Part shown: piece by piece, positions 1 to 64,000 of the stretch
Position numbering within the stretch: position 1 is the first letter of the stretch
Layout: every line of letters starts with the position of its first letter
From: a virus
Direction: 5' to 3' (one strand)
Virus record (IMG/VR): IMGVR_UViG_3300042894_002308
Coordinates: 1 to 64,000 of that record
Length of the DNA: 64,000 nt
Notes under the pieces: model-generated
What the model saw: the letters and a program-made list of their open reading frames with translations, nothing else
Database searches by the model: none
What the model was told of the DNA's origin: nothing
Made by a program: the position numbers and the translations under genes

Positions 1-124
1 CTTCACGCCAGAGGAAATGGCTGACACTACAGCCACAGATGAGGAGATTGAAGAGTCGATGATTACTGCCGGATTCATGACAATGGATTGCTTTAAGATC
101 AACAAAGAAGACGAAGACGAATAA
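1..124 (+). CDS. 3' end of an acidic hypothetical protein (partial, runs off window)
   Basis: Open frame ...FKINKEDEDE* ending TAA at 122-124, followed by AAGGA and the next ATG. Confidence 0.55.
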   Translation, partial: FTPEEMADTTATDEEIEESMITAGFMTMDCFKINKEDEDE

Positions 125-133
125 GGAAACACT

Positions 134-313
134 ATGAAAACTCACACAATTATTATTCTGCCAGATGGCGAAACTTGGAATACAATCGGCGACTGCACCA
201 TCATGGTCATAGACGATAAACAATTCAAAGAACTTTGCGAGGATCAAGTCAAAGCATGCGAGATGAAACCTGTTGCAGCACTTTCGTTCAATGATTTGGA
301 AATTAGTTCATAA
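134..313 (+). CDS. Small hypothetical protein (59 aa, MKTHTIIILPDGETW...)
   Basis: Translated by eye; SD-like AAGGA upstream; not in the ORF track. Confidence 0.65.
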   Translation: MKTHTIIILPDGETWNTIGDCTIMVIDDKQFKELCEDQVKACEMKPVAALSFNDLEISS

Positions 314-322
314 GGAGACACT

Positions 323-619
323 ATGGCAGACCGAGATCATTGTATGGAAGTAGTGAAGGCGTATGACAGAGTTACAATCGTAATGGATTGCATCATGGAG
401 CATTGGTTGGAAGGCAACTGCAATCCACCCAAGGAACTGATTGACCAGTACTTTGAAACTAAGGATGAAGCCTTTCAAGCATTGTATAATGACTTTGACC
501 ACATTAAAGAGAATCAACGCTTTGCTGAAGAAACTCGTGGTATGAACAGAGAGTTTTATAAAAAAATAGATCAACAATTTGGAGTGACTGAAACGCCCAT
601 GTTGTTTGAAGAAGATTAA
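323..619 (+). CDS. Hypothetical protein (98 aa)
   Basis: ORF with AAGGAG SD, co-oriented with neighbours. Confidence 0.7.
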   Translation: MADRDHCMEVVKAYDRVTIVMDCIMEHWLEGNCNPPKELIDQYFETKDEAFQALYNDFDHIKENQRFAEETRGMNREFYKKIDQQFGVTETPMLFEED

Positions 620-624
620 CTTAG

Positions 625-708
625 GGCGCGGTGGCGGAATTGGCATACGCAGCAGACTTAAAATCTGCCGACTGTAAAGTCTTGTGGGTTCAAGTCCCAC
701 CCGTGCTA
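625..708 (+). tRNA. tRNA-Leu(UAA)
   Basis: Acceptor GGCGCGG/CCGTGCT, anticodon arm GCAGA-CTTAAAA-TCTGC, long variable arm, T arm GTGGG-TTCAAGT-CCCAC. Confidence 0.95.
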
Positions 709-713
709 CATAT

Positions 714-787
714 ATTCCCGTAACTCAGTTGGATAGAGTAACAGATTTCTAATCTGTAGGTCGTTGGTTCAAATCCAACCGGGAATG
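714..787 (+). tRNA. tRNA-Arg(UCU)
   Basis: Acceptor ATTCCCG/CGGGAAT, anticodon arm ACAGA-TTTCTAA-TCTGT, T loop TTCAAAT. Confidence 0.95.
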
Positions 788-788
788 C

Positions 789-816
789 TTGACAACCAAT
801 AGAAAGGTGCTACAAT
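789..816 (+). promoter_or_regulatory. Sigma70-like promoter (TTGACA-N16-TACAAT, TG extension) driving a non-coding RNA cluster
   Basis: TTGACA 789-794, TACAAT 811-816. Confidence 0.75.
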
Positions 817-922
817 GCATAAGAATAATTTATATATTATGTTTTGGCGGTAGTTCCCAAAACCGCATAGCGGTAGCCTACGGTTGCACGGTTGGACACT
901 AGCCGTATGATTAGTGTCGTAC

Positions 923-998
923 AGAAGGGTGGCTGAAACGTAGTTAGAGCGCATGCCTTATAAGCGTGAAAATGTGGGTGCAACTCCCGCCCCTTCTA
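923..998 (+). tRNA. tRNA-Ile(UAU)
   Basis: Acceptor AGAAGGG/CCCTTCT, anticodon arm CATGC-CTTATAA-GCGTG, T arm GTGGG-TGCAACT-CCCGC (non-canonical T loop). Confidence 0.85.
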
Positions 999-1001
999 TT
1001 T

Positions 1002-1102
1002 GTTCCTGCCCGTGTTCAAGTCGTCTGGGTCATAGCATCTTAACCTTCTTTAAGGTTAAGATAACATGGGATATGACGTTCTTTTTTCACACGGGCAGGA
1101 AC
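1002..1102 (+). ncRNA. Candidate structured RNA (rod-like hairpin with internal loops)
   Basis: Perfect 14-bp outer stem GTTCCTGCCCGTGT/ACACGGGCAGGAAC, GTCATA/TATGAC, 11-bp inner stem ATCTTAACCTT/AAGGTTAAGAT; directly follows tRNA-Ile. Confidence 0.55.
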
Positions 1103-1113
1103 TTTTTATTAAG

Positions 1114-1260
1114 CTACTATCAGAGCCTGGCCTCCCAGGCTCTGATGTTTTTTTATATTATTATGATAGTAGTGGACGGTACCGGACTGTTATCGGACCT
1201 GGATAAAAAAATCTTGGAGGTGGGGTTGACTTTAGAAAGTTTGTGTGGTAAAATTGGGGC
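1114..1260 (+). promoter_or_regulatory. Repeated regulatory cassette copy 1: CTACTATCA / terminator hairpin / TGATAGTAG / strong promoter TTGACT-N17-TAAAAT, leaderless
   Basis: CTACTATCA 1114-1122, hairpin ATCAGAGCCTGG/CCAGGCTCTGAT plus T tract, TGATAGTAG 1164-1172, -35 1226-1231, -10 1249-1254, 6 nt then ATG. Confidence 0.8.
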
Positions 1261-2640
1261 ATGAACAGCAACATTGATAACCGTAAAAAGAACTTCCTCG
1301 CAGCCCTTGAGATTCTCAATGGTACACCCTCTACCTTGGCAGATGCCATCTACAGCAGGGAGCAGTGCATGGCAGCACTTGACCGTGCATGGCAGGATGC
1401 TCCCCATGATCCACGCTACAGCGTTCTTCCGGCTTGGCTTGTGCAGAACAAGAGCCGCCGTGCAGGTCGTGGCAAGTACCACATTCCGGAGATGGTTTCA
1501 TTCGACTTTGCCGATGACTTGGACATCCCTACTGAAAATATTCCTGAATCTTTTTCTGAAACCTTGACTTCCTCTGAAACTTGTGGTACAATTAGCAACA
1601 TGAACAGTAACACCTACAACCTCGCTATGCCGTCCTCCGATGTCTCGCTCGTCCCTACCAAGAACGACACTTTCGTTCCTTGGGGTCACTACGATGACAT
1701 TGCTACCATTCTCGCATCCAAGCAATTCGCTCCCGTCTACATCACGGGTATGTCCGGCAACGGTAAGACTACGATGGTGGAGCAGATCTGTGCGTCTGCT
1801 GCACGGGAGTGCATTCGCGTCAACATCACCGCCGAGACTGACGAGGATGACCTCATCGGTGGTTTCCGTCTTGTCAACGGTGAAACGAAGTTCGTGTTCG
1901 GTGGAGTGGTTCAGGCTATGCAGCGCGGTTCCATTCTGCTCCTTGACGAGATCGACCTTGGTACGGAGCGCATGATGTGCTTGCAGCCTGTGTTGGAAGG
2001 CAAGGGTATCTACATCAAGAAGATCGGTATGTTCATCAAGCCCGCAGTTGGTTTCAATGTGGTTGCGACTGCCAACACCAAGGGCAAGGGTGAGTCTGAT
2101 CGGTTTGTCGGTACTCGCTGCATGAACGAGGCTTTCCTTGATCGCTTCTCGTATTGGTTTGAGCAGGACTACGCAGATCGCACTATCGAAGCGCGTATCA
2201 TCATTCGTAAGATGAAGGCGTTCGGCAAGGAGGACAAGGAGTTCGCTCAGTACCTCACGAAGTGGGCAGAGACAATTCGCATGGGCTTCAAGGAAGGCGG
2301 CTTGGATGACATCATCACGACTCGCCGTCTTGAGGAAGTCTGCAAGGCATTCGCCATCTTCGGTGACAAGGAGAAGGCAATCAAGTTGACGCTGACTCGT
2401 TTCGATACATCAACCAAGGAGGCGTTCTACAACCTGTACACGAAGATCGACCCAACGATTCTTCCTGTGCCGGAGGGAATGCCGGAGGCTCCGGTGAAGG
2501 CACCTAGCGCGGAGCAGCAGAAGATCGCAGAATTGAAAGCACAGTTGGAGAAGTTGTCCAATGCTTACCCTCACATGGCAGAAGTCATCCCGTCCATTCC
2601 GTCCGACGATACCAATACCCAGTACGCAGTTAACGCCTAA
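1261..2640 (+). CDS. MoxR/CobS-like AAA+ ATPase (T4-like phage 'CobS') with N-terminal small domain
   Basis: Walker A GMSGNGKT, Walker B LLLDEID, ATANTKGKG, NEAFLDRF, TTRRL. Confidence 0.9.
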   Translation: MNSNIDNRKKNFLAALEILNGTPSTLADAIYSREQCMAALDRAWQDAPHDPRYSVLPAWLVQNKSRRAGRGKYHIPEMVSFDFADDLDIPTENIPESFSETLTSSETCGTISNMNSNTYNLAMPSSDVSLVPTKNDTFVPWGHYDDIATILASKQFAPVYITGMSGNGKTTMVEQICASAARECIRVNITAETDEDDLIGGFRLVNGETKFVFGGVVQAMQRGSILLLDEIDLGTERMMCLQPVLEGKGIYIKKIGMFIKPAVGFNVVATANTKGKGESDRFVGTRCMNEAFLDRFSYWFEQDYADRTIEARIIIRKMKAFGKEDKEFAQYLTKWAETIRMGFKEGGLDDIITTRRLEEVCKAFAIFGDKEKAIKLTLTRFDTSTKEAFYNLYTKIDPTILPVPEGMPEAPVKAPSAEQQKIAELKAQLEKLSNAYPHMAEVIPSIPSDDTNTQYAVNA

Positions 2641-2658
2641 CAAAGAAAGAAAAAGAAA

Positions 2659-2883
2659 ATGCCATATCTCAACAAGCGCAATCGTTTCATTTCCGCCGCC
2701 AAGCAGTTTGCGGATACCGTTCACAACGGTAACACCAACAACTTCAGCAAGACGGATCTTCTTGCAGTCGCACATTCCATCAACATGAAAGGCATTCCCA
2801 CTTGGGTGTTGAAGGATTGCCAGACTAGCACGAAGGGTGTTTACGATCTCACTCCCCTGATCGTTCCCACCGTTACCGTCTGA
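2659..2883 (+). CDS. Small protein resembling the N-terminal domain of the upstream ATPase
   Basis: RNRFISAAK..FSKTDL..IPTWVLKD..KGVYDL aligns by eye with RKKNFLAALE..YSREQC..LPAWLVQN..RGKYHI. Confidence 0.75.
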   Translation: MPYLNKRNRFISAAKQFADTVHNGNTNNFSKTDLLAVAHSINMKGIPTWVLKDCQTSTKGVYDLTPLIVPTVTV

Positions 2884-2894
2884 TGCTGTTCAAG

Positions 2895-2920
2895 CCCCAC
2901 TCCCCGCAAGGGGAGTGGGG
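2895..2920 (+). terminator. GC-rich hairpin with GCAA tetraloop
   Basis: CCCCACTCCCC-GCAA-GGGGAGTGGGG; no clean U tract. Confidence 0.55.
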
Positions 2921-2933
2921 TAGCATTATGTAG

Positions 2934-3063
2934 CTACTATCAGAAAGGCCCCTGGCCTTTCTGTGTTTTTGTATGTCCCTGATAGTAGCCGGACGTTATG
3001 GGACGCAAAAATAAACTTTGCGTGAGGCTTGACTTCTTGCCAAAGGTGTGGTAAAATTGGGGC
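2934..3063 (+). promoter_or_regulatory. Repeated regulatory cassette copy 2 with leaderless promoter
   Basis: CTACTATCA 2934-2942, hairpin CAGAAAGGCC/GGCCTTTCTG, TGATAGTAG 2980-2988, TTGACT 3029-3034, TAAAAT 3052-3057, GTGTGGTAAAATTGGGGCATGAA identical to copy 1. Confidence 0.8.
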
Positions 3064-5229
3064 ATGAATACATCTCTCTCCATCTTCGCTAAGGCACTCG
3101 CGTCCGAAAACCTCTCCTTCTCCTTTTCCAAGGATGCCAATACTGCATCGTTCGATGTTAAGTCTCGGCACCTCGTTATGCCCATGTGGGATGTGACCGA
3201 TACGGTCAAGACCATGTTGATCGCCCATGAGATCAGCCATGCTCTGTGGACTCCCTACGAACGCAGCGAAGAGTTGCTTAAGGCTGCGGAGGTGGACGGC
3301 TACAACCTCCCGCTCCTTCAGCGTATCGCCAATGTGATCGAAGATGTTCGCATTGAGAAGTTGATGAAGCAGAAGTTCCCCGGCACTCGCCGCGACTTCT
3401 TCCTTGGCTACAAGGAGATCGCAGAACTCGACCTGTTTGGATTCAAGCAGATGGATCTGCCGAAGGCAGGGTTCCTCAACCGCCTCAACATTCACTTCAA
3501 GTTCGGTATTCCCGGCTTCATCCCCATGACCTTTGAGGGTAACGAGCAGGAAGTCGTGGACATGGTGGACGGTGTTGTCAATTTCGATCAGGTCTTTGAG
3601 GTTGCCAAGTTCCTGTACGAACATCCTTCCATGAAGGAGATCCGCGAGAAGATGGAAGCCGCTGCTGCTCAAGGAGACAAGCAGGGTGAGAAGGATCAGA
3701 AGCAAATCTTGGCAGACAAGACTGAGGTTCCCGGTGACTTCGTGAGTAAGAAGGGCAATCACTTTCAGGATGGTGTTGTGACCATCACGGGCGTGAAGGA
3801 TCTGTCAGACTACATCATCAGCACCGATACGATTCTCACCGATTTCAACGGCAATGAAGGCTGCAACACGCTGAACATTGAAGAGTATCGCAAGTTTGTT
3901 CGTGAGTCCGATGCGTTCGTTCGTCAGATGGTTGCACAGTTTGAGCGCAAGAAGGCTGCGGACGATATTCGCCGTGAGCGTCCCAAGCAGACCGGAATGC
4001 TGAACCTTGATCGTCTTCATCAGTACAAGACGCATGACGATATCTTCCTGTCGAAGATCGTCAAGCAGGACGGCAAGAACCACGGGATCGTGTTCATGCT
4101 CGACTTCAGCGGTAGCATGGGTCAGACCATTGGTCATGCCTACCTTCAGGTGCTTCAGTTGGTTTGGTTCTGCGAGAAGGCAAACATTCCGTTTGAAGTG
4201 TTCGGCTTCACCGATGTCTACTGCCTGAAGATTCCCGGCTACGAAGAAGCGTACCGTGAATGGCAGAAGACCAATCCTACGGGATTCAGCCATGACTTCG
4301 ATCATGTTTGGAACGCGGGTAAACTCAGACGCGAATGCCCAACGGCATTGGAAATGGGTTCTGCTCGACTGATGAACATTGCTTCATCCAAGGATGACGC
4401 AGCAACCCGTGAGCGTCTGTGCGCTTTCATCTACGAAGCGTATGTCACGCAGACTCGTCCTGCTTCTCGTCTGATTTCCTTGAACGGTACGCCTACGGTG
4501 GAGTGCGTTGCGCTTGCTTCGCAGTTCATGGTGAATTGGGTGAAGGAGAACAACATTCAGATTCCTACGATCATGGTTGTGACTGACGGCTGCTGCAATG
4601 GCGTGAATACGCTTGAAGCAAACAACCTGTATCACTTCTGTTCGCAGGACAGTACCGCGACTGTAACGAATGAGATTCTCGATACCATTATTGTGCTTCC
4701 GAAAAAGTACACGAAGAGTGGACTGCCTAACGCGGTGATCGCTTCAATGCTTGATTCGCTTCGCATCAAGTTGAATGCTCGTTGCATCGGTATGTATGTG
4801 ATGGCGGGTCGTACCCTTGGCATTCGTGCCTATGAGCAGTTCTGCATGAGTCAGGATGAGAATGAGAAGTTGCGTGAGGCAGGATCGTATCAGGAGTCCC
4901 CATTGGAGACTTCGGATCGCTTCAAGGCTGCATCAGAAGCGTTCAAGGAAGGTTGCTTGATTCTGCACGAAGATACTTTCCCCGGTTACGATTCGTACTT
5001 TCTCATTCAGACTACGAAGCCCGTGAAGGATGAAGAGGCTGTTTCGACCACGGGTAACTTCACCAAGGTCAAGAATGCCTTCATCAAGACGATGGGCAAG
5101 CGCGCAGGTAGTCGCGTGTTCCTCTCCCGGTATGTTGACATTGTGGCGGGTGCGCCGATTCGCAAGATGGATTCGGGAGTCTACGGACTCCCTGCCTTCC
5201 CGGAAGGATTCAAGTTTCGGCAGAGATAA
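3064..5229 (+). CDS. vWA (CobT-like) protein with N-terminal HExxH zincin-like domain; partner of the AAA+ ATPase
   Basis: AHEISHAL, NVIEDVRIEK, MIDAS elements LDFSGSM, NGTP, VVTDG. Confidence 0.85.
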   Translation: MNTSLSIFAKALASENLSFSFSKDANTASFDVKSRHLVMPMWDVTDTVKTMLIAHEISHALWTPYERSEELLKAAEVDGYNLPLLQRIANVIEDVRIEKLMKQKFPGTRRDFFLGYKEIAELDLFGFKQMDLPKAGFLNRLNIHFKFGIPGFIPMTFEGNEQEVVDMVDGVVNFDQVFEVAKFLYEHPSMKEIREKMEAAAAQGDKQGEKDQKQILADKTEVPGDFVSKKGNHFQDGVVTITGVKDLSDYIISTDTILTDFNGNEGCNTLNIEEYRKFVRESDAFVRQMVAQFERKKAADDIRRERPKQTGMLNLDRLHQYKTHDDIFLSKIVKQDGKNHGIVFMLDFSGSMGQTIGHAYLQVLQLVWFCEKANIPFEVFGFTDVYCLKIPGYEEAYREWQKTNPTGFSHDFDHVWNAGKLRRECPTALEMGSARLMNIASSKDDAATRERLCAFIYEAYVTQTRPASRLISLNGTPTVECVALASQFMVNWVKENNIQIPTIMVVTDGCCNGVNTLEANNLYHFCSQDSTATVTNEILDTIIVLPKKYTKSGLPNAVIASMLDSLRIKLNARCIGMYVMAGRTLGIRAYEQFCMSQDENEKLREAGSYQESPLETSDRFKAASEAFKEGCLILHEDTFPGYDSYFLIQTTKPVKDEEAVSTTGNFTKVKNAFIKTMGKRAGSRVFLSRYVDIVAGAPIRKMDSGVYGLPAFPEGFKFRQR

Positions 5230-5319
5230 GATTTACTGAGTTGGTGTTTGATTCATTCATACATAGTCACCCAGTACTGGAAGGAGAGAGCCAGTCCTGG
5301 GTGGCTGTGTACCTGGAGA

Positions 5320-5960
5320 CTACTATCAGAAACCTCCGAGGTTTCTGATATTATTTTATTCCCCCCTGATAGTAGCTCGGACAGGACGGACGGGATACAC
5401 CTGGCCCACAAATAATAATTAATTTCTTTATGGTCTCAGTGTTCACCTGGCACCTGGCAGCTGGGACCAGCTCTCACGTTATCGGACTTGTGGATTAGTT
5501 GCTTGACTTCCCCTATATCTGGTGTATATTATAGGACTGTTCATGCGACCGATAAACTCCCAGTCCCTGTGTCCGATAATCATTATAGGTCGGGCTGGGA
5601 GTTATCGGGCGTGGGTTGTTATCTGGGCTATACTTATCGGACTCCTGGTTATCGGTCTGCCAGGTGACGAGGTTATTCGCTACCTCAGAGGTTATAATAA
5701 TAATTTAATATTATCGGACGGGATTCAGGCGGACAGGATTCGCATCGATACATGCAGCTACTATCAAAAGGGCACCTGGAGGCCCCAGATTAATAATATT
5801 AATACTCTGGACGGGATTCAATACCCTTAGAGAGCTCCAGGTATGTGGCCTGGACAGGATACAGCTAATCTGGACAGGATTGTTCAAAAAATTATAATAA
5901 TTTACTCAAATTGTTCATAAAGGACCCTGAATTGTCCAACCTGGATGGACGGTACGCAGA
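5320..5960. repeat. Non-coding repeat-rich region: cassette copy 3, a half site, TTATCGG and GGAC(A/G)GGA(T/C) arrays; candidate replication origin
   Basis: CTACTATCA 5320/TGATAGTAG 5367, half site 5758; TTATCGG/CCGATAA at 5479, 5549, 5573, 5602, 5634, 5649, 5711; GGACRGGAY at 5379, 5388, 5716, 5731, 5809, 5852, 5872. Confidence 0.7.
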
Positions 5961-6192
5961 AACTGTAAGAAATTGTAAATTTTTAATAAAATTTCAAGTA
6001 TTTGCTTGACTCCTAGGACTGGATATAGGCGATTGGTGCCTTAAAGGGTCTCTGGAGTTCTTTTTGACCCTCGGATGGCTCTGAGAGGCGTATAGAACGC
6101 TTAAAGAGGCTTTGAGGAGTGGTCACTAAACTCCATACTCTCAAAATTTCTTTAAAATTCATTACCCCACACCACCCCATACCAACCCATTC

Positions 6193-6504
6193 TTACCCAC
6201 CCATTTTCCAAGTCTTATCTTTAGAGTCATATTCGTACATACCACCCCTAAAACGTCTGTTAAAGTCCGGTGGTAACTTTGGTAATGGAGGAAGTGTCTT
6301 GTGAGGTGGAAACATAGGTGGAGGTGGTGCTGCTGGTGGTGGAGGCGGTGGTGGAGTAGGCGATGGAGTAGGTAAAGGATTATTTGGTGGATATCCTGGT
6401 CCTACTGGCACTAATACTCCATTGTTGGGAACTTTCCCTGATGGAGCAGATCCTGTTGCACCCGGTGTATTTACTTCATACAAAAATGTTTTAAATTTCT
6501 TCAT
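6193..6504 (-). CDS. Pro-rich putative internal head protein with capsid-targeting leader
   Basis: N-terminus MKKFKTFLYE; poly-Pro tract. Confidence 0.75.
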   Translation of the reverse strand: MKKFKTFLYEVNTPGATGSAPSGKVPNNGVLVPVGPGYPPNNPLPTPSPTPPPPPPPAAPPPPMFPPHKTLPPLPKLPPDFNRRFRGGMYEYDSKDKTWKMGG

Positions 6505-6674
6505 TGTTTTACCTTTTTAACTTTTAACTTCTTTAGTTTATCTGCTTGTGGTGTATACACTTCTGTATCTGTCTCTGAATTGGTAATATCCTTTTGTTGA
6601 GATATATTACTAAATGGTGGTACTACATCAAGATACACATCATAATTTTCTAAAAATTCTTTAAATTTTCTCAT
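6501..6674 (-). CDS. 57-aa putative internal head protein (MRKFKEFLENYDVYLDVVPPF...)
   Basis: Translated by eye; ATGA overlaps with both neighbours; same leader motif; absent from the ORF track. Confidence 0.75.
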   Translation of the reverse strand: MRKFKEFLENYDVYLDVVPPFSNISQQKDITNSETDTEVYTPQADKLKKLKVKKVKQ

Positions 6675-7216
6675 TCTCTTACTCCATGTATCATTCCATG
6701 CTGTATTGTTGCATTCGGAAATACCTTCTTTACATCATCTAGGTATGCTTGTGTTGGGGAATTGTTCTGCCATGAATCTTTCTTTGTTTTTCTTCCTTTG
6801 CCTGACTTATCCCCTTCGTATATGCCAATAAAGATTCTACCACCGGGTTTGAGTGTTGAGTGTGCTGTCCTTAAGGCTTCTTGTCTGTACTCCGGTTCCT
6901 TAATAACATTCAGAACATTGAAGAGTGATGCGGTATCTGCTCCCTGTTTGCCTACAGTCTCCATGACTCTCTTATTGTGATCTTCGGGTCGGTTGAACGG
7001 GTCATAGACATGAGCATTCACCCCCAAATTTTTAAGAAATTCTACACCATTATCAAACTTACCCCCACCGATATCAATATGCGTAGTTCCCTTCTTCCAA
7101 CCAATCTTTCTATGCACAGTTGAGTATCCTGTTGGAAGTTTGTTTTTGTTGATGCTGGTTCCGGCTGATGAGAACTCCTGTGCATCTTCTCTTAAAAATT
7201 CTTTAAATTTTTTCAT
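6671..7216 (-). CDS. SAM-dependent methyltransferase with capsid-targeting leader
   Basis: MKKFKEFLRE leader; motif I HIDIGGG, VYDPFN, FNVLNVI, LKPGGRIFI. Confidence 0.8.
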   Translation of the reverse strand: MKKFKEFLREDAQEFSSAGTSINKNKLPTGYSTVHRKIGWKKGTTHIDIGGGKFDNGVEFLKNLGVNAHVYDPFNRPEDHNKRVMETVGKQGADTASLFNVLNVIKEPEYRQEALRTAHSTLKPGGRIFIGIYEGDKSGKGRKTKKDSWQNNSPTQAYLDDVKKVFPNATIQHGMIHGVRE

Positions 7217-7680
7217 TTGTTTTCTTTATCCGAATATCCAAACCTAGATCCTGTTGTTGGTGAAGCCACATAATTATCGTCAAACGGGCTTGGTGTTGGT
7301 GTTGGTGTTGGTTTATTTGGTTTTGGTTTTTGTATAGGTGTAATACCACCAAACACCTGTCCCATTGCATTTAAAGTTCCTCTTGCGGTTATTGCTGCCA
7401 TATCCAAAACAGACATTTCTTCTTTATCTTCATATTCTGTTTGAATTCCTTGAGGTTTATTCATATGTAATTCATTATCAAAAAATTCAGGTGAACCAGA
7501 AGGATTCATAGCCGTTGTTCGCAAGTTTTGTTGATTTCTAATCAGTTCTTGTGCTTCTCGGTTTTTTCTTTCACGTGGGGTTTCATTTTGGTTTGGATTC
7601 ATCGCTGCATTTTCGATTTCTTGTTTATCAAAATCAGTAAGCGAATCATTTTCTCTTAAAAATTCTTTAAAACTTTTCAT
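7213..7680 (-). CDS. Putative internal head protein
   Basis: MKSFKEFLRE leader; low-complexity cargo. Confidence 0.75.
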   Translation of the reverse strand: MKSFKEFLRENDSLTDFDKQEIENAAMNPNQNETPRERKNREAQELIRNQQNLRTTAMNPSGSPEFFDNELHMNKPQGIQTEYEDKEEMSVLDMAAITARGTLNAMGQVFGGITPIQKPKPNKPTPTPTPSPFDDNYVASPTTGSRFGYSDKENK

Positions 7681-8081
7681 GTGTTTCTCTTTGTTGGTGA
7701 TACTTTGTTACCCGATGCTCCCTGCATTCCTACTCGTGACTTCTCTGCCTTCTTGCGTTGCAATTCCTTTGATGACATCTCTGATGATGTCTTTGGAGTC
7801 TTACTACTGACTCTCTTGCTTGGTCTGCAATACTCATTCTTACCCCCTGCACCACAGTCCTTACCAGTCTTAGTATCCTTCCAATCCTCTGCTTCCCATC
7901 TCTTCAGGTTTGCACCTTCTTTAGACTTTTTGACCTGTCCCTTGCCTTTGCGGCACTTGGCGGTTGCTTGGGCTGCACGGGCTGACCACTTACCATAAGA
8001 AGCCATTGCTTTACGATAGCAGGCATCTTTCTCTTCGGTAAGATCATTTGACTCAATTAAAAAATTTTTGAAACTCTTCAT
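7677..8081 (-). CDS. Basic Cys-containing protein with capsid-targeting leader
   Basis: MKSFKNFLIE leader; LKRWEAEDWKD..CG..YCRPSKRVSSKTPKT. Confidence 0.8.
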   Translation of the reverse strand: MKSFKNFLIESNDLTEEKDACYRKAMASYGKWSARAAQATAKCRKGKGQVKKSKEGANLKRWEAEDWKDTKTGKDCGAGGKNEYCRPSKRVSSKTPKTSSEMSSKELQRKKAEKSRVGMQGASGNKVSPTKRNT

Positions 8082-8086
8082 GTAGA

Positions 8087-8130
8087 TATTTATATCTTGA
8101 CTCTTTAACCATATGGTGTATACTAACTCT
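8087..8130. promoter_or_regulatory. Divergent promoter pair: T4-type late TATAAATA (minus) abutting TTGACT-N16-TATACT (plus), both leaderless
   Basis: TATTTATA 8087-8094 is 5 nt from the minus-strand ATG at 8081; TTGACT 8097, TATACT 8119, ATG 8131. Confidence 0.8.
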
Positions 8131-8565
8131 ATGATTTCTAGACTCTACTCTACTGGTCAGATGTTTCATGATTCTGTGTATGAGGGTTCTATGTATGTGG
8201 AAGTTTCATATACAAACAGGTTGACCTTTGACTCTGCATATACCATGATGGAACCTTGGGCTGAAGCCATTGAGCCCCCTACAGTTGCCGTTACAAGTTT
8301 TTCATCAAATTTGTTTATGGGAACGGCTGATGGTCTATGGATCTATAAAATCTACAATGGGGGAGTATTGGTCAAGACCATTCAGATGGTTGATCAGCAG
8401 TTTGCTATTCCAATCATGTATGATCGAATCGAAAGCATCTCAATGGGTTCGTTGCAGATGACAGAATCAGGTGGTGTTACGCCTACTCCTGTTCCTTCTC
8501 CGGGCATGGGGTTGATGTTAGGAATGGCTGCACTTATTTCATTAAAACGTAAACGAGTTGTTTGA
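8131..8565 (+). CDS. Protein with PEP-CTERM-like C-terminal sorting signal (VPSPG variant)
   Basis: C-terminus VPSPG-MGLMLGMAALISL-KRKRVV; start moved to ATG 8131 from promoter geometry. Confidence 0.75.
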   Translation: MISRLYSTGQMFHDSVYEGSMYVEVSYTNRLTFDSAYTMMEPWAEAIEPPTVAVTSFSSNLFMGTADGLWIYKIYNGGVLVKTIQMVDQQFAIPIMYDRIESISMGSLQMTESGGVTPTPVPSPGMGLMLGMAALISLKRKRVV

Positions 8566-8595
8566 CATTCACTCTAGATATGGTATCATATTGGT

Positions 8596-8832
8596 ATGAA
8601 CACGACAACCAAGACATCAAAGATTGGGAGTAACCATGCCACCTTTAGCGGCAATGAATATATGTTCATTGAGTGGATGTATAAGGTGAAACCTGAGTTT
8701 GAATACAACTACATTAGGCTTGAAGATGCTTTCACCATTCTTTTTGATGGTGATAAGACTTTTGCTGATGACATTCTTAAGTTCATTCGTAATGACGGAC
8801 ACTATACTCTTATTAACAAGAATTGGAAATAA
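8596..8832 (+). CDS. Hypothetical protein, leaderless
   Basis: TTGACA(8562)-N16-TATCAT(8584)-N6-ATG. Confidence 0.7.
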   Translation: MNTTTKTSKIGSNHATFSGNEYMFIEWMYKVKPEFEYNYIRLEDAFTILFDGDKTFADDILKFIRNDGHYTLINKNWK

Positions 8833-8833
8833 C

Positions 8834-9097
8834 ATGAATACTAAAACACTTAAAAAAGTTAAAGCCAAGAAGTATTACTACTCATTCATTTACAATCGTG
8901 GAAATTATTTTCAAATTTCACGAGGACTTGAGAATCGTTACCCGAAGCAATTTATGGGTTCGGGTATGATGATGGGTAAGAATAGTTTTGATCTTGGTTT
9001 TGAATGTACTGCTTTAGAGTACAAGAAGATTGTTGCCTGCGCTCGTCGTCGTTATGGAAGAATTCAAAAAATCAAAAGGAATAAAATTGAGTACTAA
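8834..9097 (+). CDS. Basic hypothetical protein (MNTKTLKK...)
   Basis: Start reassigned to ATG 8834, just after the previous stop. Confidence 0.6.
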   Translation: MNTKTLKKVKAKKYYYSFIYNRGNYFQISRGLENRYPKQFMGSGMMMGKNSFDLGFECTALEYKKIVACARRRYGRIQKIKRNKIEY

Positions 9098-9275
9098 AAA
9101 GAAAATCACTAAGCCTGCTCCTAAGCGTTACATTCTTTCTCTATTGCCCCCACCGGGTGCATTCTCTGTACTGCTTGACTTGGCTATTCTAGCCATGCTC
9201 ATGTTTGCTGCCAGTACATTGTTTCTCATGAGTCTGCAACTCTGTCAGAAGGTTACCATTACAGTAGGTAAGTAA
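9030..9275 (+). CDS. Small membrane protein (true start probably further downstream)
   Basis: Hydrophobic stretch VLLDLAILAMLMFAASTLFLM. Confidence 0.5.
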   Translation: MLPALVVVMEEFKKSKGIKLSTKKKITKPAPKRYILSLLPPPGAFSVLLDLAILAMLMFAASTLFLMSLQLCQKVTITVGK

Positions 9276-9407
9276 TATGACTAATTTTGTAAGTTTTGTT
9301 GCTATCATGGCTGCTCTTGTACTTGGACTTGCAATACTTTCAATTGGTTTTGCCGTTGTGGTAGGAATTGCTATCCGTGCATTTGAAGCAAATTAATAAG
9401 GATTCTA

Positions 9408-9719
9408 ATGGCTGTTAACTTTGTAGGCGACAATGATCACGGTGATACAGTTCCTTCCACTGATGTTCTATTGCAAATGATTAAAACACTCCGTGAGGAT
9501 GTTGTGCATCTTGCCTATGAACTTAACGAAATCAAAGAGGGCTTTGAGGGCTGTTGTAATGCCTGCGAACCTGTTGGCTTGATGAACAAGAAGTTGCGAG
9601 AAGAACGCGACGAGGCAAGGCGTGAAGTTTGCAGGTTGATGTCCATGTTTAATGCGGAAAACTCAGTCCAAATTGCAGCATCTCGTAGTTGGGATTGCTT
9701 CAAGGAGGACGGCAAGTGA
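9408..9719 (+). CDS. Hypothetical coiled-coil protein
   Basis: AAGGA SD; CCNAC and LREERDEARREVC motifs. Confidence 0.65.
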   Translation: MAVNFVGDNDHGDTVPSTDVLLQMIKTLREDVVHLAYELNEIKEGFEGCCNACEPVGLMNKKLREERDEARREVCRLMSMFNAENSVQIAASRSWDCFKEDGK

Positions 9720-10027
9720 GTGACAAACACAAAATGACTCAAGAGCGTTGGAATTACCTCATGCAGCCCTTTGATGGCGATGAGAGCGTCATGCTGACCG
9801 CACAGGAACTTGCCAATGGATGGCATTGGTGCGATGAATGGGATGGTCTTCTTATTCACACGGATGACATTGAGTTTCATCATTGCAAGTGTGGCTTCAT
9901 GGAGAAGTTCCGTACACCGGAGCGCATGGAGAAGATAAACCAGCAGAAAGCGTTGGACACCATTGCTGATCTTGATATTGCATTAGGATTTTTTGAGTCA
10001 GATGATAACGAAAGAGATTCCTTTTAA
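9716..10027 (+). CDS. Hypothetical protein (GWHWCDEWDGLLI motif)
   Basis: GTG start overlapping the upstream TGA, AGGAGG SD. Confidence 0.6.
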   Translation: MSDKHKMTQERWNYLMQPFDGDESVMLTAQELANGWHWCDEWDGLLIHTDDIEFHHCKCGFMEKFRTPERMEKINQQKALDTIADLDIALGFFESDDNERDSF

Positions 10028-10063
10028 TAGGCGTATCTTTACTTTACGAATATAGAATACATT

Positions 10064-10672
10064 ATGGACCTAAGTTTTTTAAATAATTATTGGACTCAGG
10101 CTCATGTTGCTAGCAATAAACATTTTAACTCTCTTAATGTACATTTACATAAAGAAGTAAATTGTAATTCAATTGCTGAAGATAAAATAAAAACAATGTA
10201 TAGAGGATCAAAACAATGGGATATTCATTTTCCATTGAAAAAAGTTGCAATAGAGTATAAGACTATTGCAACACAACAAAAATCCGAGTTGTTTTTAAAA
10301 ACCAATCAAACCGTAAAGCCATACGGAAATTTAAGAAGAAATATAGGAAACAGAATAGAAGAGGCTATTGGTGCTGCTGTTGATGTAAAACATTATGATA
10401 ATGAATATAAATTAGGGTATCTGATGGTTTTTACTCTGCAAAAAGAAAGTAATTTATTAATACCCAAAAAAATTATTGATAAAGTCATAGATCAATTTGA
10501 TAAAATGATTAAAAATAATCTTTATAATTTTTTCTGTCCTTTAATTACTTTTGGTATTGACGATCACATGGAGTTATCTGAGTCTTATACAATGCAAAGA
10601 TTTATCGAAGAAATTAAATCTGTAGAAACTGTAGAAACTAATTCTTTAGAAAAGTTTTTCATTGATACTTGA
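10064..10672 (+). CDS. PD-(D/E)xK endonuclease resembling the XhoI/PaeR7I restriction enzyme family
   Basis: KQWDI..VAIEYKT..GNLRRNIGNRIEEAIGAAVDV resembles the family pattern K.WD..AIE.KS..GNN.NNR.EEA.G.A.D; very AT-rich. Confidence 0.65.
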   Translation: MDLSFLNNYWTQAHVASNKHFNSLNVHLHKEVNCNSIAEDKIKTMYRGSKQWDIHFPLKKVAIEYKTIATQQKSELFLKTNQTVKPYGNLRRNIGNRIEEAIGAAVDVKHYDNEYKLGYLMVFTLQKESNLLIPKKIIDKVIDQFDKMIKNNLYNFFCPLITFGIDDHMELSESYTMQRFIEEIKSVETVETNSLEKFFIDT

Positions 10673-10702
10673 TCGTATTCAATAAACAGCAATAAATATT
10701 AG

Positions 10703-10822
10703 ATGATTGAAACAACCGTAAACATCTATTGGTTTACTCTTGCTACGTTTCTACCCATTATTTCAATGGGTATTGCAAATATTTTAATTTATTTTAAAGA
10801 AACATATAAACAAAGATATTGA
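10703..10822 (+). CDS. 39-aa single-TM peptide
   Basis: ATAAATA late-like motif just upstream of ATG; hydrophobic core. Confidence 0.4.
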   Translation: MIETTVNIYWFTLATFLPIISMGIANILIYFKETYKQRY

Positions 10823-12316
10823 TTAAGCCTTTTGCATTCCAGAAATCTTCTGAGATACATCAGATCCTTTATTATTCTTAGCAATCATATCAAATAATTT
10901 TTTACCTTTAGGATGCTGAAGCATATCAAGCATTTGCATGATTTCAGGTGACCCTTGAAGTTCTGGGAATTTTCCTTGTTTATACTTATCCAATAATTCT
11001 TTACCAAGATTCTTAGATGTTTCAAAGGGCATGTTAATATCAATATGTGGTAGACCTTTTTTCTCCATCCATGCTTTTGCACTTGTAATTTGTGCAGGAA
11101 TTTCTCTATTACTTAAATAGTCTCTGCTACCAATTGCATTTTTTAACGCGGTATCTCGTATATATTGTTTTAATCTAGGAAACTCTGTTTGCAAATCATA
11201 AGTTCTAGTTAAATGTTTTTTTAATTCAGCATCCATAAAACTCTGTGATTTTGGTGATAAATCACTAAAGGTTTTAGCCGTATCAACTTCTTTTGCAAAT
11301 CCTCTTTGCATTTTGTGAGTGTGATCTACCGTGCGGAAAGCCGTATCAAATAATCCTGCATCTGTTGATGGAATAGCATCAGCATAATATGAACGAACAT
11401 CTGTACCAGTCTTTTTATAGACATCATCAATTTTACCTAATAAATTTTTAGTAATATTTCCAGGTGTAGTATGACCATAATCCATAACACCAGCTAATGC
11501 AAAATTAGGATTCTGATGTCCAGAAACATGTGTCCATTCATGAGCAATAATACCAGGCATTTCCCCTTGTAAATTTGGATGTGCTACTTGTGTAATGTTC
11601 ATATTAATTGCTGGAACTCTTTGACCATTTAATATTCTTTGTGGTGCATCCATAGAAAATGCTCCAGCACCAACACCAGGAGTTAAGTCAGCACGCCCTG
11701 GTTTTACTTTATCTGTTCCATAATGTGTCCCAACGTGAATATCAACAGGTTTTTCTAATGCTGCTTTAGTATAATCTGGAGGTAAAAATTCACTAGGTTT
11801 TTCTGGCTGTAAATAATTTCCTCTTAATTGGAGTTTTTGTGCTTTGTCTGCTAATTCAGCATATGATGCGGCTTTCTTTCCATATATTCCTTGTAAAACG
11901 TCCATTCCAGTTAAAGTTGTTAGAGGTTTGTCTATATCAGGAACAACACCCCCTATTGATTCAACGGATTTAATATTTCCTGGAGTTGCAGCAACTCTTG
12001 TATTTAAAAACTGTTGATTAAAGGGATCCGTCAGATTAAAATCATAAACAGGTTTTCCAAATCGATTTTTTTCCCACGTTTTAGCAGTATCAATAACTTC
12101 AGTTGCTGCTTGTTGAAGTGGTTTAAATTCTTTTGCAATTTCTCCGGGAACTCTGGCAACCTTAGCAACCTCTGCTGCTTTAGATATTTCTCCAGCCGAC
12201 TTTACCATTTTAACAATATCACCTACTCCACCTTCATTTAACAAATTTTGACAATAATTAATTTTTTCTTGAATATTGTCACAGCGAGTTTTGTATAAAT
12301 TTGTTAATTGATCCAT
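10823..12316 (-). CDS. Putative virion-packaged zinc metallopeptidase (HExxH)
   Basis: IIAHEWTHV and downstream EIPA; N-terminal leader ending LLNE; late promoter TATAAATA at 12336-12343. Confidence 0.7.
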   Translation of the reverse strand: MDQLTNLYKTRCDNIQEKINYCQNLLNEGGVGDIVKMVKSAGEISKAAEVAKVARVPGEIAKEFKPLQQAATEVIDTAKTWEKNRFGKPVYDFNLTDPFNQQFLNTRVAATPGNIKSVESIGGVVPDIDKPLTTLTGMDVLQGIYGKKAASYAELADKAQKLQLRGNYLQPEKPSEFLPPDYTKAALEKPVDIHVGTHYGTDKVKPGRADLTPGVGAGAFSMDAPQRILNGQRVPAINMNITQVAHPNLQGEMPGIIAHEWTHVSGHQNPNFALAGVMDYGHTTPGNITKNLLGKIDDVYKKTGTDVRSYYADAIPSTDAGLFDTAFRTVDHTHKMQRGFAKEVDTAKTFSDLSPKSQSFMDAELKKHLTRTYDLQTEFPRLKQYIRDTALKNAIGSRDYLSNREIPAQITSAKAWMEKKGLPHIDINMPFETSKNLGKELLDKYKQGKFPELQGSPEIMQMLDMLQHPKGKKLFDMIAKNNKGSDVSQKISGMQKA

Positions 12317-12431
12317 AATATTGCCTATCTCATACTATTTATATTTGACACGGCTCATTCTATGAAGTATACTAATGAGGATAAATAAACAGTATGTTAA
12401 AGAATACAATAGACAGACATACAGTTAATTT

Positions 12432-12506
12432 GGTCCTATCGTCTAGCCCGGTTTAGGACCTGAGATTTTCAATCTCAGTACATGGGTTCAAATCCCATTA
12501 GGATCA
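12432..12506 (+). tRNA. tRNA-Glu(UUC)
   Basis: Acceptor GGTCCTA/TAGGATC, anticodon arm TGAGA-TTTTCAA-TCTCA, T loop TTCAAAT; promoter TTGACA(12345)-N17-TATACT upstream. Confidence 0.92.
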
Positions 12507-12508
12507 CT

Positions 12509-12709
12509 ATGAATGACATTGAACAACGTTTGAGAGATATGGCTGATAAGTGGCGCACAGTAAACCAAGAGGTTTATAATATGTGTCGTGATGCAGCAGA
12601 AGAAGTACGTGTACTTCGTGTACAGCGTAATTCTGCGGTGGAAACTAAAGACTCTATAATTGATGCCTACAACCATGGAACTGGTTGGGGGAAAGGAAAA
12701 GACGAATGA
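12509..12709 (+). CDS. Hypothetical protein (MNDIEQRLR...)
   Basis: ATG immediately after the tRNA; overlaps next gene by ATGA. Confidence 0.6.
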   Translation: MNDIEQRLRDMADKWRTVNQEVYNMCRDAAEEVRVLRVQRNSAVETKDSIIDAYNHGTGWGKGKDE

Positions 12710-13161
12710 ACCCGAATGAAGTAAAAGAATATACAGATCCACTTGACAAATTGATTGCGGACTATCCTTCTGTGTTTAAAGACATGGATCAGAATACTGC
12801 ATATGGTCTTCCTAGCGGTTGGTATGTGCTTGTAGACAAACTATGCTCAGATCTTGCTATTCTTCTTGATGAAGAACACAAGAACGTTCAAGAGAATCCT
12901 CTAGAGCCTTTGTTTACTGTTTTACAAGTCAAGGAAAAGTTTGGTGGTCTTCGGTTTTATTACAGAGTAAATACGGAGAATGAAAAACTATATCATGAGA
13001 TTGGAAAATTGGTTGATAAGGCAGAAGAGGCTTCATACAAGACGTGTGAGATAACAGGAAAGCCTGGAACTCGTTGCAGTTCTGGAATGTATTATCACAC
13101 CTTCTGTGAAGAAATTCGTATTGCTAATCACTTTAACCTTGTAGAAAATGGAAACACGTAA
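12706..13161 (+). CDS. Conserved phage hypothetical protein
   Basis: GW..L..L, QVKEKFGGLRFY, S..TCEITGKPG motifs typical of a widespread phage family. Confidence 0.75.
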   Translation: MNPNEVKEYTDPLDKLIADYPSVFKDMDQNTAYGLPSGWYVLVDKLCSDLAILLDEEHKNVQENPLEPLFTVLQVKEKFGGLRFYYRVNTENEKLYHEIGKLVDKAEEASYKTCEITGKPGTRCSSGMYYHTFCEEIRIANHFNLVENGNT

Positions 13162-13417
13162 AATGAAACCTATTGGTAAATGGATTGTCGCAAAGTCTTT
13201 AGTTGGTGGAGAAAAGAAAAGTGAAGCAGGTATCATTTTTCAAGAAAAATCTAAGTACAAGATAATTCGTGCAAAAGTTCTGGCTGTAGGTAATAAACTT
13301 ACAGAAGACATTAAAGTTGGTGATGTAATTCTTTGGGACGTAACAAAGATTAAAGATGGTCATGCTGGTAACCATATCGTACATCAAGACTGGGTTGAAA
13401 TGGTTGAGCGAGATTAA
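13148..13417 (+). CDS. groES: GroES/Cpn10-like co-chaperonin
   Basis: MKPIGKWIV, KSEAGII, VLAVG, IKVGDVI. Confidence 0.75.
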   Translation: METRKMKPIGKWIVAKSLVGGEKKSEAGIIFQEKSKYKIIRAKVLAVGNKLTEDIKVGDVILWDVTKIKDGHAGNHIVHQDWVEMVERD

Positions 13418-14271
13418 AGGCTCAGATTTTCATCCTGTTTTGTCTTGATATATTCATTCATCTTATCAAGATAACCAAGATTACGTAATTCTTTGAAGAT
13501 GAGATTTCCATGGGAGAATTCGCCATACTTGGCGATACTCCCAGTTCTCATTTCTTTAAACTTCTCTTTAAGTTTTTCAAATGCTTCATGCTCTGCATTT
13601 GATGCAATCAAAGAATCAATTTTTTCAATATATTCTTGAACCTTCTTAATAATATTTGGATTATCAAGATTAACTTCTTGATACACTGGTTCTGCAATCC
13701 ATTGATTGTCTGTAATACTGAAGACACCTTGATCCTTGGCGTAGTCATCATTCATGTCTTGAGCATAAATTTCTACATCGTTACCATGAATCTGAATATC
13801 ATGTGTTAACGACCATAACTGCTTCTTATCTTTTAGATAATCATCTATAAAATCTGGGCAGTTTGGAATAGCATCAATATCAACAAGAATATGAAGATCA
13901 ATATCAGAATGTGGTGTGTAATTATAATTTGCATTACCACCAACAAAAATCATTTCTTTGACTGCTTCAATTGGAATGTTTGCCCAAGTAATCCAAGTAT
14001 TACCAATCTCAATAAGTTTATTTCTTACATCATCCTTTAATTCAAATCCATTCCATATTGATGGATTAAGTTCTTGGTGATATTGAAGAGTAGATTTTAA
14101 CTCTTCTTTTAAGAAATTAGAAAAACCAATTACTCTAGATTCATTTTTATGTTTTGATATTTCAATTGCCTGTAGTTGTGCAATAGCCTTTTTCTTTGAA
14201 GGGTGTTTTCCAAGAACTTTTTTGCCCGTGGAGTCCAACACATAAAATTTATCGCCTACAGCCTTGATCAT
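13414..14271 (-). CDS. Pol-beta superfamily nucleotidyltransferase with N-terminal extension and internal capsid-targeting-like motif
   Basis: GGNANYNY..SDIDLHI, DVEIYAQD; IGFSNFLKEE precedes the catalytic domain; ATAAATA 5 nt before ATG. Confidence 0.8.
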   Translation of the reverse strand: MIKAVGDKFYVLDSTGKKVLGKHPSKKKAIAQLQAIEISKHKNESRVIGFSNFLKEELKSTLQYHQELNPSIWNGFELKDDVRNKLIEIGNTWITWANIPIEAVKEMIFVGGNANYNYTPHSDIDLHILVDIDAIPNCPDFIDDYLKDKKQLWSLTHDIQIHGNDVEIYAQDMNDDYAKDQGVFSITDNQWIAEPVYQEVNLDNPNIIKKVQEYIEKIDSLIASNAEHEAFEKLKEKFKEMRTGSIAKYGEFSHGNLIFKELRNLGYLDKMNEYIKTKQDENLSL

Positions 14272-14290
14272 ACAATTATTTATGGAAAAG

Positions 14291-14319
14291 AAACAACCCC
14301 AAATATATTGGGGTTGTTT
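14291..14319 (-). terminator. Rho-independent terminator
   Basis: AAACAACCCCAA/TTGGGGTTGTTT hairpin with a T-rich tail on the minus strand. Confidence 0.7.
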
Positions 14320-14348
14320 AACCTAAGATATATTCTTAAGTAAATTTA

Positions 14349-15086
14349 TTATGAACCATAATCCACTAAGTAACTACCACCGATTCCTTGGTGTTGCACT
14401 TTTAGTTTTCTAGCTTTTGCCATTTTAATAAGTTGATCTTCAAATTTGGTGTTTTCCTTGTCTGCATCTAACTCACTTTGACGAATATTTTCTCTAGAAT
14501 CGGCAGCATCCATTCCGGTTCTAATACCTCTAATGTGCCGTAATGCTCCTGACAATCCTTCGTCACTACCAACATCATATTCCACTGGCTTTCCACCGTA
14601 TCCGGTAAAAAGACTAACTCTGGATAAATCTGGTTGAGTAGCAACTTGTTCATCGCCTGGTTCGTCATCTCCATCATTAAACGCATCGACTGCGCTTACT
14701 TCATTAAGAAGTCTTGAAACTCTTGGGAAACCACCATAGTTCATGATACCACCATGGATTTCACGACCTTCCTTGATCATCTTCTTTTTCTCAGCCATCT
14801 TCTTCTTGATAGCCTTATCCTTGGATCCAAAGTATTCATCTTTTGATGACTCTACTTCACCATCGCCATCATAGTCCTTGTTAGCCTTTTTATCGGCTTT
14901 CTTGCCAGACTTTTTGTCATCCTTTTTGTCACCCTTTTTGGATTTCTTAAATTTACTAATATCAAATTTCTTCTCAAGAAGATTGATTTGAGAAGAAAGT
15001 TCTTCGGAAAGGTTCCGATAAGAATTTTCTAATTGGGACTGAAGTTGTTCGCAAAGATTACGGTAATAGTTTTCTAAGTGTTTCAT
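14349..15086 (-). CDS. Charged late protein, probable prohead core/internal protein
   Basis: Leader LENYYRNLCEQLQ (tandemly duplicated), DYDGDGEVESSKDEY..KDKAIKK motif; TATAAATA 5 nt before ATG. Confidence 0.75.
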   Translation of the reverse strand: MKHLENYYRNLCEQLQSQLENSYRNLSEELSSQINLLEKKFDISKFKKSKKGDKKDDKKSGKKADKKANKDYDGDGEVESSKDEYFGSKDKAIKKKMAEKKKMIKEGREIHGGIMNYGGFPRVSRLLNEVSAVDAFNDGDDEPGDEQVATQPDLSRVSLFTGYGGKPVEYDVGSDEGLSGALRHIRGIRTGMDAADSRENIRQSELDADKENTKFEDQLIKMAKARKLKVQHQGIGGSYLVDYGS

Positions 15087-15103
15087 AATATTATTTATAT
15101 CTT

Positions 15104-18100
15104 TTATGGGGTTACAATAAGCTTTGTAGTTAAGCTAAATGTATTTCCTGCTGGAATAAGCCCAACGGTACTTATATTAAGCATTTTATGAACTCTAGGG
15201 TTACCAATATTTGTACCACTTTGAACTAATTGAGTAAAATCATTAAAACCAGTTTGTCCAATTGTAATGCTAAAATTACTAGTAATTCCCATTGTCACGT
15301 TATCCCAAGCAGCAGTCCATCCAGTTCCACTTCCTGTTATAGAAATTCCATTTGTATTTCCTGTATGGAATCGATAAACTTCTAATCCTGCTGTTACTCC
15401 GATAGTTTTATTAAAGTTATCAGAAATTGTTATTGTTAACGGATTATTAAAACCATTTGAATTCCAAATAATATTTCTTGTACAATTATTAATATTAGTG
15501 TATGCACAGGTTCCATCAATAGTAATATTACCAGTAGTTGCACCAAGTGTTGCAACTGTAATAGGAGCAGCAACTACAACACTTCTAGCAACAGCATCAA
15601 CCTGCATCATATTATGACCAGTAGCTTCCATTAGTGTGTCCATAGGATTTATTAATAATGGATTTGAAGTATCATAATCGACACCACAGTCCATAAGAAT
15701 AACTTTATATCCTTGATACACACTTATATGTGCTTGATCGGTATGTTTGTGTCCTTCTTTAACTGATGATCCCTTTGCCCAGATAGCATAATGTGGTGTA
15801 GCTGTATTACCAAATGTACCAGAATTAATAGCATCATATGGATTACCAATGACTGATGGTTTGTCTCTACCAGTTCTCCAAATGACTTGTTGTTTATCTG
15901 GATAAAATTTATAATTTGGAATCGTTAATGCTGCAGTAATACCTTGAGCCGCAATAGTATATTGTAAACCCTGCAAATCAGGAAGACTTCTGGGGAATAG
16001 ATATTTAAAATTAGCTAATGCTGTATTACCTTGGTATGACAATACACTTGCAAGAATAGACGGCCAATAATATCCTATAGTATAATCTGCTTGTTGACCA
16101 CCTCTATTATCTTGACAATTAATAATATAATTTCCAGGTAATTGAGAATCAATAGCCCATTGCCAATAATTTTGTAGAAATGGGAACTTGACTGGATCTA
16201 CGAGTCGTGTATCTCCAGTTGCAACCATATAATTAACTGAATTGACCATTTCACCAACAGTTTGTTGGGCATAACCAAATCCTTCAGCAAATCCACCATC
16301 AGCACCTTCATAAGCAAAAGATTCAGCTAATAGTGCAACACCAAGATTATATGATGGTAAGAACTTTTTATCTCCAAGATATAAAGAAATGTTTAGTAAA
16401 GCCGCCGCTGGTTCAATCCATTGATTGGTATTTGGTTGTCCGGATCCAGTAGGCAATCCTGTTAACTGTCCTTTAGTATACCAAGCATATTTTGATTCCC
16501 AGTTGGCAACTAAACCATAAATTTCACCTTCTAACAATCCTCTTAATTTAGTTTCTAAGCCAGTTGTCATACCAGCCGTACCCAATGCATGCATCATAGA
16601 AATTACACCGTTGTTATACCATGCACTTCCTAGATATTTTCCATCATTGACTGGCTCATTTCCAGAATAAATTAATAAATTAGGATTGAAATCACAATCA
16701 CTAATAGTCCATCCATATCTTTCAAATGGAACGTGAGTAGAAATTTCACTTAAAATTGTATTTGCATTATTTAATACTGTTGCTTGATATGTTGTACTGC
16801 CAGGAGATATAGAACGTCCATCTGCAACTCTTGCATCACCAACTTTCCAACCAAATGCTAAATTAAACCCTGATGTACGAATCCAGTTTCCTATATTAGT
16901 ATCTGAGCCAGTCAAAGCAACAATTTGTGTAATCATTGGATTACTACAATTTGACAAAGAACCATTCGGTGTTATAGTACTAGAATATCGATTATATAAT
17001 GGAACATCAGCATTTGTATATGCTCTCGTATATCTTCCAGTCTCTGTTTGTAATGTTGGAAGATAATTATTTGCTAAAGAAGCCAATTGAGCAGTAACAG
17101 TTGAACCCGTTGTTGTAAAGATACTTGGGTCATATGGCACATATGATAAGTTTCCATTATATGCAGTAAGACCTTGAATGAATGTTGAACCTCTTGAAAT
17201 AACAAGAGCACAATCTTGTGTAAGTGGTCCTGTATCTCCGGCATAAGATTTAAACAATCTTGCTATTTGAACTGCTTTAGATATTCCAGCTTGGAGTGCC
17301 AACCTTTGTACATCTGCAGTTCTTCCGTCTACATTAGGTGGCATTACACCCGTTGTTCCTCTCCATACTTCATCATTACCTAAAGGTAGAGTGTATTTAA
17401 AGGCATAACTTGAAAGAGCAGTTTGTGGAATTGTATATATTGAAGTTTGTGTATCACACCAAAGATCATTTAATACTTTTCTGGCTTGATAAATGTATGA
17501 TCCAGCTACACCAAAATTACCTGGCAATACTCCCCAACAATTTCCTGCTGCAAATTTGGAAATATTAATAATATATTGTAATGGGAACCATATAAACATT
17601 TTCTTAACACCGGCATCGGTTGCTGGTTTAAGAGTATAAGTTCCCAAATGAGGATTAAAGCTTACAAGTGATTGGTAATTTTGTAATCCAGTATAACCTG
17701 TTATCGAATTACTAGCTGTGCCGGTTAATATATATTCACTCCCATCCGAAACAGTAAAACTACTAAAGATTTGTGTTGGTACTGATTTTGGATAATTATT
17801 TAATAATACTTGACTAGCACTTAAAGTATTATTATATATAAGTTGTGATGAAGCTGCATCGGTATCCTTTGCATATTTAAAGGCATCGGTGTATTTTGGA
17901 TAGGCTTCAATATCTACACGATCTGTGTTAGCTTTGAATAAGGATATTTTATTTTGATGTTGTGTCTTTAATCGAGTTTTTTCATTTTCATAATCAACAA
18001 GCGTAACTGCAGTTGATTTACCAGCCCATGTGCATGCATTACCTGTAGTAAATGCAAAATAGTATGGTAATGATGGGCAGTTATATTCATAAATTATAGA

Positions 18101-21100
18101 ATTAGGAGAAACGGCTTTAGTATAAGCTAATAGATTATTAAGAAGATCAATTGCTTTTGCGCATGATAAACCAGCAATTGGATCAACATCTCCATTAATA
18201 TAATTTGTCATATCAGATTCATAGTCAAGAACTAAATGATATGGATCTATACCAAAATAATTTTTATTTGCTGTATTCCCATAAAATTGATTAAGAGAAG
18301 TTCTTACCAAATTTTGATACGATGCCCCATTTACTGTAAAATTTGGTCCAAAACTAGCAGATACATTCTGTTCATATAAAAGTTCACCATATTTAATATT
18401 GTTAGCCAACATCGGTGGAATCGTTGCGGCTCTTTCGGTAGCATTAAATGATAGATTAACAATATCAGTAACAACCTCAATACCATTGGAAGCTTCTACA
18501 GCTTGTGTCATTGTTAATGGGTTATAACTAAATGCCGATGCTCCAGGAAGATTGAGAACTCCTAATCTTTCTGCTTCTGATACTGGTGGGTTTTCTACTA
18601 CTGGAATTTCATAACGGTCTGTATTCCACCATATACCAAATTTATTATTAGGAGTTCCAATATAATTTGTAATACCATTTACATAATATGCTGTTGTAAT
18701 ACCACTAACAGATCCTCTTACAATAATTGGAGATTGTGTTGCTGGATGAGCAAAGGTAATACGCCAAACATAATTACCATCAACCTTCTGTGCCCCCGAG
18801 ATAATGTATGATCTTTCATCCATATTCATTGGAGCAAGATATGTTGTTTCCCACACAGTACCATTACCAATAGTTTGGCATTCTCCAATAACAGTATTAA
18901 TTTTTCTTGCGAGTGCCATTTTAATAGCACCACATATACCCATGCAAGTAAGACCACCAATTTTTGTTGGAGATGTTTGTGCTTGAGTGTATCGTCTTCC
19001 ACCAAAACATACTGATTCATTCATAAATGATAATGGAGTTCCATCCGAAGCAGTCATATCATATATACTAGGATTCCAATAAGAATAACGTCCAGTTTTA
19101 TTTAAATACTGATGGCGTATATTTTCATAATACATTGGTCCTGCTTCACCATACATAAATGTAAAGCCGTCTAATTGAGTTGATTCTGCATCAACTCTAG
19201 TACGATATCCAAATGTTAATCCTTCAGGAATATAATATGCACTACCAAATAAATTAGATTCATCACTAATGTCTAGGCTAGCATCACTAGTCCATTTTTG
19301 ATGAGCAACCCATGTATTAATTGGTTTTTGTATTCCGTACCAATTACTTCCTGTTATCTTGGGATGATTGTTAGGATCATTTCTTTCATATATTGCTTTC
19401 GCTACATTTGATTTGGCTACTTGTCTTCCCCACTTAACGTCTGACATTAATGCCATATATCCCATTGGATACCAATGAGTCCAATAATTATTATAAATTG
19501 TTCCAGCAGGCAATGTATTTCCTGGGAATGGATTACCACAAGGATCTACTTTATCAACTGAAATAGTAGTATTGGCTCCCGTCCAATATTTTGTTTTGCC
19601 TCCAAAAGATAATCCATTTAATGTATCGGGACCATATAATGGTATATAATTAGCTGGACCTGCAACATAACCAGACGATAGTCTATTAACATTAATTCCC
19701 CATACTGGATTTAAATGCCAGGAAATATAATGTGGTGCTCTATCAAAACCAACTTTAGTTATACTTGCTGCGCAGGAACCATTAGATCCTGTAGGATCAT
19801 ATCTAAAGAACCCAGTACTTCCCATTATTTCAGCACATGAATAGCATTGAAGTATTTGTGCAGGTCCACTGATTCCGACCCAATTTGCAGGTACCCATTT
19901 TTTAGCATATGTTGTACTTGCTTCGGGAGAAGAATATCCATATTTTCTACCCATTGCTCCCCACGACCAATACCAACCACCAACATTTTTACCATATGTA
20001 ATACCATTGATGACTAATCCGTATGTATTACCTCTCCAATCTAAATTTCTATCAATAATTCTTGGAGAATTGCTATTTGGGTCAATATCTGCCATTATAC
20101 CGCCGTAGGCATGTATTGAACCAACATCACCTACTTGTTCTGTATATAAATTTTGACACGACTCTAAACTAAATGCATCATTATACTGATAATAATCTTG
20201 CATTCTTTTATCAGATGCTGATGTAATATTATTAGTAACAAACGGAACATAATCAGTACTTGTACGAGTTAATGCATCACTAATATGATCTTTAGTATTA
20301 TTTACATAAAAATTATTTGTATAAGATGGATTTGTAAAATTAATTACTGCATTATTTAATTTGTAATATCCATAATCCGCAGATAATGAATTGTCGGCAA
20401 CAATTCCATTATATAATTTAAAATCATCTACCATATCAGTCCAGTGACCAGCATACCAATCTTTAATTGCAGCTTGATGTTCATATCCTAAAATTTCAAA
20501 TGACCCATCACCTGCAAGATTTCCTGGTACATTATCAATAGATCCACCTATGGCAGTCAAACCTTCAACATATCTCCAATTTGATGGATTACTTGTAAAT
20601 CCCTTTGCCAAAAGGTTTGCTCGCATAGAAGTGATGCCACGAGTAATAAAAGAATCTGGAGCAGCAGATGCACCATAAAATGTTGAATACCATTTAGATC
20701 CAGTTGGTGTATTATTAGGATAGAGCCATTTTGAATAAAAATTGGAATCACCAATACGTATTCCTCCGGATATACCAATACCACGATAGTCTAGATAACC
20801 ATATATTTCATCATCTAAATCAAAATGTGCCATGGTAAAACCATTAGCAGAAAGATGTGAATATATTGCCTTTAACTCGGCACGTAGGAAATTCATTTTG
20901 CGTTTTAACCATGGGGTTTTAAACGCGGTAGAAGATCTACGATCACCAGTTAACACAATAGCTTCGGTATCCATAATCGGACTATTAGATTCTGCTCTCC
21001 ACCACCTACTTGCCATCACAACTCTATATTTGTTTGGAATCCAACTGTGGTCTTGAATTACTCGGTTTAATCCAGCAATACTATAAAAACCAGTTGCACC

Positions 21101-24100
21101 AAAGGTTAAACCAATATAACCTGTTGCACTATTCCATGGAAAGGTTGACATATCGATATCAACATCAGGAAAATTATTATATCCAACACCAGTCCATCCT
21201 TGATCTACACCAGCACTCGGTGGAAATATTCCTGCATTTAAATCACTTTGACTTGGGCCATTTCTTCCACGAATAAATTCTACATTGGGCCACATATATG
21301 TCAAACCATTTTGACTGCCCCAACGTTCTGCTTGATTCCAATAACCATATGGTGAATTAAGTGTGCAGAAAAGATCTGGGTTTACATAATTTTTAGGAAC
21401 AATGTTTCTAGATTCAGCAGTAGTTTCTGCATTGAACATAAACTTTGGATTTTCTGGAAGACTTAATGTATTCAGTCTTTGTGCTTCAGATACTGGTGGG
21501 TTTTCAACAATTGGAATTTCCAGATTTCCACTATTCCACCATATACCAAATTTATTATTTGGATTATTGATGTAATCTGTAACTCCACTGATATTGTATG
21601 CTGTAGTAATACCAGAACACATACCACGAACTATAATGGGTGCAGGATCTGTTGCTGGATGTGCAAATGTAATACGCCAAAGGAAATTAGTATTTATTTT
21701 TTGTGCACCAGAAATCAAATATGATCTCTCATCCATATTTACTGGAGCAAGATATAATGTTTCTTTAACAGTACCATTACCAACAGTGTGGCATTCACCA
21801 ATAATTGTATTAACTTTTCTAACATCCGAAAGCATCATCGCACCACAGACACCAAATGATGTGATGCCACCAACTCTTTGTGGAGTTTGAGTATTAGCTT
21901 GTGGATAATACTTGGGAAAAACACCATTTTGTGTAACATATGGTGGAGTATTTGAAATTGATGTTGTAGTATAATGATCTGGTGGATTATAATATGTAAA
22001 CTTACCAACTTTATTTAAATATTGGTGTCTCATATTTTCATAATACATGGGTCCAACATCACCATAGATATATGTAATACCTGTAGCCATACTTGTTGTT
22101 AAAGTATAATTAAATGTTACTCCTTGTGGAATATACATATAATTGGAAAATGGTTTATTATCAGATATATCTGTACTATTAGTAAAATATTTTTGACTAG
22201 CAATCCATACTTGAATTGGTTTTTGAATTTTATTCCATGCAGAACCACTTATTCCAGGATAATTGGTTGGGTCATTTCTTTGATTTACTGCATCAGCAAC
22301 ATTTACTCTGGCAACGTGTCTTCCAAATCTTACTTGTTCAAGAAGAGACATATATGCCATTGGATACCAGTGTGACCAATAGTTATTATAAATTGTTCCA
22401 GGTGGTAAAGTATTACCTGGAACTGGATTTCCACATGGATCTAAAGCACCTGTTAATGTACTCCAAGTAGTAGAGCCACCAAGCTTTCTTTTAGATTCTG
22501 CACCAGCTGATAAACCACCAAGTACATCAAATCCTCTGATTGGAATATAATTTACTGGTCCTAATGTAGCACCACCATTAAAAGTCTGAACATTAATTCC
22601 CCAAACCGGATTTAAATGCCAGCCAATATATGCTGGTGTCCGATCAAATCCAACTTTATTTTGGTTTGCAGCACTCGATCCATTAATACCAGTTGGATCA
22701 AATTTAAAGAAACCACAATTACCAAGAGTTTCAGCACATGTAAAACATGTTACTAACTGTCCTGGAGCAGTTGATCCAAGATAATTTGCGGGTATCCATT
22801 TACGGGCATCATTTTGATTCCACAACGAAGGATTTGAAAATCTGAATTTACTATATAAACCAAAATAATACTCATATACTTGAACAAGAGCTTTACCAAA
22901 TGTATTTCCACCAAAAGCAAATCCATAACTATTGCCTCTTTGATCTAATGTTCTGTCAATTTGGTATTCGCCATTGGCATACACATCAACCTCTGCCGGA
23001 CCATAAAATGCAGTACTAGAAATATCCCCAGCAACTGAACTATATGTATTATAAAAAGAACCTAAATTACCATGATCATTATATGAATAATAATTAAATA
23101 CACCCAAATCTTGAAAGGCTGTTGGTGAAGTAAATGGAACATAATCGGAAGCAGATTTTGTTAAAATTGTTGGAGAATTTGATGTACCACTTGGTGTTGG
23201 ATTAGAATAATTATGTATTTCGGCATTTGTCTTATAATAGTCATAATCAGCAGATAAAGAATTATCGGCACAAATTCCATTTATTTGTTTAAAATCAGTA
23301 ATAAGATCCGTGATAAAATATCCAACCCAATCTTTCCATGCACTATAGTATTCTGGTCCAAACCACGATGCAAATGGAGTTCCACCTGCAGCAATATTTC
23401 CTTGAGCAGAACAATTTCCAAGAGCTGTTAACCCATCAACATTTCTCCAGTTTCCATTGGTAGTAGTAAATCCTCTTCTTAAAAGAAAAGCTCTATTAGA
23501 TGTAATTCCTTGTAATATTAATGAATCTGGAACCGCACATATTCCATTAAAATTTGCATACCAGTTAGAACTATTTTGAGAATTTGCTGGATATACTACG
23601 TTATTAATAAAACTATTACCACCATTAGTAACAGAAGGACGAAGCCCAATAGTACCAATACCTCTCATATCCCCGATCCCAGCCATACCAAAATATTCAT
23701 CATCTATATCAAAATGAGCACAAGTAAATCCAGATAAACCCATATATCTATAAACAGTATTTAATTCATTACTAAGAAAATTTATTTTACGTTTTAACCA
23801 ATGAGTACGATAAGTTTGAGTACCACCCGCTGTATCAATAGTAATATATTCTGTTCCAGTAATACCTATTGGTCCTACACCAATTCCGTCTAAAGCTCTC
23901 CACGATCTTGGTGGGTAAAATGTTCGGTATTTATTTGGAATATGCGAATAGTTTCGTATAATGTCATCAACATCTGATTTTGTTATAAAACCTGGAGAAC
24001 CAAATGTCATTCCAATATAACCAGTGGATGTATTCCATGGACTTATAGACCAATCAATATCAGAAATATTTTGGCTTCCCGCTCCAGGCCATTCTGATAC

Positions 24101-24343
24101 CGTTGGTGGAGTATTTGTTCCATCTGCTCTAGGAAATTGACCTGCATCCAAGCAAGCACCCTTTGGTCCAAGAATACCAGTAGGATACTTAACATAATGC
24201 CACATATAGGTAAGCCCAGCTGTATTACCCCAAGTTTCACCTTGTTTCCAATATCCAACCACAGGATGTTCAATGAGACCAAATAATTGAGTCGGCATCA
24301 GAACAGTGTATGTAATATTAGTATTAAGTAAAAGTGGATGCAT
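15104..24343 (-). CDS. 3079-aa virion protein: two ~950-aa repeats, a third GH-like domain and a C-terminal heparinase II/III-like lyase domain
   Basis: Internal duplication (YWKQGETWG..GLTYMW vs YWNQAERWG..GLTYMW; PPVSEAQRL vs PPVSEAERL); DxDxE motifs; TNQW, EGFGY, GHKHTDQAH, GHNMMQVD. Confidence 0.7.
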   Translation of the reverse strand: MHPLLLNTNITYTVLMPTQLFGLIEHPVVGYWKQGETWGNTAGLTYMWHYVKYPTGILGPKGACLDAGQFPRADGTNTPPTVSEWPGAGSQNISDIDWSISPWNTSTGYIGMTFGSPGFITKSDVDDIIRNYSHIPNKYRTFYPPRSWRALDGIGVGPIGITGTEYITIDTAGGTQTYRTHWLKRKINFLSNELNTVYRYMGLSGFTCAHFDIDDEYFGMAGIGDMRGIGTIGLRPSVTNGGNSFINNVVYPANSQNSSNWYANFNGICAVPDSLILQGITSNRAFLLRRGFTTTNGNWRNVDGLTALGNCSAQGNIAAGGTPFASWFGPEYYSAWKDWVGYFITDLITDFKQINGICADNSLSADYDYYKTNAEIHNYSNPTPSGTSNSPTILTKSASDYVPFTSPTAFQDLGVFNYYSYNDHGNLGSFYNTYSSVAGDISSTAFYGPAEVDVYANGEYQIDRTLDQRGNSYGFAFGGNTFGKALVQVYEYYFGLYSKFRFSNPSLWNQNDARKWIPANYLGSTAPGQLVTCFTCAETLGNCGFFKFDPTGINGSSAANQNKVGFDRTPAYIGWHLNPVWGINVQTFNGGATLGPVNYIPIRGFDVLGGLSAGAESKRKLGGSTTWSTLTGALDPCGNPVPGNTLPPGTIYNNYWSHWYPMAYMSLLEQVRFGRHVARVNVADAVNQRNDPTNYPGISGSAWNKIQKPIQVWIASQKYFTNSTDISDNKPFSNYMYIPQGVTFNYTLTTSMATGITYIYGDVGPMYYENMRHQYLNKVGKFTYYNPPDHYTTTSISNTPPYVTQNGVFPKYYPQANTQTPQRVGGITSFGVCGAMMLSDVRKVNTIIGECHTVGNGTVKETLYLAPVNMDERSYLISGAQKINTNFLWRITFAHPATDPAPIIVRGMCSGITTAYNISGVTDYINNPNNKFGIWWNSGNLEIPIVENPPVSEAQRLNTLSLPENPKFMFNAETTAESRNIVPKNYVNPDLFCTLNSPYGYWNQAERWGSQNGLTYMWPNVEFIRGRNGPSQSDLNAGIFPPSAGVDQGWTGVGYNNFPDVDIDMSTFPWNSATGYIGLTFGATGFYSIAGLNRVIQDHSWIPNKYRVVMASRWWRAESNSPIMDTEAIVLTGDRRSSTAFKTPWLKRKMNFLRAELKAIYSHLSANGFTMAHFDLDDEIYGYLDYRGIGISGGIRIGDSNFYSKWLYPNNTPTGSKWYSTFYGASAAPDSFITRGITSMRANLLAKGFTSNPSNWRYVEGLTAIGGSIDNVPGNLAGDGSFEILGYEHQAAIKDWYAGHWTDMVDDFKLYNGIVADNSLSADYGYYKLNNAVINFTNPSYTNNFYVNNTKDHISDALTRTSTDYVPFVTNNITSASDKRMQDYYQYNDAFSLESCQNLYTEQVGDVGSIHAYGGIMADIDPNSNSPRIIDRNLDWRGNTYGLVINGITYGKNVGGWYWSWGAMGRKYGYSSPEASTTYAKKWVPANWVGISGPAQILQCYSCAEIMGSTGFFRYDPTGSNGSCAASITKVGFDRAPHYISWHLNPVWGINVNRLSSGYVAGPANYIPLYGPDTLNGLSFGGKTKYWTGANTTISVDKVDPCGNPFPGNTLPAGTIYNNYWTHWYPMGYMALMSDVKWGRQVAKSNVAKAIYERNDPNNHPKITGSNWYGIQKPINTWVAHQKWTSDASLDISDESNLFGSAYYIPEGLTFGYRTRVDAESTQLDGFTFMYGEAGPMYYENIRHQYLNKTGRYSYWNPSIYDMTASDGTPLSFMNESVCFGGRRYTQAQTSPTKIGGLTCMGICGAIKMALARKINTVIGECQTIGNGTVWETTYLAPMNMDERSYIISGAQKVDGNYVWRITFAHPATQSPIIVRGSVSGITTAYYVNGITNYIGTPNNKFGIWWNTDRYEIPVVENPPVSEAERLGVLNLPGASAFSYNPLTMTQAVEASNGIEVVTDIVNLSFNATERAATIPPMLANNIKYGELLYEQNVSASFGPNFTVNGASYQNLVRTSLNQFYGNTANKNYFGIDPYHLVLDYESDMTNYINGDVDPIAGLSCAKAIDLLNNLLAYTKAVSPNSIIYEYNCPSLPYYFAFTTGNACTWAGKSTAVTLVDYENEKTRLKTQHQNKISLFKANTDRVDIEAYPKYTDAFKYAKDTDAASSQLIYNNTLSASQVLLNNYPKSVPTQIFSSFTVSDGSEYILTGTASNSITGYTGLQNYQSLVSFNPHLGTYTLKPATDAGVKKMFIWFPLQYIINISKFAAGNCWGVLPGNFGVAGSYIYQARKVLNDLWCDTQTSIYTIPQTALSSYAFKYTLPLGNDEVWRGTTGVMPPNVDGRTADVQRLALQAGISKAVQIARLFKSYAGDTGPLTQDCALVISRGSTFIQGLTAYNGNLSYVPYDPSIFTTTGSTVTAQLASLANNYLPTLQTETGRYTRAYTNADVPLYNRYSSTITPNGSLSNCSNPMITQIVALTGSDTNIGNWIRTSGFNLAFGWKVGDARVADGRSISPGSTTYQATVLNNANTILSEISTHVPFERYGWTISDCDFNPNLLIYSGNEPVNDGKYLGSAWYNNGVISMMHALGTAGMTTGLETKLRGLLEGEIYGLVANWESKYAWYTKGQLTGLPTGSGQPNTNQWIEPAAALLNISLYLGDKKFLPSYNLGVALLAESFAYEGADGGFAEGFGYAQQTVGEMVNSVNYMVATGDTRLVDPVKFPFLQNYWQWAIDSQLPGNYIINCQDNRGGQQADYTIGYYWPSILASVLSYQGNTALANFKYLFPRSLPDLQGLQYTIAAQGITAALTIPNYKFYPDKQQVIWRTGRDKPSVIGNPYDAINSGTFGNTATPHYAIWAKGSSVKEGHKHTDQAHISVYQGYKVILMDCGVDYDTSNPLLINPMDTLMEATGHNMMQVDAVARSVVVAAPITVATLGATTGNITIDGTCAYTNINNCTRNIIWNSNGFNNPLTITISDNFNKTIGVTAGLEVYRFHTGNTNGISITGSGTGWTAAWDNVTMGITSNFSITIGQTGFNDFTQLVQSGTNIGNPRVHKMLNISTVGLIPAGNTFSLTTKLIVTP

Positions 24344-24383
24344 TATTTGACTTTTAAGTATTGTCTCGTATACTATTTATATT

Positions 24384-24581
24384 ATGACTAACAAGAAATT
24401 AGAAGAAATGATCTACGACTATGGTGAAACTTTAAAGCACATTGGTAAGTGTGAAACCGATGGAAAGACTAGTTTAAAGGAATATAACAAATTAGTTGAC
24501 CATAAGGAAAAATTGGTAGAACAATTTAATGAACATTTTAACAGCAATTCAAAAATGGCACAAACTTTAGGAGTTATATAA
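24384..24581 (+). CDS. Hypothetical protein
   Basis: TTGACT(24347)-N16-TATACT(24369) upstream. Confidence 0.7.
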   Translation: MTNKKLEEMIYDYGETLKHIGKCETDGKTSLKEYNKLVDHKEKLVEQFNEHFNSNSKMAQTLGVI

Positions 24582-24764
24582 CTACTTGCTAAAAGTTGTT
24601 TTTATAATTTCTTTGGCTTTTTCAGGTGTTACATTTTGACGAGCCATAGCCTGCCAAAATTGATCCATCATAACTTTAGTAACATCTTTTAATTCAGAAC
24701 TTCTATTTACAGATGGCTTAGAAGTTTCAACGTTATATACATTTCCTTCGTTTATATCTTTCAT
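24582..24764 (-). CDS. Small late protein (MKDINEG...)
   Basis: ATAAATA 5 nt upstream of ATG 24764; I-N-E motif. Confidence 0.6.
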   Translation of the reverse strand: MKDINEGNVYNVETSKPSVNRSSELKDVTKVMMDQFWQAMARQNVTPEKAKEIIKTTFSK

Positions 24765-24774
24765 ATTATTATTT

Positions 24775-25053
24775 ATGCCCAGACCTCGCAAAACATCTAC
24801 TCAACCTAAACGCAAATACAATAAAAAGCCTGTGGAAATCCCTAAAAAGATTTACCCAGAATTTGTTCAAAATTTTATAAATGAGGTAGAATCTAAAACT
24901 CCCTATAAAGTTGTTGTTGCCCAGTATAATGAAGGTTCTGGATACCATGTGGGTGTGTGTAAGTCCGTTCCTAGTAATTGTTATCATTGTATTTGGATGG
25001 TCAATCATGCCAAAACTAAAGAAGAATTAGATAGATTTTGGAATATAATATAA
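24775..25053 (+). CDS. Basic hypothetical protein
   Basis: ORF track. Confidence 0.55.
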   Translation: MPRPRKTSTQPKRKYNKKPVEIPKKIYPEFVQNFINEVESKTPYKVVVAQYNEGSGYHVGVCKSVPSNCYHCIWMVNHAKTKEELDRFWNII

Positions 25054-25071
25054 ACTCTAAATATTTGTATC

Positions 25072-25308
25072 ATGTACGATAAATACTTCTCAGCAAATCC
25101 AATTACAGTCGGTTCAAGAATACCTAAGCATAAAGGTCTTTTAATTTCTGGTGGTGCAGCAGGAGTTACTATGTCTGTTCAGTTTGTAAGTGGTACAGGT
25201 AATACATTAAATTCTGTTCTTACAATTAATAACACGCCCTATATTTTACCTTTCCAAGTATATGCTGTTAATACATTTAATGGTCTTACTGGCTTCTATG
25301 TAAATTAA
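25072..25308 (+). CDS. Small late structural-like protein
   Basis: CTAAATA upstream; beta-rich with GVT/GNT/GLT motifs. Confidence 0.65.
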   Translation: MYDKYFSANPITVGSRIPKHKGLLISGGAAGVTMSVQFVSGTGNTLNSVLTINNTPYILPFQVYAVNTFNGLTGFYVN

Positions 25309-25309
25309 T

Positions 25310-25516
25310 ATGCCTAAAGACATTCGATGTCTCATTACCAACAACCTTCTTAAGAAGGGTGAGTGGTTTTGGCTATCGTGGGAAATGGATGCTGCAATCT
25401 CAGCACCGGGTCTAGCAGAATTAGAAATGCGCCGTCATGATCCTGACGACGATTTCGCTAGAATGTTGTGGCAAGAATGGGAATGGTCCCGAGAAATCGG
25501 GTATCCTGATCTTTAA
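25310..25516 (+). CDS. Hypothetical Trp-rich protein
   Basis: ORF track, tightly coupled to the upstream gene. Confidence 0.6.
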   Translation: MPKDIRCLITNNLLKKGEWFWLSWEMDAAISAPGLAELEMRRHDPDDDFARMLWQEWEWSREIGYPDL

Positions 25517-26379
25517 TCTTTTTTCAACTTATCTTGCATTGTCTTCAAGGCTTCGGATGCCCATGCATAGGCTTCATTGCCATGCTTTTTAGGACCCTCT
25601 TTTACAATAGCCAAGATTTTTCCAAGACGCTGACTTGGTTGTTCAGTTCCTTTGAACATTCCTTTAGGTGCTCCGCTTGAATTTGGACTTTTTGATGGAG
25701 TCTCGGAATCAGAACCTTTAGCAACACGACCACGCTGTGGTTTAGTCTCTTCATCTGAATTTTCATTCATCATTTTTGAAATTTTAGAGGTAATTGATTC
25801 TCTTACTGTTTGCCAGTTTGCAGTTGGAATAGAATATTGGTAGCCATCTTCTGGGTCTGCATAATCATGAGCATCTTCTTCTGCTTCGCGTCTTTTTCTA
25901 TTTGCCAAAGCATCTTTACGAATTTCTGCGGCTTGTACCATTTCATCTTCAAAATCTGACAAATCCGGATCAGCCATGACACCATCTTGTCCATCTACAG
26001 CAACTTCATTTGCATTGCCATCTGGCTTTGCATCAATTGGACCTGTGTTCTGTGCCATTTGAGCCAATCGTTCTGCTCGTTTCATTTTAGTAATATTTAC
26101 ATATGCACCAACATCACCATCTGCCAATGCAATGCTAGTAGGTGAAGGTTTACCAAGACGAGAAATTGCGTCTTTTACATCCTCAGGATGTGCGCTAGGA
26201 GAATCTGGGTTAATAACTGGGGCTACAGGCATTTGACCCATTAATGCGGCTCGTTGAGCAGGGTCTGTAATTTTTGCAGCCTTGGCTTCGTTAATCATAC
26301 GAAAACCATTTTGTTGGGCTTCTAATCCAGCACGATTTAATTGGTGAATCCAACTGTAATAACCTTTATTGTTCTTCAT
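25513..26379 (-). CDS. Late acidic protein, probable internal head protein
   Basis: CTAAATA 5 nt before ATG; MINE, VRE, MNE protease-like sites. Confidence 0.7.
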   Translation of the reverse strand: MKNNKGYYSWIHQLNRAGLEAQQNGFRMINEAKAAKITDPAQRAALMGQMPVAPVINPDSPSAHPEDVKDAISRLGKPSPTSIALADGDVGAYVNITKMKRAERLAQMAQNTGPIDAKPDGNANEVAVDGQDGVMADPDLSDFEDEMVQAAEIRKDALANRKRREAEEDAHDYADPEDGYQYSIPTANWQTVRESITSKISKMMNENSDEETKPQRGRVAKGSDSETPSKSPNSSGAPKGMFKGTEQPSQRLGKILAIVKEGPKKHGNEAYAWASEALKTMQDKLKKD

Positions 26380-26427
26380 ATCAATATTTAGATTTGACTT
26401 CTGTTATACATGATATATACTTGTATC

Positions 26428-26562
26428 ATGACTTATGGTTCAAACGGTGCAGGTAAGGGAAGTTCCCCCAGACACGTAAATTTGGAACAATATGGCAAAA
26501 ATTATGAAGCAATTTTTAAGAAGAAGCCAGTAAAGAAAAAGTCTAAAAAATCACCTAAATAA
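26428..26562 (+). CDS. 44-aa basic peptide (MTYGSNGAGKGSSPRHVNLEQYGKNYEAIFKK...)
   Basis: TTGACT(26394)-N16-TATACT(26416)-N6-ATG; GKGS.PR..Y..NY..IF motif familiar from small phage proteins. Confidence 0.7.
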   Translation: MTYGSNGAGKGSSPRHVNLEQYGKNYEAIFKKKPVKKKSKKSPK

Positions 26563-26567
26563 ACTAC

Positions 26568-26650
26568 GCAAGAGTACTCAAGCGGTCAACGAGGGCAGAC
26601 TGTAAATCTGCTGATTAATTTCTACGAAGGTTCAAATCCCTCCTCTTGCA
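26568..26650 (+). tRNA. tRNA-Tyr(GUA)
   Basis: Acceptor GCAAGAG/CTCTTGC, anticodon arm GCAGA-CTGTAAA-TCTGC, long variable arm, TTCAAAT. Confidence 0.92.
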
Positions 26651-26670
26651 TTCAGCCAAATAATATAAAA

Positions 26671-26934
26671 ATGTATACATCTAATAAACAGCATGAATAT
26701 GATCCATATCTACAAGACTTTGGATCAAAACAAGTTGGTATCAATCAAGCACTTAATGATAGAATGAAAATTATAGAACTTCAAAATTCTGCTTTAAATA
26801 TAAAAATAAAAAAACTTGAGGAAATGATTGCAAAAATGTCTATTAATACTAATGAAACGTTAGAACAAAAATTAGAAGAAATGACTGATAAACTAGATGA
26901 TCTTCAATCTAGGATTGATTTACTTGACGAATAA
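26671..26934 (+). CDS. Coiled-coil hypothetical protein
   Basis: ORF track; heptad pattern. Confidence 0.65.
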   Translation: MYTSNKQHEYDPYLQDFGSKQVGINQALNDRMKIIELQNSALNIKIKKLEEMIAKMSINTNETLEQKLEEMTDKLDDLQSRIDLLDE

Positions 26935-26957
26935 ATAAACCGGAGTATACTCTTATT

Positions 26958-27131
26958 ATGCCTAACTCAAAACAACGTATTACTAAACGTGCTCATAAGA
27001 AGCGTGAAGAACGCATGAAGCGCAATCGTATTCAGAGCCTTATGAAGGCTCGTGTTGGTACACTTCGCAGTCTTGACGCGAGTGGACAACTTCCTGTATG
27101 TGTCAAGGAAAAGAGACTGCCCAATGGCTAA
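26958..27131 (+). CDS. 57-aa basic protein (MPNSKQRITKRAHKKREE...)
   Basis: TTGACG(26924)-N16-TATACT(26946)-N6-ATG; translated by eye. Confidence 0.65.
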   Translation: MPNSKQRITKRAHKKREERMKRNRIQSLMKARVGTLRSLDASGQLPVCVKEKRLPNG

Positions 27132-27423
27132 GACTGTTATAAACATGACTCTTGCAGATGTTCGCAAGAAATATGATTCTATTGATTGTTTTTTCACTTA
27201 CTATGATGGTGAAAAAGCTTCGTTTGATTTTTATGGTACTGATGCATCAGGTGCTGAAGTTCGTATTTCTCTTGGCGGGTGTTCTGCCTGGATTAAGAAC
27301 ATGGCATTTGGTCCAAAGGATCCACTAAATATTAGTGACGCAATGAGTCGTCACGTTCGCTATGTTTCTGTCACGGATAACCGTGCTAAATTGGTTTACG
27401 AACAAATTTTTGATACTAACTAA
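27124..27423 (+). CDS. Hypothetical protein (MAKTVINM...)
   Basis: Start reassigned to ATG 27124, overlapping the upstream gene end. Confidence 0.65.
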   Translation: MAKTVINMTLADVRKKYDSIDCFFTYYDGEKASFDFYGTDASGAEVRISLGGCSAWIKNMAFGPKDPLNISDAMSRHVRYVSVTDNRAKLVYEQIFDTN

Positions 27424-27431
27424 GGAAAGAT

Positions 27432-27866
27432 ATGAATAATTCAGATTTTAATGATTTTAGAAACTGGCAAAATGGCGATGATGGCGAAGAAAACAATCCA
27501 AATAACGGATTCTTCTTCTTTGGTAATTCTAGCCCAGAATTCAAGAAGATGTGGGATCAAATGCGTAATGGTGAAAATCCTGCAGATAGTCTTCGTGACT
27601 ATCTTAACATGGATGACATTTTAAATCAATGGACTAAAGAAAATCAAAAAAAACCATTTAATAAAAATAATCCACCAAAACATTCTCGTAGACCTATTCG
27701 ACATAAGCCTAAGACTACACCATTTACTCAAGAAGAATATTTTAAACTTATTGAGATTCGTGGATACCTTGCTATTCAAGAACAGTATGCACATGTTAAG
27801 GCATTAGATAAGTTGCTGAATCAGATTATAATTAAGCCAATAGATAATTCAGGAGAATTTCAATGA
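27432..27866 (+). CDS. Hypothetical protein
   Basis: AAGGA SD; ORF track. Confidence 0.7.
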   Translation: MNNSDFNDFRNWQNGDDGEENNPNNGFFFFGNSSPEFKKMWDQMRNGENPADSLRDYLNMDDILNQWTKENQKKPFNKNNPPKHSRRPIRHKPKTTPFTQEEYFKLIEIRGYLAIQEQYAHVKALDKLLNQIIIKPIDNSGEFQ

Positions 27867-28075
27867 CATATATTCCAGGTGAAGCGTATAAAAAAGGTTA
27901 TGCAGCCCGTATGGGTGGTGCAGAAAGAGCATCGAATGTAAATGAGTCTACCAGTGTGTATTGGGAAGAGTGGGCTACTGGTTGGGACGATGCTAACACT
28001 AAGGTAATTACAGAAGCCAGACAAAATGCTGGTTGTTCAAAACCTAAGTGTTGTAAGACATTTATTCAGGAATAA
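27863..28075 (+). CDS. Small protein with AY..GY.A..W..GW.D motif (ribosome-modulation-factor-like pattern)
   Basis: EAYKKGYAARMGG...EEWATGWDDA. Confidence 0.55.
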   Translation: MTYIPGEAYKKGYAARMGGAERASNVNESTSVYWEEWATGWDDANTKVITEARQNAGCSKPKCCKTFIQE

Positions 28076-28100
28076 AAAAACCCCCGAAAGGGGGTTTTTT
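28075..28100. terminator. Bidirectional rho-independent terminator
   Basis: AAAAAACCCCC-GAAA-GGGGGTTTTTT between convergent genes. Confidence 0.9.
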
Positions 28101-29644
28101 TATCTGGCTCTTCTTAGATTTGGTGCTAAAATTCTTTGAATTTGTCTATTAAGTTTAGGACTAAGCATTTTTTCCATTGCTGTAAGAATATCTGTTTTTG
28201 ATGTTGAAACAGAACCTGGACCAGATAATTCTTTTGCTACTTCTGCAACAGTAGGTTCCCGTCCTCTTACTTTATATTCAACTCTACCTTTGCTAGGTCT
28301 TGCACTTAATTTTGGTTTAGCAGATGATCCACCATATTTTGTAATAAGATCTGGTGTAATTTGTGTAACTAATCCTGGAAAATTATAAGGTTTTGTGGAT
28401 CTTCCTGGTGTAACCACCCAACGTAAATCTGGAGATATATCTAAAAGACCTTGTTGAAATATTTTTCCAAGTTGTTTTTGCGATCTTGCACCTATTTGTT
28501 CAGTTGTTTTACGTATTTTTGATTTTTGATCAGAAGTTAATGTACGCCCACGTTCAAACATTTTTTTTACTGTTGCGTCAAATTGTGGTAAGCCTGGAAA
28601 TAAATTTTTCTGATCATCGGAGATATGCTTAAATGGAGATGTATTATCACCTTTATAGTCTGCTGGTGACCATATTCCATCTTTAAATGTCCAGCCATCT
28701 GCACCACCAGTACTTACTTCACTTGATGCAACTGGAATCAATCTGTCTGCAGTTTCATCTTGATGACTTTTACCACCCTTTGTTAAATCTGCTGTAGCAG
28801 AAAACAAAAAACCAGATCTTTGTGTTTTTGCGCCTCTTTTTGGTTTGCCTGTATTTGGATTAATATCTTTTTCAGGTGGCTTGATAATGTTTTGTGCTGC
28901 TATATTTACCAAGTCTCTAGCAGCACTAGAATATGATTCTTTCAATTGTTTCTTTTCTTTATTTGAAAAGTTAATCCAATGAACATTGGAAGTACCTGTA
29001 TCAGGATCAACTGATCTTAAAGCAACTGCTCCGGTTGGATTTCTTAATTGATATCTACGAACATATTTTTTTGTCTCACTATCGGGAACATATTTCCAGT
29101 CGCTGGCACCTTGAAATTGTTTAAATTCTTCAGGACAAACATCAAACATCTCACATGAATCTAAACCCTTCAACACAGGCTTACGACGTTGCATAGGAGC
29201 CATTACAGGGTCCATACCCGATACTTGACCCGTATTGTAGCCAGGAGAGCCTCCAGCAGCTGCCATGCCTCCTGAGCTCATATCCTCCACTAATGCAATA
29301 TAGCTTACTTCTGGGTATCCTTGAATAACCAATTGACCTTCCATGAGTCCAGCATACTCTGCCTTTGTAATACCAAAAGTATTTGCTTCTTCTCCAAACA
29401 ATTGCAAAGTACTGAGATAATTTCCAAGTTTGGCTTTTGTCATGCCAAAAGGAAGTTCCTCAAATATTTTCTTTAATTTAATAATAAGGTATTCTAAAGG
29501 ATCAATACTGCTCTCTGGCTTTAGAAAATTTCCTTGAGCATCTATGGCACCAGCTTTGAATGCCTGAAAAGATGTATAAGAAGCCGAAATTCCTTCTGCA
29601 AACTTGTAAAAGTAAAACGATGGAATGTATGAAGGGCTTCCCAT
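28100..29644 (-). CDS. Late protein with T4-like conserved N-terminal region and variable C-terminus
   Basis: AF..GAID..G..L motif; LVE and LKE sites; ATAAATA upstream. Confidence 0.7.
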   Translation of the reverse strand: MGSPSYIPSFYFYKFAEGISASYTSFQAFKAGAIDAQGNFLKPESSIDPLEYLIIKLKKIFEELPFGMTKAKLGNYLSTLQLFGEEANTFGITKAEYAGLMEGQLVIQGYPEVSYIALVEDMSSGGMAAAGGSPGYNTGQVSGMDPVMAPMQRRKPVLKGLDSCEMFDVCPEEFKQFQGASDWKYVPDSETKKYVRRYQLRNPTGAVALRSVDPDTGTSNVHWINFSNKEKKQLKESYSSAARDLVNIAAQNIIKPPEKDINPNTGKPKRGAKTQRSGFLFSATADLTKGGKSHQDETADRLIPVASSEVSTGGADGWTFKDGIWSPADYKGDNTSPFKHISDDQKNLFPGLPQFDATVKKMFERGRTLTSDQKSKIRKTTEQIGARSQKQLGKIFQQGLLDISPDLRWVVTPGRSTKPYNFPGLVTQITPDLITKYGGSSAKPKLSARPSKGRVEYKVRGREPTVAEVAKELSGPGSVSTSKTDILTAMEKMLSPKLNRQIQRILAPNLRRAR

Positions 29645-29654
29645 ATATTATTAT

Positions 29655-30044
29655 TTATTGTTCTGTCTGTGTCAACTTTCTATCTACTCTTGGATCGGTA
29701 TTTAATTCAGAGTACTTTACTTCTGGCAAAGTTTTGATGTTAAATTCCAAAAATATAAGAAAGGATTTAAGATAAGAATAGAGTCTAGGCTCAACTCTGA
29801 AGAATAAAATACGAGCAGTATTTTCTTCTCCAAAGACATTTTTTAATATTATAATGTGATTAAGAATCAAACGTTCTCTGATGGACTTGAGAGTCTTGTG
29901 TTTATGAATTTTCTGTAATAATCTTTTAACGTATTTTATACGCTTCAAATCATCCATGAACTCTGCTTTACCAGAGCATTCTCTATTAAAATAACAACCC
30001 TGACAGAATTCTGTAAAATTTTCTTCTGTCAGGGGTTTATTCAT
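29655..30044 (-). CDS. Conserved T4-like phage hypothetical protein
   Basis: EF.DDLKRIKY.KRLL...ERLILNHIIIL.NVFG pattern familiar from marine/freshwater T4-like phages. Confidence 0.75.
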   Translation of the reverse strand: MNKPLTEENFTEFCQGCYFNRECSGKAEFMDDLKRIKYVKRLLQKIHKHKTLKSIRERLILNHIIILKNVFGEENTARILFFRVEPRLYSYLKSFLIFLEFNIKTLPEVKYSELNTDPRVDRKLTQTEQ

Positions 30045-30057
30045 TTCAATTAATGTT

Positions 30058-30615
30058 TCAATGTTGGCACCCGCAATCATTTGCACTCGTTTCCATATTA
30101 TATGAAGAAGATTCAGTTGGAACTATGACAAATGTTACGCGTCGCAAATGGTTTGGTTGTTTTTCAATATTTACACTAAGCGCAAGAGAATAACCAAGTT
30201 TTTCCTTGATTCCATCTCCCTGACTAAAACCAGTTTTGTTAACATCATCATAAGGATTTTGTCCGTATATACCTAGCTGTGGGCTACCATATTGGACTAA
30301 CTCTAACATATTTAACCCATCACTTAAACTCTTTTTGGGCATACCAAAATCTAGTCCAACAAGATTTAATTTATTTTTTACAACACCAAGAACGCCATCT
30401 GGATCAATATAATCTCTAGATGACAAAGAGTATAACATTGCGTTTATCGCATCAATGTGTCTTGGCATCTGAAGATTGTGGGTACCTTTGTCGGTAAGCA
30501 CAGATGGACCTAGTTTTCCTTGTGGATCTCCAATATAAAGACCACCACCAAAGGTGTGTTCACCAGCATTTTCGACAAGTTCATTGATTTTATTGAGAAG
30601 GGCTTTAAATTTCAT
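30058..30615 (-). CDS. Late hypothetical protein
   Basis: AAGGA SD; leader-like MKFKALLNKINELVE. Confidence 0.7.
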   Translation of the reverse strand: MKFKALLNKINELVENAGEHTFGGGLYIGDPQGKLGPSVLTDKGTHNLQMPRHIDAINAMLYSLSSRDYIDPDGVLGVVKNKLNLVGLDFGMPKKSLSDGLNMLELVQYGSPQLGIYGQNPYDDVNKTGFSQGDGIKEKLGYSLALSVNIEKQPNHLRRVTFVIVPTESSSYNMETSANDCGCQH

Positions 30616-30624
30616 GGCTTTCCT

Positions 30625-31383
30625 TTATTTAGTTCTGTATTTTATTAGTCCATATAAATCTGAATTGTATTCAATATTATTCAAATTTTTGAGAGTATCG
30701 TGGGCAATACTTTTAATAAAGTCCTTGCACTTCCCACCAGGTGAAACGTTTTCTTTTAACATAGAGGTTACGGATTTAGTACTCCATGTTTTGCATGCCC
30801 AATACCGTGCTTTCCATTTTGGTCCCGGATTATCACAGTTATGACGAGCACGAAAGTTTTTGCGACGAGCAGGATCATCGCGTTTAATTTCCATGGTCTT
30901 ATCTCCAAAATTTACTTTAACAACATTTCCTTTATCATTCTTGACGTAAACTTTATATTTTTTTACATCACCTTTCATGATCTTATTGAGCTTTACTTTT
31001 TTATTTGCTTCTTCATGAATTTCAATGATATCACCGTATTCGTTGTATTCTTCACCCTCAGTTACATCAACAAATCCAATAATTTTATTTGGAGCAAAAG
31101 TTTCAATTAGTTCACATCCGTTTTTATCTGTGAACGTTACCTTATAGTTATTTTCATTAATTTCAATTGCATCAACATTTAAAATGTTTCCAGATTCATT
31201 TATAACAACATCACATGGTTTAATATCTTTAATTTCTATAGATGAAAAAGGAACAGATGGTATATAAGTCATTGTTTCAACAATGAATTTGTTGGAAGAT
31301 TGTTGAATGGCTATGACACGTTCATTCAAACCAACTTTGGTCTGAATCTTGTTCATAATCATATTGACATATTTCCTACTCAT
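30625..31383 (-). CDS. Late protein with conserved basic domain
   Basis: KKYKVYVKN..VVKVNFGD..RRKNFRARHNCD..KARYWACK.W. Confidence 0.75.
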   Translation of the reverse strand: MSRKYVNMIMNKIQTKVGLNERVIAIQQSSNKFIVETMTYIPSVPFSSIEIKDIKPCDVVINESGNILNVDAIEINENNYKVTFTDKNGCELIETFAPNKIIGFVDVTEGEEYNEYGDIIEIHEEANKKVKLNKIMKGDVKKYKVYVKNDKGNVVKVNFGDKTMEIKRDDPARRKNFRARHNCDNPGPKWKARYWACKTWSTKSVTSMLKENVSPGGKCKDFIKSIAHDTLKNLNNIEYNSDLYGLIKYRTK

Positions 31384-33755
31384 TTCCAGCTATCCTTATT
31401 TTGTTTTTCACCTTCGTGATGACCATTATCAGATCTATTAGCAGAACGATCTCTTACACGTAAATTATTTATACCGTTTGATCCACCACTACGAAGAGCT
31501 TTTTTATGGTCAATGTCTTTACCATCTCCTTTTTTAGCTCTTCCTTTTTTAATCATTTCTTCTCTGGCTTTAGTTCGTGATGCACGCTCTTTGCGTTGCT
31601 TTGATTTACCATGATAATTCTTGTATTCTTTTTTGTAATCTCTTTCGTATTCTTCTTCAATAAAATCTTTTATTAAAGTTTGTAGCAATAGTGGATTACT
31701 TTGAATTCTTGCTTTTGCATTTTCAAAAATTGATTTCATATTGATCATTACATATTCAGAATCTTCCAAAAGCATGTTTCGTGAATTCGATATTAATGCA
31801 CCTTCAGAATCATTTAAGATTTCATAGTTTACCAAATTAGCTAAAACAAAATTATTTGTAAGTGCTTCAACAAGAAGATCATTTAACATTATAATTTCTT
31901 CACCAAGAACTTGGTTGGTGACATTATCATCTGTTAATACTGGAATCTTAGTTGTTTTATTGTCTATTGTAATGTAGTTATATTGAATCGAATTAAGATC
32001 TTTTGGTTTGAAACCAGGCAATAAACTGGCATTTAATGAGAAATCATTATTACTAGTTATATAACCAACCATGATCTGCATTGGATCAATTTTGGTTTTA
32101 TCTACTAAGATATCTTTCAATCCCATTTTCTTTTGTTTGGGTTCTGTTGCTTCTACTACAGTTGTAAATTTCTTTAACTGTTCTGCTGCAGCAGGATTAT
32201 ATCTTTGTATGTTGGATGCAGTCATTACATCTTTAGCCCGTTTGACATCTAATGTAGCATCATTTGAAATGCTATCAAAATAATCATCTGTCATCGGTAA
32301 AATACCATTAACAGTTATAAGATGATTGGGTGCAGTCTCAGGAGGAACAATTCCATCACCACGTAACATAGTTTTTAATAGGTTTGATGATACATATTTT
32401 TTAAGAGGATTATCTTTTTTACCTTTTAATAAATCGTATGCACCGTCTTCCCATGCTTTTTGATAATTGATCATAGATGCTAGAGGATTTAAATTTCCTT
32501 CTTCATCTACTACAGTTCCTATTTGTTGTCCGGATGCATCTTTAATAGGAGTGTTTTGTAATTTTTTCAACATTTCAGGATCCTTGCGAATCTCTGACAT
32601 GGCGTTATCGGGAACAAGCATTTGAGAGAACTGAGAAGCAATTTCACCAGTTTTTTGTAGAGTCTCAGAAATTCTTGGATCTGATGCTGTTAGATCAGGG
32701 TTGCTTAAGGCTTGAGTCAAAGCGTTAGCCACAAAGCCTTTAAAGTTTTTATTTGATTGATTGAAATCGGTTGATGAAAAAGCTATTTCACCACCAGCAG
32801 CAACCTTGAAACGGTACTCACCACAAGACATATCGGAAGCACCTTCAGAATTAACTGGCTTACCTGTTGTCTCAACGTTTGTTAAAAGAGTTTGTAGGCA
32901 CTGATCACCAATCTGTGATAAGATTTTTCTGGCAGTAAAGAACGCAGTTCTGGTAAATTCTCTACCACCTGGAGCCAATGCAAGATATGTTTGCATTTCT
33001 TGTTCGCTTGCGCCTGCTTTAATCTTAGCAAGAAAAACAACTGCATTCAATACTTGTTGGTTGTAAGGAACTCCGCTTATGTCACTTAGACCGTATGCTA
33101 CAGTTAGTTTTTCATAAGTTAATTCATCAAAATCAGAATTAGGAGTGGGCTGACGCATCATCTGGAAATACTGATTACGCAGTTCAGGTGGCATTTGAAG
33201 CAACTGTTCTGGTGTCATCTGAGTCATGGTCTGGAACATTTGTTCCTTATCCATTTTCTTTGCTTTGGTTTTTTCAGACTTTTCAGTTTCTTCTGCTGAC
33301 TTTGGACTTACAGATTTTCTCTCTGAAGTTTCTTCTTTTTTCTTAGATCTTTCGTCTTTATCATCACTACCTTGTTTCACATTTCCAAATAATAATTTAG
33401 AAGCTCTGGTCTGTTCAAACCCCTTTTCTTGGGTAGCTCGCTTGGCTTCATCAACAGTCATGTCTTGTTTATTAAGTTTTTGGTGATATCCCTTGTTAAA
33501 GGAATCTTTAAAAATTAATTGTACATTTCCACTGTTTGTCTTTACTAAAATAACATCTTTAATAAGTTCTTGTGCAGGCTTCTTATCTCTTGGTATCTGT
33601 TTGGATCTTTCAATTTTTTTACGGGCTGCATCTTTAGCTTTATTGTCACCAGCACCAGCTTTTGCTGTTTCCAACTGTCCAGCCATAGCAGAACCATCAG
33701 CCTCATTAAGGATTGCGTGTTTGGCAATTTGATTTAAAAAAGTGTTAAAGTTCAT
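31380..33755 (-). CDS. Large late protein with C-terminal HNH nuclease domain
   Basis: RDYKKEY..GDGKDIDHK..NGINNLRV..NRSDN; leader ending ILNE. Confidence 0.75.
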   Translation of the reverse strand: MNFNTFLNQIAKHAILNEADGSAMAGQLETAKAGAGDNKAKDAARKKIERSKQIPRDKKPAQELIKDVILVKTNSGNVQLIFKDSFNKGYHQKLNKQDMTVDEAKRATQEKGFEQTRASKLLFGNVKQGSDDKDERSKKKEETSERKSVSPKSAEETEKSEKTKAKKMDKEQMFQTMTQMTPEQLLQMPPELRNQYFQMMRQPTPNSDFDELTYEKLTVAYGLSDISGVPYNQQVLNAVVFLAKIKAGASEQEMQTYLALAPGGREFTRTAFFTARKILSQIGDQCLQTLLTNVETTGKPVNSEGASDMSCGEYRFKVAAGGEIAFSSTDFNQSNKNFKGFVANALTQALSNPDLTASDPRISETLQKTGEIASQFSQMLVPDNAMSEIRKDPEMLKKLQNTPIKDASGQQIGTVVDEEGNLNPLASMINYQKAWEDGAYDLLKGKKDNPLKKYVSSNLLKTMLRGDGIVPPETAPNHLITVNGILPMTDDYFDSISNDATLDVKRAKDVMTASNIQRYNPAAAEQLKKFTTVVEATEPKQKKMGLKDILVDKTKIDPMQIMVGYITSNNDFSLNASLLPGFKPKDLNSIQYNYITIDNKTTKIPVLTDDNVTNQVLGEEIIMLNDLLVEALTNNFVLANLVNYEILNDSEGALISNSRNMLLEDSEYVMINMKSIFENAKARIQSNPLLLQTLIKDFIEEEYERDYKKEYKNYHGKSKQRKERASRTKAREEMIKKGRAKKGDGKDIDHKKALRSGGSNGINNLRVRDRSANRSDNGHHEGEKQNKDSWK

Positions 33756-33761
33756 CTCAAA

Positions 33762-34364
33762 TTATTTAGGCTCCTGGGAATGCTTATATTTTTCTAAAGG
33801 ATTATAAACTTTTAAATTTTTATAAGTTTTAGCTTTGCCGTTTACCAGTTTTTTAAGAGCAGAATAGTCTAGATTGTTTTGCTTGGCAAACTGAGAAAGA
33901 TTGGGAATAGTCATAACTAAGTCAGTTGTAGTATCAACCAATATGTACAATTTTGTAGTCATTATGGTTTTGGCTTTTGGTTCTTCCAATTTTTCATGAG
34001 AACCAATTCCATCTTTTACTTCACGAATTTCGACTGCTGTCCAACCTTTGTAAGTCTTTCGTTTACCGTTTAACAGTTCACAAATCTTTACAGAAGTCAT
34101 GCCTTGACTTTCTGCAAATTGAGACATATCTTTAAAAAAAGTCTTTTCTCCAGTATCAACTCGTTTTAGCCAATACCCATTTTTTTCTGCAATTGGATTG
34201 GTCCATTTCCAATATCTTCCATTTCTAGTAAAAAAACCACCATGTGTGTCAATGAATTGACTTCTGTGTTTTATAGCCTTAGAATTATCATTCATCATCA
34301 CCCAAAGTTTTGTTCCTCTGGTATTGACAGTTTCTTCTAAAGTTTTTTCTTTATGAAATTCCAT
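33762..34364 (-). CDS. Repeat DNA-binding protein (homing-endonuclease-associated/NUMOD-like repeats)
   Basis: Two copies of SQFA..(GM/NL)....L.NGK.KTYK. Confidence 0.6.
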   Translation of the reverse strand: MEFHKEKTLEETVNTRGTKLWVMMNDNSKAIKHRSQFIDTHGGFFTRNGRYWKWTNPIAEKNGYWLKRVDTGEKTFFKDMSQFAESQGMTSVKICELLNGKRKTYKGWTAVEIREVKDGIGSHEKLEEPKAKTIMTTKLYILVDTTTDLVMTIPNLSQFAKQNNLDYSALKKLVNGKAKTYKNLKVYNPLEKYKHSQEPK

Positions 34365-35031
34365 TTAATTCCTTATATTCAGTTATCAAACTTTTTAAAT
34401 ATTTGACATATGAAATTGGGTTTCCTTGAAAAACTTGGCTTAATCCATCTTCACACGCAATTAATATAGCAAAATTATCTATAATAATTCCAGTTCTTTC
34501 TTGAAACATCAAAGAATACGCACATGCTTGGGCAAAATAGGTATCAATATCTTTTTCACGTTTTTCTTTTGTACTTGCTTTAAAATCTATAATTGATAAT
34601 TTACCATCATATTCTGCTATACAATCAGTTCTTCCAGCTAAACCAAGAGTCTTTGACCATAATGGGGTTTCTAATGCAATTATATTATTTATTTTATGTA
34701 ATTCTGGTTTCATCAATGAAAACAAACCTTTATAGCTAGAATGAAGATTGTCATAATCTATTTCTTCATTCTTTAAATATGATTCTATTATGCTATGGAA
34801 TTTGGTTCCTCGTGTTGTAACACGCATACTTTCCTCTGGATTTTTTGCTCTCCATCCAGCAAAGAATTGTTGTTTCTTAAAACCAACAACAGTTGTTACA
34901 GATGGAAAAATTCCCTCTGGAGTTTCGTACAGACGTTTTCCATCTGTTGAAACTTCTTTGAGGGAACCAAGGATTTCGATAGGTTTATGTACAAACGGTA
35001 TTGATGAATTTATTAACATATATTTACACAC
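34351..35031 (-). CDS. PD-(D/E)xK exonuclease
   Basis: PSVTTV, RGTKFH, E.PL, LAGRTDCI, IIDFKAS, Q..AY. Confidence 0.85.
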   Translation of the reverse strand: MCKYMLINSSIPFVHKPIEILGSLKEVSTDGKRLYETPEGIFPSVTTVVGFKKQQFFAGWRAKNPEESMRVTTRGTKFHSIIESYLKNEEIDYDNLHSSYKGLFSLMKPELHKINNIIALETPLWSKTLGLAGRTDCIAEYDGKLSIIDFKASTKEKREKDIDTYFAQACAYSLMFQERTGIIIDNFAILIACEDGLSQVFQGNPISYVKYLKSLITEYKELNGIS

Positions 35032-35067
35032 TTTAATTATAACAGCATATTTAAACTATGCAATTAT

Positions 35068-36486
35068 TTATCGCATAACTTGTCGTCGTGCATATTTACC
35101 AACCAATTCTAAACCTAAGCCAAGATCAATTTCTTGTTTTCTACCTTGTTCTTCATAAGGTTTACTTTTAACATCCGAAGATCCAAACATAAAGAATGGT
35201 AAGGATTCTTTTGGTGTGGGTTCCTTTGGTAGAGGTGTCTTTGGGGGAGTTGGTGTTTTTGATGGTGGTGGTGGTGGAGCAGGGGGAACTGGACCTGGTG
35301 GTGGAGGTACCGGTGGTGTTGGAATTGGTAAAGGAATTGGTCGGGGAACTGGCACCGGTGCTGGAACAGGTGCTGGAGTTGGAGTCGGAGTAGGCGTTGG
35401 AGTCGGTGTTGGAGTCGGAGTCGGAGTCGGGGTAGGTGTTGGAGTAGGCGTTGGAGTAGGCGTTGGAGTCGGAGTTGGTGTTGGCGTTGGAGTCGGAGTT
35501 GGTGTTGGAGTCGGGGTAGGTGTTGGAGTAGGCGCGGGTGCTGGAGCAGGAGTTGATGCTGGTGTGGAGGCTGGAGCAGGAGTTGATGCTGGAGCTCGTT
35601 TAGTAGCTCGTTTAGGAGTTGAAGAAGGTGTTGGCTCTGGAGCACGAATTAGTTCAGGTGGAGGCTCTACCTTCACAACAGCTGGTTTTAATGAATCTAA
35701 ACTTGATTGATAATCCGCCCACTCTTCTGGTGTGAATACTCCTTCAGGTTTTTCTCCTTTAAAGTAAGAAGATGGTGTTGAATATGGTTTTCCACTAGAA
35801 CTATTTCTAACAATATCTTCGGCATTTTTAATAATTTGTTCTGCAGCATCATCAACTTTTTCCAAAGCTTGTTGTAGCTCTGGTTCTAATGAAACATTTT
35901 TTAACGCTGGATGTTCTTTTATTGTAGAACGAATAAGCTCTCTTAAATCTGATCCACTCGCAACACCTTCTTTAGAATAATCAAATGCTAATTTTTGAAC
36001 ATAATCTAAAAGTTGTTCTGCATATGCTTTTGCAGATTCTCCAGTAAATTTTGGAACCCAATCAGTTGGCGGTAAACCAATTTCATTTGGAAAGAATTTT
36101 GGTTTTGGAGCAGCAATTAATTCTGGTGTTACACCAAGTTTTGGTAATGTTTTTGCTGGCTCTGTTGATAATCCTATTTTTATTGCTTCGCCTGCTGTTT
36201 TTGCTTCTTTAGCAACTGCAGCCTCTTTAGCTAATTTTTCTGCTTCTGTTGCTATTTTAATTATTTCTCGACCACTACCTTCATTTAATGAATAATATTT
36301 TCTTTTTGGATATGATTCTTCACCCAACATAACACTATGTGTTTGTTTAATAACATTCTTTAAAATATTCTTACTTAATTCTTTTGAAATTCTAGATTCA
36401 AAATAACCGCTTTCTAATAACAATGCAATATATGCATTGGTTTGATAACGATATTCTAAAATTGAATGAAGAAAAGAACTTTTCAT
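35068..36486 (-). CDS. Late protein with shared leader and long (PT)n/Pro-rich region
   Basis: Leader [21 protein letters not shown] shared with neighbour; ATAAATA 5 nt before ATG. Confidence 0.8.
35375..35535 (-). repeat. Tandem hexamer repeat encoding (Pro-Thr)n
   Basis: Degenerate GGAGTC/GGAGTA/GGTGTT/GGCGTT units with synonymous variation. Confidence 0.9.
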
Positions 36487-36494
36487 ATTATTAT

Positions 36495-37982
36495 TTATGA
36501 GGCTGGTGGAACTGGAGGAGTCTTTAACAACTCATCTGCTCGTTGAAGAATTGTTTTTAAGTCTTCTCTATCTCTTGGTCGATTGCTTTTAGTCCAGTTT
36601 CTAGAAAACGCCGTTTGTTCTTCAGGAGTCATTTGTGAATAATCTTTTGCACGAGCAGATAATGAATCATCGTAAGTTTTATTTTTTGCAGCAGTTTCTG
36701 CATCTCGTTCTGCTGCACGGCGCGACATATATGCTTCAGTATCAGCAACTTTTTTGTTTTGTGCTTCTTTTGTTATTCTATCTAACTCAGCTTGTTTGGC
36801 TATTTCGGCTGCTTCTTTTTCTGCTTGGATTTTTGGTGCATTATAAGATTGCAAATCCATCATAAGTTTTTGACGTGCTGTTAATTCTTCTGGAGAGAAA
36901 AGCGTACTTTCTGCTTTTCTTCTGGCTAATTCATAATTTAAATCTGAAACCTTTTGTTTGACTTCATCATAATATGGTGAAAGTTCTTCAACTGTTTTTG
37001 AACCTTCTGAAGCTCTAGATGCAGCAGCTTTTTCAGCAGCAGATATTGTGCTTGATATTTCGGCTTCAGGCATTCCTATAGAGCCTGTCCAATCTATATT
37101 TGGTTGGGCTTCTTGTGCTCTTTTTCCTGTTTCGATGTCAAGTTTAAGACGTTTTCCTTCTTGTTTTAAAAATCCTTTAAGATCAAAAATATCTTCAGGA
37201 GCCATTCCGGTTTCTTTTGTAAGTTCCCCAGCAGTAGTCAAATCTTTAGTTGCTCCAGAGTAATCACGTAACATACTCGGATCAAAAGATCTTCCGGATT
37301 TTTGAGCATCCGCAGCTTGTTCGGCTGCTTTTATTATTTCTGGAGCCGCATTATTTACTCTTGTTAATTGTCCATATACAATTGGATCCGCTTTATCGAT
37401 TCCTTGAAATACAGGAAGATTTTGTATATTTTGTCGTACTAACTCAGCTAATTCATCTCCACGCTTTCCTTCTTGTGCTAGTTTTAATGCTTCATATTGA
37501 ACCCGATTCATTAAAACATTTGCACCAGCAGCTACATGTTTTGGAACTTCAGTAACTGCAGTTATACCATCTCCCACTGTTGGAAGATCAATGAATGATC
37601 TAATTGGTTGCTTTACAACAGCAGTAGATACAGCTTTCGCTGCTTCTCCCGCTTCTGCACCTAATTTTCCTACTTTGGTTGCTGCTTCAAGTTCTCTTGC
37701 AGTTCTAGCGGCTTCCATGGCTTTCATGGCTGCATCTACACCACGAGCAACTTTTCCGACTCCAGCTTGTTCATTTAGCTGATATTTCTTTACTAAAGAT
37801 TTGGGGTACGGTAATACACCCTCTGCAATTAAATTGGTGCTTTGTATTACTTGCTTAAGAATATCAGCACTGCAACTATTTGAAATTTCAGGGCTAAAAT
37901 AATTATTTTCATTTAACAAAGCAATGTATGCATTTGTCTTATAACGATAATTTAAAATGTGTTCTGTTATTGTATTATTCAT
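36495..37982 (-). CDS. Ala-rich late protein, paralog of the downstream gene
   Basis: Leader [25 protein letters not shown]. Confidence 0.8.
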
Positions 37983-38002
37983 GATATTCTACAAAGTATT
38001 TA

Positions 38003-40798
38003 TTATAATTTTGGAGCTCTTACAAATCCAGAGGATGGTTTATTTACCTTATCCCATGTAGTAGACTGCATTGGAGATGGAATCTCTGTAGCTAAATTTC
38101 TGTTTCTTTCTCTTTCTTTACGTGTGTGATATTCCAATTCAGCACTAGACGGGTATCTAGTTGGCTCTGGAGCATATTCTTGTTGAGTTGGCATACCTCT
38201 ACGCATACGATATTCTTTAGCTCTATCAGTTTCACTATCACCCACAACATAATTTACAATATCTTCCCCAGTTTCTGCATATGTTTTTGGTCTAGTTTTT
38301 CCCGTAACTTTGTCAGCAACTTCAAGACCTAACATTTGTGGAGTTTCAAAATCACGCAAAGCTTCTCCAGCTTTAAATCCACCATAAGCTACAACTGGAA
38401 CAAGAGCACCACCTATTGCACCAGATACTAATTGAGTTCCTAAACCTGATACTAAAGGAGCACCTCTCAAAGCATTCATATATACCTGTCCAGCACCAGA
38501 CATTGCTGACCAATCTGCAACACTTTGTATTTCTTTGCTTAAATTTGGTAATTCATTCATTTCAGTAGCTGGATCCATACCAATATAATCAGTACCTAGT
38601 TCTGCACCTCTACGAGCTAATTCACCAGCAACTAAAGGGACAACTAAGGCACCGCCTACTTGTAAAGCAGTTTTTCCAACAGTTGTTGCTGCTGGAATTG
38701 GATTTTTTACAGCATATTCAACAGCAGAAACACCTTTTTTTGCCATGTTTACTGCAGATTTTGCAGAATCTACAGGATTCATTACTGTATTGGCTACACC
38801 TTTGCCTATACTAGTAAATGTAGGAACTGGATTTGGATTACCAATTAAGTCTGTACGAAGTTCTTTTCCACTAAAAAAAGGAGGAGGAATTACAACTGCT
38901 TCGCCTACCATAGCCACTCTTGTGGTTTCTTTACGTTTTCTTTTACTTCTTCTAGATGTCTTTTTGCTATCTGATGTACCAAGATTTTTTAATATATCAT
39001 TAATTTTATCTTGTGTTGATTGTTGATCAGCAGCATCTTGGAAAGGTTTAATAATATCTTTTACATAATCTCCAGCAGGTTTTGATGTTGTTTCTTTTTT
39101 ATCAGGAAAATCAGAGAGATCCATTGGTTCATTCATTCCACCAGTGGATTCACTATCATCTTTTATATTATAATCTTCAGCATCTAGTTCAGTTTTTATA
39201 TCTGGATTAAACGGACTTGGAATTGTATATGAGTATGCTGGTGGTTCTGAAGGAGTTTTTGCTTGTGTATCCATCATCGGAGCAGATATATCACCATACA
39301 ACTTATCTTGTATAACATTTGGATTAGTTTGTGCTGTATTTAACTTCATTATTCTTTGTAATTCAGCTGCAACATTTTTTCCAGAAGCTCCAACAGATGT
39401 AACCAGATTATTAATAATATTGGATACTCCAACACCAGGAGGTTGTCTATAAGTAGAATCTACTTGACCTTCAGGATAAATTGGAGACTCTCCACGGTTA
39501 ACATCAGGATTTACTCCAGTTTCAGGATAGCGAACACCTGGAGAATTCAGTGATTGTTTTTTCATCCAATCAGATCCGCTTCTCATCATATCTTGAAGTG
39601 TATTTGTTGCAGTATCAGTAACAGAACGTTGAGCGTCTGATATACCTGTTCCAGGTTTGGATCGGTCTACATAAGGACTATATCTAATAGGATCAGCAGC
39701 TGTTCCACTTCCATACAAATTTTCATCATTATTATCTCTAAGTTGAACATCAAAATTTCCACCACCATCTCCTCGTATAGGTTCTTTAATTGTTCTAGAA
39801 CCATCTTTGTTTAGAGTATCACTAATTTGATCTATGTAGCCTTGTCTTTTTTCTTTTGTATCTGTAGCATTTTTCAAGGCAGCAGCTTTTTGTTCAGCAC
39901 CAACAATTCTTCTAGCTTCTGCTCTAATTTCTGCATCTCGTTTAGCTGCTTCCGCATCAATACGTTTTAATGCTGCAGCATCATCGGCATCCCATTGAGC
40001 TTTGCCTCGTGATTGTGATGTTGTATTGGCTATGGTACCATCTACAGTATCATACCTAGCCTGTGGAGTTCCAAATTGTGGAATATTGGCTGGTCTACGA
40101 CGCATGGTATGGTATGCAAGACTATCGTATGCAGGCCCCTGTCCTACACCAGCGGTTGGAGCAACATTTGATTCACCTGAAGAATTTAAATCAAAAAATA
40201 ATTGTCTGTGTTTTGCATTTCTTGCATCATAATCTTCACCAGTTGCCTTTTTAAAATCATCCTGAGTAACCCAGTACATTGGACTAATTCTTTTATTTGC
40301 ATTTACAGTAGTTAATGCTCTTTCTTGTCCTGCTGCTTTATCTTGTAGTTGTTGTTGATATGCATCTGGGTTTTCTCTACGAAATTTATCAAGTTTTTTT
40401 CTATCATCTATATCTTGTTTATCTCTAACTTTTATTCCCTGTGCTATATTTTCTTCTTTGGTGTGTTCTCTCCAATTCCAATCACCTGCTTTTTCATTTA
40501 AATTTTTTGGAGTATTAGCAAAAGCATTTCCATAGACATTACTACCATGTGCTGCACTATGTGAAGCCCCTAAATTCTTAGATTGTTCCATTGCACCAAT
40601 AGCATTATTAATAGTATTTGGAGAACTAATAGATGGATTAAACGAAGATGGTCTATACAACTCATTCTTGTTTAATACATTTTTTATGTTTTCAACCAAT
40701 GAAGGAGAATTTTTCTTTTCCTGTGGAACAGGATTTGGAGAATTCCCCATAAATTGCTTGACTTCCCAATAAAATTGTCTATCTTGTTTATTATCCAT
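38003..40798 (-). CDS. 931-aa late protein, probable ejected/internal protein with C-terminal Gly/Ala-rich hydrophobic helices
   Basis: CTAAATA upstream; LVE and LNE sites; GGALVVPLVAG and GAIGGALVPVVAYGG segments. Confidence 0.75.
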   Translation of the reverse strand: MDNKQDRQFYWEVKQFMGNSPNPVPQEKKNSPSLVENIKNVLNKNELYRPSSFNPSISSPNTINNAIGAMEQSKNLGASHSAAHGSNVYGNAFANTPKNLNEKAGDWNWREHTKEENIAQGIKVRDKQDIDDRKKLDKFRRENPDAYQQQLQDKAAGQERALTTVNANKRISPMYWVTQDDFKKATGEDYDARNAKHRQLFFDLNSSGESNVAPTAGVGQGPAYDSLAYHTMRRRPANIPQFGTPQARYDTVDGTIANTTSQSRGKAQWDADDAAALKRIDAEAAKRDAEIRAEARRIVGAEQKAAALKNATDTKEKRQGYIDQISDTLNKDGSRTIKEPIRGDGGGNFDVQLRDNNDENLYGSGTAADPIRYSPYVDRSKPGTGISDAQRSVTDTATNTLQDMMRSGSDWMKKQSLNSPGVRYPETGVNPDVNRGESPIYPEGQVDSTYRQPPGVGVSNIINNLVTSVGASGKNVAAELQRIMKLNTAQTNPNVIQDKLYGDISAPMMDTQAKTPSEPPAYSYTIPSPFNPDIKTELDAEDYNIKDDSESTGGMNEPMDLSDFPDKKETTSKPAGDYVKDIIKPFQDAADQQSTQDKINDILKNLGTSDSKKTSRRSKRKRKETTRVAMVGEAVVIPPPFFSGKELRTDLIGNPNPVPTFTSIGKGVANTVMNPVDSAKSAVNMAKKGVSAVEYAVKNPIPAATTVGKTALQVGGALVVPLVAGELARRGAELGTDYIGMDPATEMNELPNLSKEIQSVADWSAMSGAGQVYMNALRGAPLVSGLGTQLVSGAIGGALVPVVAYGGFKAGEALRDFETPQMLGLEVADKVTGKTRPKTYAETGEDIVNYVVGDSETDRAKEYRMRRGMPTQQEYAPEPTRYPSSAELEYHTRKERERNRNLATEIPSPMQSTTWDKVNKPSSGFVRAPKL

Positions 40799-40838
40799 GG
40801 TTATTAAATATTTAGATTTACATAAATACTTAAAGAAT

Positions 40839-41333
40839 ATGAAGAAACAAGTACTCTTGCTAAATCAAGACAATACTCCTCTTAATATTATTACTATTGG
40901 AAAAGCATACAAACTCATTGCCCGAGATAAAGTTTGGAGTGATGAAAGTAATGAATGTTTTGAAGTTGTCTCTATTTCCAAAATTATAAAGATTCCTAAA
41001 GTTTTAATTTTAAAATATTATGTAAAATTGCCTTATAGAAAGGCAGCTTCTTCTAGGCAAAATATTTTACGTAGAGATCAATTTTGTTGTCAATACTGTG
41101 GAGTTGCTTTAAATAACAAAGATGCAACAGTTGATCATATTATACCAAAATCAAAAGGTGGTGCATCATCTTGGGTAAATATGGTAGCAGCATGTAGATG
41201 CTGTAATTTGGCAAAAGGAAACAGAACCCTTAAAGAAGCCAAAATGGAATTAAAAATCAAACCAAAAGAACCTTCTTATGGATTCTTGTTTGAAGCCATG
41301 CTAATTACCTTTAGAAGGAAAAAAAATGCCTAA
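40839..41333 (+). CDS. HNH endonuclease
   Basis: VLLLN, RDQFCCQYCG, TVDHIIPKSKGG..W.NMVAAC..CN. Confidence 0.9.
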   Translation: MKKQVLLLNQDNTPLNIITIGKAYKLIARDKVWSDESNECFEVVSISKIIKIPKVLILKYYVKLPYRKAASSRQNILRRDQFCCQYCGVALNNKDATVDHIIPKSKGGASSWVNMVAACRCCNLAKGNRTLKEAKMELKIKPKEPSYGFLFEAMLITFRRKKNA

Positions 41334-41631
41334 TTATGCTTTTAAATGTGAAAATTGTGACCATACTTTTGATGAAATCTTAAATCTATCAGAGCGTAAT
41401 ACTCCTTTAGAGAAACCCTGCCCAAAGTGCAGTAAAAAGAAAATTATAAAGGATTGGCAAGCAAACACACCATCACTTGCAATGGATTCCACTCTGACAC
41501 CTTCAAAAGTAGTTGGAAGTCAATTTAAAGACGTAATTGACAAAATTAAGGGTAGCGGTCAAGTACCTAAGAGATTTCATGAAAAATTAGATAATAGTGC
41601 CAGAATGAATGCTGGACGTATTGTTCGCTAA
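41326..41631 (+). CDS. FmdB-like zinc-ribbon protein
   Basis: MPNYAFKCENCDHTF...CPKC. Confidence 0.8.
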   Translation: MPNYAFKCENCDHTFDEILNLSERNTPLEKPCPKCSKKKIIKDWQANTPSLAMDSTLTPSKVVGSQFKDVIDKIKGSGQVPKRFHEKLDNSARMNAGRIVR

Positions 41632-42176
41632 TTTTTAGACTGAATCATTGCCTTTAAAATATAATAACTGTCGATAACATCCGTAACAGGATTACTCAAA
41701 GTTTTCTGATTAAAGACCGATAAAAGATTGGTTTTTGTTTCTATTGAGAAGGCTTCGTACATTGCCTGTTTGTCAGCGTTACCTTTGCCCGTAGCGCATT
41801 TCTTGACTCGGGATGGCTCAATGATGGTCACGGGAATGGCGAGCTTGTAGAGCTTATGCTTCAAGATTCCCATATTCTCCGCTAGATTGAATACTCGACC
41901 TTTAGAACCGAATGAATATCCTTCTACGGCTATATCTCCAGCCCCAATACAAAGATTGGAAGCCCATTGAGATATAGTGTCAAATCTATCAACATCCAGA
42001 ATATATTCCTGAAAAGATTCCCCAGTAATATTTGGGGCAATTTTATCAGCATACTTTTTGGTATTTGTCAAATAATAAAAGAAACAATTTTCAAACTTAA
42101 ATTCTCTACGTTCATCATAAAGACAAAGGCAGGGGCAGGTTATAGAGTAATCAATGCCGATTAACATGTGGAACAT
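41628..42176 (-). CDS. RuvC/RNase H-fold nuclease (Holliday junction resolvase-like)
   Basis: IGIDYS, VEGYSF, LAENMGILK, KK.ATGKGNADK, DVIDSY. Confidence 0.8.
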   Translation of the reverse strand: MFHMLIGIDYSITCPCLCLYDERREFKFENCFFYYLTNTKKYADKIAPNITGESFQEYILDVDRFDTISQWASNLCIGAGDIAVEGYSFGSKGRVFNLAENMGILKHKLYKLAIPVTIIEPSRVKKCATGKGNADKQAMYEAFSIETKTNLLSVFNQKTLSNPVTDVIDSYYILKAMIQSKN

Positions 42177-42191
42177 ATGTACTTATACCTT

Positions 42192-42278
42192 GGTCAGAAG
42201 TGGTGGTTCCTTAGCAGTCTGATGAAGTATACTTCGATTATTTCAAAAGGATTGCGTGGAAGCCCAACCACTTCTGCC
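42192..42278 (-). ncRNA. Candidate structured RNA or 5' leader
   Basis: CAGAAGTGGT/ACCACTTCTG outer stem, TTCC/GGAA, GCAGTC/GATTGC, GAAG-TATA-CTTC; late motif CTAAATA 5 nt upstream on the minus strand. Confidence 0.5.
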
Positions 42279-42286
42279 TAAAATAT

Positions 42287-44185
42287 TTAGGCATATCGTC
42301 TATCTTGTTTCGATGAAGATTTTTCTACACCTCTATATATGGCTTTACCTTCTGGGGTTCCCATCATTTCAAGAGCTTTTACCGGTGCTAGATCTTCACC
42401 TGGTCCATTTTGTTGAAGAAGCTTATACATTCTATCTCTATCTTTTTCTATTTCTTCATCTGTTTGATCACTCATAGGATAACTACCTGTTGATTTTAAT
42501 AATCTACCTTTAATATCTCTCATAAATGCAGGCATTTCAGCTCTACTCCAAAAATAATTATTAGGAGTTTTAAATCTATTATCTGGTGAAGGAGTTGGAG
42601 TATCCATCTGATCTAATGCAGTTTTTACAGTCTCTTTTTGTTCTGGAGTCAATTCCCAACTATCTAAAATTCCTCTTTTTTCTAATTCTTCATAACCAGA
42701 TCCTAAAGCAATTCCACTTGTCGAAGGTTCAATACCATATTTAATAGTAGCAGGAGATTTATATTCTGGTTTTTTTTCTAAATTAGAACTAACTGCATTT
42801 TCAACTGCAGCAACTCCTCGTAATTGAGTTCCTATTGCATGTTGACCTTCATGATTCATAACCTGAATATATTGATCCCAATCTTTAATATTATCTTTAT
42901 TCATATCAATTGTAGTTTCAAAAGTATTTGGCGCATTACTCATTTGATTATCAATTAGTTTTTGAACAGATTGATCAACTGGTAATTGTGGTGTTTTCTT
43001 ATCTCGTTGAGCTTTATTAAAAGTAGAATATGGATCTAGAAGATGTTGAACATTCCATGTTAATTTAGCATCAACTAATTCAGGGTATTTTACGTTGTTT
43101 CTTCCTAAGAAAGCTTCGGGTGGATCAAAGTATCTGTAACCAGTTTTATCAAAATGAGTTATCTCTAATGGCTTATAAAGCATTGCTTCATCATGTTTTG
43201 GATCTCTTAAATCTGCATATTGTCTAGCTAATTTTGCTTGATCACTATAATCTAAATCATTTGGTCCAGAACGTTTCAAATATTCTTTTTGTTTTGCTAA
43301 AAAGTCATTTCTTTCTTTGGTTTTATCTTTTCCAAATTCTAAAGAAATCATATCAAATGGAGATAATTTTTGATTTTCTTTCTTTACGAACATAGTATTA
43401 GCATTATATAAAGTATTTGCAATTCCTGTTATTCTATCAAAATAATCTTGTGAGTCATGATAATTTTCAGGTGGATTTGGATTAACAACTGAAGGAGTTA
43501 CACCTAACCTTGCATTTCTTGCTTCTTTTTCTCCGGCTTCATTGTGTGCTTGCCATAATGGACTATTTAATTTTTTTCTTTCTCTATAATTTTTTGAAAA
43601 TGCATAATCAAAAGGATCATTACTACGTAAAAAATTTGTGAAATCATTAAATCTTTGAGATATCTGAGTTCCTTTATCTTTGACTTGTCTTAACAAATCA
43701 GTATGCAATGATCCAGCGTCAAGTGGATTATCTGGATTTAATATAGAACCCAACCATCCTTTTTGTCCTAAATCTGGAGGTTGATTCATAGTTCCTGTAC
43801 TGGAGAATGTCCTGGATGATTTCATATCCTCAGGTGAACGTGGCTCGTTCTCCTTATTACCTGGATCCATCACCGTACTTTCAATATATTTCCTAGTATT
43901 ATTAAATGCATCTTCAAAAGGAGTTTCATCAATTTCATCAGATAATCCAAATTTTTGATTATTTGCTAAAATTTTCTCATTTTTAAGTTTTAATGCTGTA
44001 TCATAAGCATCACGATCTGTTCGTGTATATTTTACAGGATTCAAAGCTGTACCAGAAAAATTTACTGGACTTATCATTGAACCATTTTGATTATCAGGAA
44101 AATCAGCAAGATCTAATGGTACATTCATACCACCATATTTGGTATCTTCTTGTTTTTCTATTAAGTATTGTTTAAATGACAGCAT
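42287..44185 (-). CDS. Putative virion-packaged HExxH metallopeptidase with capsid-targeting leader
   Basis: MLSFKQYLIE; VMNHEGQHAI and EMPA; TATAAATA 5 nt before ATG. Confidence 0.75.
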   Translation of the reverse strand: MLSFKQYLIEKQEDTKYGGMNVPLDLADFPDNQNGSMISPVNFSGTALNPVKYTRTDRDAYDTALKLKNEKILANNQKFGLSDEIDETPFEDAFNNTRKYIESTVMDPGNKENEPRSPEDMKSSRTFSSTGTMNQPPDLGQKGWLGSILNPDNPLDAGSLHTDLLRQVKDKGTQISQRFNDFTNFLRSNDPFDYAFSKNYRERKKLNSPLWQAHNEAGEKEARNARLGVTPSVVNPNPPENYHDSQDYFDRITGIANTLYNANTMFVKKENQKLSPFDMISLEFGKDKTKERNDFLAKQKEYLKRSGPNDLDYSDQAKLARQYADLRDPKHDEAMLYKPLEITHFDKTGYRYFDPPEAFLGRNNVKYPELVDAKLTWNVQHLLDPYSTFNKAQRDKKTPQLPVDQSVQKLIDNQMSNAPNTFETTIDMNKDNIKDWDQYIQVMNHEGQHAIGTQLRGVAAVENAVSSNLEKKPEYKSPATIKYGIEPSTSGIALGSGYEELEKRGILDSWELTPEQKETVKTALDQMDTPTPSPDNRFKTPNNYFWSRAEMPAFMRDIKGRLLKSTGSYPMSDQTDEEIEKDRDRMYKLLQQNGPGEDLAPVKALEMMGTPEGKAIYRGVEKSSSKQDRRYA

Positions 44186-44197
44186 ACCAATATTTAT

Positions 44198-44225
44198 AAA
44201 CCCCCAGGATTTCTCCTAGGGGTTT
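44198..44225 (-). terminator. Terminator-like hairpin after tRNA-Asn
   Basis: AAACCCC-CAGGA..TCCT-AGGGGTTT. Confidence 0.55.
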
Positions 44226-44234
44226 ATTTGTATG

Positions 44235-44307
44235 CTCCTCCGACTGGATTTGAACCAGTGACCCGAGAGTTAACAGCTCTCTGCTCTACCAACTGAGCTA
44301 CAGAGGA
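44235..44307 (-). tRNA. tRNA-Asn(GUU)
   Basis: TCCTCTG TAGCTCAGTTGGTAGAGC A GAGAG-CTGTTAA-CTCTC ... TTCAAAT ... CGGAGGA G. Confidence 0.95.
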
Positions 44308-44314
44308 AAGTAAA

Positions 44315-46204
44315 TCAGACGATCTGACATCCACCTGCGCTGCAGGCAAACTCCTTTGCGGATTCAGTATTGTCTTCTGCCTCGTATGTAGACAGATCCT
44401 TAAAATTAACTTTAACCTTAGGATGTGCTGCATAGGTTGCAGAATCAATCTGCTCAAAGGGTGCCTGAGCGTAGGTGTGACTATCACCACCGGGAAGGAA
44501 TGCTATTCCTGTTGCAATATCAAAGTTTTCCCAAAGCCAGTTGCCCACTTCAAGGAATTCAGAGTCCTTATAGTTGACGGTGATTGATGGCTTGTGATGA
44601 CAGAAGTGTTCTTGATAAGTTTTCCACAGATCAAGATGGTCTAATGCACGAAGTTCCTCAGTGGTCATGGTTCCCTTTGGAGCCTTCATAGCAAATGTAA
44701 AGACGGCAGTAGAAGTTGGGTTGATCACATCATCCTCGCACGGGACTCCTTGATCCTTCATCAAGTTATATAAAGGATCTTTCTTGTCCAGACGAATTCG
44801 GCGGAAATAATAATCCGCATAGCGAGGATGCAGACCCGAGGCAGAGTCCACCAAACACGATGTAGTACCTTCAGGCTTCACGCAAGTCACTGACTTGCTA
44901 GGGTTGATTCCCAACTTCTCTGCCCACTTGAGATTCGTCGCAGTCGCATGATCACGAAGAGTCTCAAGAAGACGAACAAGCTTTGGCTTACCTTCTAAGC
45001 CACTCGTAAGCTTGTTATCAAAAATTCCTGTCATAGATACTCCAAGTAGTCTTTCCTCTTCACAGTTCTTCTTCCACTCCGGACGAAGATATGGAAAGTG
45101 AGTAAAGGTTGATTGAACTGTACCGATGATTGTAGCAATCTCAATCTTTCTCTTCAGTATTGCTGCAGTATCGTCTTGACGAACTACAACTGTAGAAAGA
45201 TTACAGAATTCAAATGGCTTAAGAATGATCTCGGAACATGGATTAGTTCCATATTCACAGTCAGGATCACGACCAGACTTTTCAGCCTGTTCTTGCAGTG
45301 CCTTACGATTGATCATTCCACGTTCACCACTGTGACTATTGTATAGTGATGTCCACTCTTCTAGGAATTGACCCATTGGAGGACGACCATTATAAACAGC
45401 AGAGTTATTAGCATAAGAACGAAAGCCAGCCTGTTCCCACCATGCACCGCTCTTGCAAAGAGCCATTTCACGGTCAGCAAGATCGCTCAATGAAATCATA
45501 GCAGAACGACGAACACCACCAACAATTACTGCATTAGCAATAGCACAGCAAACATCATGACATTCAAGTGCAGACAGTCTGCGTCCTTGTGCATTGTAGA
45601 AAACCTTCACGACAAACTTGAATAGATTGTCTAAAGGTGCGGGACCACTAGCACGACCACCAAAAATTTTAAGTCGTGCACCAGATGGTCGAATCTTTGA
45701 CAAGTCCCACTTAGGGTGCTTACCAGAATAGAGATCATTAAATAATATTTTAATAGCATCTCCCCAACCTTCCTTTGAATCTTCAACAACAATTACATTA
45801 TCAAAATTCTTTACAATCTTGCTAGCAACAGTTGGAAGTTTATCAGTGTATTTTCTTTCTACAGAATAGCCAGTACCTGTGCCATTCATAAGAATAACAA
45901 ATAGTTCTGCAAATGAGTCAATAGAATCAATTGGTAGATAGGAGCAATTGTATAAACAAGTATTGTCGTGATCCAATGCAGGACCGGCAGTCATAAGACT
46001 ACGCATAGAAGGAAGAACTTCTAAGTTCAGAATTGCTTCCTTGACATCAGGACGTTCTGCAAGTTGTGGAACTTTATTCGTAAAGTATTTCCACCAACGG
46101 TCTACACATTCATCCCAAGTCTCACGACGATTTTGGTCATTGAGCCAACGAGAGTAGCGAGAGATAAAAATAAACGATTGAAATGGTGATAAAATTTCTG
46201 CCAT
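44315..46204 (-). CDS. nrdJ: Class II (B12-dependent) ribonucleotide reductase
   Basis: SRYSRW..RRETW, YNCSY, GGVRRSAMI, TNPCSEI, VKPEGT, C-terminal CSAGGC. Confidence 0.93.
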   Translation of the reverse strand: MAEILSPFQSFIFISRYSRWLNDQNRRETWDECVDRWWKYFTNKVPQLAERPDVKEAILNLEVLPSMRSLMTAGPALDHDNTCLYNCSYLPIDSIDSFAELFVILMNGTGTGYSVERKYTDKLPTVASKIVKNFDNVIVVEDSKEGWGDAIKILFNDLYSGKHPKWDLSKIRPSGARLKIFGGRASGPAPLDNLFKFVVKVFYNAQGRRLSALECHDVCCAIANAVIVGGVRRSAMISLSDLADREMALCKSGAWWEQAGFRSYANNSAVYNGRPPMGQFLEEWTSLYNSHSGERGMINRKALQEQAEKSGRDPDCEYGTNPCSEIILKPFEFCNLSTVVVRQDDTAAILKRKIEIATIIGTVQSTFTHFPYLRPEWKKNCEEERLLGVSMTGIFDNKLTSGLEGKPKLVRLLETLRDHATATNLKWAEKLGINPSKSVTCVKPEGTTSCLVDSASGLHPRYADYYFRRIRLDKKDPLYNLMKDQGVPCEDDVINPTSTAVFTFAMKAPKGTMTTEELRALDHLDLWKTYQEHFCHHKPSITVNYKDSEFLEVGNWLWENFDIATGIAFLPGGDSHTYAQAPFEQIDSATYAAHPKVKVNFKDLSTYEAEDNTESAKEFACSAGGCQIV

Positions 46205-46227
46205 AGTTAAATCCTTAAGTGGGTGTC

Positions 46228-46932
46228 TTATTTAGTTGTTAGAGTCTGCCACGAAACCGGGAAAAGGGGAGCAATTAATTTGTCAATTGCTTTTGCATAT
46301 TCTTGAATTTCCCATTGGGCATGTGCATCGATTCTCAAATTATAAACACGGGCAAATGCATAGAGAGAACCAGTCCATACAAATTCTGTATAAGTTCCTT
46401 GTGGTAATATTGAACGGGCTTGCTCAGGAGCAACACCATCTACCAAAAGTTTATTATAAAGATCTAAACATTCTTTTGCAACTCCATCATATTCTTGACG
46501 AAGTTTAATACAATGATCCAGATCTTCAATAGGACCACTGCTACCTTGCTTGGCTCCATCAGTAGGAGAATTTCTCCACATAGGAGTATAAATCTCAGGC
46601 TCATAAGTGACATACCTACGACTGACTTCATTCATCACAAGACCAACTTGGTGCTTTCCTAGTTGAGCACGAACAAAGATAGGGCACTTGATACGAACAC
46701 TGATCTGTGGATGACAGAATGGTGTAAAGTGATTATGCTTTGCCAGATAACGAATTAGTTTTGCATCTTTATCAGATAGAGAACGAATTGGAACATGGCT
46801 ATCAGCATAATCCCAAGAACTTTCTTTATTAAAAGAAACTCTTGCTGCATTTGCCACACTTAAATCCGAACCCATATAATCCACTAGATCAACGTGACCG
46901 TGATCTAGGACAAAGTACTTAGTCTGCGCCAT
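46228..46932 (-). CDS. thyX: Flavin-dependent thymidylate synthase
   Basis: NAARVSF, HFTPF, NEVSRRY, PEQARSILPQ, HAQWEIQ. Confidence 0.95.
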   Translation of the reverse strand: MAQTKYFVLDHGHVDLVDYMGSDLSVANAARVSFNKESSWDYADSHVPIRSLSDKDAKLIRYLAKHNHFTPFCHPQISVRIKCPIFVRAQLGKHQVGLVMNEVSRRYVTYEPEIYTPMWRNSPTDGAKQGSSGPIEDLDHCIKLRQEYDGVAKECLDLYNKLLVDGVAPEQARSILPQGTYTEFVWTGSLYAFARVYNLRIDAHAQWEIQEYAKAIDKLIAPLFPVSWQTLTTK

Positions 46933-47152
46933 TTTTATTTGTGCTATCTCGGTCATCTTCATCCTCATCTACATCTACAAGTTCAACTCTCACACCATCA
47001 ATCTTTGTAAAGTCTGCAGCGTATTCTCGTGCTCGGGACCATAAACCTGGGTCCATTTCTTTTACATATTCACCAAATCTTTGCACAAAAGTCAGATAGG
47101 CTTCACTAGCCTTTAAGATATCTTCTTCTGTCATATCTTCATTATTATCCAT
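46919..47152 (-). CDS. Acidic hypothetical protein
   Basis: ORF in the replication operon. Confidence 0.7.
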   Translation of the reverse strand: MDNNEDMTEEDILKASEAYLTFVQRFGEYVKEMDPGLWSRAREYAADFTKIDGVRVELVDVDEDEDDRDSTNKNGAD

Positions 47153-47153
47153 T

Positions 47154-48140
47154 TTAAACCTTCTTCCAGTAAGTATACTTCATTTTAGCTTTAAGTCCAG
47201 AATAAACATTATTAATAATCAACTTCATGGTTAGATTCGTTCCATAGACTTTAACCATATCATTGACATCTTTTTTATCAATTTCACTTGGCCAGATTAC
47301 TACATTTCGTCCAGCATCAATATATCTACCAATTAAATTTACTATTTCAATATTTCTAGGTTCATTATCAAAAACAAAAACTATATTTGCTTTTGCAATT
47401 TTTTTAGGAATCGTGTCTAACCAACCTGCACCCTGCATTGCAACTCCATTTGGAATAAACATGGAGTCAATAGGACCTTCTGTAACGTAAACAGTTTCTC
47501 TTGGATCTACTTTATCTAGGTTGTACCAAAGCCGTTCTTCGCCGTCTTTCTTGAGGGTAATGTAGCGTATGGAATCCCTCTTTTCTTCAAAGGATCGCCC
47601 CTGTACGCCAAGTAGTGACCCATCCTCGTCATAGAACGGTATGACGAGTCTGTCTTCCTTGGTCCCTTCACGGTCAAAATCCGCCATGATCCTACTGAAA
47701 TCAGCGCAGTAATAAAAACTACTATACTTCTCTTTAGGAATTTCTCTAGATTGAACATATTTTACTGCTTTATGGGTTGGATCGAGTAAGTCAAGCCTTG
47801 TTCCGAGATTCGTGAACATAGGTTCACGCACAATTGCTTCCTCTCGTTCAATCGGTTCTGGATTTTTGTCCTTGAAATTTTCAAACGCATATTCTTTGCA
47901 GAGAGATGGGCTGATACTTTCAAGAACAGAATATAAATTACAAGCAATACCGCAATTGTGACATTTATAAACATATTTTCCTTTGTTCTCAAAGAAATAT
48001 CCCCTTGTCTTGGATCTATTTTTCTTTGAGTCACCACATGCGAAACATCTGCATGTGGCTAGGTTATCTTTCTTCCACTTAAACTTCTGAAGTGAACCAG
48101 AAACCATATTCACATATTTCTTATCAATATATATGCTCAT
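47154..48140 (-). CDS. T4 gp61-like DNA primase
   Basis: Zn finger CFACGDS..CHNCG; TOPRIM EGPIDSMF, DNEPRN, KDVND. Confidence 0.95.
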   Translation of the reverse strand: MSIYIDKKYVNMVSGSLQKFKWKKDNLATCRCFACGDSKKNRSKTRGYFFENKGKYVYKCHNCGIACNLYSVLESISPSLCKEYAFENFKDKNPEPIEREEAIVREPMFTNLGTRLDLLDPTHKAVKYVQSREIPKEKYSSFYYCADFSRIMADFDREGTKEDRLVIPFYDEDGSLLGVQGRSFEEKRDSIRYITLKKDGEERLWYNLDKVDPRETVYVTEGPIDSMFIPNGVAMQGAGWLDTIPKKIAKANIVFVFDNEPRNIEIVNLIGRYIDAGRNVVIWPSEIDKKDVNDMVKVYGTNLTMKLIINNVYSGLKAKMKYTYWKKV

Positions 48141-49555
48141 TTTGGTGCGTCTTGAAAAACCCAGTTTAATGCCTTGTTCTTTTTAATTCCAAAATCATCT
48201 GAAAATACTAGTGGACCAGAACCTGATCCAAAACTTTCTTCATTTGTATTGTTGGCATTGACAAGATTATTATTTGAATTTTCTACATCATAGAACTTCA
48301 TCTTGGATTTGTTTACACCAATAAGAAACTTACGATTCTTAGTTGTATCATTACCACGGTTCTTTAACTGCTTCACCATGAGTTGACCATTCTGTGCTAA
48401 CTCTTCAGTCTCAATGAGTGCAATGAAGAAGTCTGTAGTTTGTGGTAGACCAAAACTTTCAGATGTGTCTGTCATCTCCATGTCACTGCTCTTTGCACCT
48501 TCACGATTTACCTGAGTGGCAGACCATAGTGGTACATTGAACTGCTTGGCAAGACCACGAAGTTCTTCTGCAATACCCTTTACATAGGTGTAACTATTCA
48601 TACCGTTGCCCATCTTGAATCTTGCACATGAGCAGATGTTTAGATAATCAACAATAATAATATCAGGCTTGAACTTCTTCTTGATCTTCAGTTCTTCCAT
48701 AAGATTACGGAAGTGTGTGACATTGGCAGCAGCAGTAGGATATTCTTTAATAATAAGTTTACCACGGCAAGTCTTCTTGAGATTGTTTACCTTGTTCTCG
48801 TACATAGCAAGAGGCATCTTCTCAAGAACATGAATGTCTGTATCTAAAAGATTTGCATCAATACGTTTAGCAATTTCTTCTTCAGACATTTCAAGTGTGA
48901 TATACAGCACATTCAAATTCTGTGTAAGACACGCAGCAGCATGATGGCATAAGAATGCACTCTTACCAACACCCGATGCTGCCATGACAACGTTGAGAGT
49001 CTTCTTGCGAACTCCACCACCGGTGATGAGATTAAACATCTCAAGATCAAATGGTACACGCTCTTCTACACGATGATAGTACTCATAGCGTTCATCAACA
49101 TCTTCAAAGAAGTCGTGTCCTACCCGAGTATCAAAGGATACAGACAGAGCCTTAGACATGATCTCAGGAATTGCATTCTGAGTCTGTTCCTTATCCTTAC
49201 CTTCAATGATACCAATGGATGCCATGATACCATTGTAAATGGCTTTCTCTTTGCAGAACTTTTCAGTATGTTCTACAAGCCACTCAGTATCAGACTTCTC
49301 ACCTTCCTTATACATCTCATCAGAGATAGCAACACACTTCTTGAATTCACTTTCTCCAAGAGTCTTGTCATCTCCAAGTGAAATGAGTACAGCATCCTTA
49401 GTAGGAATGTTATTGTACTTGAGAAGAAACTTACTTACGATATTGAATACAGTCTTTTCAGACTTGTCGTGAAAGTATTCATCCTGAAGGAACGGGACAA
49501 CCTTGCGAGCATAGTCCTCATTGAGGACCAAGTTCTTTAAAATAACTGTTTCCAT
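48137..49555 (-). CDS. T4 gp41-like replicative helicase
   Basis: AASGVGKS, ITLEMSE, IIVDYLNI, SATQVNR, SESFGLP, KQLKNR; leaderless TGGACA-N16-TATACT-N6-ATG. Confidence 0.95.
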   Translation of the reverse strand: METVILKNLVLNEDYARKVVPFLQDEYFHDKSEKTVFNIVSKFLLKYNNIPTKDAVLISLGDDKTLGESEFKKCVAISDEMYKEGEKSDTEWLVEHTEKFCKEKAIYNGIMASIGIIEGKDKEQTQNAIPEIMSKALSVSFDTRVGHDFFEDVDERYEYYHRVEERVPFDLEMFNLITGGGVRKKTLNVVMAASGVGKSAFLCHHAAACLTQNLNVLYITLEMSEEEIAKRIDANLLDTDIHVLEKMPLAMYENKVNNLKKTCRGKLIIKEYPTAAANVTHFRNLMEELKIKKKFKPDIIIVDYLNICSCARFKMGNGMNSYTYVKGIAEELRGLAKQFNVPLWSATQVNREGAKSSDMEMTDTSESFGLPQTTDFFIALIETEELAQNGQLMVKQLKNRGNDTTKNRKFLIGVNKSKMKFYDVENSNNNLVNANNTNEESFGSGSGPLVFSDDFGIKKNKALNWVFQDAPK

Positions 49556-49575
49556 GTTTTTAGTATATCACTGAT

Positions 49576-49899
49576 TTAGGGTTTGTCCAGTGGATCTTCA
49601 TGAACATCTGATTCAAGATCTCTGGGTTCTGCTTCTACTTGATTTTCTACAATATTAACAAATATTTCACCAGCAATATTTGTAAAATCTTTATCTTGTT
49701 GATCAAATCCATCTGGTGATGTAATGATTTCAATATCCATCGTTACATTTAATTCGTCATTATCAGTTTCTTTAAAGGAAATTTGCCCATAACGATAAAT
49801 GATGCCAGAAAATTTACCCGATGTAATTTCAATAGGGCAAGTTTGTGTACTGTCTATTGATACTTCAGGAATAAATTTATATTCAACTGCCTTGCCCAT
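49576..49899 (-). CDS. Hypothetical protein in the T4 gp40 position
   Basis: Between uvsX and gp41; IEITSGKFSGIIYRYG. Confidence 0.6.
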   Translation of the reverse strand: MGKAVEYKFIPEVSIDSTQTCPIEITSGKFSGIIYRYGQISFKETDNDELNVTMDIEIITSPDGFDQQDKDFTNIAGEIFVNIVENQVEAEPRDLESDVHEDPLDKP

Positions 49900-50905
49900 A
49901 CTTAAATCCTTTTTGAATTTCTATATCCAACTTGTCAAGAATATCTTTTGTAAAATACTTTTCAGGATCTTCATCTATATTTTTCTCAAATGCTTTTGTA
50001 CCATCTGGAAGTTCTACTCGTGTCGAAACCTTCTTGAATATATTATACTCAATTGCAAGGTCTGTCAAGCCATAATATCTACTTAATCCAGACGTATAGT
50101 TAAGTCTTGTCTGAACATGCATATTTTCTTTGACAAAACGATTCTTATAATTGGTACATTTAATAAAGTTACCAACGATACCATCATCAGTCTTGTCCTT
50201 ACTCTTTGATAACATGATGATGTTACTTGCTGCATACTTAATACCAGTACCACCACCAAGATCCTTAGTAGGAACATATGAACCAATAACTTGATATGTA
50301 TGGTTTGTAAGAAGAAGTGGTATCTTTGCCTTACCAAGTTTCAATGTAAGAACACGGAAAGTAGCCTTAGTAAGTTGTGCCTTGGTCATATCACGCACAT
50401 CCTTACCTTCAGCAGAATCATTCATTTCTTTGTTTGTCGATAACATTCCCAAAGAATCAAGAACCATAAAGATTGGCTTGCGGTCTTCTTCAGGTGTTTC
50501 AAGTACATCATTGACGATCTTGAGAGCCTGGTTCTTGAACTCTTCGATTGTTGCAACAGGAACAACTGCAATTCTTTTGGAATCAATTCCCCGCTGTGCA
50601 AACATGTCTGAAGTGATTGCTTGCTCCGTGTCAAAGTAGATGACAACACCATCTTTGTGGTCTTTGAGAAATTGCGTAGCGATTCCAATTGCATAGAAAG
50701 TTTTTCCAGTAGCAGGATCTCCTGCAAGACAAGAGATTTTGTTTGCTGGTAGTCCACCATATATAGATCCTGAAAGCAAAGCATTCAGAACATATGAACC
50801 AGTATCAATAAAGCCTGTAACATCAGCCCCATCAATACCATCGGCTACAATGGCTGCATCAGGATTGTTTAATTTGCTTAGTAGATTTGTTAGATACTTT
50901 GACAT
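49883..50905 (-). CDS. uvsX: UvsX/RecA-like recombinase
   Basis: DTGSYVLNALLSGS, AGDPATGKT, YFDTE, LDSLGML, NHTY. Confidence 0.95.
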   Translation of the reverse strand: MSKYLTNLLSKLNNPDAAIVADGIDGADVTGFIDTGSYVLNALLSGSIYGGLPANKISCLAGDPATGKTFYAIGIATQFLKDHKDGVVIYFDTEQAITSDMFAQRGIDSKRIAVVPVATIEEFKNQALKIVNDVLETPEEDRKPIFMVLDSLGMLSTNKEMNDSAEGKDVRDMTKAQLTKATFRVLTLKLGKAKIPLLLTNHTYQVIGSYVPTKDLGGGTGIKYAASNIIMLSKSKDKTDDGIVGNFIKCTNYKNRFVKENMHVQTRLNYTSGLSRYYGLTDLAIEYNIFKKVSTRVELPDGTKAFEKNIDEDPEKYFTKDILDKLDIEIQKGFKYGQGS

Positions 50906-51305
50906 TCTTTTCCTTTTCTTTTTGTGCGTGTTTCCAATTTTCGTTTTCCCAATACTGAGATGCCTCTACAGCATCACTAAGTCTGTGATAACACTTTTCA
51001 AGTAAATCTTCAATAGCAATAATTCTTTTATATAGATCAGTACTATTTTCTTTACTGAATTCTGGTTTACTATTTAACTTAGTACCCCGATACTCACAGT
51101 GTGACCGGTACTCATGCATTAACAACTTAAATGGCATCTCTTCAATTGAATCTATAAATTCTTGATATGGAATTCTTAAAATATTATATTCATATTGCCA
51201 CGGAATTGTTTTAGTAATAGTAACTTTAGATTTCTTTGTCACTTTGCTTCTTACCTTTCTTATAATTTTTGGTTGTAATGATAATCCGCGCATAGTTTTC
51301 TTCAA
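50859..51305 (-). CDS. Hypothetical protein (true start probably near 51242)
   Basis: ORF between pol and uvsX. Confidence 0.55.
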   Translation of the reverse strand: MKKTMRGLSLQPKIIRKVRSKVTKKSKVTITKTIPWQYEYNILRIPYQEFIDSIEEMPFKLLMHEYRSHCEYRGTKLNSKPEFSKENSTDLYKRIIAIEDLLEKCYHRLSDAVEASQYWENENWKHAQKEKEKNVKVSNKSTKQIKQS

Positions 51306-51528
51306 CTATGGTGTCATCAATAGTAATTGATTCTACGATTACGTCATCTACGTCATTGACAATGTCAAGTAGTCTAGCACCAACCATAACGCATGGACCA
51401 CCTTCAAAGTCAAATAAACCATCGCCACCCCTAGAAAATAAGGTGTGACCTTCGATACTATAGTTTCCGTCTTTACGTTTTGTGAGGATTCGTTCATCAC
51501 CATATCTAGATTTAAAGGTCTTTACCAT
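51226..51528 (-). CDS. Hypothetical protein
   Basis: SRYGDER..DFEGGP motif. Confidence 0.65.
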   Translation of the reverse strand: MVKTFKSRYGDERILTKRKDGNYSIEGHTLFSRGGDGLFDFEGGPCVMVGARLLDIVNDVDDVIVESITIDDTIVEENYARIIITTKNYKKGKKQSDKEI

Positions 51529-51531
51529 TTC

Positions 51532-51783
51532 TTAACTTTCCATTTCAATAAAAGATTTTAGATCTGTCTTCAAATCTTTAATTTCTTCATTCAATGAAGT
51601 AATTTCTTCACGCAATTTTTTAATTATATCGTCTTTTATTTTAATAATTGGATAGTCTATAGTAGGAGGTTTTGCCTTTGTATAGTGATTATACTTTTTT
51701 TGATAATTTTGCATAAATGTTACTTCAAATTCCTTGATTGTTTGTTTTTCTATTCTCTCATTCATATTATCATTATAACTCAT
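51532..51783 (-). CDS. Coiled-coil hypothetical protein
   Basis: ATGA overlap with the polymerase stop. Confidence 0.6.
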   Translation of the reverse strand: MSYNDNMNERIEKQTIKEFEVTFMQNYQKKYNHYTKAKPPTIDYPIIKIKDDIIKKLREEITSLNEEIKDLKTDLKSFIEMES

Positions 51784-54287
51784 CCAAAGAAGGATTCAAG
51801 TGTTACTTGTTGATTTATTGACCACTTAATTGCTTGTAAAATATTGTCAAGAGGTTCACCAAAAGTTTTATCAAATTGTTTCTTTCGATCAATATACTTT
51901 TCAAGATTAAATTGTGGAGGAGCCTTGCCAATGAATCCCATTACTGCATCTCTGCCGCCCATACCATATGGATTTGGAACACGAACAAATATAAACTTGA
52001 TCTTGTCGTTTTCCTTAATAGGTGGAAGTTCTTTATCCAAATTTATCTTCTTGACGTATGCATTGTGTAACAATGCAGCCTTGGTAGCAATCGGGGTACC
52101 TGACTTATATATGTCTGAGAAGTCAGTATACTTGCTGATACCCTTAACACCCCGAGGAGATGCTATAACATCTATAGGTAGTTCCATAAATTCATCATAA
52201 AATGCATCCACATACTTACGCAACTCCTCGGGGGTCTTGGTCATGATGATCATGATGCAATCTTTGAGTTTAGTACGAACAATACCGGGAGTACTGCTTC
52301 GTGCTGTCTCAAGACCCATGATCTTTAACTTTGGTTCACTGAAGCGAACACCTTCAAGATCTGTCATCAGTAACGCATATCGCTTCTTGGCAATAAACAT
52401 TCCACTTGATGCAATGGCTTCACGCTTGAATGAAATCTTGTTGGTGAGACAATTAAGTTTCGTGGTCAACTCTTTCATTGTCCCAGTCAATTCTTTTTGA
52501 ATATTCTTTTCACAGATATTATCAATAAAGGTTGTGATGTCACCGATATCACTCTTGCTAGAAACTTTAGTAATAATATCTTCAAGATTTAGATAAACAG
52601 AATCTGTATCAACGGCAATAACATAATCCTTTGAGTCAGTATTCTTCATAACTCTATTGATATAGGCATTCATCTGATCTTCAGCAGATCGAATGATAAC
52701 CTGACCAGTAACAGTAACTGCAGTTGCGAGTTCCGGAGAAGAGTATGTGAATGCAGGATTACCAAGACAGCCATACAGACTGTTTGCTAGAATCTTCTTA
52801 ACAGACTGACGAATCTTAAGAGCCGCAATCAAGGGAGTAAGTTTCTTATCCTTGGAGATTTCATATTCTTTTTCCAACTTAATCATCTTCTTCTTGGCTT
52901 CTTGTCGTTGATTGAAAGTGATCTCAATCAAAGTAGGAATGAATCCCTTGACGCTATTGGAGAAGACTGAACCATTGCATGCCAAGCATGCATTCTGATC
53001 AATAGCATCTTGAATCATGTCTGGAATCTCTTTGCGTTTACTACGCAAAAAGTCATCTGCATTCAATGATGAATTCTTGACAATGCATGTCTCGGGTGAA
53101 ATGTTCCAACCAATGATAATAGATGGATATAGAGATGTTGCATCGAAACTCACAACATTTTTATACAGACCAGGAATTACATCCTTGACATATGCACCAA
53201 TGAACTGATCATCCTTGGCATACTTTGTCTTTAATGGTGGAACAATGTTTTGCTTGGCAAGATAGTCACAACAAATGGTTTCCCAAATACGTGTGGCGAA
53301 GAAGACGGTATCAAAGGTGATCTTGGCTTCATATGCAATCGAAACTGCAAGATCAATTAACTTTAATTTATCCTCAAGTCGCTCAACCAAGACCACGTCT
53401 TGGACATTGTACTCAGCAAACTTTTGAAAGTTTTGCGTATAAAACTCACGCAACGACCCATATTCGGTATAGTCCAGTTTTTGTTCATCTAGTTCTACCT
53501 TTGCTATATTATTTAGAGCGTAACTCTCCTGGTTGGTTCCAGAAAATTTCTTATATAAATCCATGTAATCCAGGATGGTATATCCCGGAAACTCATATAG
53601 AGTATAGTCTTTACCACCAATATTGGTAATACGCATCTTCATGAAGCCAAAGGGCATCCATGCCTGAATCTCCTTTTCTTCAAAGAAGAGTTTGGCACGA
53701 CCAATGATATAGGGCATATCAAAGAGTTTGATGTTCCAGCCAGTCAGAATATCTGCATCACATTGACGAAGAATGTCAAAGATCTTCTTGATCAACTCCT
53801 TCTCGGATGCAACAAGCACAACTCTACAATCCGGAAGGTTCAGGGGTTTCATGGTGATAACATAATTGACACCAGAGATACGAATCGTCACCAAGTTGAT
53901 GCGTTCATTAGGCGCATCAAGATTGGGAAACCCCCCTTCCGTCTCACATTCAAGGTCCAAGTAGGCTACTTTGATCTTGGAAAGATCGTATTCCACCTCA
54001 GACGGATAAGTCTCCATGATATATTGAGTGATGAAATCAGTGTTTCCATAAATTGGACAATCTTCTAGTTCTCTGTATTGATCAAGGAATTCACGAGCCT
54101 CATACAAATTCTCAAACTTAATACGACCAACATTGACACCGGTCAAGGTTTTGTGTTTACTGGGAGTGTCAGTACGCATATACAATGATGGCTTATAGGT
54201 AACGGTATCCGTAAAACGAACACCGTTGTTATAGCCACGAACAAGAACCTTGTTCCCCTTAAGTGCACATGCTGTATAAAATTTCAT
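51780..54287 (-). CDS. T4 gp43-like family B DNA polymerase
   Basis: Exo DLECE, GWNIKLFD, YNVQDV; Pol SFDATSLYPS, KILANSLYG, DTDS, KKRY; C-terminal clamp motif LESFFG. Confidence 0.97.
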   Translation of the reverse strand: MKFYTACALKGNKVLVRGYNNGVRFTDTVTYKPSLYMRTDTPSKHKTLTGVNVGRIKFENLYEAREFLDQYRELEDCPIYGNTDFITQYIMETYPSEVEYDLSKIKVAYLDLECETEGGFPNLDAPNERINLVTIRISGVNYVITMKPLNLPDCRVVLVASEKELIKKIFDILRQCDADILTGWNIKLFDMPYIIGRAKLFFEEKEIQAWMPFGFMKMRITNIGGKDYTLYEFPGYTILDYMDLYKKFSGTNQESYALNNIAKVELDEQKLDYTEYGSLREFYTQNFQKFAEYNVQDVVLVERLEDKLKLIDLAVSIAYEAKITFDTVFFATRIWETICCDYLAKQNIVPPLKTKYAKDDQFIGAYVKDVIPGLYKNVVSFDATSLYPSIIIGWNISPETCIVKNSSLNADDFLRSKRKEIPDMIQDAIDQNACLACNGSVFSNSVKGFIPTLIEITFNQRQEAKKKMIKLEKEYEISKDKKLTPLIAALKIRQSVKKILANSLYGCLGNPAFTYSSPELATAVTVTGQVIIRSAEDQMNAYINRVMKNTDSKDYVIAVDTDSVYLNLEDIITKVSSKSDIGDITTFIDNICEKNIQKELTGTMKELTTKLNCLTNKISFKREAIASSGMFIAKKRYALLMTDLEGVRFSEPKLKIMGLETARSSTPGIVRTKLKDCIMIIMTKTPEELRKYVDAFYDEFMELPIDVIASPRGVKGISKYTDFSDIYKSGTPIATKAALLHNAYVKKINLDKELPPIKENDKIKFIFVRVPNPYGMGGRDAVMGFIGKAPPQFNLEKYIDRKKQFDKTFGEPLDNILQAIKWSINQQVTLESFFG

Positions 54288-54601
54288 TATTTTGTTTCTT
54301 TATCTTCCAGCAATCCCTGAAGTAGAATCATATAGTTAATTACGTCAAGAATGCTGTCTTGAACAGTCTCATTTCCCACTTTTAATTCACCCTTCTTGAG
54401 GAAGGTGGAAATACGTGAGATTTTATCGACTACTCGCAACATTAACCCTTCTTCGGCACTTGCAAAGCCAAGAATCTCTCCTCTCTTAAAATTAGCAAAC
54501 GGATCTGTTCCGGATGCATAATCTGCGGACTTGTGACGCATTATTACTAATGCTCGGCGGCAAACGTCTTCGTGTAGTTGAAATAGTTCATCTCTAGTCA
54601 T
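54287..54601 (-). CDS. DUF1599-like (nucleotide-modification-associated) protein
   Basis: K..DYA..DPFANF...RVVDKISRI...DSILDVINY; leaderless TTGACA-N16-TATACT-N6-ATG. Confidence 0.7.
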   Translation of the reverse strand: MTRDELFQLHEDVCRRALVIMRHKSADYASGTDPFANFKRGEILGFASAEEGLMLRVVDKISRISTFLKKGELKVGNETVQDSILDVINYMILLQGLLEDKETK

Positions 54602-54673
54602 GGCAGTAGTATATACCCTATTATGGGGATGTCAAGAATATAAATATTAATGCACCCAATGGAGTTTTAAAAT

Positions 54674-55279
54674 ATGCTGTTATCTCTCATCGATTATACC
54701 AAATTTATAGACATTATTTCTCTTATTATGGTAGGTGTAATCGGTGGTGTATATGGAATTATGAAATTTGTAAAGTCTAGAATAAAAACAGACAATTATA
54801 TTGCAATACATACCGAAATACATGAATTATTAACAGAACTTAGAATTACCACTAAGTCCATGAGAGCAAGTATTTTACAGTTTCATAACGGGGAATATAC
54901 AATGGATGGAATTTCCATGCGTAAATTTTCTGTAACTCACGAATCAACTCACAAAGGTTATACCTCACAGGTAGGGCTTCTCAAAGGAAGTTTATGTTCA
55001 ATGTTTATTCCCTTATTAGTCCATGTAGTAGAAAACAAAAGTTTAATTTATCCTCTTCGATCATTACCTGAAAGTTACACTAAAGGGTTCTTTGAAGATG
55101 AAAACGTTTCAGATTATGCGTGTCTTCCATTAAAAAACAAAGGAGCAAATGTTGGATTTGTTTTGCTTCAATGGAATGAAAAATTTGAACCACAGATGGA
55201 AGAACATGATATTTTAATGAAACATTTCAAGGCTATCAAAGAGTCAATCGAGATTCAACTTTCACATCAAAAGAACTGA
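54674..55279 (+). CDS. Single-TM protein with GAF-like domain (possible T4 gp t-like holin)
   Basis: N-terminal TM; QFHNG..G.S..KFS.T.E, Y..LPL....VGFVLL; late promoter TATAAATA 54639 and GGAG SD. Confidence 0.5.
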   Translation: MLLSLIDYTKFIDIISLIMVGVIGGVYGIMKFVKSRIKTDNYIAIHTEIHELLTELRITTKSMRASILQFHNGEYTMDGISMRKFSVTHESTHKGYTSQVGLLKGSLCSMFIPLLVHVVENKSLIYPLRSLPESYTKGFFEDENVSDYACLPLKNKGANVGFVLLQWNEKFEPQMEEHDILMKHFKAIKESIEIQLSHQKN

Positions 55280-55287
55280 GGTATATT

Positions 55288-55719
55288 ATGTCTGAACAAC
55301 TCATATCATTAATTGGTGGAACTGCTACTGGATTTCTTTTCAAATACTGGGCTCAACGGGCTCAAGATCAAAAAGAAATGTTTGAGCAAATGCTCAAGGC
55401 AAATACTCAAACTACTGAAAATCAAGATAAGGCTGTCCAGCGTGTACCAATTGACGTTGGTAAGAACGTTCGCCGCCTTATTGTACTTTCCTGTCTCTTT
55501 GCAGTTGTGGCTGCTCCATTCGTCTTACCGTTCTTTGGGATTCCTACATTTGTAGAAATTTCACAGAAACAACCTGATTCGATCTTTGGATTTATCCCAG
55601 AAACAACTCGTAAATACTTTATTGAAATTCCAGGATATTTCTTGGCTGAAGAAAACCGTCAAGTTCTACTTGCCGTTGTTGGGTTCTACTTTGGTTCAGC
55701 AGCAGGGAGCAACAAATGA
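55288..55719 (+). CDS. Multi-TM membrane protein (holin-like)
   Basis: Hydrophobic segments; RR before the TM and C-terminal AVVGFYFGS. Confidence 0.55.
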   Translation: MSEQLISLIGGTATGFLFKYWAQRAQDQKEMFEQMLKANTQTTENQDKAVQRVPIDVGKNVRRLIVLSCLFAVVAAPFVLPFFGIPTFVEISQKQPDSIFGFIPETTRKYFIEIPGYFLAEENRQVLLAVVGFYFGSAAGSNK

Positions 55720-55985
55720 AATATTTACTTCCAATCATTATTTTTCTCGCCTCATGCACAAGTCCTGAATTTGTCACATTAAAGACAAAGACTGGTGAAC
55801 ATATTCACACAGTCTCTGAAAATTCTTTTTTCAATACTCCAGACAAGGCATCAGAATGGGCATTCTGGTATTTTCCAGTTGTCGTATTCGTAGTCTGGTT
55901 GGTCTGGAAAGAATTTAAGTCAATTAAATTTTCTAAAAAGAAATCAACTGACTCCAGTACTACCGAACCCACCGATACGATCTGA
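55716..55985 (+). CDS. Lipoprotein with C-terminal TM (u-spanin-like architecture)
   Basis: MKYLLPIIIFLAS-C lipobox; WAFWYFPVVVFVVWLVW then Lys-rich tail. Confidence 0.55.
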   Translation: MKYLLPIIIFLASCTSPEFVTLKTKTGEHIHTVSENSFFNTPDKASEWAFWYFPVVVFVVWLVWKEFKSIKFSKKKSTDSSTTEPTDTI

Positions 55986-56459
55986 CTTCAGACTCGGTTC
56001 TGTATAAATTTCCATGAGTCTTGGCTGTTCGTACTTCACTAGTTCACCCTGTGCAATACGATCTCTATCATAGATTCTAACAGGATCTGTGCTAGTATTA
56101 ATCATGATAAGTTTGGTCTCATAGGTGTAATCTTCGTCTACTACACCTTCGCAATTTGCAAGCGTAAGACCGTATTTAAGAGCCATTCCAGATCTAGGGT
56201 GTATTCGGACAGAATATCCTTGGGGCACATTAAAAGTCAAGCCTGTGCGAACTAGAGCCCTTTCAGAAGGCATTAGGGTAATGTATTGACCCTTTTCTCC
56301 ATCATGGTCTGGAAGAAACAAATTTTCCTTTTTTCCGTCATAAATTTTTACTTTTTCATTTGCTGGAATATATGCGGCAAGGTCAAAACATGCAGCCATT
56401 CTGGTCTGAAAATTTGGATCTGGAATATTTGGAGAAACTTTGAAGTAGTCTAGGAACAT
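55944..56459 (-). CDS. dut: Trimeric dUTPase
   Basis: AACFDL, PRSGMA, GVVDEDY, DRIAQ, R.GGFGSTG; leaderless TTGACA-N16-TATAAT-N6-ATG. Confidence 0.95.
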   Translation of the reverse strand: MFLDYFKVSPNIPDPNFQTRMAACFDLAAYIPANEKVKIYDGKKENLFLPDHDGEKGQYITLMPSERALVRTGLTFNVPQGYSVRIHPRSGMALKYGLTLANCEGVVDEDYTYETKLIMINTSTDPVRIYDRDRIAQGELVKYEQPRLMEIYTEPSLKSDRIGGFGSTGVS

Positions 56460-56489
56460 GCAACTATTATATCATGTAATAATCAAATG

Positions 56490-56783
56490 TCAAACATCTA
56501 TTGAACCTTGAAATTCATCAAGTGTTTTGAGATAATCATATGCAGACTTAAATGGATTTGCTGTGTCTAATACACTATTGGCAAAATAAGTGTTCCAGGC
56601 TTCACCAGAAACACCATATGATTTTGCATACACATTTCGTTTACCATCTTGTTTGGTCTGTTCATTTAAATATAACAATACACTAATTTGTGTATTTGTA
56701 TTTTTATAAATTTCAACATTATTTACAACCCAATAGTTTGCTTCATATCCATTATCTAAAGTTATTGATTTTTCAAGTGCCAT
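56490..56783 (-). CDS. Tail-fibre-associated small protein
   Basis: MAL.K.I...G....YW ... AY.YLK.L.EF.G..DV pattern; in the tail-fibre operon. Confidence 0.65.
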   Translation of the reverse strand: MALEKSITLDNGYEANYWVVNNVEIYKNTNTQISVLLYLNEQTKQDGKRNVYAKSYGVSGEAWNTYFANSVLDTANPFKSAYDYLKTLDEFQGSIDV

Positions 56784-56797
56784 ATTATTTCCTTTAA

Positions 56798-57118
56798 TTA
56801 AGTTATTTCAAGTACAGAAACCAAGGTATGAAAATATCCTGTTAAACCTGATGTTGCTCTGAGCGTGTTACCAGATTCTAAAACCAATGGAGCATCCAAT
56901 ACCTGTAATGATGTGCCTGGATTAATGTAGACATTACTTATAACTGAATAAGCAGTCGATCCCTTTAACATTTCTACAGTTATTGTTGTTGATGCGTTTG
57001 CATTAACATTGCTAACATTAACAGCATTTACTAATGCGGTTCCAGTAACACCTGCATAAATTGAAGTTGCTGCTGTAGTACCTAAAATTGTTCCAAAACT
57101 TTTATATGTTTCTGGCAT
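56798..57118 (-). CDS. Small virion structural protein
   Basis: Beta-rich, ends VSVLEIT; LVLESGN.L pattern of T4-like virion proteins. Confidence 0.7.
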   Translation of the reverse strand: MPETYKSFGTILGTTAATSIYAGVTGTALVNAVNVSNVNANASTTITVEMLKGSTAYSVISNVYINPGTSLQVLDAPLVLESGNTLRATSGLTGYFHTLVSVLEIT

Positions 57119-57136
57119 GTGATTGTCCTATGTTAT

Positions 57137-57376
57137 TTATGGAATCGGTGGTGGGATGTATGGTGGAGTTGGAACAGGTGGTGCGGGTGGTGTTGGGATT
57201 GGAATTCCAAAATAATTATATGCTTCTTCTTCGGTATCAAACCAATACCATCCTTCAATAGGATAAGTATAGGTATCTTTTTGTGCTTTGTATAGACTAT
57301 ATGAACCACCCAAAACAAAATTAGGTCCATTTAAAACCATACCGGAATCATTTTTAAAAAATCCTGAAGTATCCAT
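57137..57376 (-). CDS. Small tail-associated protein
   Basis: GPNFV..YTYPIEGWYWFDTEEEAY, Pro-rich tail. Confidence 0.65.
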   Translation of the reverse strand: MDTSGFFKNDSGMVLNGPNFVLGGSYSLYKAQKDTYTYPIEGWYWFDTEEEAYNYFGIPIPTPPAPPVPTPPYIPPPIP

Positions 57377-57379
57377 AAT

Positions 57380-59119
57380 TTATCCTGTTACAGTCCATCC
57401 TTTATTGGTGGCAATAGAGGGAGTATCGGTTGCAGCTCCCCAGTTTCCTGTTATGGTAATAGTTTTAGCTCCGGCTCCACTGGCTCCTACAGTAGCCAGA
57501 CTTGTATATAAAGCATTCAAAGCCGTTGCACCCATTTGACAGTTTGTAAAATTTACATTTTGTCCAATTCCCGTAATACCACAACTTTGTAATGAACTTA
57601 AATTATTAAAAGCTGGCATAACCGCACCAGAACTTACACCCATTGTTGGAATAATTTTTAAAGCTTGACAAGATGTAAACATATTAGTTAGTGTTGGAGC
57701 ACCGGTTAAGGTTAATCCTGTAAATGTTCTAAGTGATCCAGCCAGTTCTGCAAAACTTGTAAAGTTAGTTCCTGCACTTGTATTAATAGCTGGCAAAGTC
57801 TGTAATGATAAAGTATAATAAAACATTTGTGTAAAATTTTGCCCTAATAAAGTATTGAAATTAGGAATTGATACTAATGCGCTAGCATAACTAAACATAT
57901 AACTAAAATTTGTTACCTTGGACGTATCAAACAAAGGAAGAGTTTTTAAAGATGAACAACCAGAAAACATTTCCGAACAGGTTGTAGCATTAGAAGTATT
58001 TGTTATTATAGGTGCTTCCACCAATGACGCACAACTAAGAAAAAGTTGACCTATATTTGTTAAAGATGAACTAGTTGTTAAAGTTCCAATCTTTTTAATA
58101 CCTCTACAATTTCCAAACATATAACTTATGTTTGTTGCTACTGGTAAATTAAATGGAGGAGCTTCAACAAGATTATAACAATTATAAAACATCAAATAGG
58201 TAGTAGTGGCTTTATTCAAATTGTAAGGAGGACAATATCTAACACTCTGGGCACCATAAGCAAAAACATCAAAACTTGTTCCATTAGAGGTATCCATCCA
58301 TGGAAGATATTGAAGAGAACTGCAATTATAGAACATATATCCAAAAGTAGTACACTTTGATGTATTCAAAATTTGAGGAATTTTTGTTAAAGAAAAACAA
58401 TGGTAGAACATTCCATATACATTCGTAACATTCTCTGTTGGTGTATTTACTACTTCTTGTAATGAATAGCACCACCAAAAAAATAAATTATAGCTGGATA
58501 CAGTACTTGTTCCAATCCAGTTAAATCGTTCTAAAATACCATGTTGAACATAACCAGCACCATTTCCACTGAAAGCTACAGATGTTACATTTGGTGCAGA
58601 TATCAATATATCTAAAAATCCAGATGAATATTGATTTGTTACTACACAGGAAGGATGTTGATGATCACGAAAATTAAATAAAGTAATAGTTGCACCACCA
58701 GTTGTTGGTGTTATCGTAATCATAGCCATTCGATAACCTCTACTGCTTGGCGTAGGATTAACTACACCGACAGTAGCATAATCATAATTTCTTGAAGCAA
58801 CATTTCCACTTGTATAGGAAGTAGTCGTTCCATCTCCCCAATCAACTGTATATGTGCCAGTATCTGTTGTAATTCTAAATGATACAAAGTTAGTACCAGT
58901 ATCAAAGACTGCATGAAGAATACAAATCTTTTGATCTCCTACATTTACTGTAGGCATTGCAAGCCAGTCAGAAGGTCTTACATATGGAGCAGTAATAAAA
59001 TAAGATTTTAATCCAGTATTTTTATTATTGTTTAATACACCATTGGAACCATTATTTAAATTATTACTTCCAATTACACCATTATTTGTACGGTTACTTC
59101 TACTCTTCATAAAAACCAA
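57380..59119 (-). CDS. BspA/DUF285-type leucine-rich-repeat protein with PKD-like domain (adhesin/tail)
   Basis: Repeated T.f..MF.nC.SL..lP units; VDWGDG; ends ATNKGWTVTG. Confidence 0.8.
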   Translation of the reverse strand: MVFMKSRSNRTNNGVIGSNNLNNGSNGVLNNNKNTGLKSYFITAPYVRPSDWLAMPTVNVGDQKICILHAVFDTGTNFVSFRITTDTGTYTVDWGDGTTTSYTSGNVASRNYDYATVGVVNPTPSSRGYRMAMITITPTTGGATITLFNFRDHQHPSCVVTNQYSSGFLDILISAPNVTSVAFSGNGAGYVQHGILERFNWIGTSTVSSYNLFFWWCYSLQEVVNTPTENVTNVYGMFYHCFSLTKIPQILNTSKCTTFGYMFYNCSSLQYLPWMDTSNGTSFDVFAYGAQSVRYCPPYNLNKATTTYLMFYNCYNLVEAPPFNLPVATNISYMFGNCRGIKKIGTLTTSSSLTNIGQLFLSCASLVEAPIITNTSNATTCSEMFSGCSSLKTLPLFDTSKVTNFSYMFSYASALVSIPNFNTLLGQNFTQMFYYTLSLQTLPAINTSAGTNFTSFAELAGSLRTFTGLTLTGAPTLTNMFTSCQALKIIPTMGVSSGAVMPAFNNLSSLQSCGITGIGQNVNFTNCQMGATALNALYTSLATVGASGAGAKTITITGNWGAATDTPSIATNKGWTVTG

Positions 59120-60876
59120 CTCCTAGCATTACTAGTAAGTATATAGCCATTTGCTTGAACATTATTGGTAAAGGTAATACCACCTGCAGCACTAATACCA
59201 GCAGTACTGAAGAGTGCACCATTTTGGTCAATACCTGCAACCATATTGGTTGTAGTAAAACTACCTGATAACTGTTGACCATCACTTGTTTGTTTATATG
59301 CTGCAAAGATTGGTACTGATTGTGTTGGAGCCGAATTTATTCTTAATGCGGGTCTACCAGCTTGGTAATTATAAGAATTATTAAAATCGGAATATCCAAA
59401 TATATGAAATCTTTCATTATTTGGAGAAAAATCAACAGTTCCATTACCAGATCCTATTACATTTCCACCAATTTGGAATAGTCCATTTTTTAACCACATA
59501 CCACCATTGGTAGCTGATGTAGATGGAATAAATTGTAAAAATGCTGATGTTGGACCAAAGAGGAACCCAGTGCTTCCTGTTAGATAACCATTTAAAGTAA
59601 TACCACCAGAAGCACTAAGTCCACCAGCAAAACTTGCAAGACCTGTATGGGATGAGGTGCTTGTCATTGCTACGGTATTAGAAAATGTAGAAGGAGAACT
59701 AACATCAAAAGACGAAGAGCTTACACGAACAGTTGCTCCAGCAACACCACCAAGTGTAATACCACCCAAAATAAAAACTTTACTAGAAGTATTTGCTGAT
59801 CCAATTGTTATTTGGGAATCTGCACCACCACTAAGATTTCCTGCTATATTAATTGTTTTTGTGCCAGAAAATGATGTTTCATTCCCTATATTAAGTGTAA
59901 AACCTGAAGATTGTGTATTTAAAATATTAAGAGTAGTAGCATTTGCATTAAACAGTGTTGCAGTTGTTGATGTAGTTGTGATATCACCACCGTTTACTGC
60001 AATATCACCAGAGAATGTTGCAGTGGTTCCCTGTAATGTTCCGGAAAGAGTTACACCACCAGCAGCACTAATGCCTTTTGATGCGCTCAATAGTCCAGTA
60101 AAGGAAGCAGTGACACCAGTAATAGGTCCTGCAAAATTATTTGTATAACCAGCTTGCTGTGAGTTGATACCATTGTTAAAAACATGTTGAGCACCACTAT
60201 ATACATATGTTGGAGTTACCGAAAATTGATCACCACCAGATGCATGAAATATAATTGAACTACCAACATCACTCGTTGGTGTTGCTAGATGTAGATTAGC
60301 ACCATAAAGATATCCACCATCATTAAAAATCCCCTTTGCTGTTATAGCAACGCCACCACTTTCATCAAGACCTAATCCATAAACACCTCTTTCAAACTCC
60401 AATCCCATTGCTTGTTGATTACCAAAAAGATCATTTCCATTTGTTGCACCTGATAGAGTGAATATATCTGTAATTTGACCAAGATATCCTACAGTAAGTC
60501 CAAAATAATTATTTGCAGTAACACCAGAGCCATAACGAAACTGAATGTTTCCTGTGGTTCCTGCATAGGTGGTTACGGAACCTGTTGCACCATTGACCGA
60601 AGTAACAATATTTGGTGCAGAGATGTTACCACTAAAGGTTGCACCAGAAGCACTAATGCCTGCAGAGAACGATTGTAGCGCACTAAATGATTGCGTTATA
60701 CCAAGACCAGCAATAGTAGTTGAAGTAGTGGGAAAGGTAACAACAGCAGAACCCGAACCAGCAATGGTTACATCTCCACCAGTAATACCCAGTTTTCTAA
60801 CTGTAGTACCACCTGAGATGTCAAATCCATCTGCATTGTTTGTAATATCGAGATTGACTGATGATTGCTTTGCCAT
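59107..60876 (-). CDS. Tail fibre-like protein
   Basis: G/T/S-rich; repeated GISAAGGIT; VTSVNGATG. Confidence 0.75.
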   Translation of the reverse strand: MAKQSSVNLDITNNADGFDISGGTTVRKLGITGGDVTIAGSGSAVVTFPTTSTTIAGLGITQSFSALQSFSAGISASGATFSGNISAPNIVTSVNGATGSVTTYAGTTGNIQFRYGSGVTANNYFGLTVGYLGQITDIFTLSGATNGNDLFGNQQAMGLEFERGVYGLGLDESGGVAITAKGIFNDGGYLYGANLHLATPTSDVGSSIIFHASGGDQFSVTPTYVYSGAQHVFNNGINSQQAGYTNNFAGPITGVTASFTGLLSASKGISAAGGVTLSGTLQGTTATFSGDIAVNGGDITTTSTTATLFNANATTLNILNTQSSGFTLNIGNETSFSGTKTINIAGNLSGGADSQITIGSANTSSKVFILGGITLGGVAGATVRVSSSSFDVSSPSTFSNTVAMTSTSSHTGLASFAGGLSASGGITLNGYLTGSTGFLFGPTSAFLQFIPSTSATNGGMWLKNGLFQIGGNVIGSGNGTVDFSPNNERFHIFGYSDFNNSYNYQAGRPALRINSAPTQSVPIFAAYKQTSDGQQLSGSFTTTNMVAGIDQNGALFSTAGISAAGGITFTNNVQANGYILTSNARSWFL

Positions 60877-60891
60877 ATGTGCTACCTATAT

Positions 60892-61605
60892 TTATAGACC
60901 AAATCTTCCTTTAAAAGTATTAAAGTTTGTGGTAATTTCGCCTGCCGACAAAGCGCGATTATAAACTGAAACTTGATTAATTCTTGCAGTAGCATATTCA
61001 CCAGCAATAGGATCTCCACCAACATAAAATGGCATAGCACTAGTCCTCAAATCTGGTTGATCAGCGTCTCGTAATCCTACTTGTGTGCCATTTACATAAA
61101 GTTTCATGTTAGATGTTCCGCTTTGTGTCCCGTCATAAATTGCGGTGATATTTTGCCAGACATTGAGAGTGAACAGATAAAATACTTCAGCAGGATACAT
61201 CTCAAATTTTTGAGTGGTTAATTTGTAAAACTGTAATGGTGTAGTTCCTCTGTAGCCCATGAGAACATAGCCATCTTGATTTGCAGTAGGATATGTCCAG
61301 ATGTCCCAAGTAAAAGCCGTAGCTGCTGATTGCACTGGTGTTTGATAAGTGAAACTGGTTCTCTGTGTTCCACCACTTCCGAAACTAAGATAACTACTGG
61401 CTCCAGCAGATACATATGTAGGACTATTAACTATTGTACCGTTATTACCATTACCACTTAAATCAGTCCAAGTAGTTCCCGATCCAGAATAACTTGCAAC
61501 ATTTCCTGCATCAAGATTGAGAACCAAACCTGATCTAATAACAGTAGGTGTATTAGTAATACTCCGCACACCAGTCATGGAAGATATTCCTGTAAATACA
61601 CTCAT
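60892..61605 (-). CDS. LamG/concanavalin-A-like lectin domain protein
   Basis: [28 protein letters not shown]; LYVNG; VYNRALS..EI..NFN....RFGL. Confidence 0.85.
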
Positions 61606-63836
61606 ACGATTGTGATATTTCCTACTGAACTAAGAACATTCCATTCATTATCGGCAACACAGCATATCAATTCAACAGCATCTCTTGCCAATGTACTTTG
61701 AATATATCCACTAACACCTACTGTGGTATCAATATTTCCGAAATGAATGACTTCAGATGCATTTTGTGCAATCTTCCAACCACTTGCAGTCATTCCACTT
61801 ACACGAAGTACAGAACCAACTGCTGCCGTGGTTGGAAGAGTAAGTGTAAGAAGAGTTGCCTTGTTTGTAAAATATCCTTTGTTTATTACTGCGGTTTGAT
61901 CGGCAGTAATGACTGACCATGGAACTGCATCGGCAAGCACATCACCCGTAAGTCCATTGAATGAAGTAACGACACCACTAGTAAGCGCAACTGTACCAGA
62001 CGCATCAGGAAGTGAAATTGTACGAGCTGCTGTTGGGTCTACTACAGTTAGTGTAGTTTCATTAGCATTATCGGATGCACCTTCAAATATTATATTAACG
62101 GGGATAAAATCTTCACTATTGGTTGTTTTTGTACCAAGATAGAGATCACCACCAGAAATTTGAACTTGCCCTTGTGCATTACCACCATTTGTTACAACCA
62201 ATGATGTCAATGATCCAAAATTGAGTCCACTTGTAGTGGGTGTTAATAAAAGATTACCGTATGGAGAAATTGCAAGATAATTTGTTGTTCCACTATTTGT
62301 TTGAATAGTATTATTTGTATTACCTAAAGTAAGCGTAGAATTTCTAATAGATGCAGTACCTGAAGTACCACCCATTGTCAAAGTAGTAGCAGCACCACCC
62401 AAATTCAATGTAGTTGCAGTTGTGTTTACGAGAGCAAATGAGGTACTTGCAGTTGTTATACTTGTTGTTATAGTTGGGCTTGTATTGAATACTAGTACAC
62501 CACCACCACCAGTTTCATTGGAAATAATCGAAGCAAGTTGTGCTGATGTAGTTGATGCAAATTGTGCTAAAGTATCAGTTGTACGAGCAATATTTATAAC
62601 AGTACCAGTTAAACCATTTACCGTTAAAACACCAGTATTACTGAATGTTAATGTGTTTCCAGACAAACTCAGATCAATTCCGTTGCCGTTGGTAATTCCA
62701 ACAGCACCAGTAAGACCACGAATAGATGCTACACCAGTAACCGCACCTGTGAGTCCATTAAATGAAATTACATAATTGGTTGGTATTTCACCAGTTGCAC
62801 CAGTGTTACCTTGAGGACCAGTACCACCAGTGTTACCAGTAGTTCCCTGAATACCTTGTGGACCAGTACCACCAGTGTTACCAGTTACTCCATTAGTACC
62901 GTTGTTACCAGTATTTCCTTGTGGACCAGTGGGACCAGTGGGACCAGTGTTACCAATGGTTCCAGTTGGACCTGCGGGACCCGTGGGACCAAGCTGAGTA
63001 TACATAACCTGATTTGCTGAAAGAATTACAGAAGGAATTGCCGGTCTAGTTGGGTTTGTTCCTGCTGGATCTGCGATAAATTCTAAACGAGTATCAGATG
63101 TTCTCCACATTAATTCAACATAATCATTAGCATCAACTTGCAACATGTAGTTCCAAGCAGCAACGGTTTTAGCTGCTGCTGCACCACCCGAAACAGTTAC
63201 AATGGTGTTACTATCTGCAATATCTGTTCCGTTTTTACGGAACCATATATCAATAGTGTCTGTACCAGATCCAGAAACTCTATCAGCCTGTGCAGAAAAC
63301 TCAATGTTATATACGCCAGGATAACTGAATGTAATTCTTGAATTGGAAACAATACTTACACCATTAGAATTTGGATCTGTATTATTGTAAGTAATTGCAT
63401 AAGCAAGTGTTGTACCTGCTGCTGCTTGGTCTTGAGTTGACCAGAAACTACCCCAGTATCCTAAAGCTCCACCTGCACCAGTAGCACCAGTGTTTCCATT
63501 ATTACCAGTATTACCTTGTGGACCTGTTGGACCAGTATTACCAGTGTTTCCTTGAGGACCAGTACCACCGGTGTTACCAGTAGCACCAGTATTACCACCA
63601 CCACCTCCACCACCAGTATAGGCAATTGTTAGTGTATTGCCTGTTGGTGTTACAGATATAGAAGTTCCTGCAGCAATATTAATTGATCCACAAAGACCAT
63701 TTAATTTTGAAACATATTGCGTCAGACCACCTGCAGGACTATAAACATCCCATGCAATACCGTTCCATTGCCATGAACGACCACCATATGAGTAAATTTC
63801 ATTAAGTGCTGGTGATGTAGGAAAATCTAATGCCAT
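61602..63836 (-). CDS. Collagen-like tail fibre protein
   Basis: [16 protein letters not shown]-terminus; G-x-T/G-P-Q triplet repeats; SFNGLTG repeats. Confidence 0.85.
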
Positions 63837-63864
63837 GTGTTAATATTTATGTTATATTGCATAC

Positions 63865-64000
63865 TTACCAGAACTTAAGAGTACGCCACATTTCCTGACC
63901 AGTATGACGCATGACGTACAGATATGTTAAACCATCAACAGTTTTTACAATTTCAAATTTATTGCTGAGGGTTGCTGTGCTATGAGCATACGGAATAGAT
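63865..64000 (-). CDS. 3' end of a structural protein (partial)
   Basis: Frame ...VKTVDGLTYLYVMRHTGQEMWRTLKFW*. Confidence 0.65.
   Translation of the reverse strand, partial: SIPYAHSTATLSNKFEIVKTVDGLTYLYVMRHTGQEMWRTLKFW

What the first reader, a model, noticed from the sequence alone, without database searches (positions are those of the whole stretch)
10823..40798. Additional, non-T4 leader families on large late proteins: several parallel packaging address labels
Seen: family 2 is LTNLYKTRCDNIQEKINYCQNLLNE (12316) vs LENYYRNLCEQLQSQLENSYRNLSEELSSQINLLE (15086, motif tandemly duplicated). Family 3 is [29 protein letters not shown] (36486) vs [29 protein letters not shown] (37982). Each ends in L-x-E, and three mature N-termini are similar Gly-start amphipathic helices ([43 protein letters not shown]) even across leader families. 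Inference: longer leaders that dock on different scaffold/core partners and are shuffled independently of cargo; I know of no description of these leader families.
Basis: partly seen in the sequence, partly recalled or inferred. Interest (0 to 1): 0.7.

Follow-up and report, generated by a model that had tools for sequence, protein, structure and literature searches.

The report
Long clip-off head-loading leaders, T4-like phage
An uncultured T4-like phage and its relatives start many unrelated late proteins with a 23-31-residue helix that probably loads them into the virus head before being cut off, while a second, 70-residue leader is only the conserved front domain of one duplicated gene.

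Summary
The window is part of a 135.8-kb uncultured T4-like phage that encodes a gp21-type head protease and a T4-type scaffold.

**Family 2** is a portable tag.
- It heads 4 proteins with unrelated bodies in this genome, two of them outside the window.
- In IMG/VR, 98 stretches in 73 loci carry it. With the 4 own proteins they give 27 body clusters.
- Selection acts on the peptide, not the DNA.
- All 66 distinct leaders keep an [LI]-x-E motif at the leader/body junction, against 23.5 after shuffling.
- Homologous bodies elsewhere carry the 10-residue T4-type targeting sequence instead, and homology starts exactly at the cut motif.

**Family 3** is not portable. It is a confidently folded 70-residue three-helix domain, found only on two adjacent paralogues and their orthologues. 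Its L-x-E sites are invariant.

Cleavage, packaging and docking partners were not shown. The principle is known from T4. I found neither leader in print. Other agents of this scan noted similar tags in other genomes. This is a new variant of a known kind.

The parts
10823..12316 (-). P0001, 497 aa. It has a family-2 leader (residues 1-28, ending L-N-E), an Ala/Lys/Glu-rich helix, then a body with an invariant HExxH motif.
   Evidence: Body homologues carry either this leader or a T4-type 10-residue leader.
12233..12316 (-). Codons 1-28 of P0001: the family-2 leader, the most divergent copy in this genome.
   Evidence: Profile E 8.4e-11 (own copies included in the profile). Single-sequence score 61 against a background of at most 40.
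12336..12343 (-). TATAAATA, a late-promoter-like motif 19 nt upstream of the P0001 start codon.
   Evidence: Its reading as a T4 late promoter is recalled, not tested.
14349..15086 (-). P0002, 245 aa. It has a family-2 leader with an internal 15-residue tandem duplication (residues 1-38, ending L-L-E), then a Lys-rich stretch and a widespread body module.
   Evidence: An RNA-library contig of a relative skips 45 nt (14991-15037) inside the leader.
14973..15086 (-). Codons 1-38 of P0002: the duplicated family-2 leader.
   Evidence: Two overlapping profile matches. Relatives have the unduplicated form.
15092..15099 (-). TATAAATA exactly 5 nt upstream of the P0002 start codon.
35068..36486 (-). 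P0003, 472 aa. It has the family-3 N-terminal domain (residues 1-69, ending L-N-E), an Ala/Lys/Glu helix, a shared middle region, a Pro/Thr repeat and a conserved C-terminal tail.
36280..36486 (-). Codons 1-69 of P0003: the family-3 leader domain, with [LI]-x-E motifs whose Glu lies at residues 11, 25, 56 and 69.
36492..36499 (-). CATAAATA 5 nt upstream of the P0003 start codon, overlapping the stop codon of P0004.
36495..37982 (-). P0004, 495 aa, a paralogue of P0003. It has the family-3 domain (residues 1-71, ending L-N-E), an Ala/Lys/Glu helix, a shared middle region and a divergent C-terminal half.
37770..37982 (-). Codons 1-71 of P0004: the family-3 leader domain, predicted as three helices (4-25, 35-53, 61-66).
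   Evidence: In the AlphaFold2 model, 10-residue block means of pLDDT run 68 to 92 over residues 1-70 and fall to 47 over residues 71-80.
38003..40798 (-). P0005, 931 aa, the first gene of the conserved trio P0005-P0004-P0003. Its N-terminus is conserved in relatives. No family was assigned.
6193..8081 (-). Context: five tandem small genes. Four match my regular expression for a 10-residue T4-type leader. The fifth (6501-6674) begins alike by eye but did not match it. One of the four carries a methyltransferase domain.
   Evidence: For comparison, T4 IPIII and IPII start MKTYQEFIAE.
42287..44185 (-). Context: a 632-aa protein with a T4-type 10-residue leader and TATAAATA 5 nt upstream of its start.

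Best explanation
Family 2 is a long version of the T4 capsid targeting sequence. It is a portable N-terminal amphipathic helix of 23-31 residues. It most likely brings late proteins of any kind into the assembling prohead core. The phage's gp21-type protease then most likely cuts it off, and chops it up, at [Leu/Ile]-x-Glu sites. The mostly basic body stays in the head, to be ejected with the DNA.

This phage runs family 2 in parallel with the classic 10-residue T4-type leader. The two look interchangeable, because homologous cargo carries one or the other in different phages.

Family 3 is a different thing. It is a folded 70-residue three-helix N-terminal domain, confined to one old pair of paralogous large proteins. 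It is bounded and punctuated by invariant L-x-E sites. It is probably a removable prodomain of these two internal proteins, not a shuffled label.

Shown here: the families, their distribution, peptide-level selection, motif conservation and leader exchange. Inferred: packaging, cleavage and ejection.
For: 1. The machinery is present. The genome encodes a Peptidase_S77 (T4 gp21) protease (E 3.2e-39; 6.6e-38), a T4_CASP scaffold, a T4 portal and a capsid protein 53% identical to those of cyanomyoviruses.

2. Family 2 is portable.
- It occurs on 4 unrelated bodies in this genome.
- In IMG/VR, 244 pattern hits gave 98 confirmed stretches in 73 loci. In 72 of the 73 loci the match begins at Met1, and in one it begins 2 residues later.
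- 69 complete proteins from those loci plus the 4 own give 27 body clusters.
- Four related IMG/VR records tested held 2 to 5 profile matches each.

3. Selection is on the peptide. In 67 distinct DNA copies, entropy sits at third codon positions, and Leu4, Leu11, Leu15 and Leu22 each use 6 codons.

4. The cut motif is conserved.
- 66 of 66 distinct leaders have [LI]-x-E with the Glu at residues 20-40. Among this genome's ORFs the figure is 35 of 158.
- Shuffling residues 18-40 gives 23.5 +/- 3.6, with a maximum of 35 in 500 shuffles.
- Position and middle residue vary, so it is the motif that is kept, not the sequence.
- Further sites lie inside the leader: L-S-E13 in 58 of 66 and L-Q-E17 in 46 of 66.

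5. Leaders are exchanged on homologous cargo.
- The P0001 body has the family-2 leader in 2 of 7 aligned homologues and a 10-residue T4-type leader in the other 5.
- The P0017 body is 53% identical (E 1e-32) to a protein with a T4-type leader, and the alignment begins exactly at L-x-E.
- Among the 119 best homologues of the P0002 body, 70 have the classic leader, 21 a shortened one, 6 a hybrid, 16 one of three other leaders and 6 are unclassified.

6. The motif is depleted in the bodies. In 15 leader-bearing bodies, 18 [LI]-x-E were observed against 36.1 expected from shuffles (Poisson P 7e-4). In 14 replication and metabolism proteins the figures are 69 against 65.3.

7. Family 3.
- L23-x-E25 and L69-x-E71 are invariant in 10 sequences while x varies.
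- Leaders carry 4 sites in about 70 residues, against 1-2 in bodies of more than 400 residues.
- Model confidence collapses right after residue 71.

8. Late-promoter-like ATAAATA motifs lie upstream of P0001, P0002, P0003 and P0004.

9. Bodies tend to be basic. Median pI is 8.1 and 34 of 65 exceed pI 8, against 54 of 158 for all ORFs.

10. Precedent: T4 internal proteins carry 10-19-residue propeptides that target them to the core and are removed by gp21 (PMC9026906 section 2.6, passage read).
Against: - No virion proteome, N-terminal mapping or isolate exists, so neither packaging nor cleavage is shown for any of these proteins.
- Family 2 does not resemble the T4 targeting sequence in sequence, and its profile finds nothing in the T4 genome.
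- No likeness to this phage's scaffold was found (252 of 2000 shuffles reach the score).
- The leader is a Leu/Glu/Gln-rich helix in which L-x-E arises easily: shuffles give it in about a third of cases.
- The depletion test used sets that I chose and is modest (two-fold). One control protein, the primase, is also depleted (0 observed, 3.0 expected).
- In 6 homologues the family-2-like core lies about 30 residues from the N-terminus, behind another start. An N-terminal position is therefore not obligatory.
- Family 3 never occurs on other cargo and folds as a domain. It could simply be a permanent part of the protein.
- Only about a third of the family-2 genes show the promoter motif at the fixed distance (22 of 67). 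In 33 of 67 no exact ATAAATA lies within 60 nt upstream.
Confidence: 0.65

Rival explanations
1. The leaders are permanent N-terminal coiled-coil or docking helices. They would act in the mature protein, for example in oligomerisation or attachment to another virion or host structure. They are not cut, and L-x-E is a by-product of helix composition.
For: The leader has a heptad-like spacing of hydrophobic residues (by eye, from the consensus). It is predicted helical in the P0001 model. L-x-E appears in about 36% of composition-matched shuffles. One source's automatic name for a homologue is a coiled-coil family ('BMFP domain', not tested). No cleavage data exist.
Against: 66 of 66 keep the motif against 23.5 expected. 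Homology of bodies starts exactly at the motif. The leader is replaced by the 10-residue T4-type cut-off leader on homologous cargo. The motif is depleted in the bodies.
Confidence: 0.15
2. Family 3 only: the 70-residue region is an ordinary conserved N-terminal domain of a structural or ejection protein. It stays on the protein, and its L-x-E sites are buried and unused.
For: It is always inherited with its body. It is predicted as a compact, confident three-helix domain. The internal L23-x-E25 site lies at the end of helix 4-25 in the model.
Against: Two L-x-E sites are invariant with a varying middle residue in 10 sequences of two paralogues. Motif density is more than 10-fold higher than in the bodies. 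The last site sits exactly at the domain boundary, before a low-confidence Gly-rich linker. The leader is the best conserved part of fast-diverging proteins.
Confidence: 0.3
3. The shared gene start is a nucleic-acid element: a late promoter plus a translation start, or a recombination cassette that moves genes about. The peptide would be incidental.
For: ATAAATA lies exactly 5 nt before the ATG in 22 of 67 copies. The genes sit in variable islands next to other leader-bearing genes.
Against: Conservation has codon periodicity, with free synonymous change. First and second positions are near zero entropy, and conserved Leu residues use 6 codons each. Upstream DNA is poorly conserved outside the short promoter motif.
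Confidence: 0.04
4. The leaders are export or membrane-targeting signals.
For: They are N-terminal, shared by unrelated proteins, and may be cleaved.
Against: They have no hydrophobic core. The consensus is polar and charged. The junction motif is that of the head protease, not a signal-peptidase site.
Confidence: 0.02

Closest known systems
Capsid targeting sequence (CTS) of phage T4 internal proteins IPI, IPII and IPIII (and the Alt propeptide), removed by prohead protease gp21
   Same: Both are N-terminal. Both are shared by otherwise unrelated, often basic late proteins. Both end in hydrophobic-x-Glu, and both occur in a phage with a gp21-family protease and a T4-type scaffold. This phage also has the short T4-type leader itself on at least 7 proteins (the T4 leader was read). 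Homologous cargo carries either type.
   Different: Family 2 is 23-31 residues against 10-19 in T4 (PMC9026906, passage). It has no detectable sequence likeness to the T4 leader and no match in the T4 genome. It contains two or three further internal L-x-E sites. Family 3 is a folded 70-residue domain and is not portable. Targeting and cleavage are proven in T4 and unproven here.
Propeptides of head and ejection proteins of giant phages (phiKZ, 201phi2-1, SPN3US), cut by gp21-related proteases
   Same: Both are long N-terminal propeptides with several redundant cleavage sites after Glu, on many internal head proteins, some of them in paralogous families (PMC9026906 section 3.2, passage read). 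This fits family 3 and the multi-site build of family 2.
   Different: Those phages are only distantly related and, as I recall, use a different motif (not tested here). There the propeptides belong to paralogue families and are not one tag on unrelated bodies.
Cargo-loading peptides of encapsulins and scaffold-derived tags
   Same: The logic is the same: a short portable peptide addresses cargo to the inside of an HK97-fold shell.
   Different: Those tags are usually C-terminal, bind the shell protein and are not removed (recalled). Here no likeness to the scaffold was found.

Membership tests
T4-type capsid-targeting propeptide system (functional class) | The phage encodes a gp21-family prohead protease and a T4-type scaffolding core. 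| tested here: met
   Peptidase_S77 E 3.2e-39. T4_CASP scaffold E 1.6e-53 and Portal_T4 E 2.3e-166.
T4-type capsid-targeting propeptide system (functional class) | The leader lies at the extreme N-terminus of the protein. | tested here: met
   In 72 of 73 loci the match starts at Met1, and in one it starts 2 residues later. In 6 of 119 P0002-body homologues a family-2-like core lies about 30 residues in.
T4-type capsid-targeting propeptide system (functional class) | The leader ends in the protease's motif (Leu/Ile-x-Glu). | tested here: met
   Family 2: 66 of 66 against 23.5 in shuffles. Family 3: L69-x-E71 is invariant in 10 of 10 sequences. That this phage's protease uses the T4 motif is assumed from family membership.
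T4-type capsid-targeting propeptide system (functional class) | One leader occurs on unrelated cargo (portability). | tested here: met
   This holds for family 2 only: 27 body clusters among 73 proteins and leader exchange.
T4-type capsid-targeting propeptide system (functional class), family 3 | One leader occurs on unrelated cargo (portability). | tested here: not met
   Only orthologues of the two paralogues were found: 9 of 9 protein hits, 1 confirmed of 59 pattern hits in IMG/VR and 7 confirmed of 110 in metagenomes, all syntenic.
T4-type capsid-targeting propeptide system (functional class) | The leader is needed and sufficient for encapsidation, and is absent from the mature virion protein. 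| not testable with these tools
   There is no isolate and no virion proteome. RNA-library contigs say nothing about the protein.
T4 CTS sequence family (the 10-residue leader of T4 IPII and IPIII) | Sequence likeness to the 10-residue T4 leader. | tested here: not met
   The family-2 profile has no match in the whole T4 genome at E up to 10. Families 2 and 3 do not align with the T4 leader read. The short leaders elsewhere in this genome do look like it.
Zincin-like metallopeptidase (cargo of P0001) | HExxH motif in a helix, and a zincin fold. | tested here: inconclusive
   H259-E260-x-x-H263 is invariant in 7 of 7 homologues and lies in a predicted helix. There is no Pfam or PHROG family and no Foldseek match at E up to 0.001. 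Zinc peptidases appear only among weak rows.

The most novel reading that the evidence does not exclude
One clade of T4-like phages runs at least three parallel head-loading addresses, read by different partners in the prohead core. They are the 10-residue T4 tag, a 23-31-residue helical tag and a 70-residue folded prodomain. The choice of address would set copy number, position in the head or order of ejection of the cargo. Swapping addresses on the same cargo would then be an evolutionary dial, not a neutral exchange.
Probability: 0.2. Interest if true: 0.75.

Novelty: new variant of a known kind. Interest (0 to 1): 0.55.

Why it matters
What the T4 targeting sequence binds, and how much of it is needed, remain open questions. 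The reviews I read only say that it has affinity for the core. Nature here offers two unlike tags that are exchanged on the same cargo within one clade of phages. There are hundreds of natural variants and a sharply defined tag/cargo boundary.

That gives a comparative handle on the tag's reader. It also gives a second, longer tag for loading foreign proteins into T4-type heads, the use to which the T4 tag has been put (PMC9026906 section 2.7, passage).

The tag also flags dozens of unannotated protein families as probable injected proteins of abundant aquatic phages. One is a putative metallopeptidase, and a methyltransferase carries the short tag.

Tried and rejected
- **Complex prediction.** I ran scaffold residues 95-341 with the family-2 leader, both as alignments. 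The result was no verdict (score 0.01), which is no evidence either way.
- **Scaffold mimicry.** This was a lead from earlier notes of this scan. The P0018 leader against the scaffold scores 34, which 252 of 2000 shuffles reach. Family-3 leaders against the scaffold, the 228-aa protein P0147 and the 137-aa protein P0149 gave nothing convincing. The best was P0004 vs P0149, reached by 25 of 1000 shuffles, and the paralogue P0003 did not reproduce it (515 of 1000).
- **Fold searches.** The P0001 model (mean pLDDT 62.6) had no match at E up to 0.001 in the PDB. The family-3 domain model had none in BFVD.
- **ESM Atlas, P0001 body.** The best scores were 0.84-0.85, below the level of a lead worth quoting. 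One row held the Pfam family LPD23.
- **GenBank phages.** There was no tblastn match for the leader or for P0018. The low-complexity filter was on, so this is weak. There was no profile match in Phage C48C1, the closest named record by capsid protein.
- **RNA evidence.** Two metatranscriptome runs hold only small shares as contigs of relatives. They cannot show transcript starts or prove transcription, and parts without cover mean nothing.
- **TATAAATA count.** The motif is not enriched in the window as a whole (9 observed, 6.6 expected). Only its placement before start codons is telling.
- Searches were coordinate slips, corrected. One search had too many words and was repeated.

Full report
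**What the window is.** The window is the first 64 kb of a 135,768-bp IMG/VR virus record, estimated 75% complete. The record encodes a T4 gp21-family prohead protease (Peptidase_S77, E 3.2e-39), a T4-type portal, a T4_CASP scaffold and a capsid protein 53% identical to those of cyanomyoviruses and of Phage C48C1. Replication genes in the window fit the T4-like picture: family B DNA polymerase, UvsX-like recombinase, DnaB-like helicase, primase, ThyX and ribonucleotide reductase. No close DNA relative exists among 50,697 GenBank phage records. It is an uncultured, distant T4-like myophage.

In an all-against-all comparison of the first 80 residues of the 158 ORFs I called in the genome, the family-3 pair is the best hit (48.6% over 74 residues, E 8.8e-19). 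The two family-2 proteins of the window resemble each other only weakly (E 0.015). The rest of the genome, however, holds two more members: P0017 at C1:132085-132429 and P0018 at C1:132467-132973. The four form a connected cluster, with E-values from 1e-9 to 1e-3.

A Smith-Waterman scan with the 28-residue P0018 leader scores 97, 72 and 61 on the other three members and at most 40 on the other 154 ORFs. A profile of 66 leaders, which includes the four own ones, hits only these four ORFs in the six-frame translation (E 2.6e-16 to 8.4e-11, next best 0.29). It hits P0002 twice in tandem, which confirms the duplication. The four bodies are unrelated, with no pair below E 0.3.

**Family 2 outside this genome.** A scan of IMG/VR with the leader alignment gave 244 pattern hits. 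Of these, 98 were confirmed by tblastn, the best 80 were kept, and they fall in 73 loci.
- In 72 of 73 loci the match starts at the Met of an ORF, and in one it starts two residues later. ORFs run from 67 to 676 residues, and 4 are cut by contig ends.
- The 69 complete proteins plus the 4 own fall into 27 clusters when only residues after position 40 are compared (blastp E up to 1e-4, single linkage).
- Four related IMG/VR records hold 2-5 profile matches each. The named relative C48C1 holds none and T4 holds none.
- A word-indexed search of 5.8 billion proteins, limited to proteins of 92-294 residues, found 106 at E up to 0.001 among 291 candidates. None has a functional name.
- 542 relatives of this phage's scaffold exist in IMG/VR. 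At least four of the contigs holding one also hold a family-2 gene.

**Peptide or DNA?** In 67 distinct DNA copies the conserved residues have almost no variation at codon positions 1 and 2, and free variation at position 3. Leu4, Leu11, Leu15 and Leu22 each use six codons and Ser12 uses four. Selection therefore acts on the peptide. That argues against a promoter or recombination cassette as the cause of conservation.

**The junction.** All 66 distinct leaders have [LI]-x-E with the Glu at residues 20-40, with peaks at 28, 31, 23 and 27. Among all ORFs of this genome the figure is 35 of 158. Shuffling residues 18-40 of each leader gives 23.5 +/- 3.6, with a maximum of 35 in 500 shuffles. The middle residue varies (L, N, S and others), and the residue after the Glu is most often Ala (24 of 66). 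Inside the conserved core lie two more sites: L-S-E13 in 58 of 66 and L-Q-E17 in 46 of 66. A leader cut at all these sites would be reduced to small peptides. The review I read reports redundant sites of this kind for giant-phage propeptides (PMC9026906 section 3.2, passage).

**Leader exchange, the strongest argument.** Three cargo families carry different leaders in different phages.
- *P0001 body.* HMMER against 1.84 billion representatives found 9 relatives of P0001. In the alignment of the 7 longest (P0001 plus six of the hits), P0001 and one other carry the family-2 leader. The other five start with a 10-residue leader of the T4 type. The bodies share an invariant H-E-x-x-H and a conserved C-terminal domain. 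I read the T4 leader from the T4 record: IPIII and IPII both start MKTYQEFIAE.
- *P0017 body.* It is 53% identical (E 1e-32) to an ORF in locus L022 that has the short T4-type leader. The alignment starts exactly at L-x-E in both.
- *P0002 body.* It has 1077 relatives. Of the 119 best, 70 have the classic family-2 leader, 21 a shortened form and 6 a short T4-like start followed by a family-2-like core. Eleven, three and two carry three other leaders that all end in L-x-E before the same Lys-rich stretch. Six are unclassified or incomplete.

So the long leader and the proven T4-type tag replace each other on the same cargo.

**Further support.** [LI]-x-E is depleted two-fold in the bodies of 15 leader-bearing proteins of this genome. 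I observed 18 against 36.1 expected from shuffles (Poisson P 6.8e-4). It is not depleted in 14 replication and metabolism proteins (69 against 65.3). That is what one expects of proteins that meet the protease. I chose the sets myself, and the primase is also depleted. Bodies tend to be basic: median pI is 8.1, and 34 of 65 exceed pI 8 against 54 of 158 for all ORFs. Genes with the short T4-type leader lie beside family-2 genes in relatives. 18 of 740 flanking ORFs matched my regular expression, and at least 16 look genuine. The same holds in this genome, where 7 of 158 ORFs match.

**Family 3.** P0003 and P0004 are adjacent paralogues that share about 235 residues (32% identity, E 2e-24).
- A search with the leader alone found 9 proteins, all full-length orthologues of P0004.
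- IMG/VR gave one syntenic locus with both paralogues.
- The JGI metagenome scan with a leader-only alignment gave 7 confirmed of 110 pattern hits, in 4 loci. Each holds one or both paralogues in the same order, and three of them also show the end of a P0005-like gene just upstream.

Family 3 is nevertheless the best conserved part of these proteins. In 10 sequences L23-x-E25 and L69-x-E71 are invariant while x varies (N, L, C, V, M and N, H, F, L respectively). The leaders hold 4 [LI]-x-E in about 70 residues, against 1-2 in bodies of more than 400 residues. AlphaFold2 on the 10-row alignment predicts three helices (4-25, 35-53, 61-66). In 10-residue blocks, mean pLDDT is 68 for residues 1-10 and 83-92 for residues 11-70. 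It drops to 47 for residues 71-80, right at the last site. I read this as a folded prodomain that is probably removed, but a permanent domain is not excluded.

**Post-leader segments.** The stretch after the cut site is an Ala/Lys/Glu-rich helix in P0001, P0003, P0004 and in P0143, a P0001 homologue with the short leader. Likeness exceeds composition for some pairs and not for others.

| Pair | z | Shuffles reaching the score (of 1000) |
|---|---|---|
| P0001 / P0143 | 7.0 | 0 |
| P0004 / P0143 | 6.3 | 0 |
| P0001 / P0003 | 5.3 | 0 |
| P0003 / P0143 | 4.2 | 1 |
| P0001 / P0004 | 2.7 | 18 |
| P0003 / P0004 | 0.4 | 337 |

A second shared module behind three different leaders is possible but unproven.

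**What is not shown.** Neither packaging nor cleavage nor the docking partner is shown. I found no sequence likeness of either leader to the scaffold or to the two other proteins of the head-gene cluster that I tested (P0147, P0149). The claim that different leaders use different partners therefore remains open.

**Comparison with what is known.** The working principle is that of the T4 capsid targeting sequence. These are 10-19-residue propeptides with affinity for the core, removed by gp21, on diverse internal proteins (PMC9026906 section 2.6 and PMC3012670 section 6, passages read). Mullaney and Black 1996 I saw only as a reference in that review.

Families 2 and 3 are not members of the T4 leader's sequence family. 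The motif strings occur in none of the searched papers. Two word searches on targeting sequences in T4-like phages and cyanophages listed nothing, by title or abstract start, on such leaders (listings only). Other agents of this scan have noted comparable shared leaders in many other uncultured phages: 230 notes hold the search words. One concerns a 20-residue N-terminal helix on hundreds of late proteins of a T4-like phage, and I could not tell whether it is this same leader. Sequence look-ups returned nothing.

**Verdict.** This is a new variant of a known kind, of moderate interest.

Noticed in passing
whole genome G000; in the window e.g. 8087-8094, 15092-15099, 36492-36499, 44191-44198 (minus strand): Of the 55 ATAAATA motifs in the genome, 12 are followed by exactly 5 nt and then ATG. 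All 12 are starts of called ORFs. Other spacings from 0 to 11 nt occur 0-3 times each. The same spacing holds in 22 of 67 family-2 genes of relatives. If the motif is the T4-type late promoter with the usual distance to the start site (recalled, not tested), these late mRNAs would be leaderless or nearly so. A word search listed no paper combining 'leaderless' with the promoter motif 'TATAAATA' (listing only).
   Followed up: partly
window 15104-24343 (-): A 3079-aa ORF with no Pfam family. By eye, its first two thirds are an internal duplication of about 1000 residues. TATAAATA lies 30 nt upstream. It sits between the two family-2 genes of the window.
   Followed up: no
window 6671-7216 (-): A protein with the short T4-type leader carries a methyltransferase domain (Methyltransf_23, E 2.7e-8). 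It is a candidate packaged enzyme.
   Followed up: no
window 10823-12316 (-), residues 259-263: The P0001 cargo has an invariant HExxH in 7 of 7 homologues, so it may be a packaged metallopeptidase. No family or fold match confirms it.
   Followed up: partly
G000:C1:98615-99301 (-), outside the window: An extra 228-aa gene (P0147) lies between the protease and scaffold genes. Its N-terminus holds three L/I-x-E sites within 37 residues, and its body is Gly/Ala-rich. C48C1 has no gene at this place. It is a candidate extra core or internal protein.
   Followed up: no
window 14991-15037: A contig from an RNA library of a relative skips 45 nt inside the P0002 leader. That equals one copy of the 15-residue duplication (table 5). 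The duplication seems polymorphic in nature, and relatives without it are also seen as proteins.
   Followed up: partly
window 38003-40798 (-) and L002:3442-5984: P0005 (931 aa) is present as two ORFs (537 and 283 aa) in the relative L002. Its first 14 residues are identical in both phages. This may be yet another conserved N-terminal label.
   Followed up: no
window 31380-33755 (-) and 30058-30615 (-): Two more late-looking proteins begin with a similar short N-terminus and have L-x-E at residues 16-18 and I-N-E at residues 10-12 respectively. The first is conserved in the L002 orthologue with a different middle residue.
   Followed up: no
window 1-8000: G+C is 0.44-0.49 here against 0.33-0.40 in the rest of the window. 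The stretch holds an AAA_5 ATPase (1261-2640) and a 721-aa ORF without a family.
   Followed up: no
window 33762-34364 (-): An ORF resembling an HNH or homing endonuclease (PHROG 2081, E 1.6e-11; NUMOD-like domain) lies between the exonuclease gene and the 791-aa late gene. It is also present at the same place in L002.
   Followed up: no
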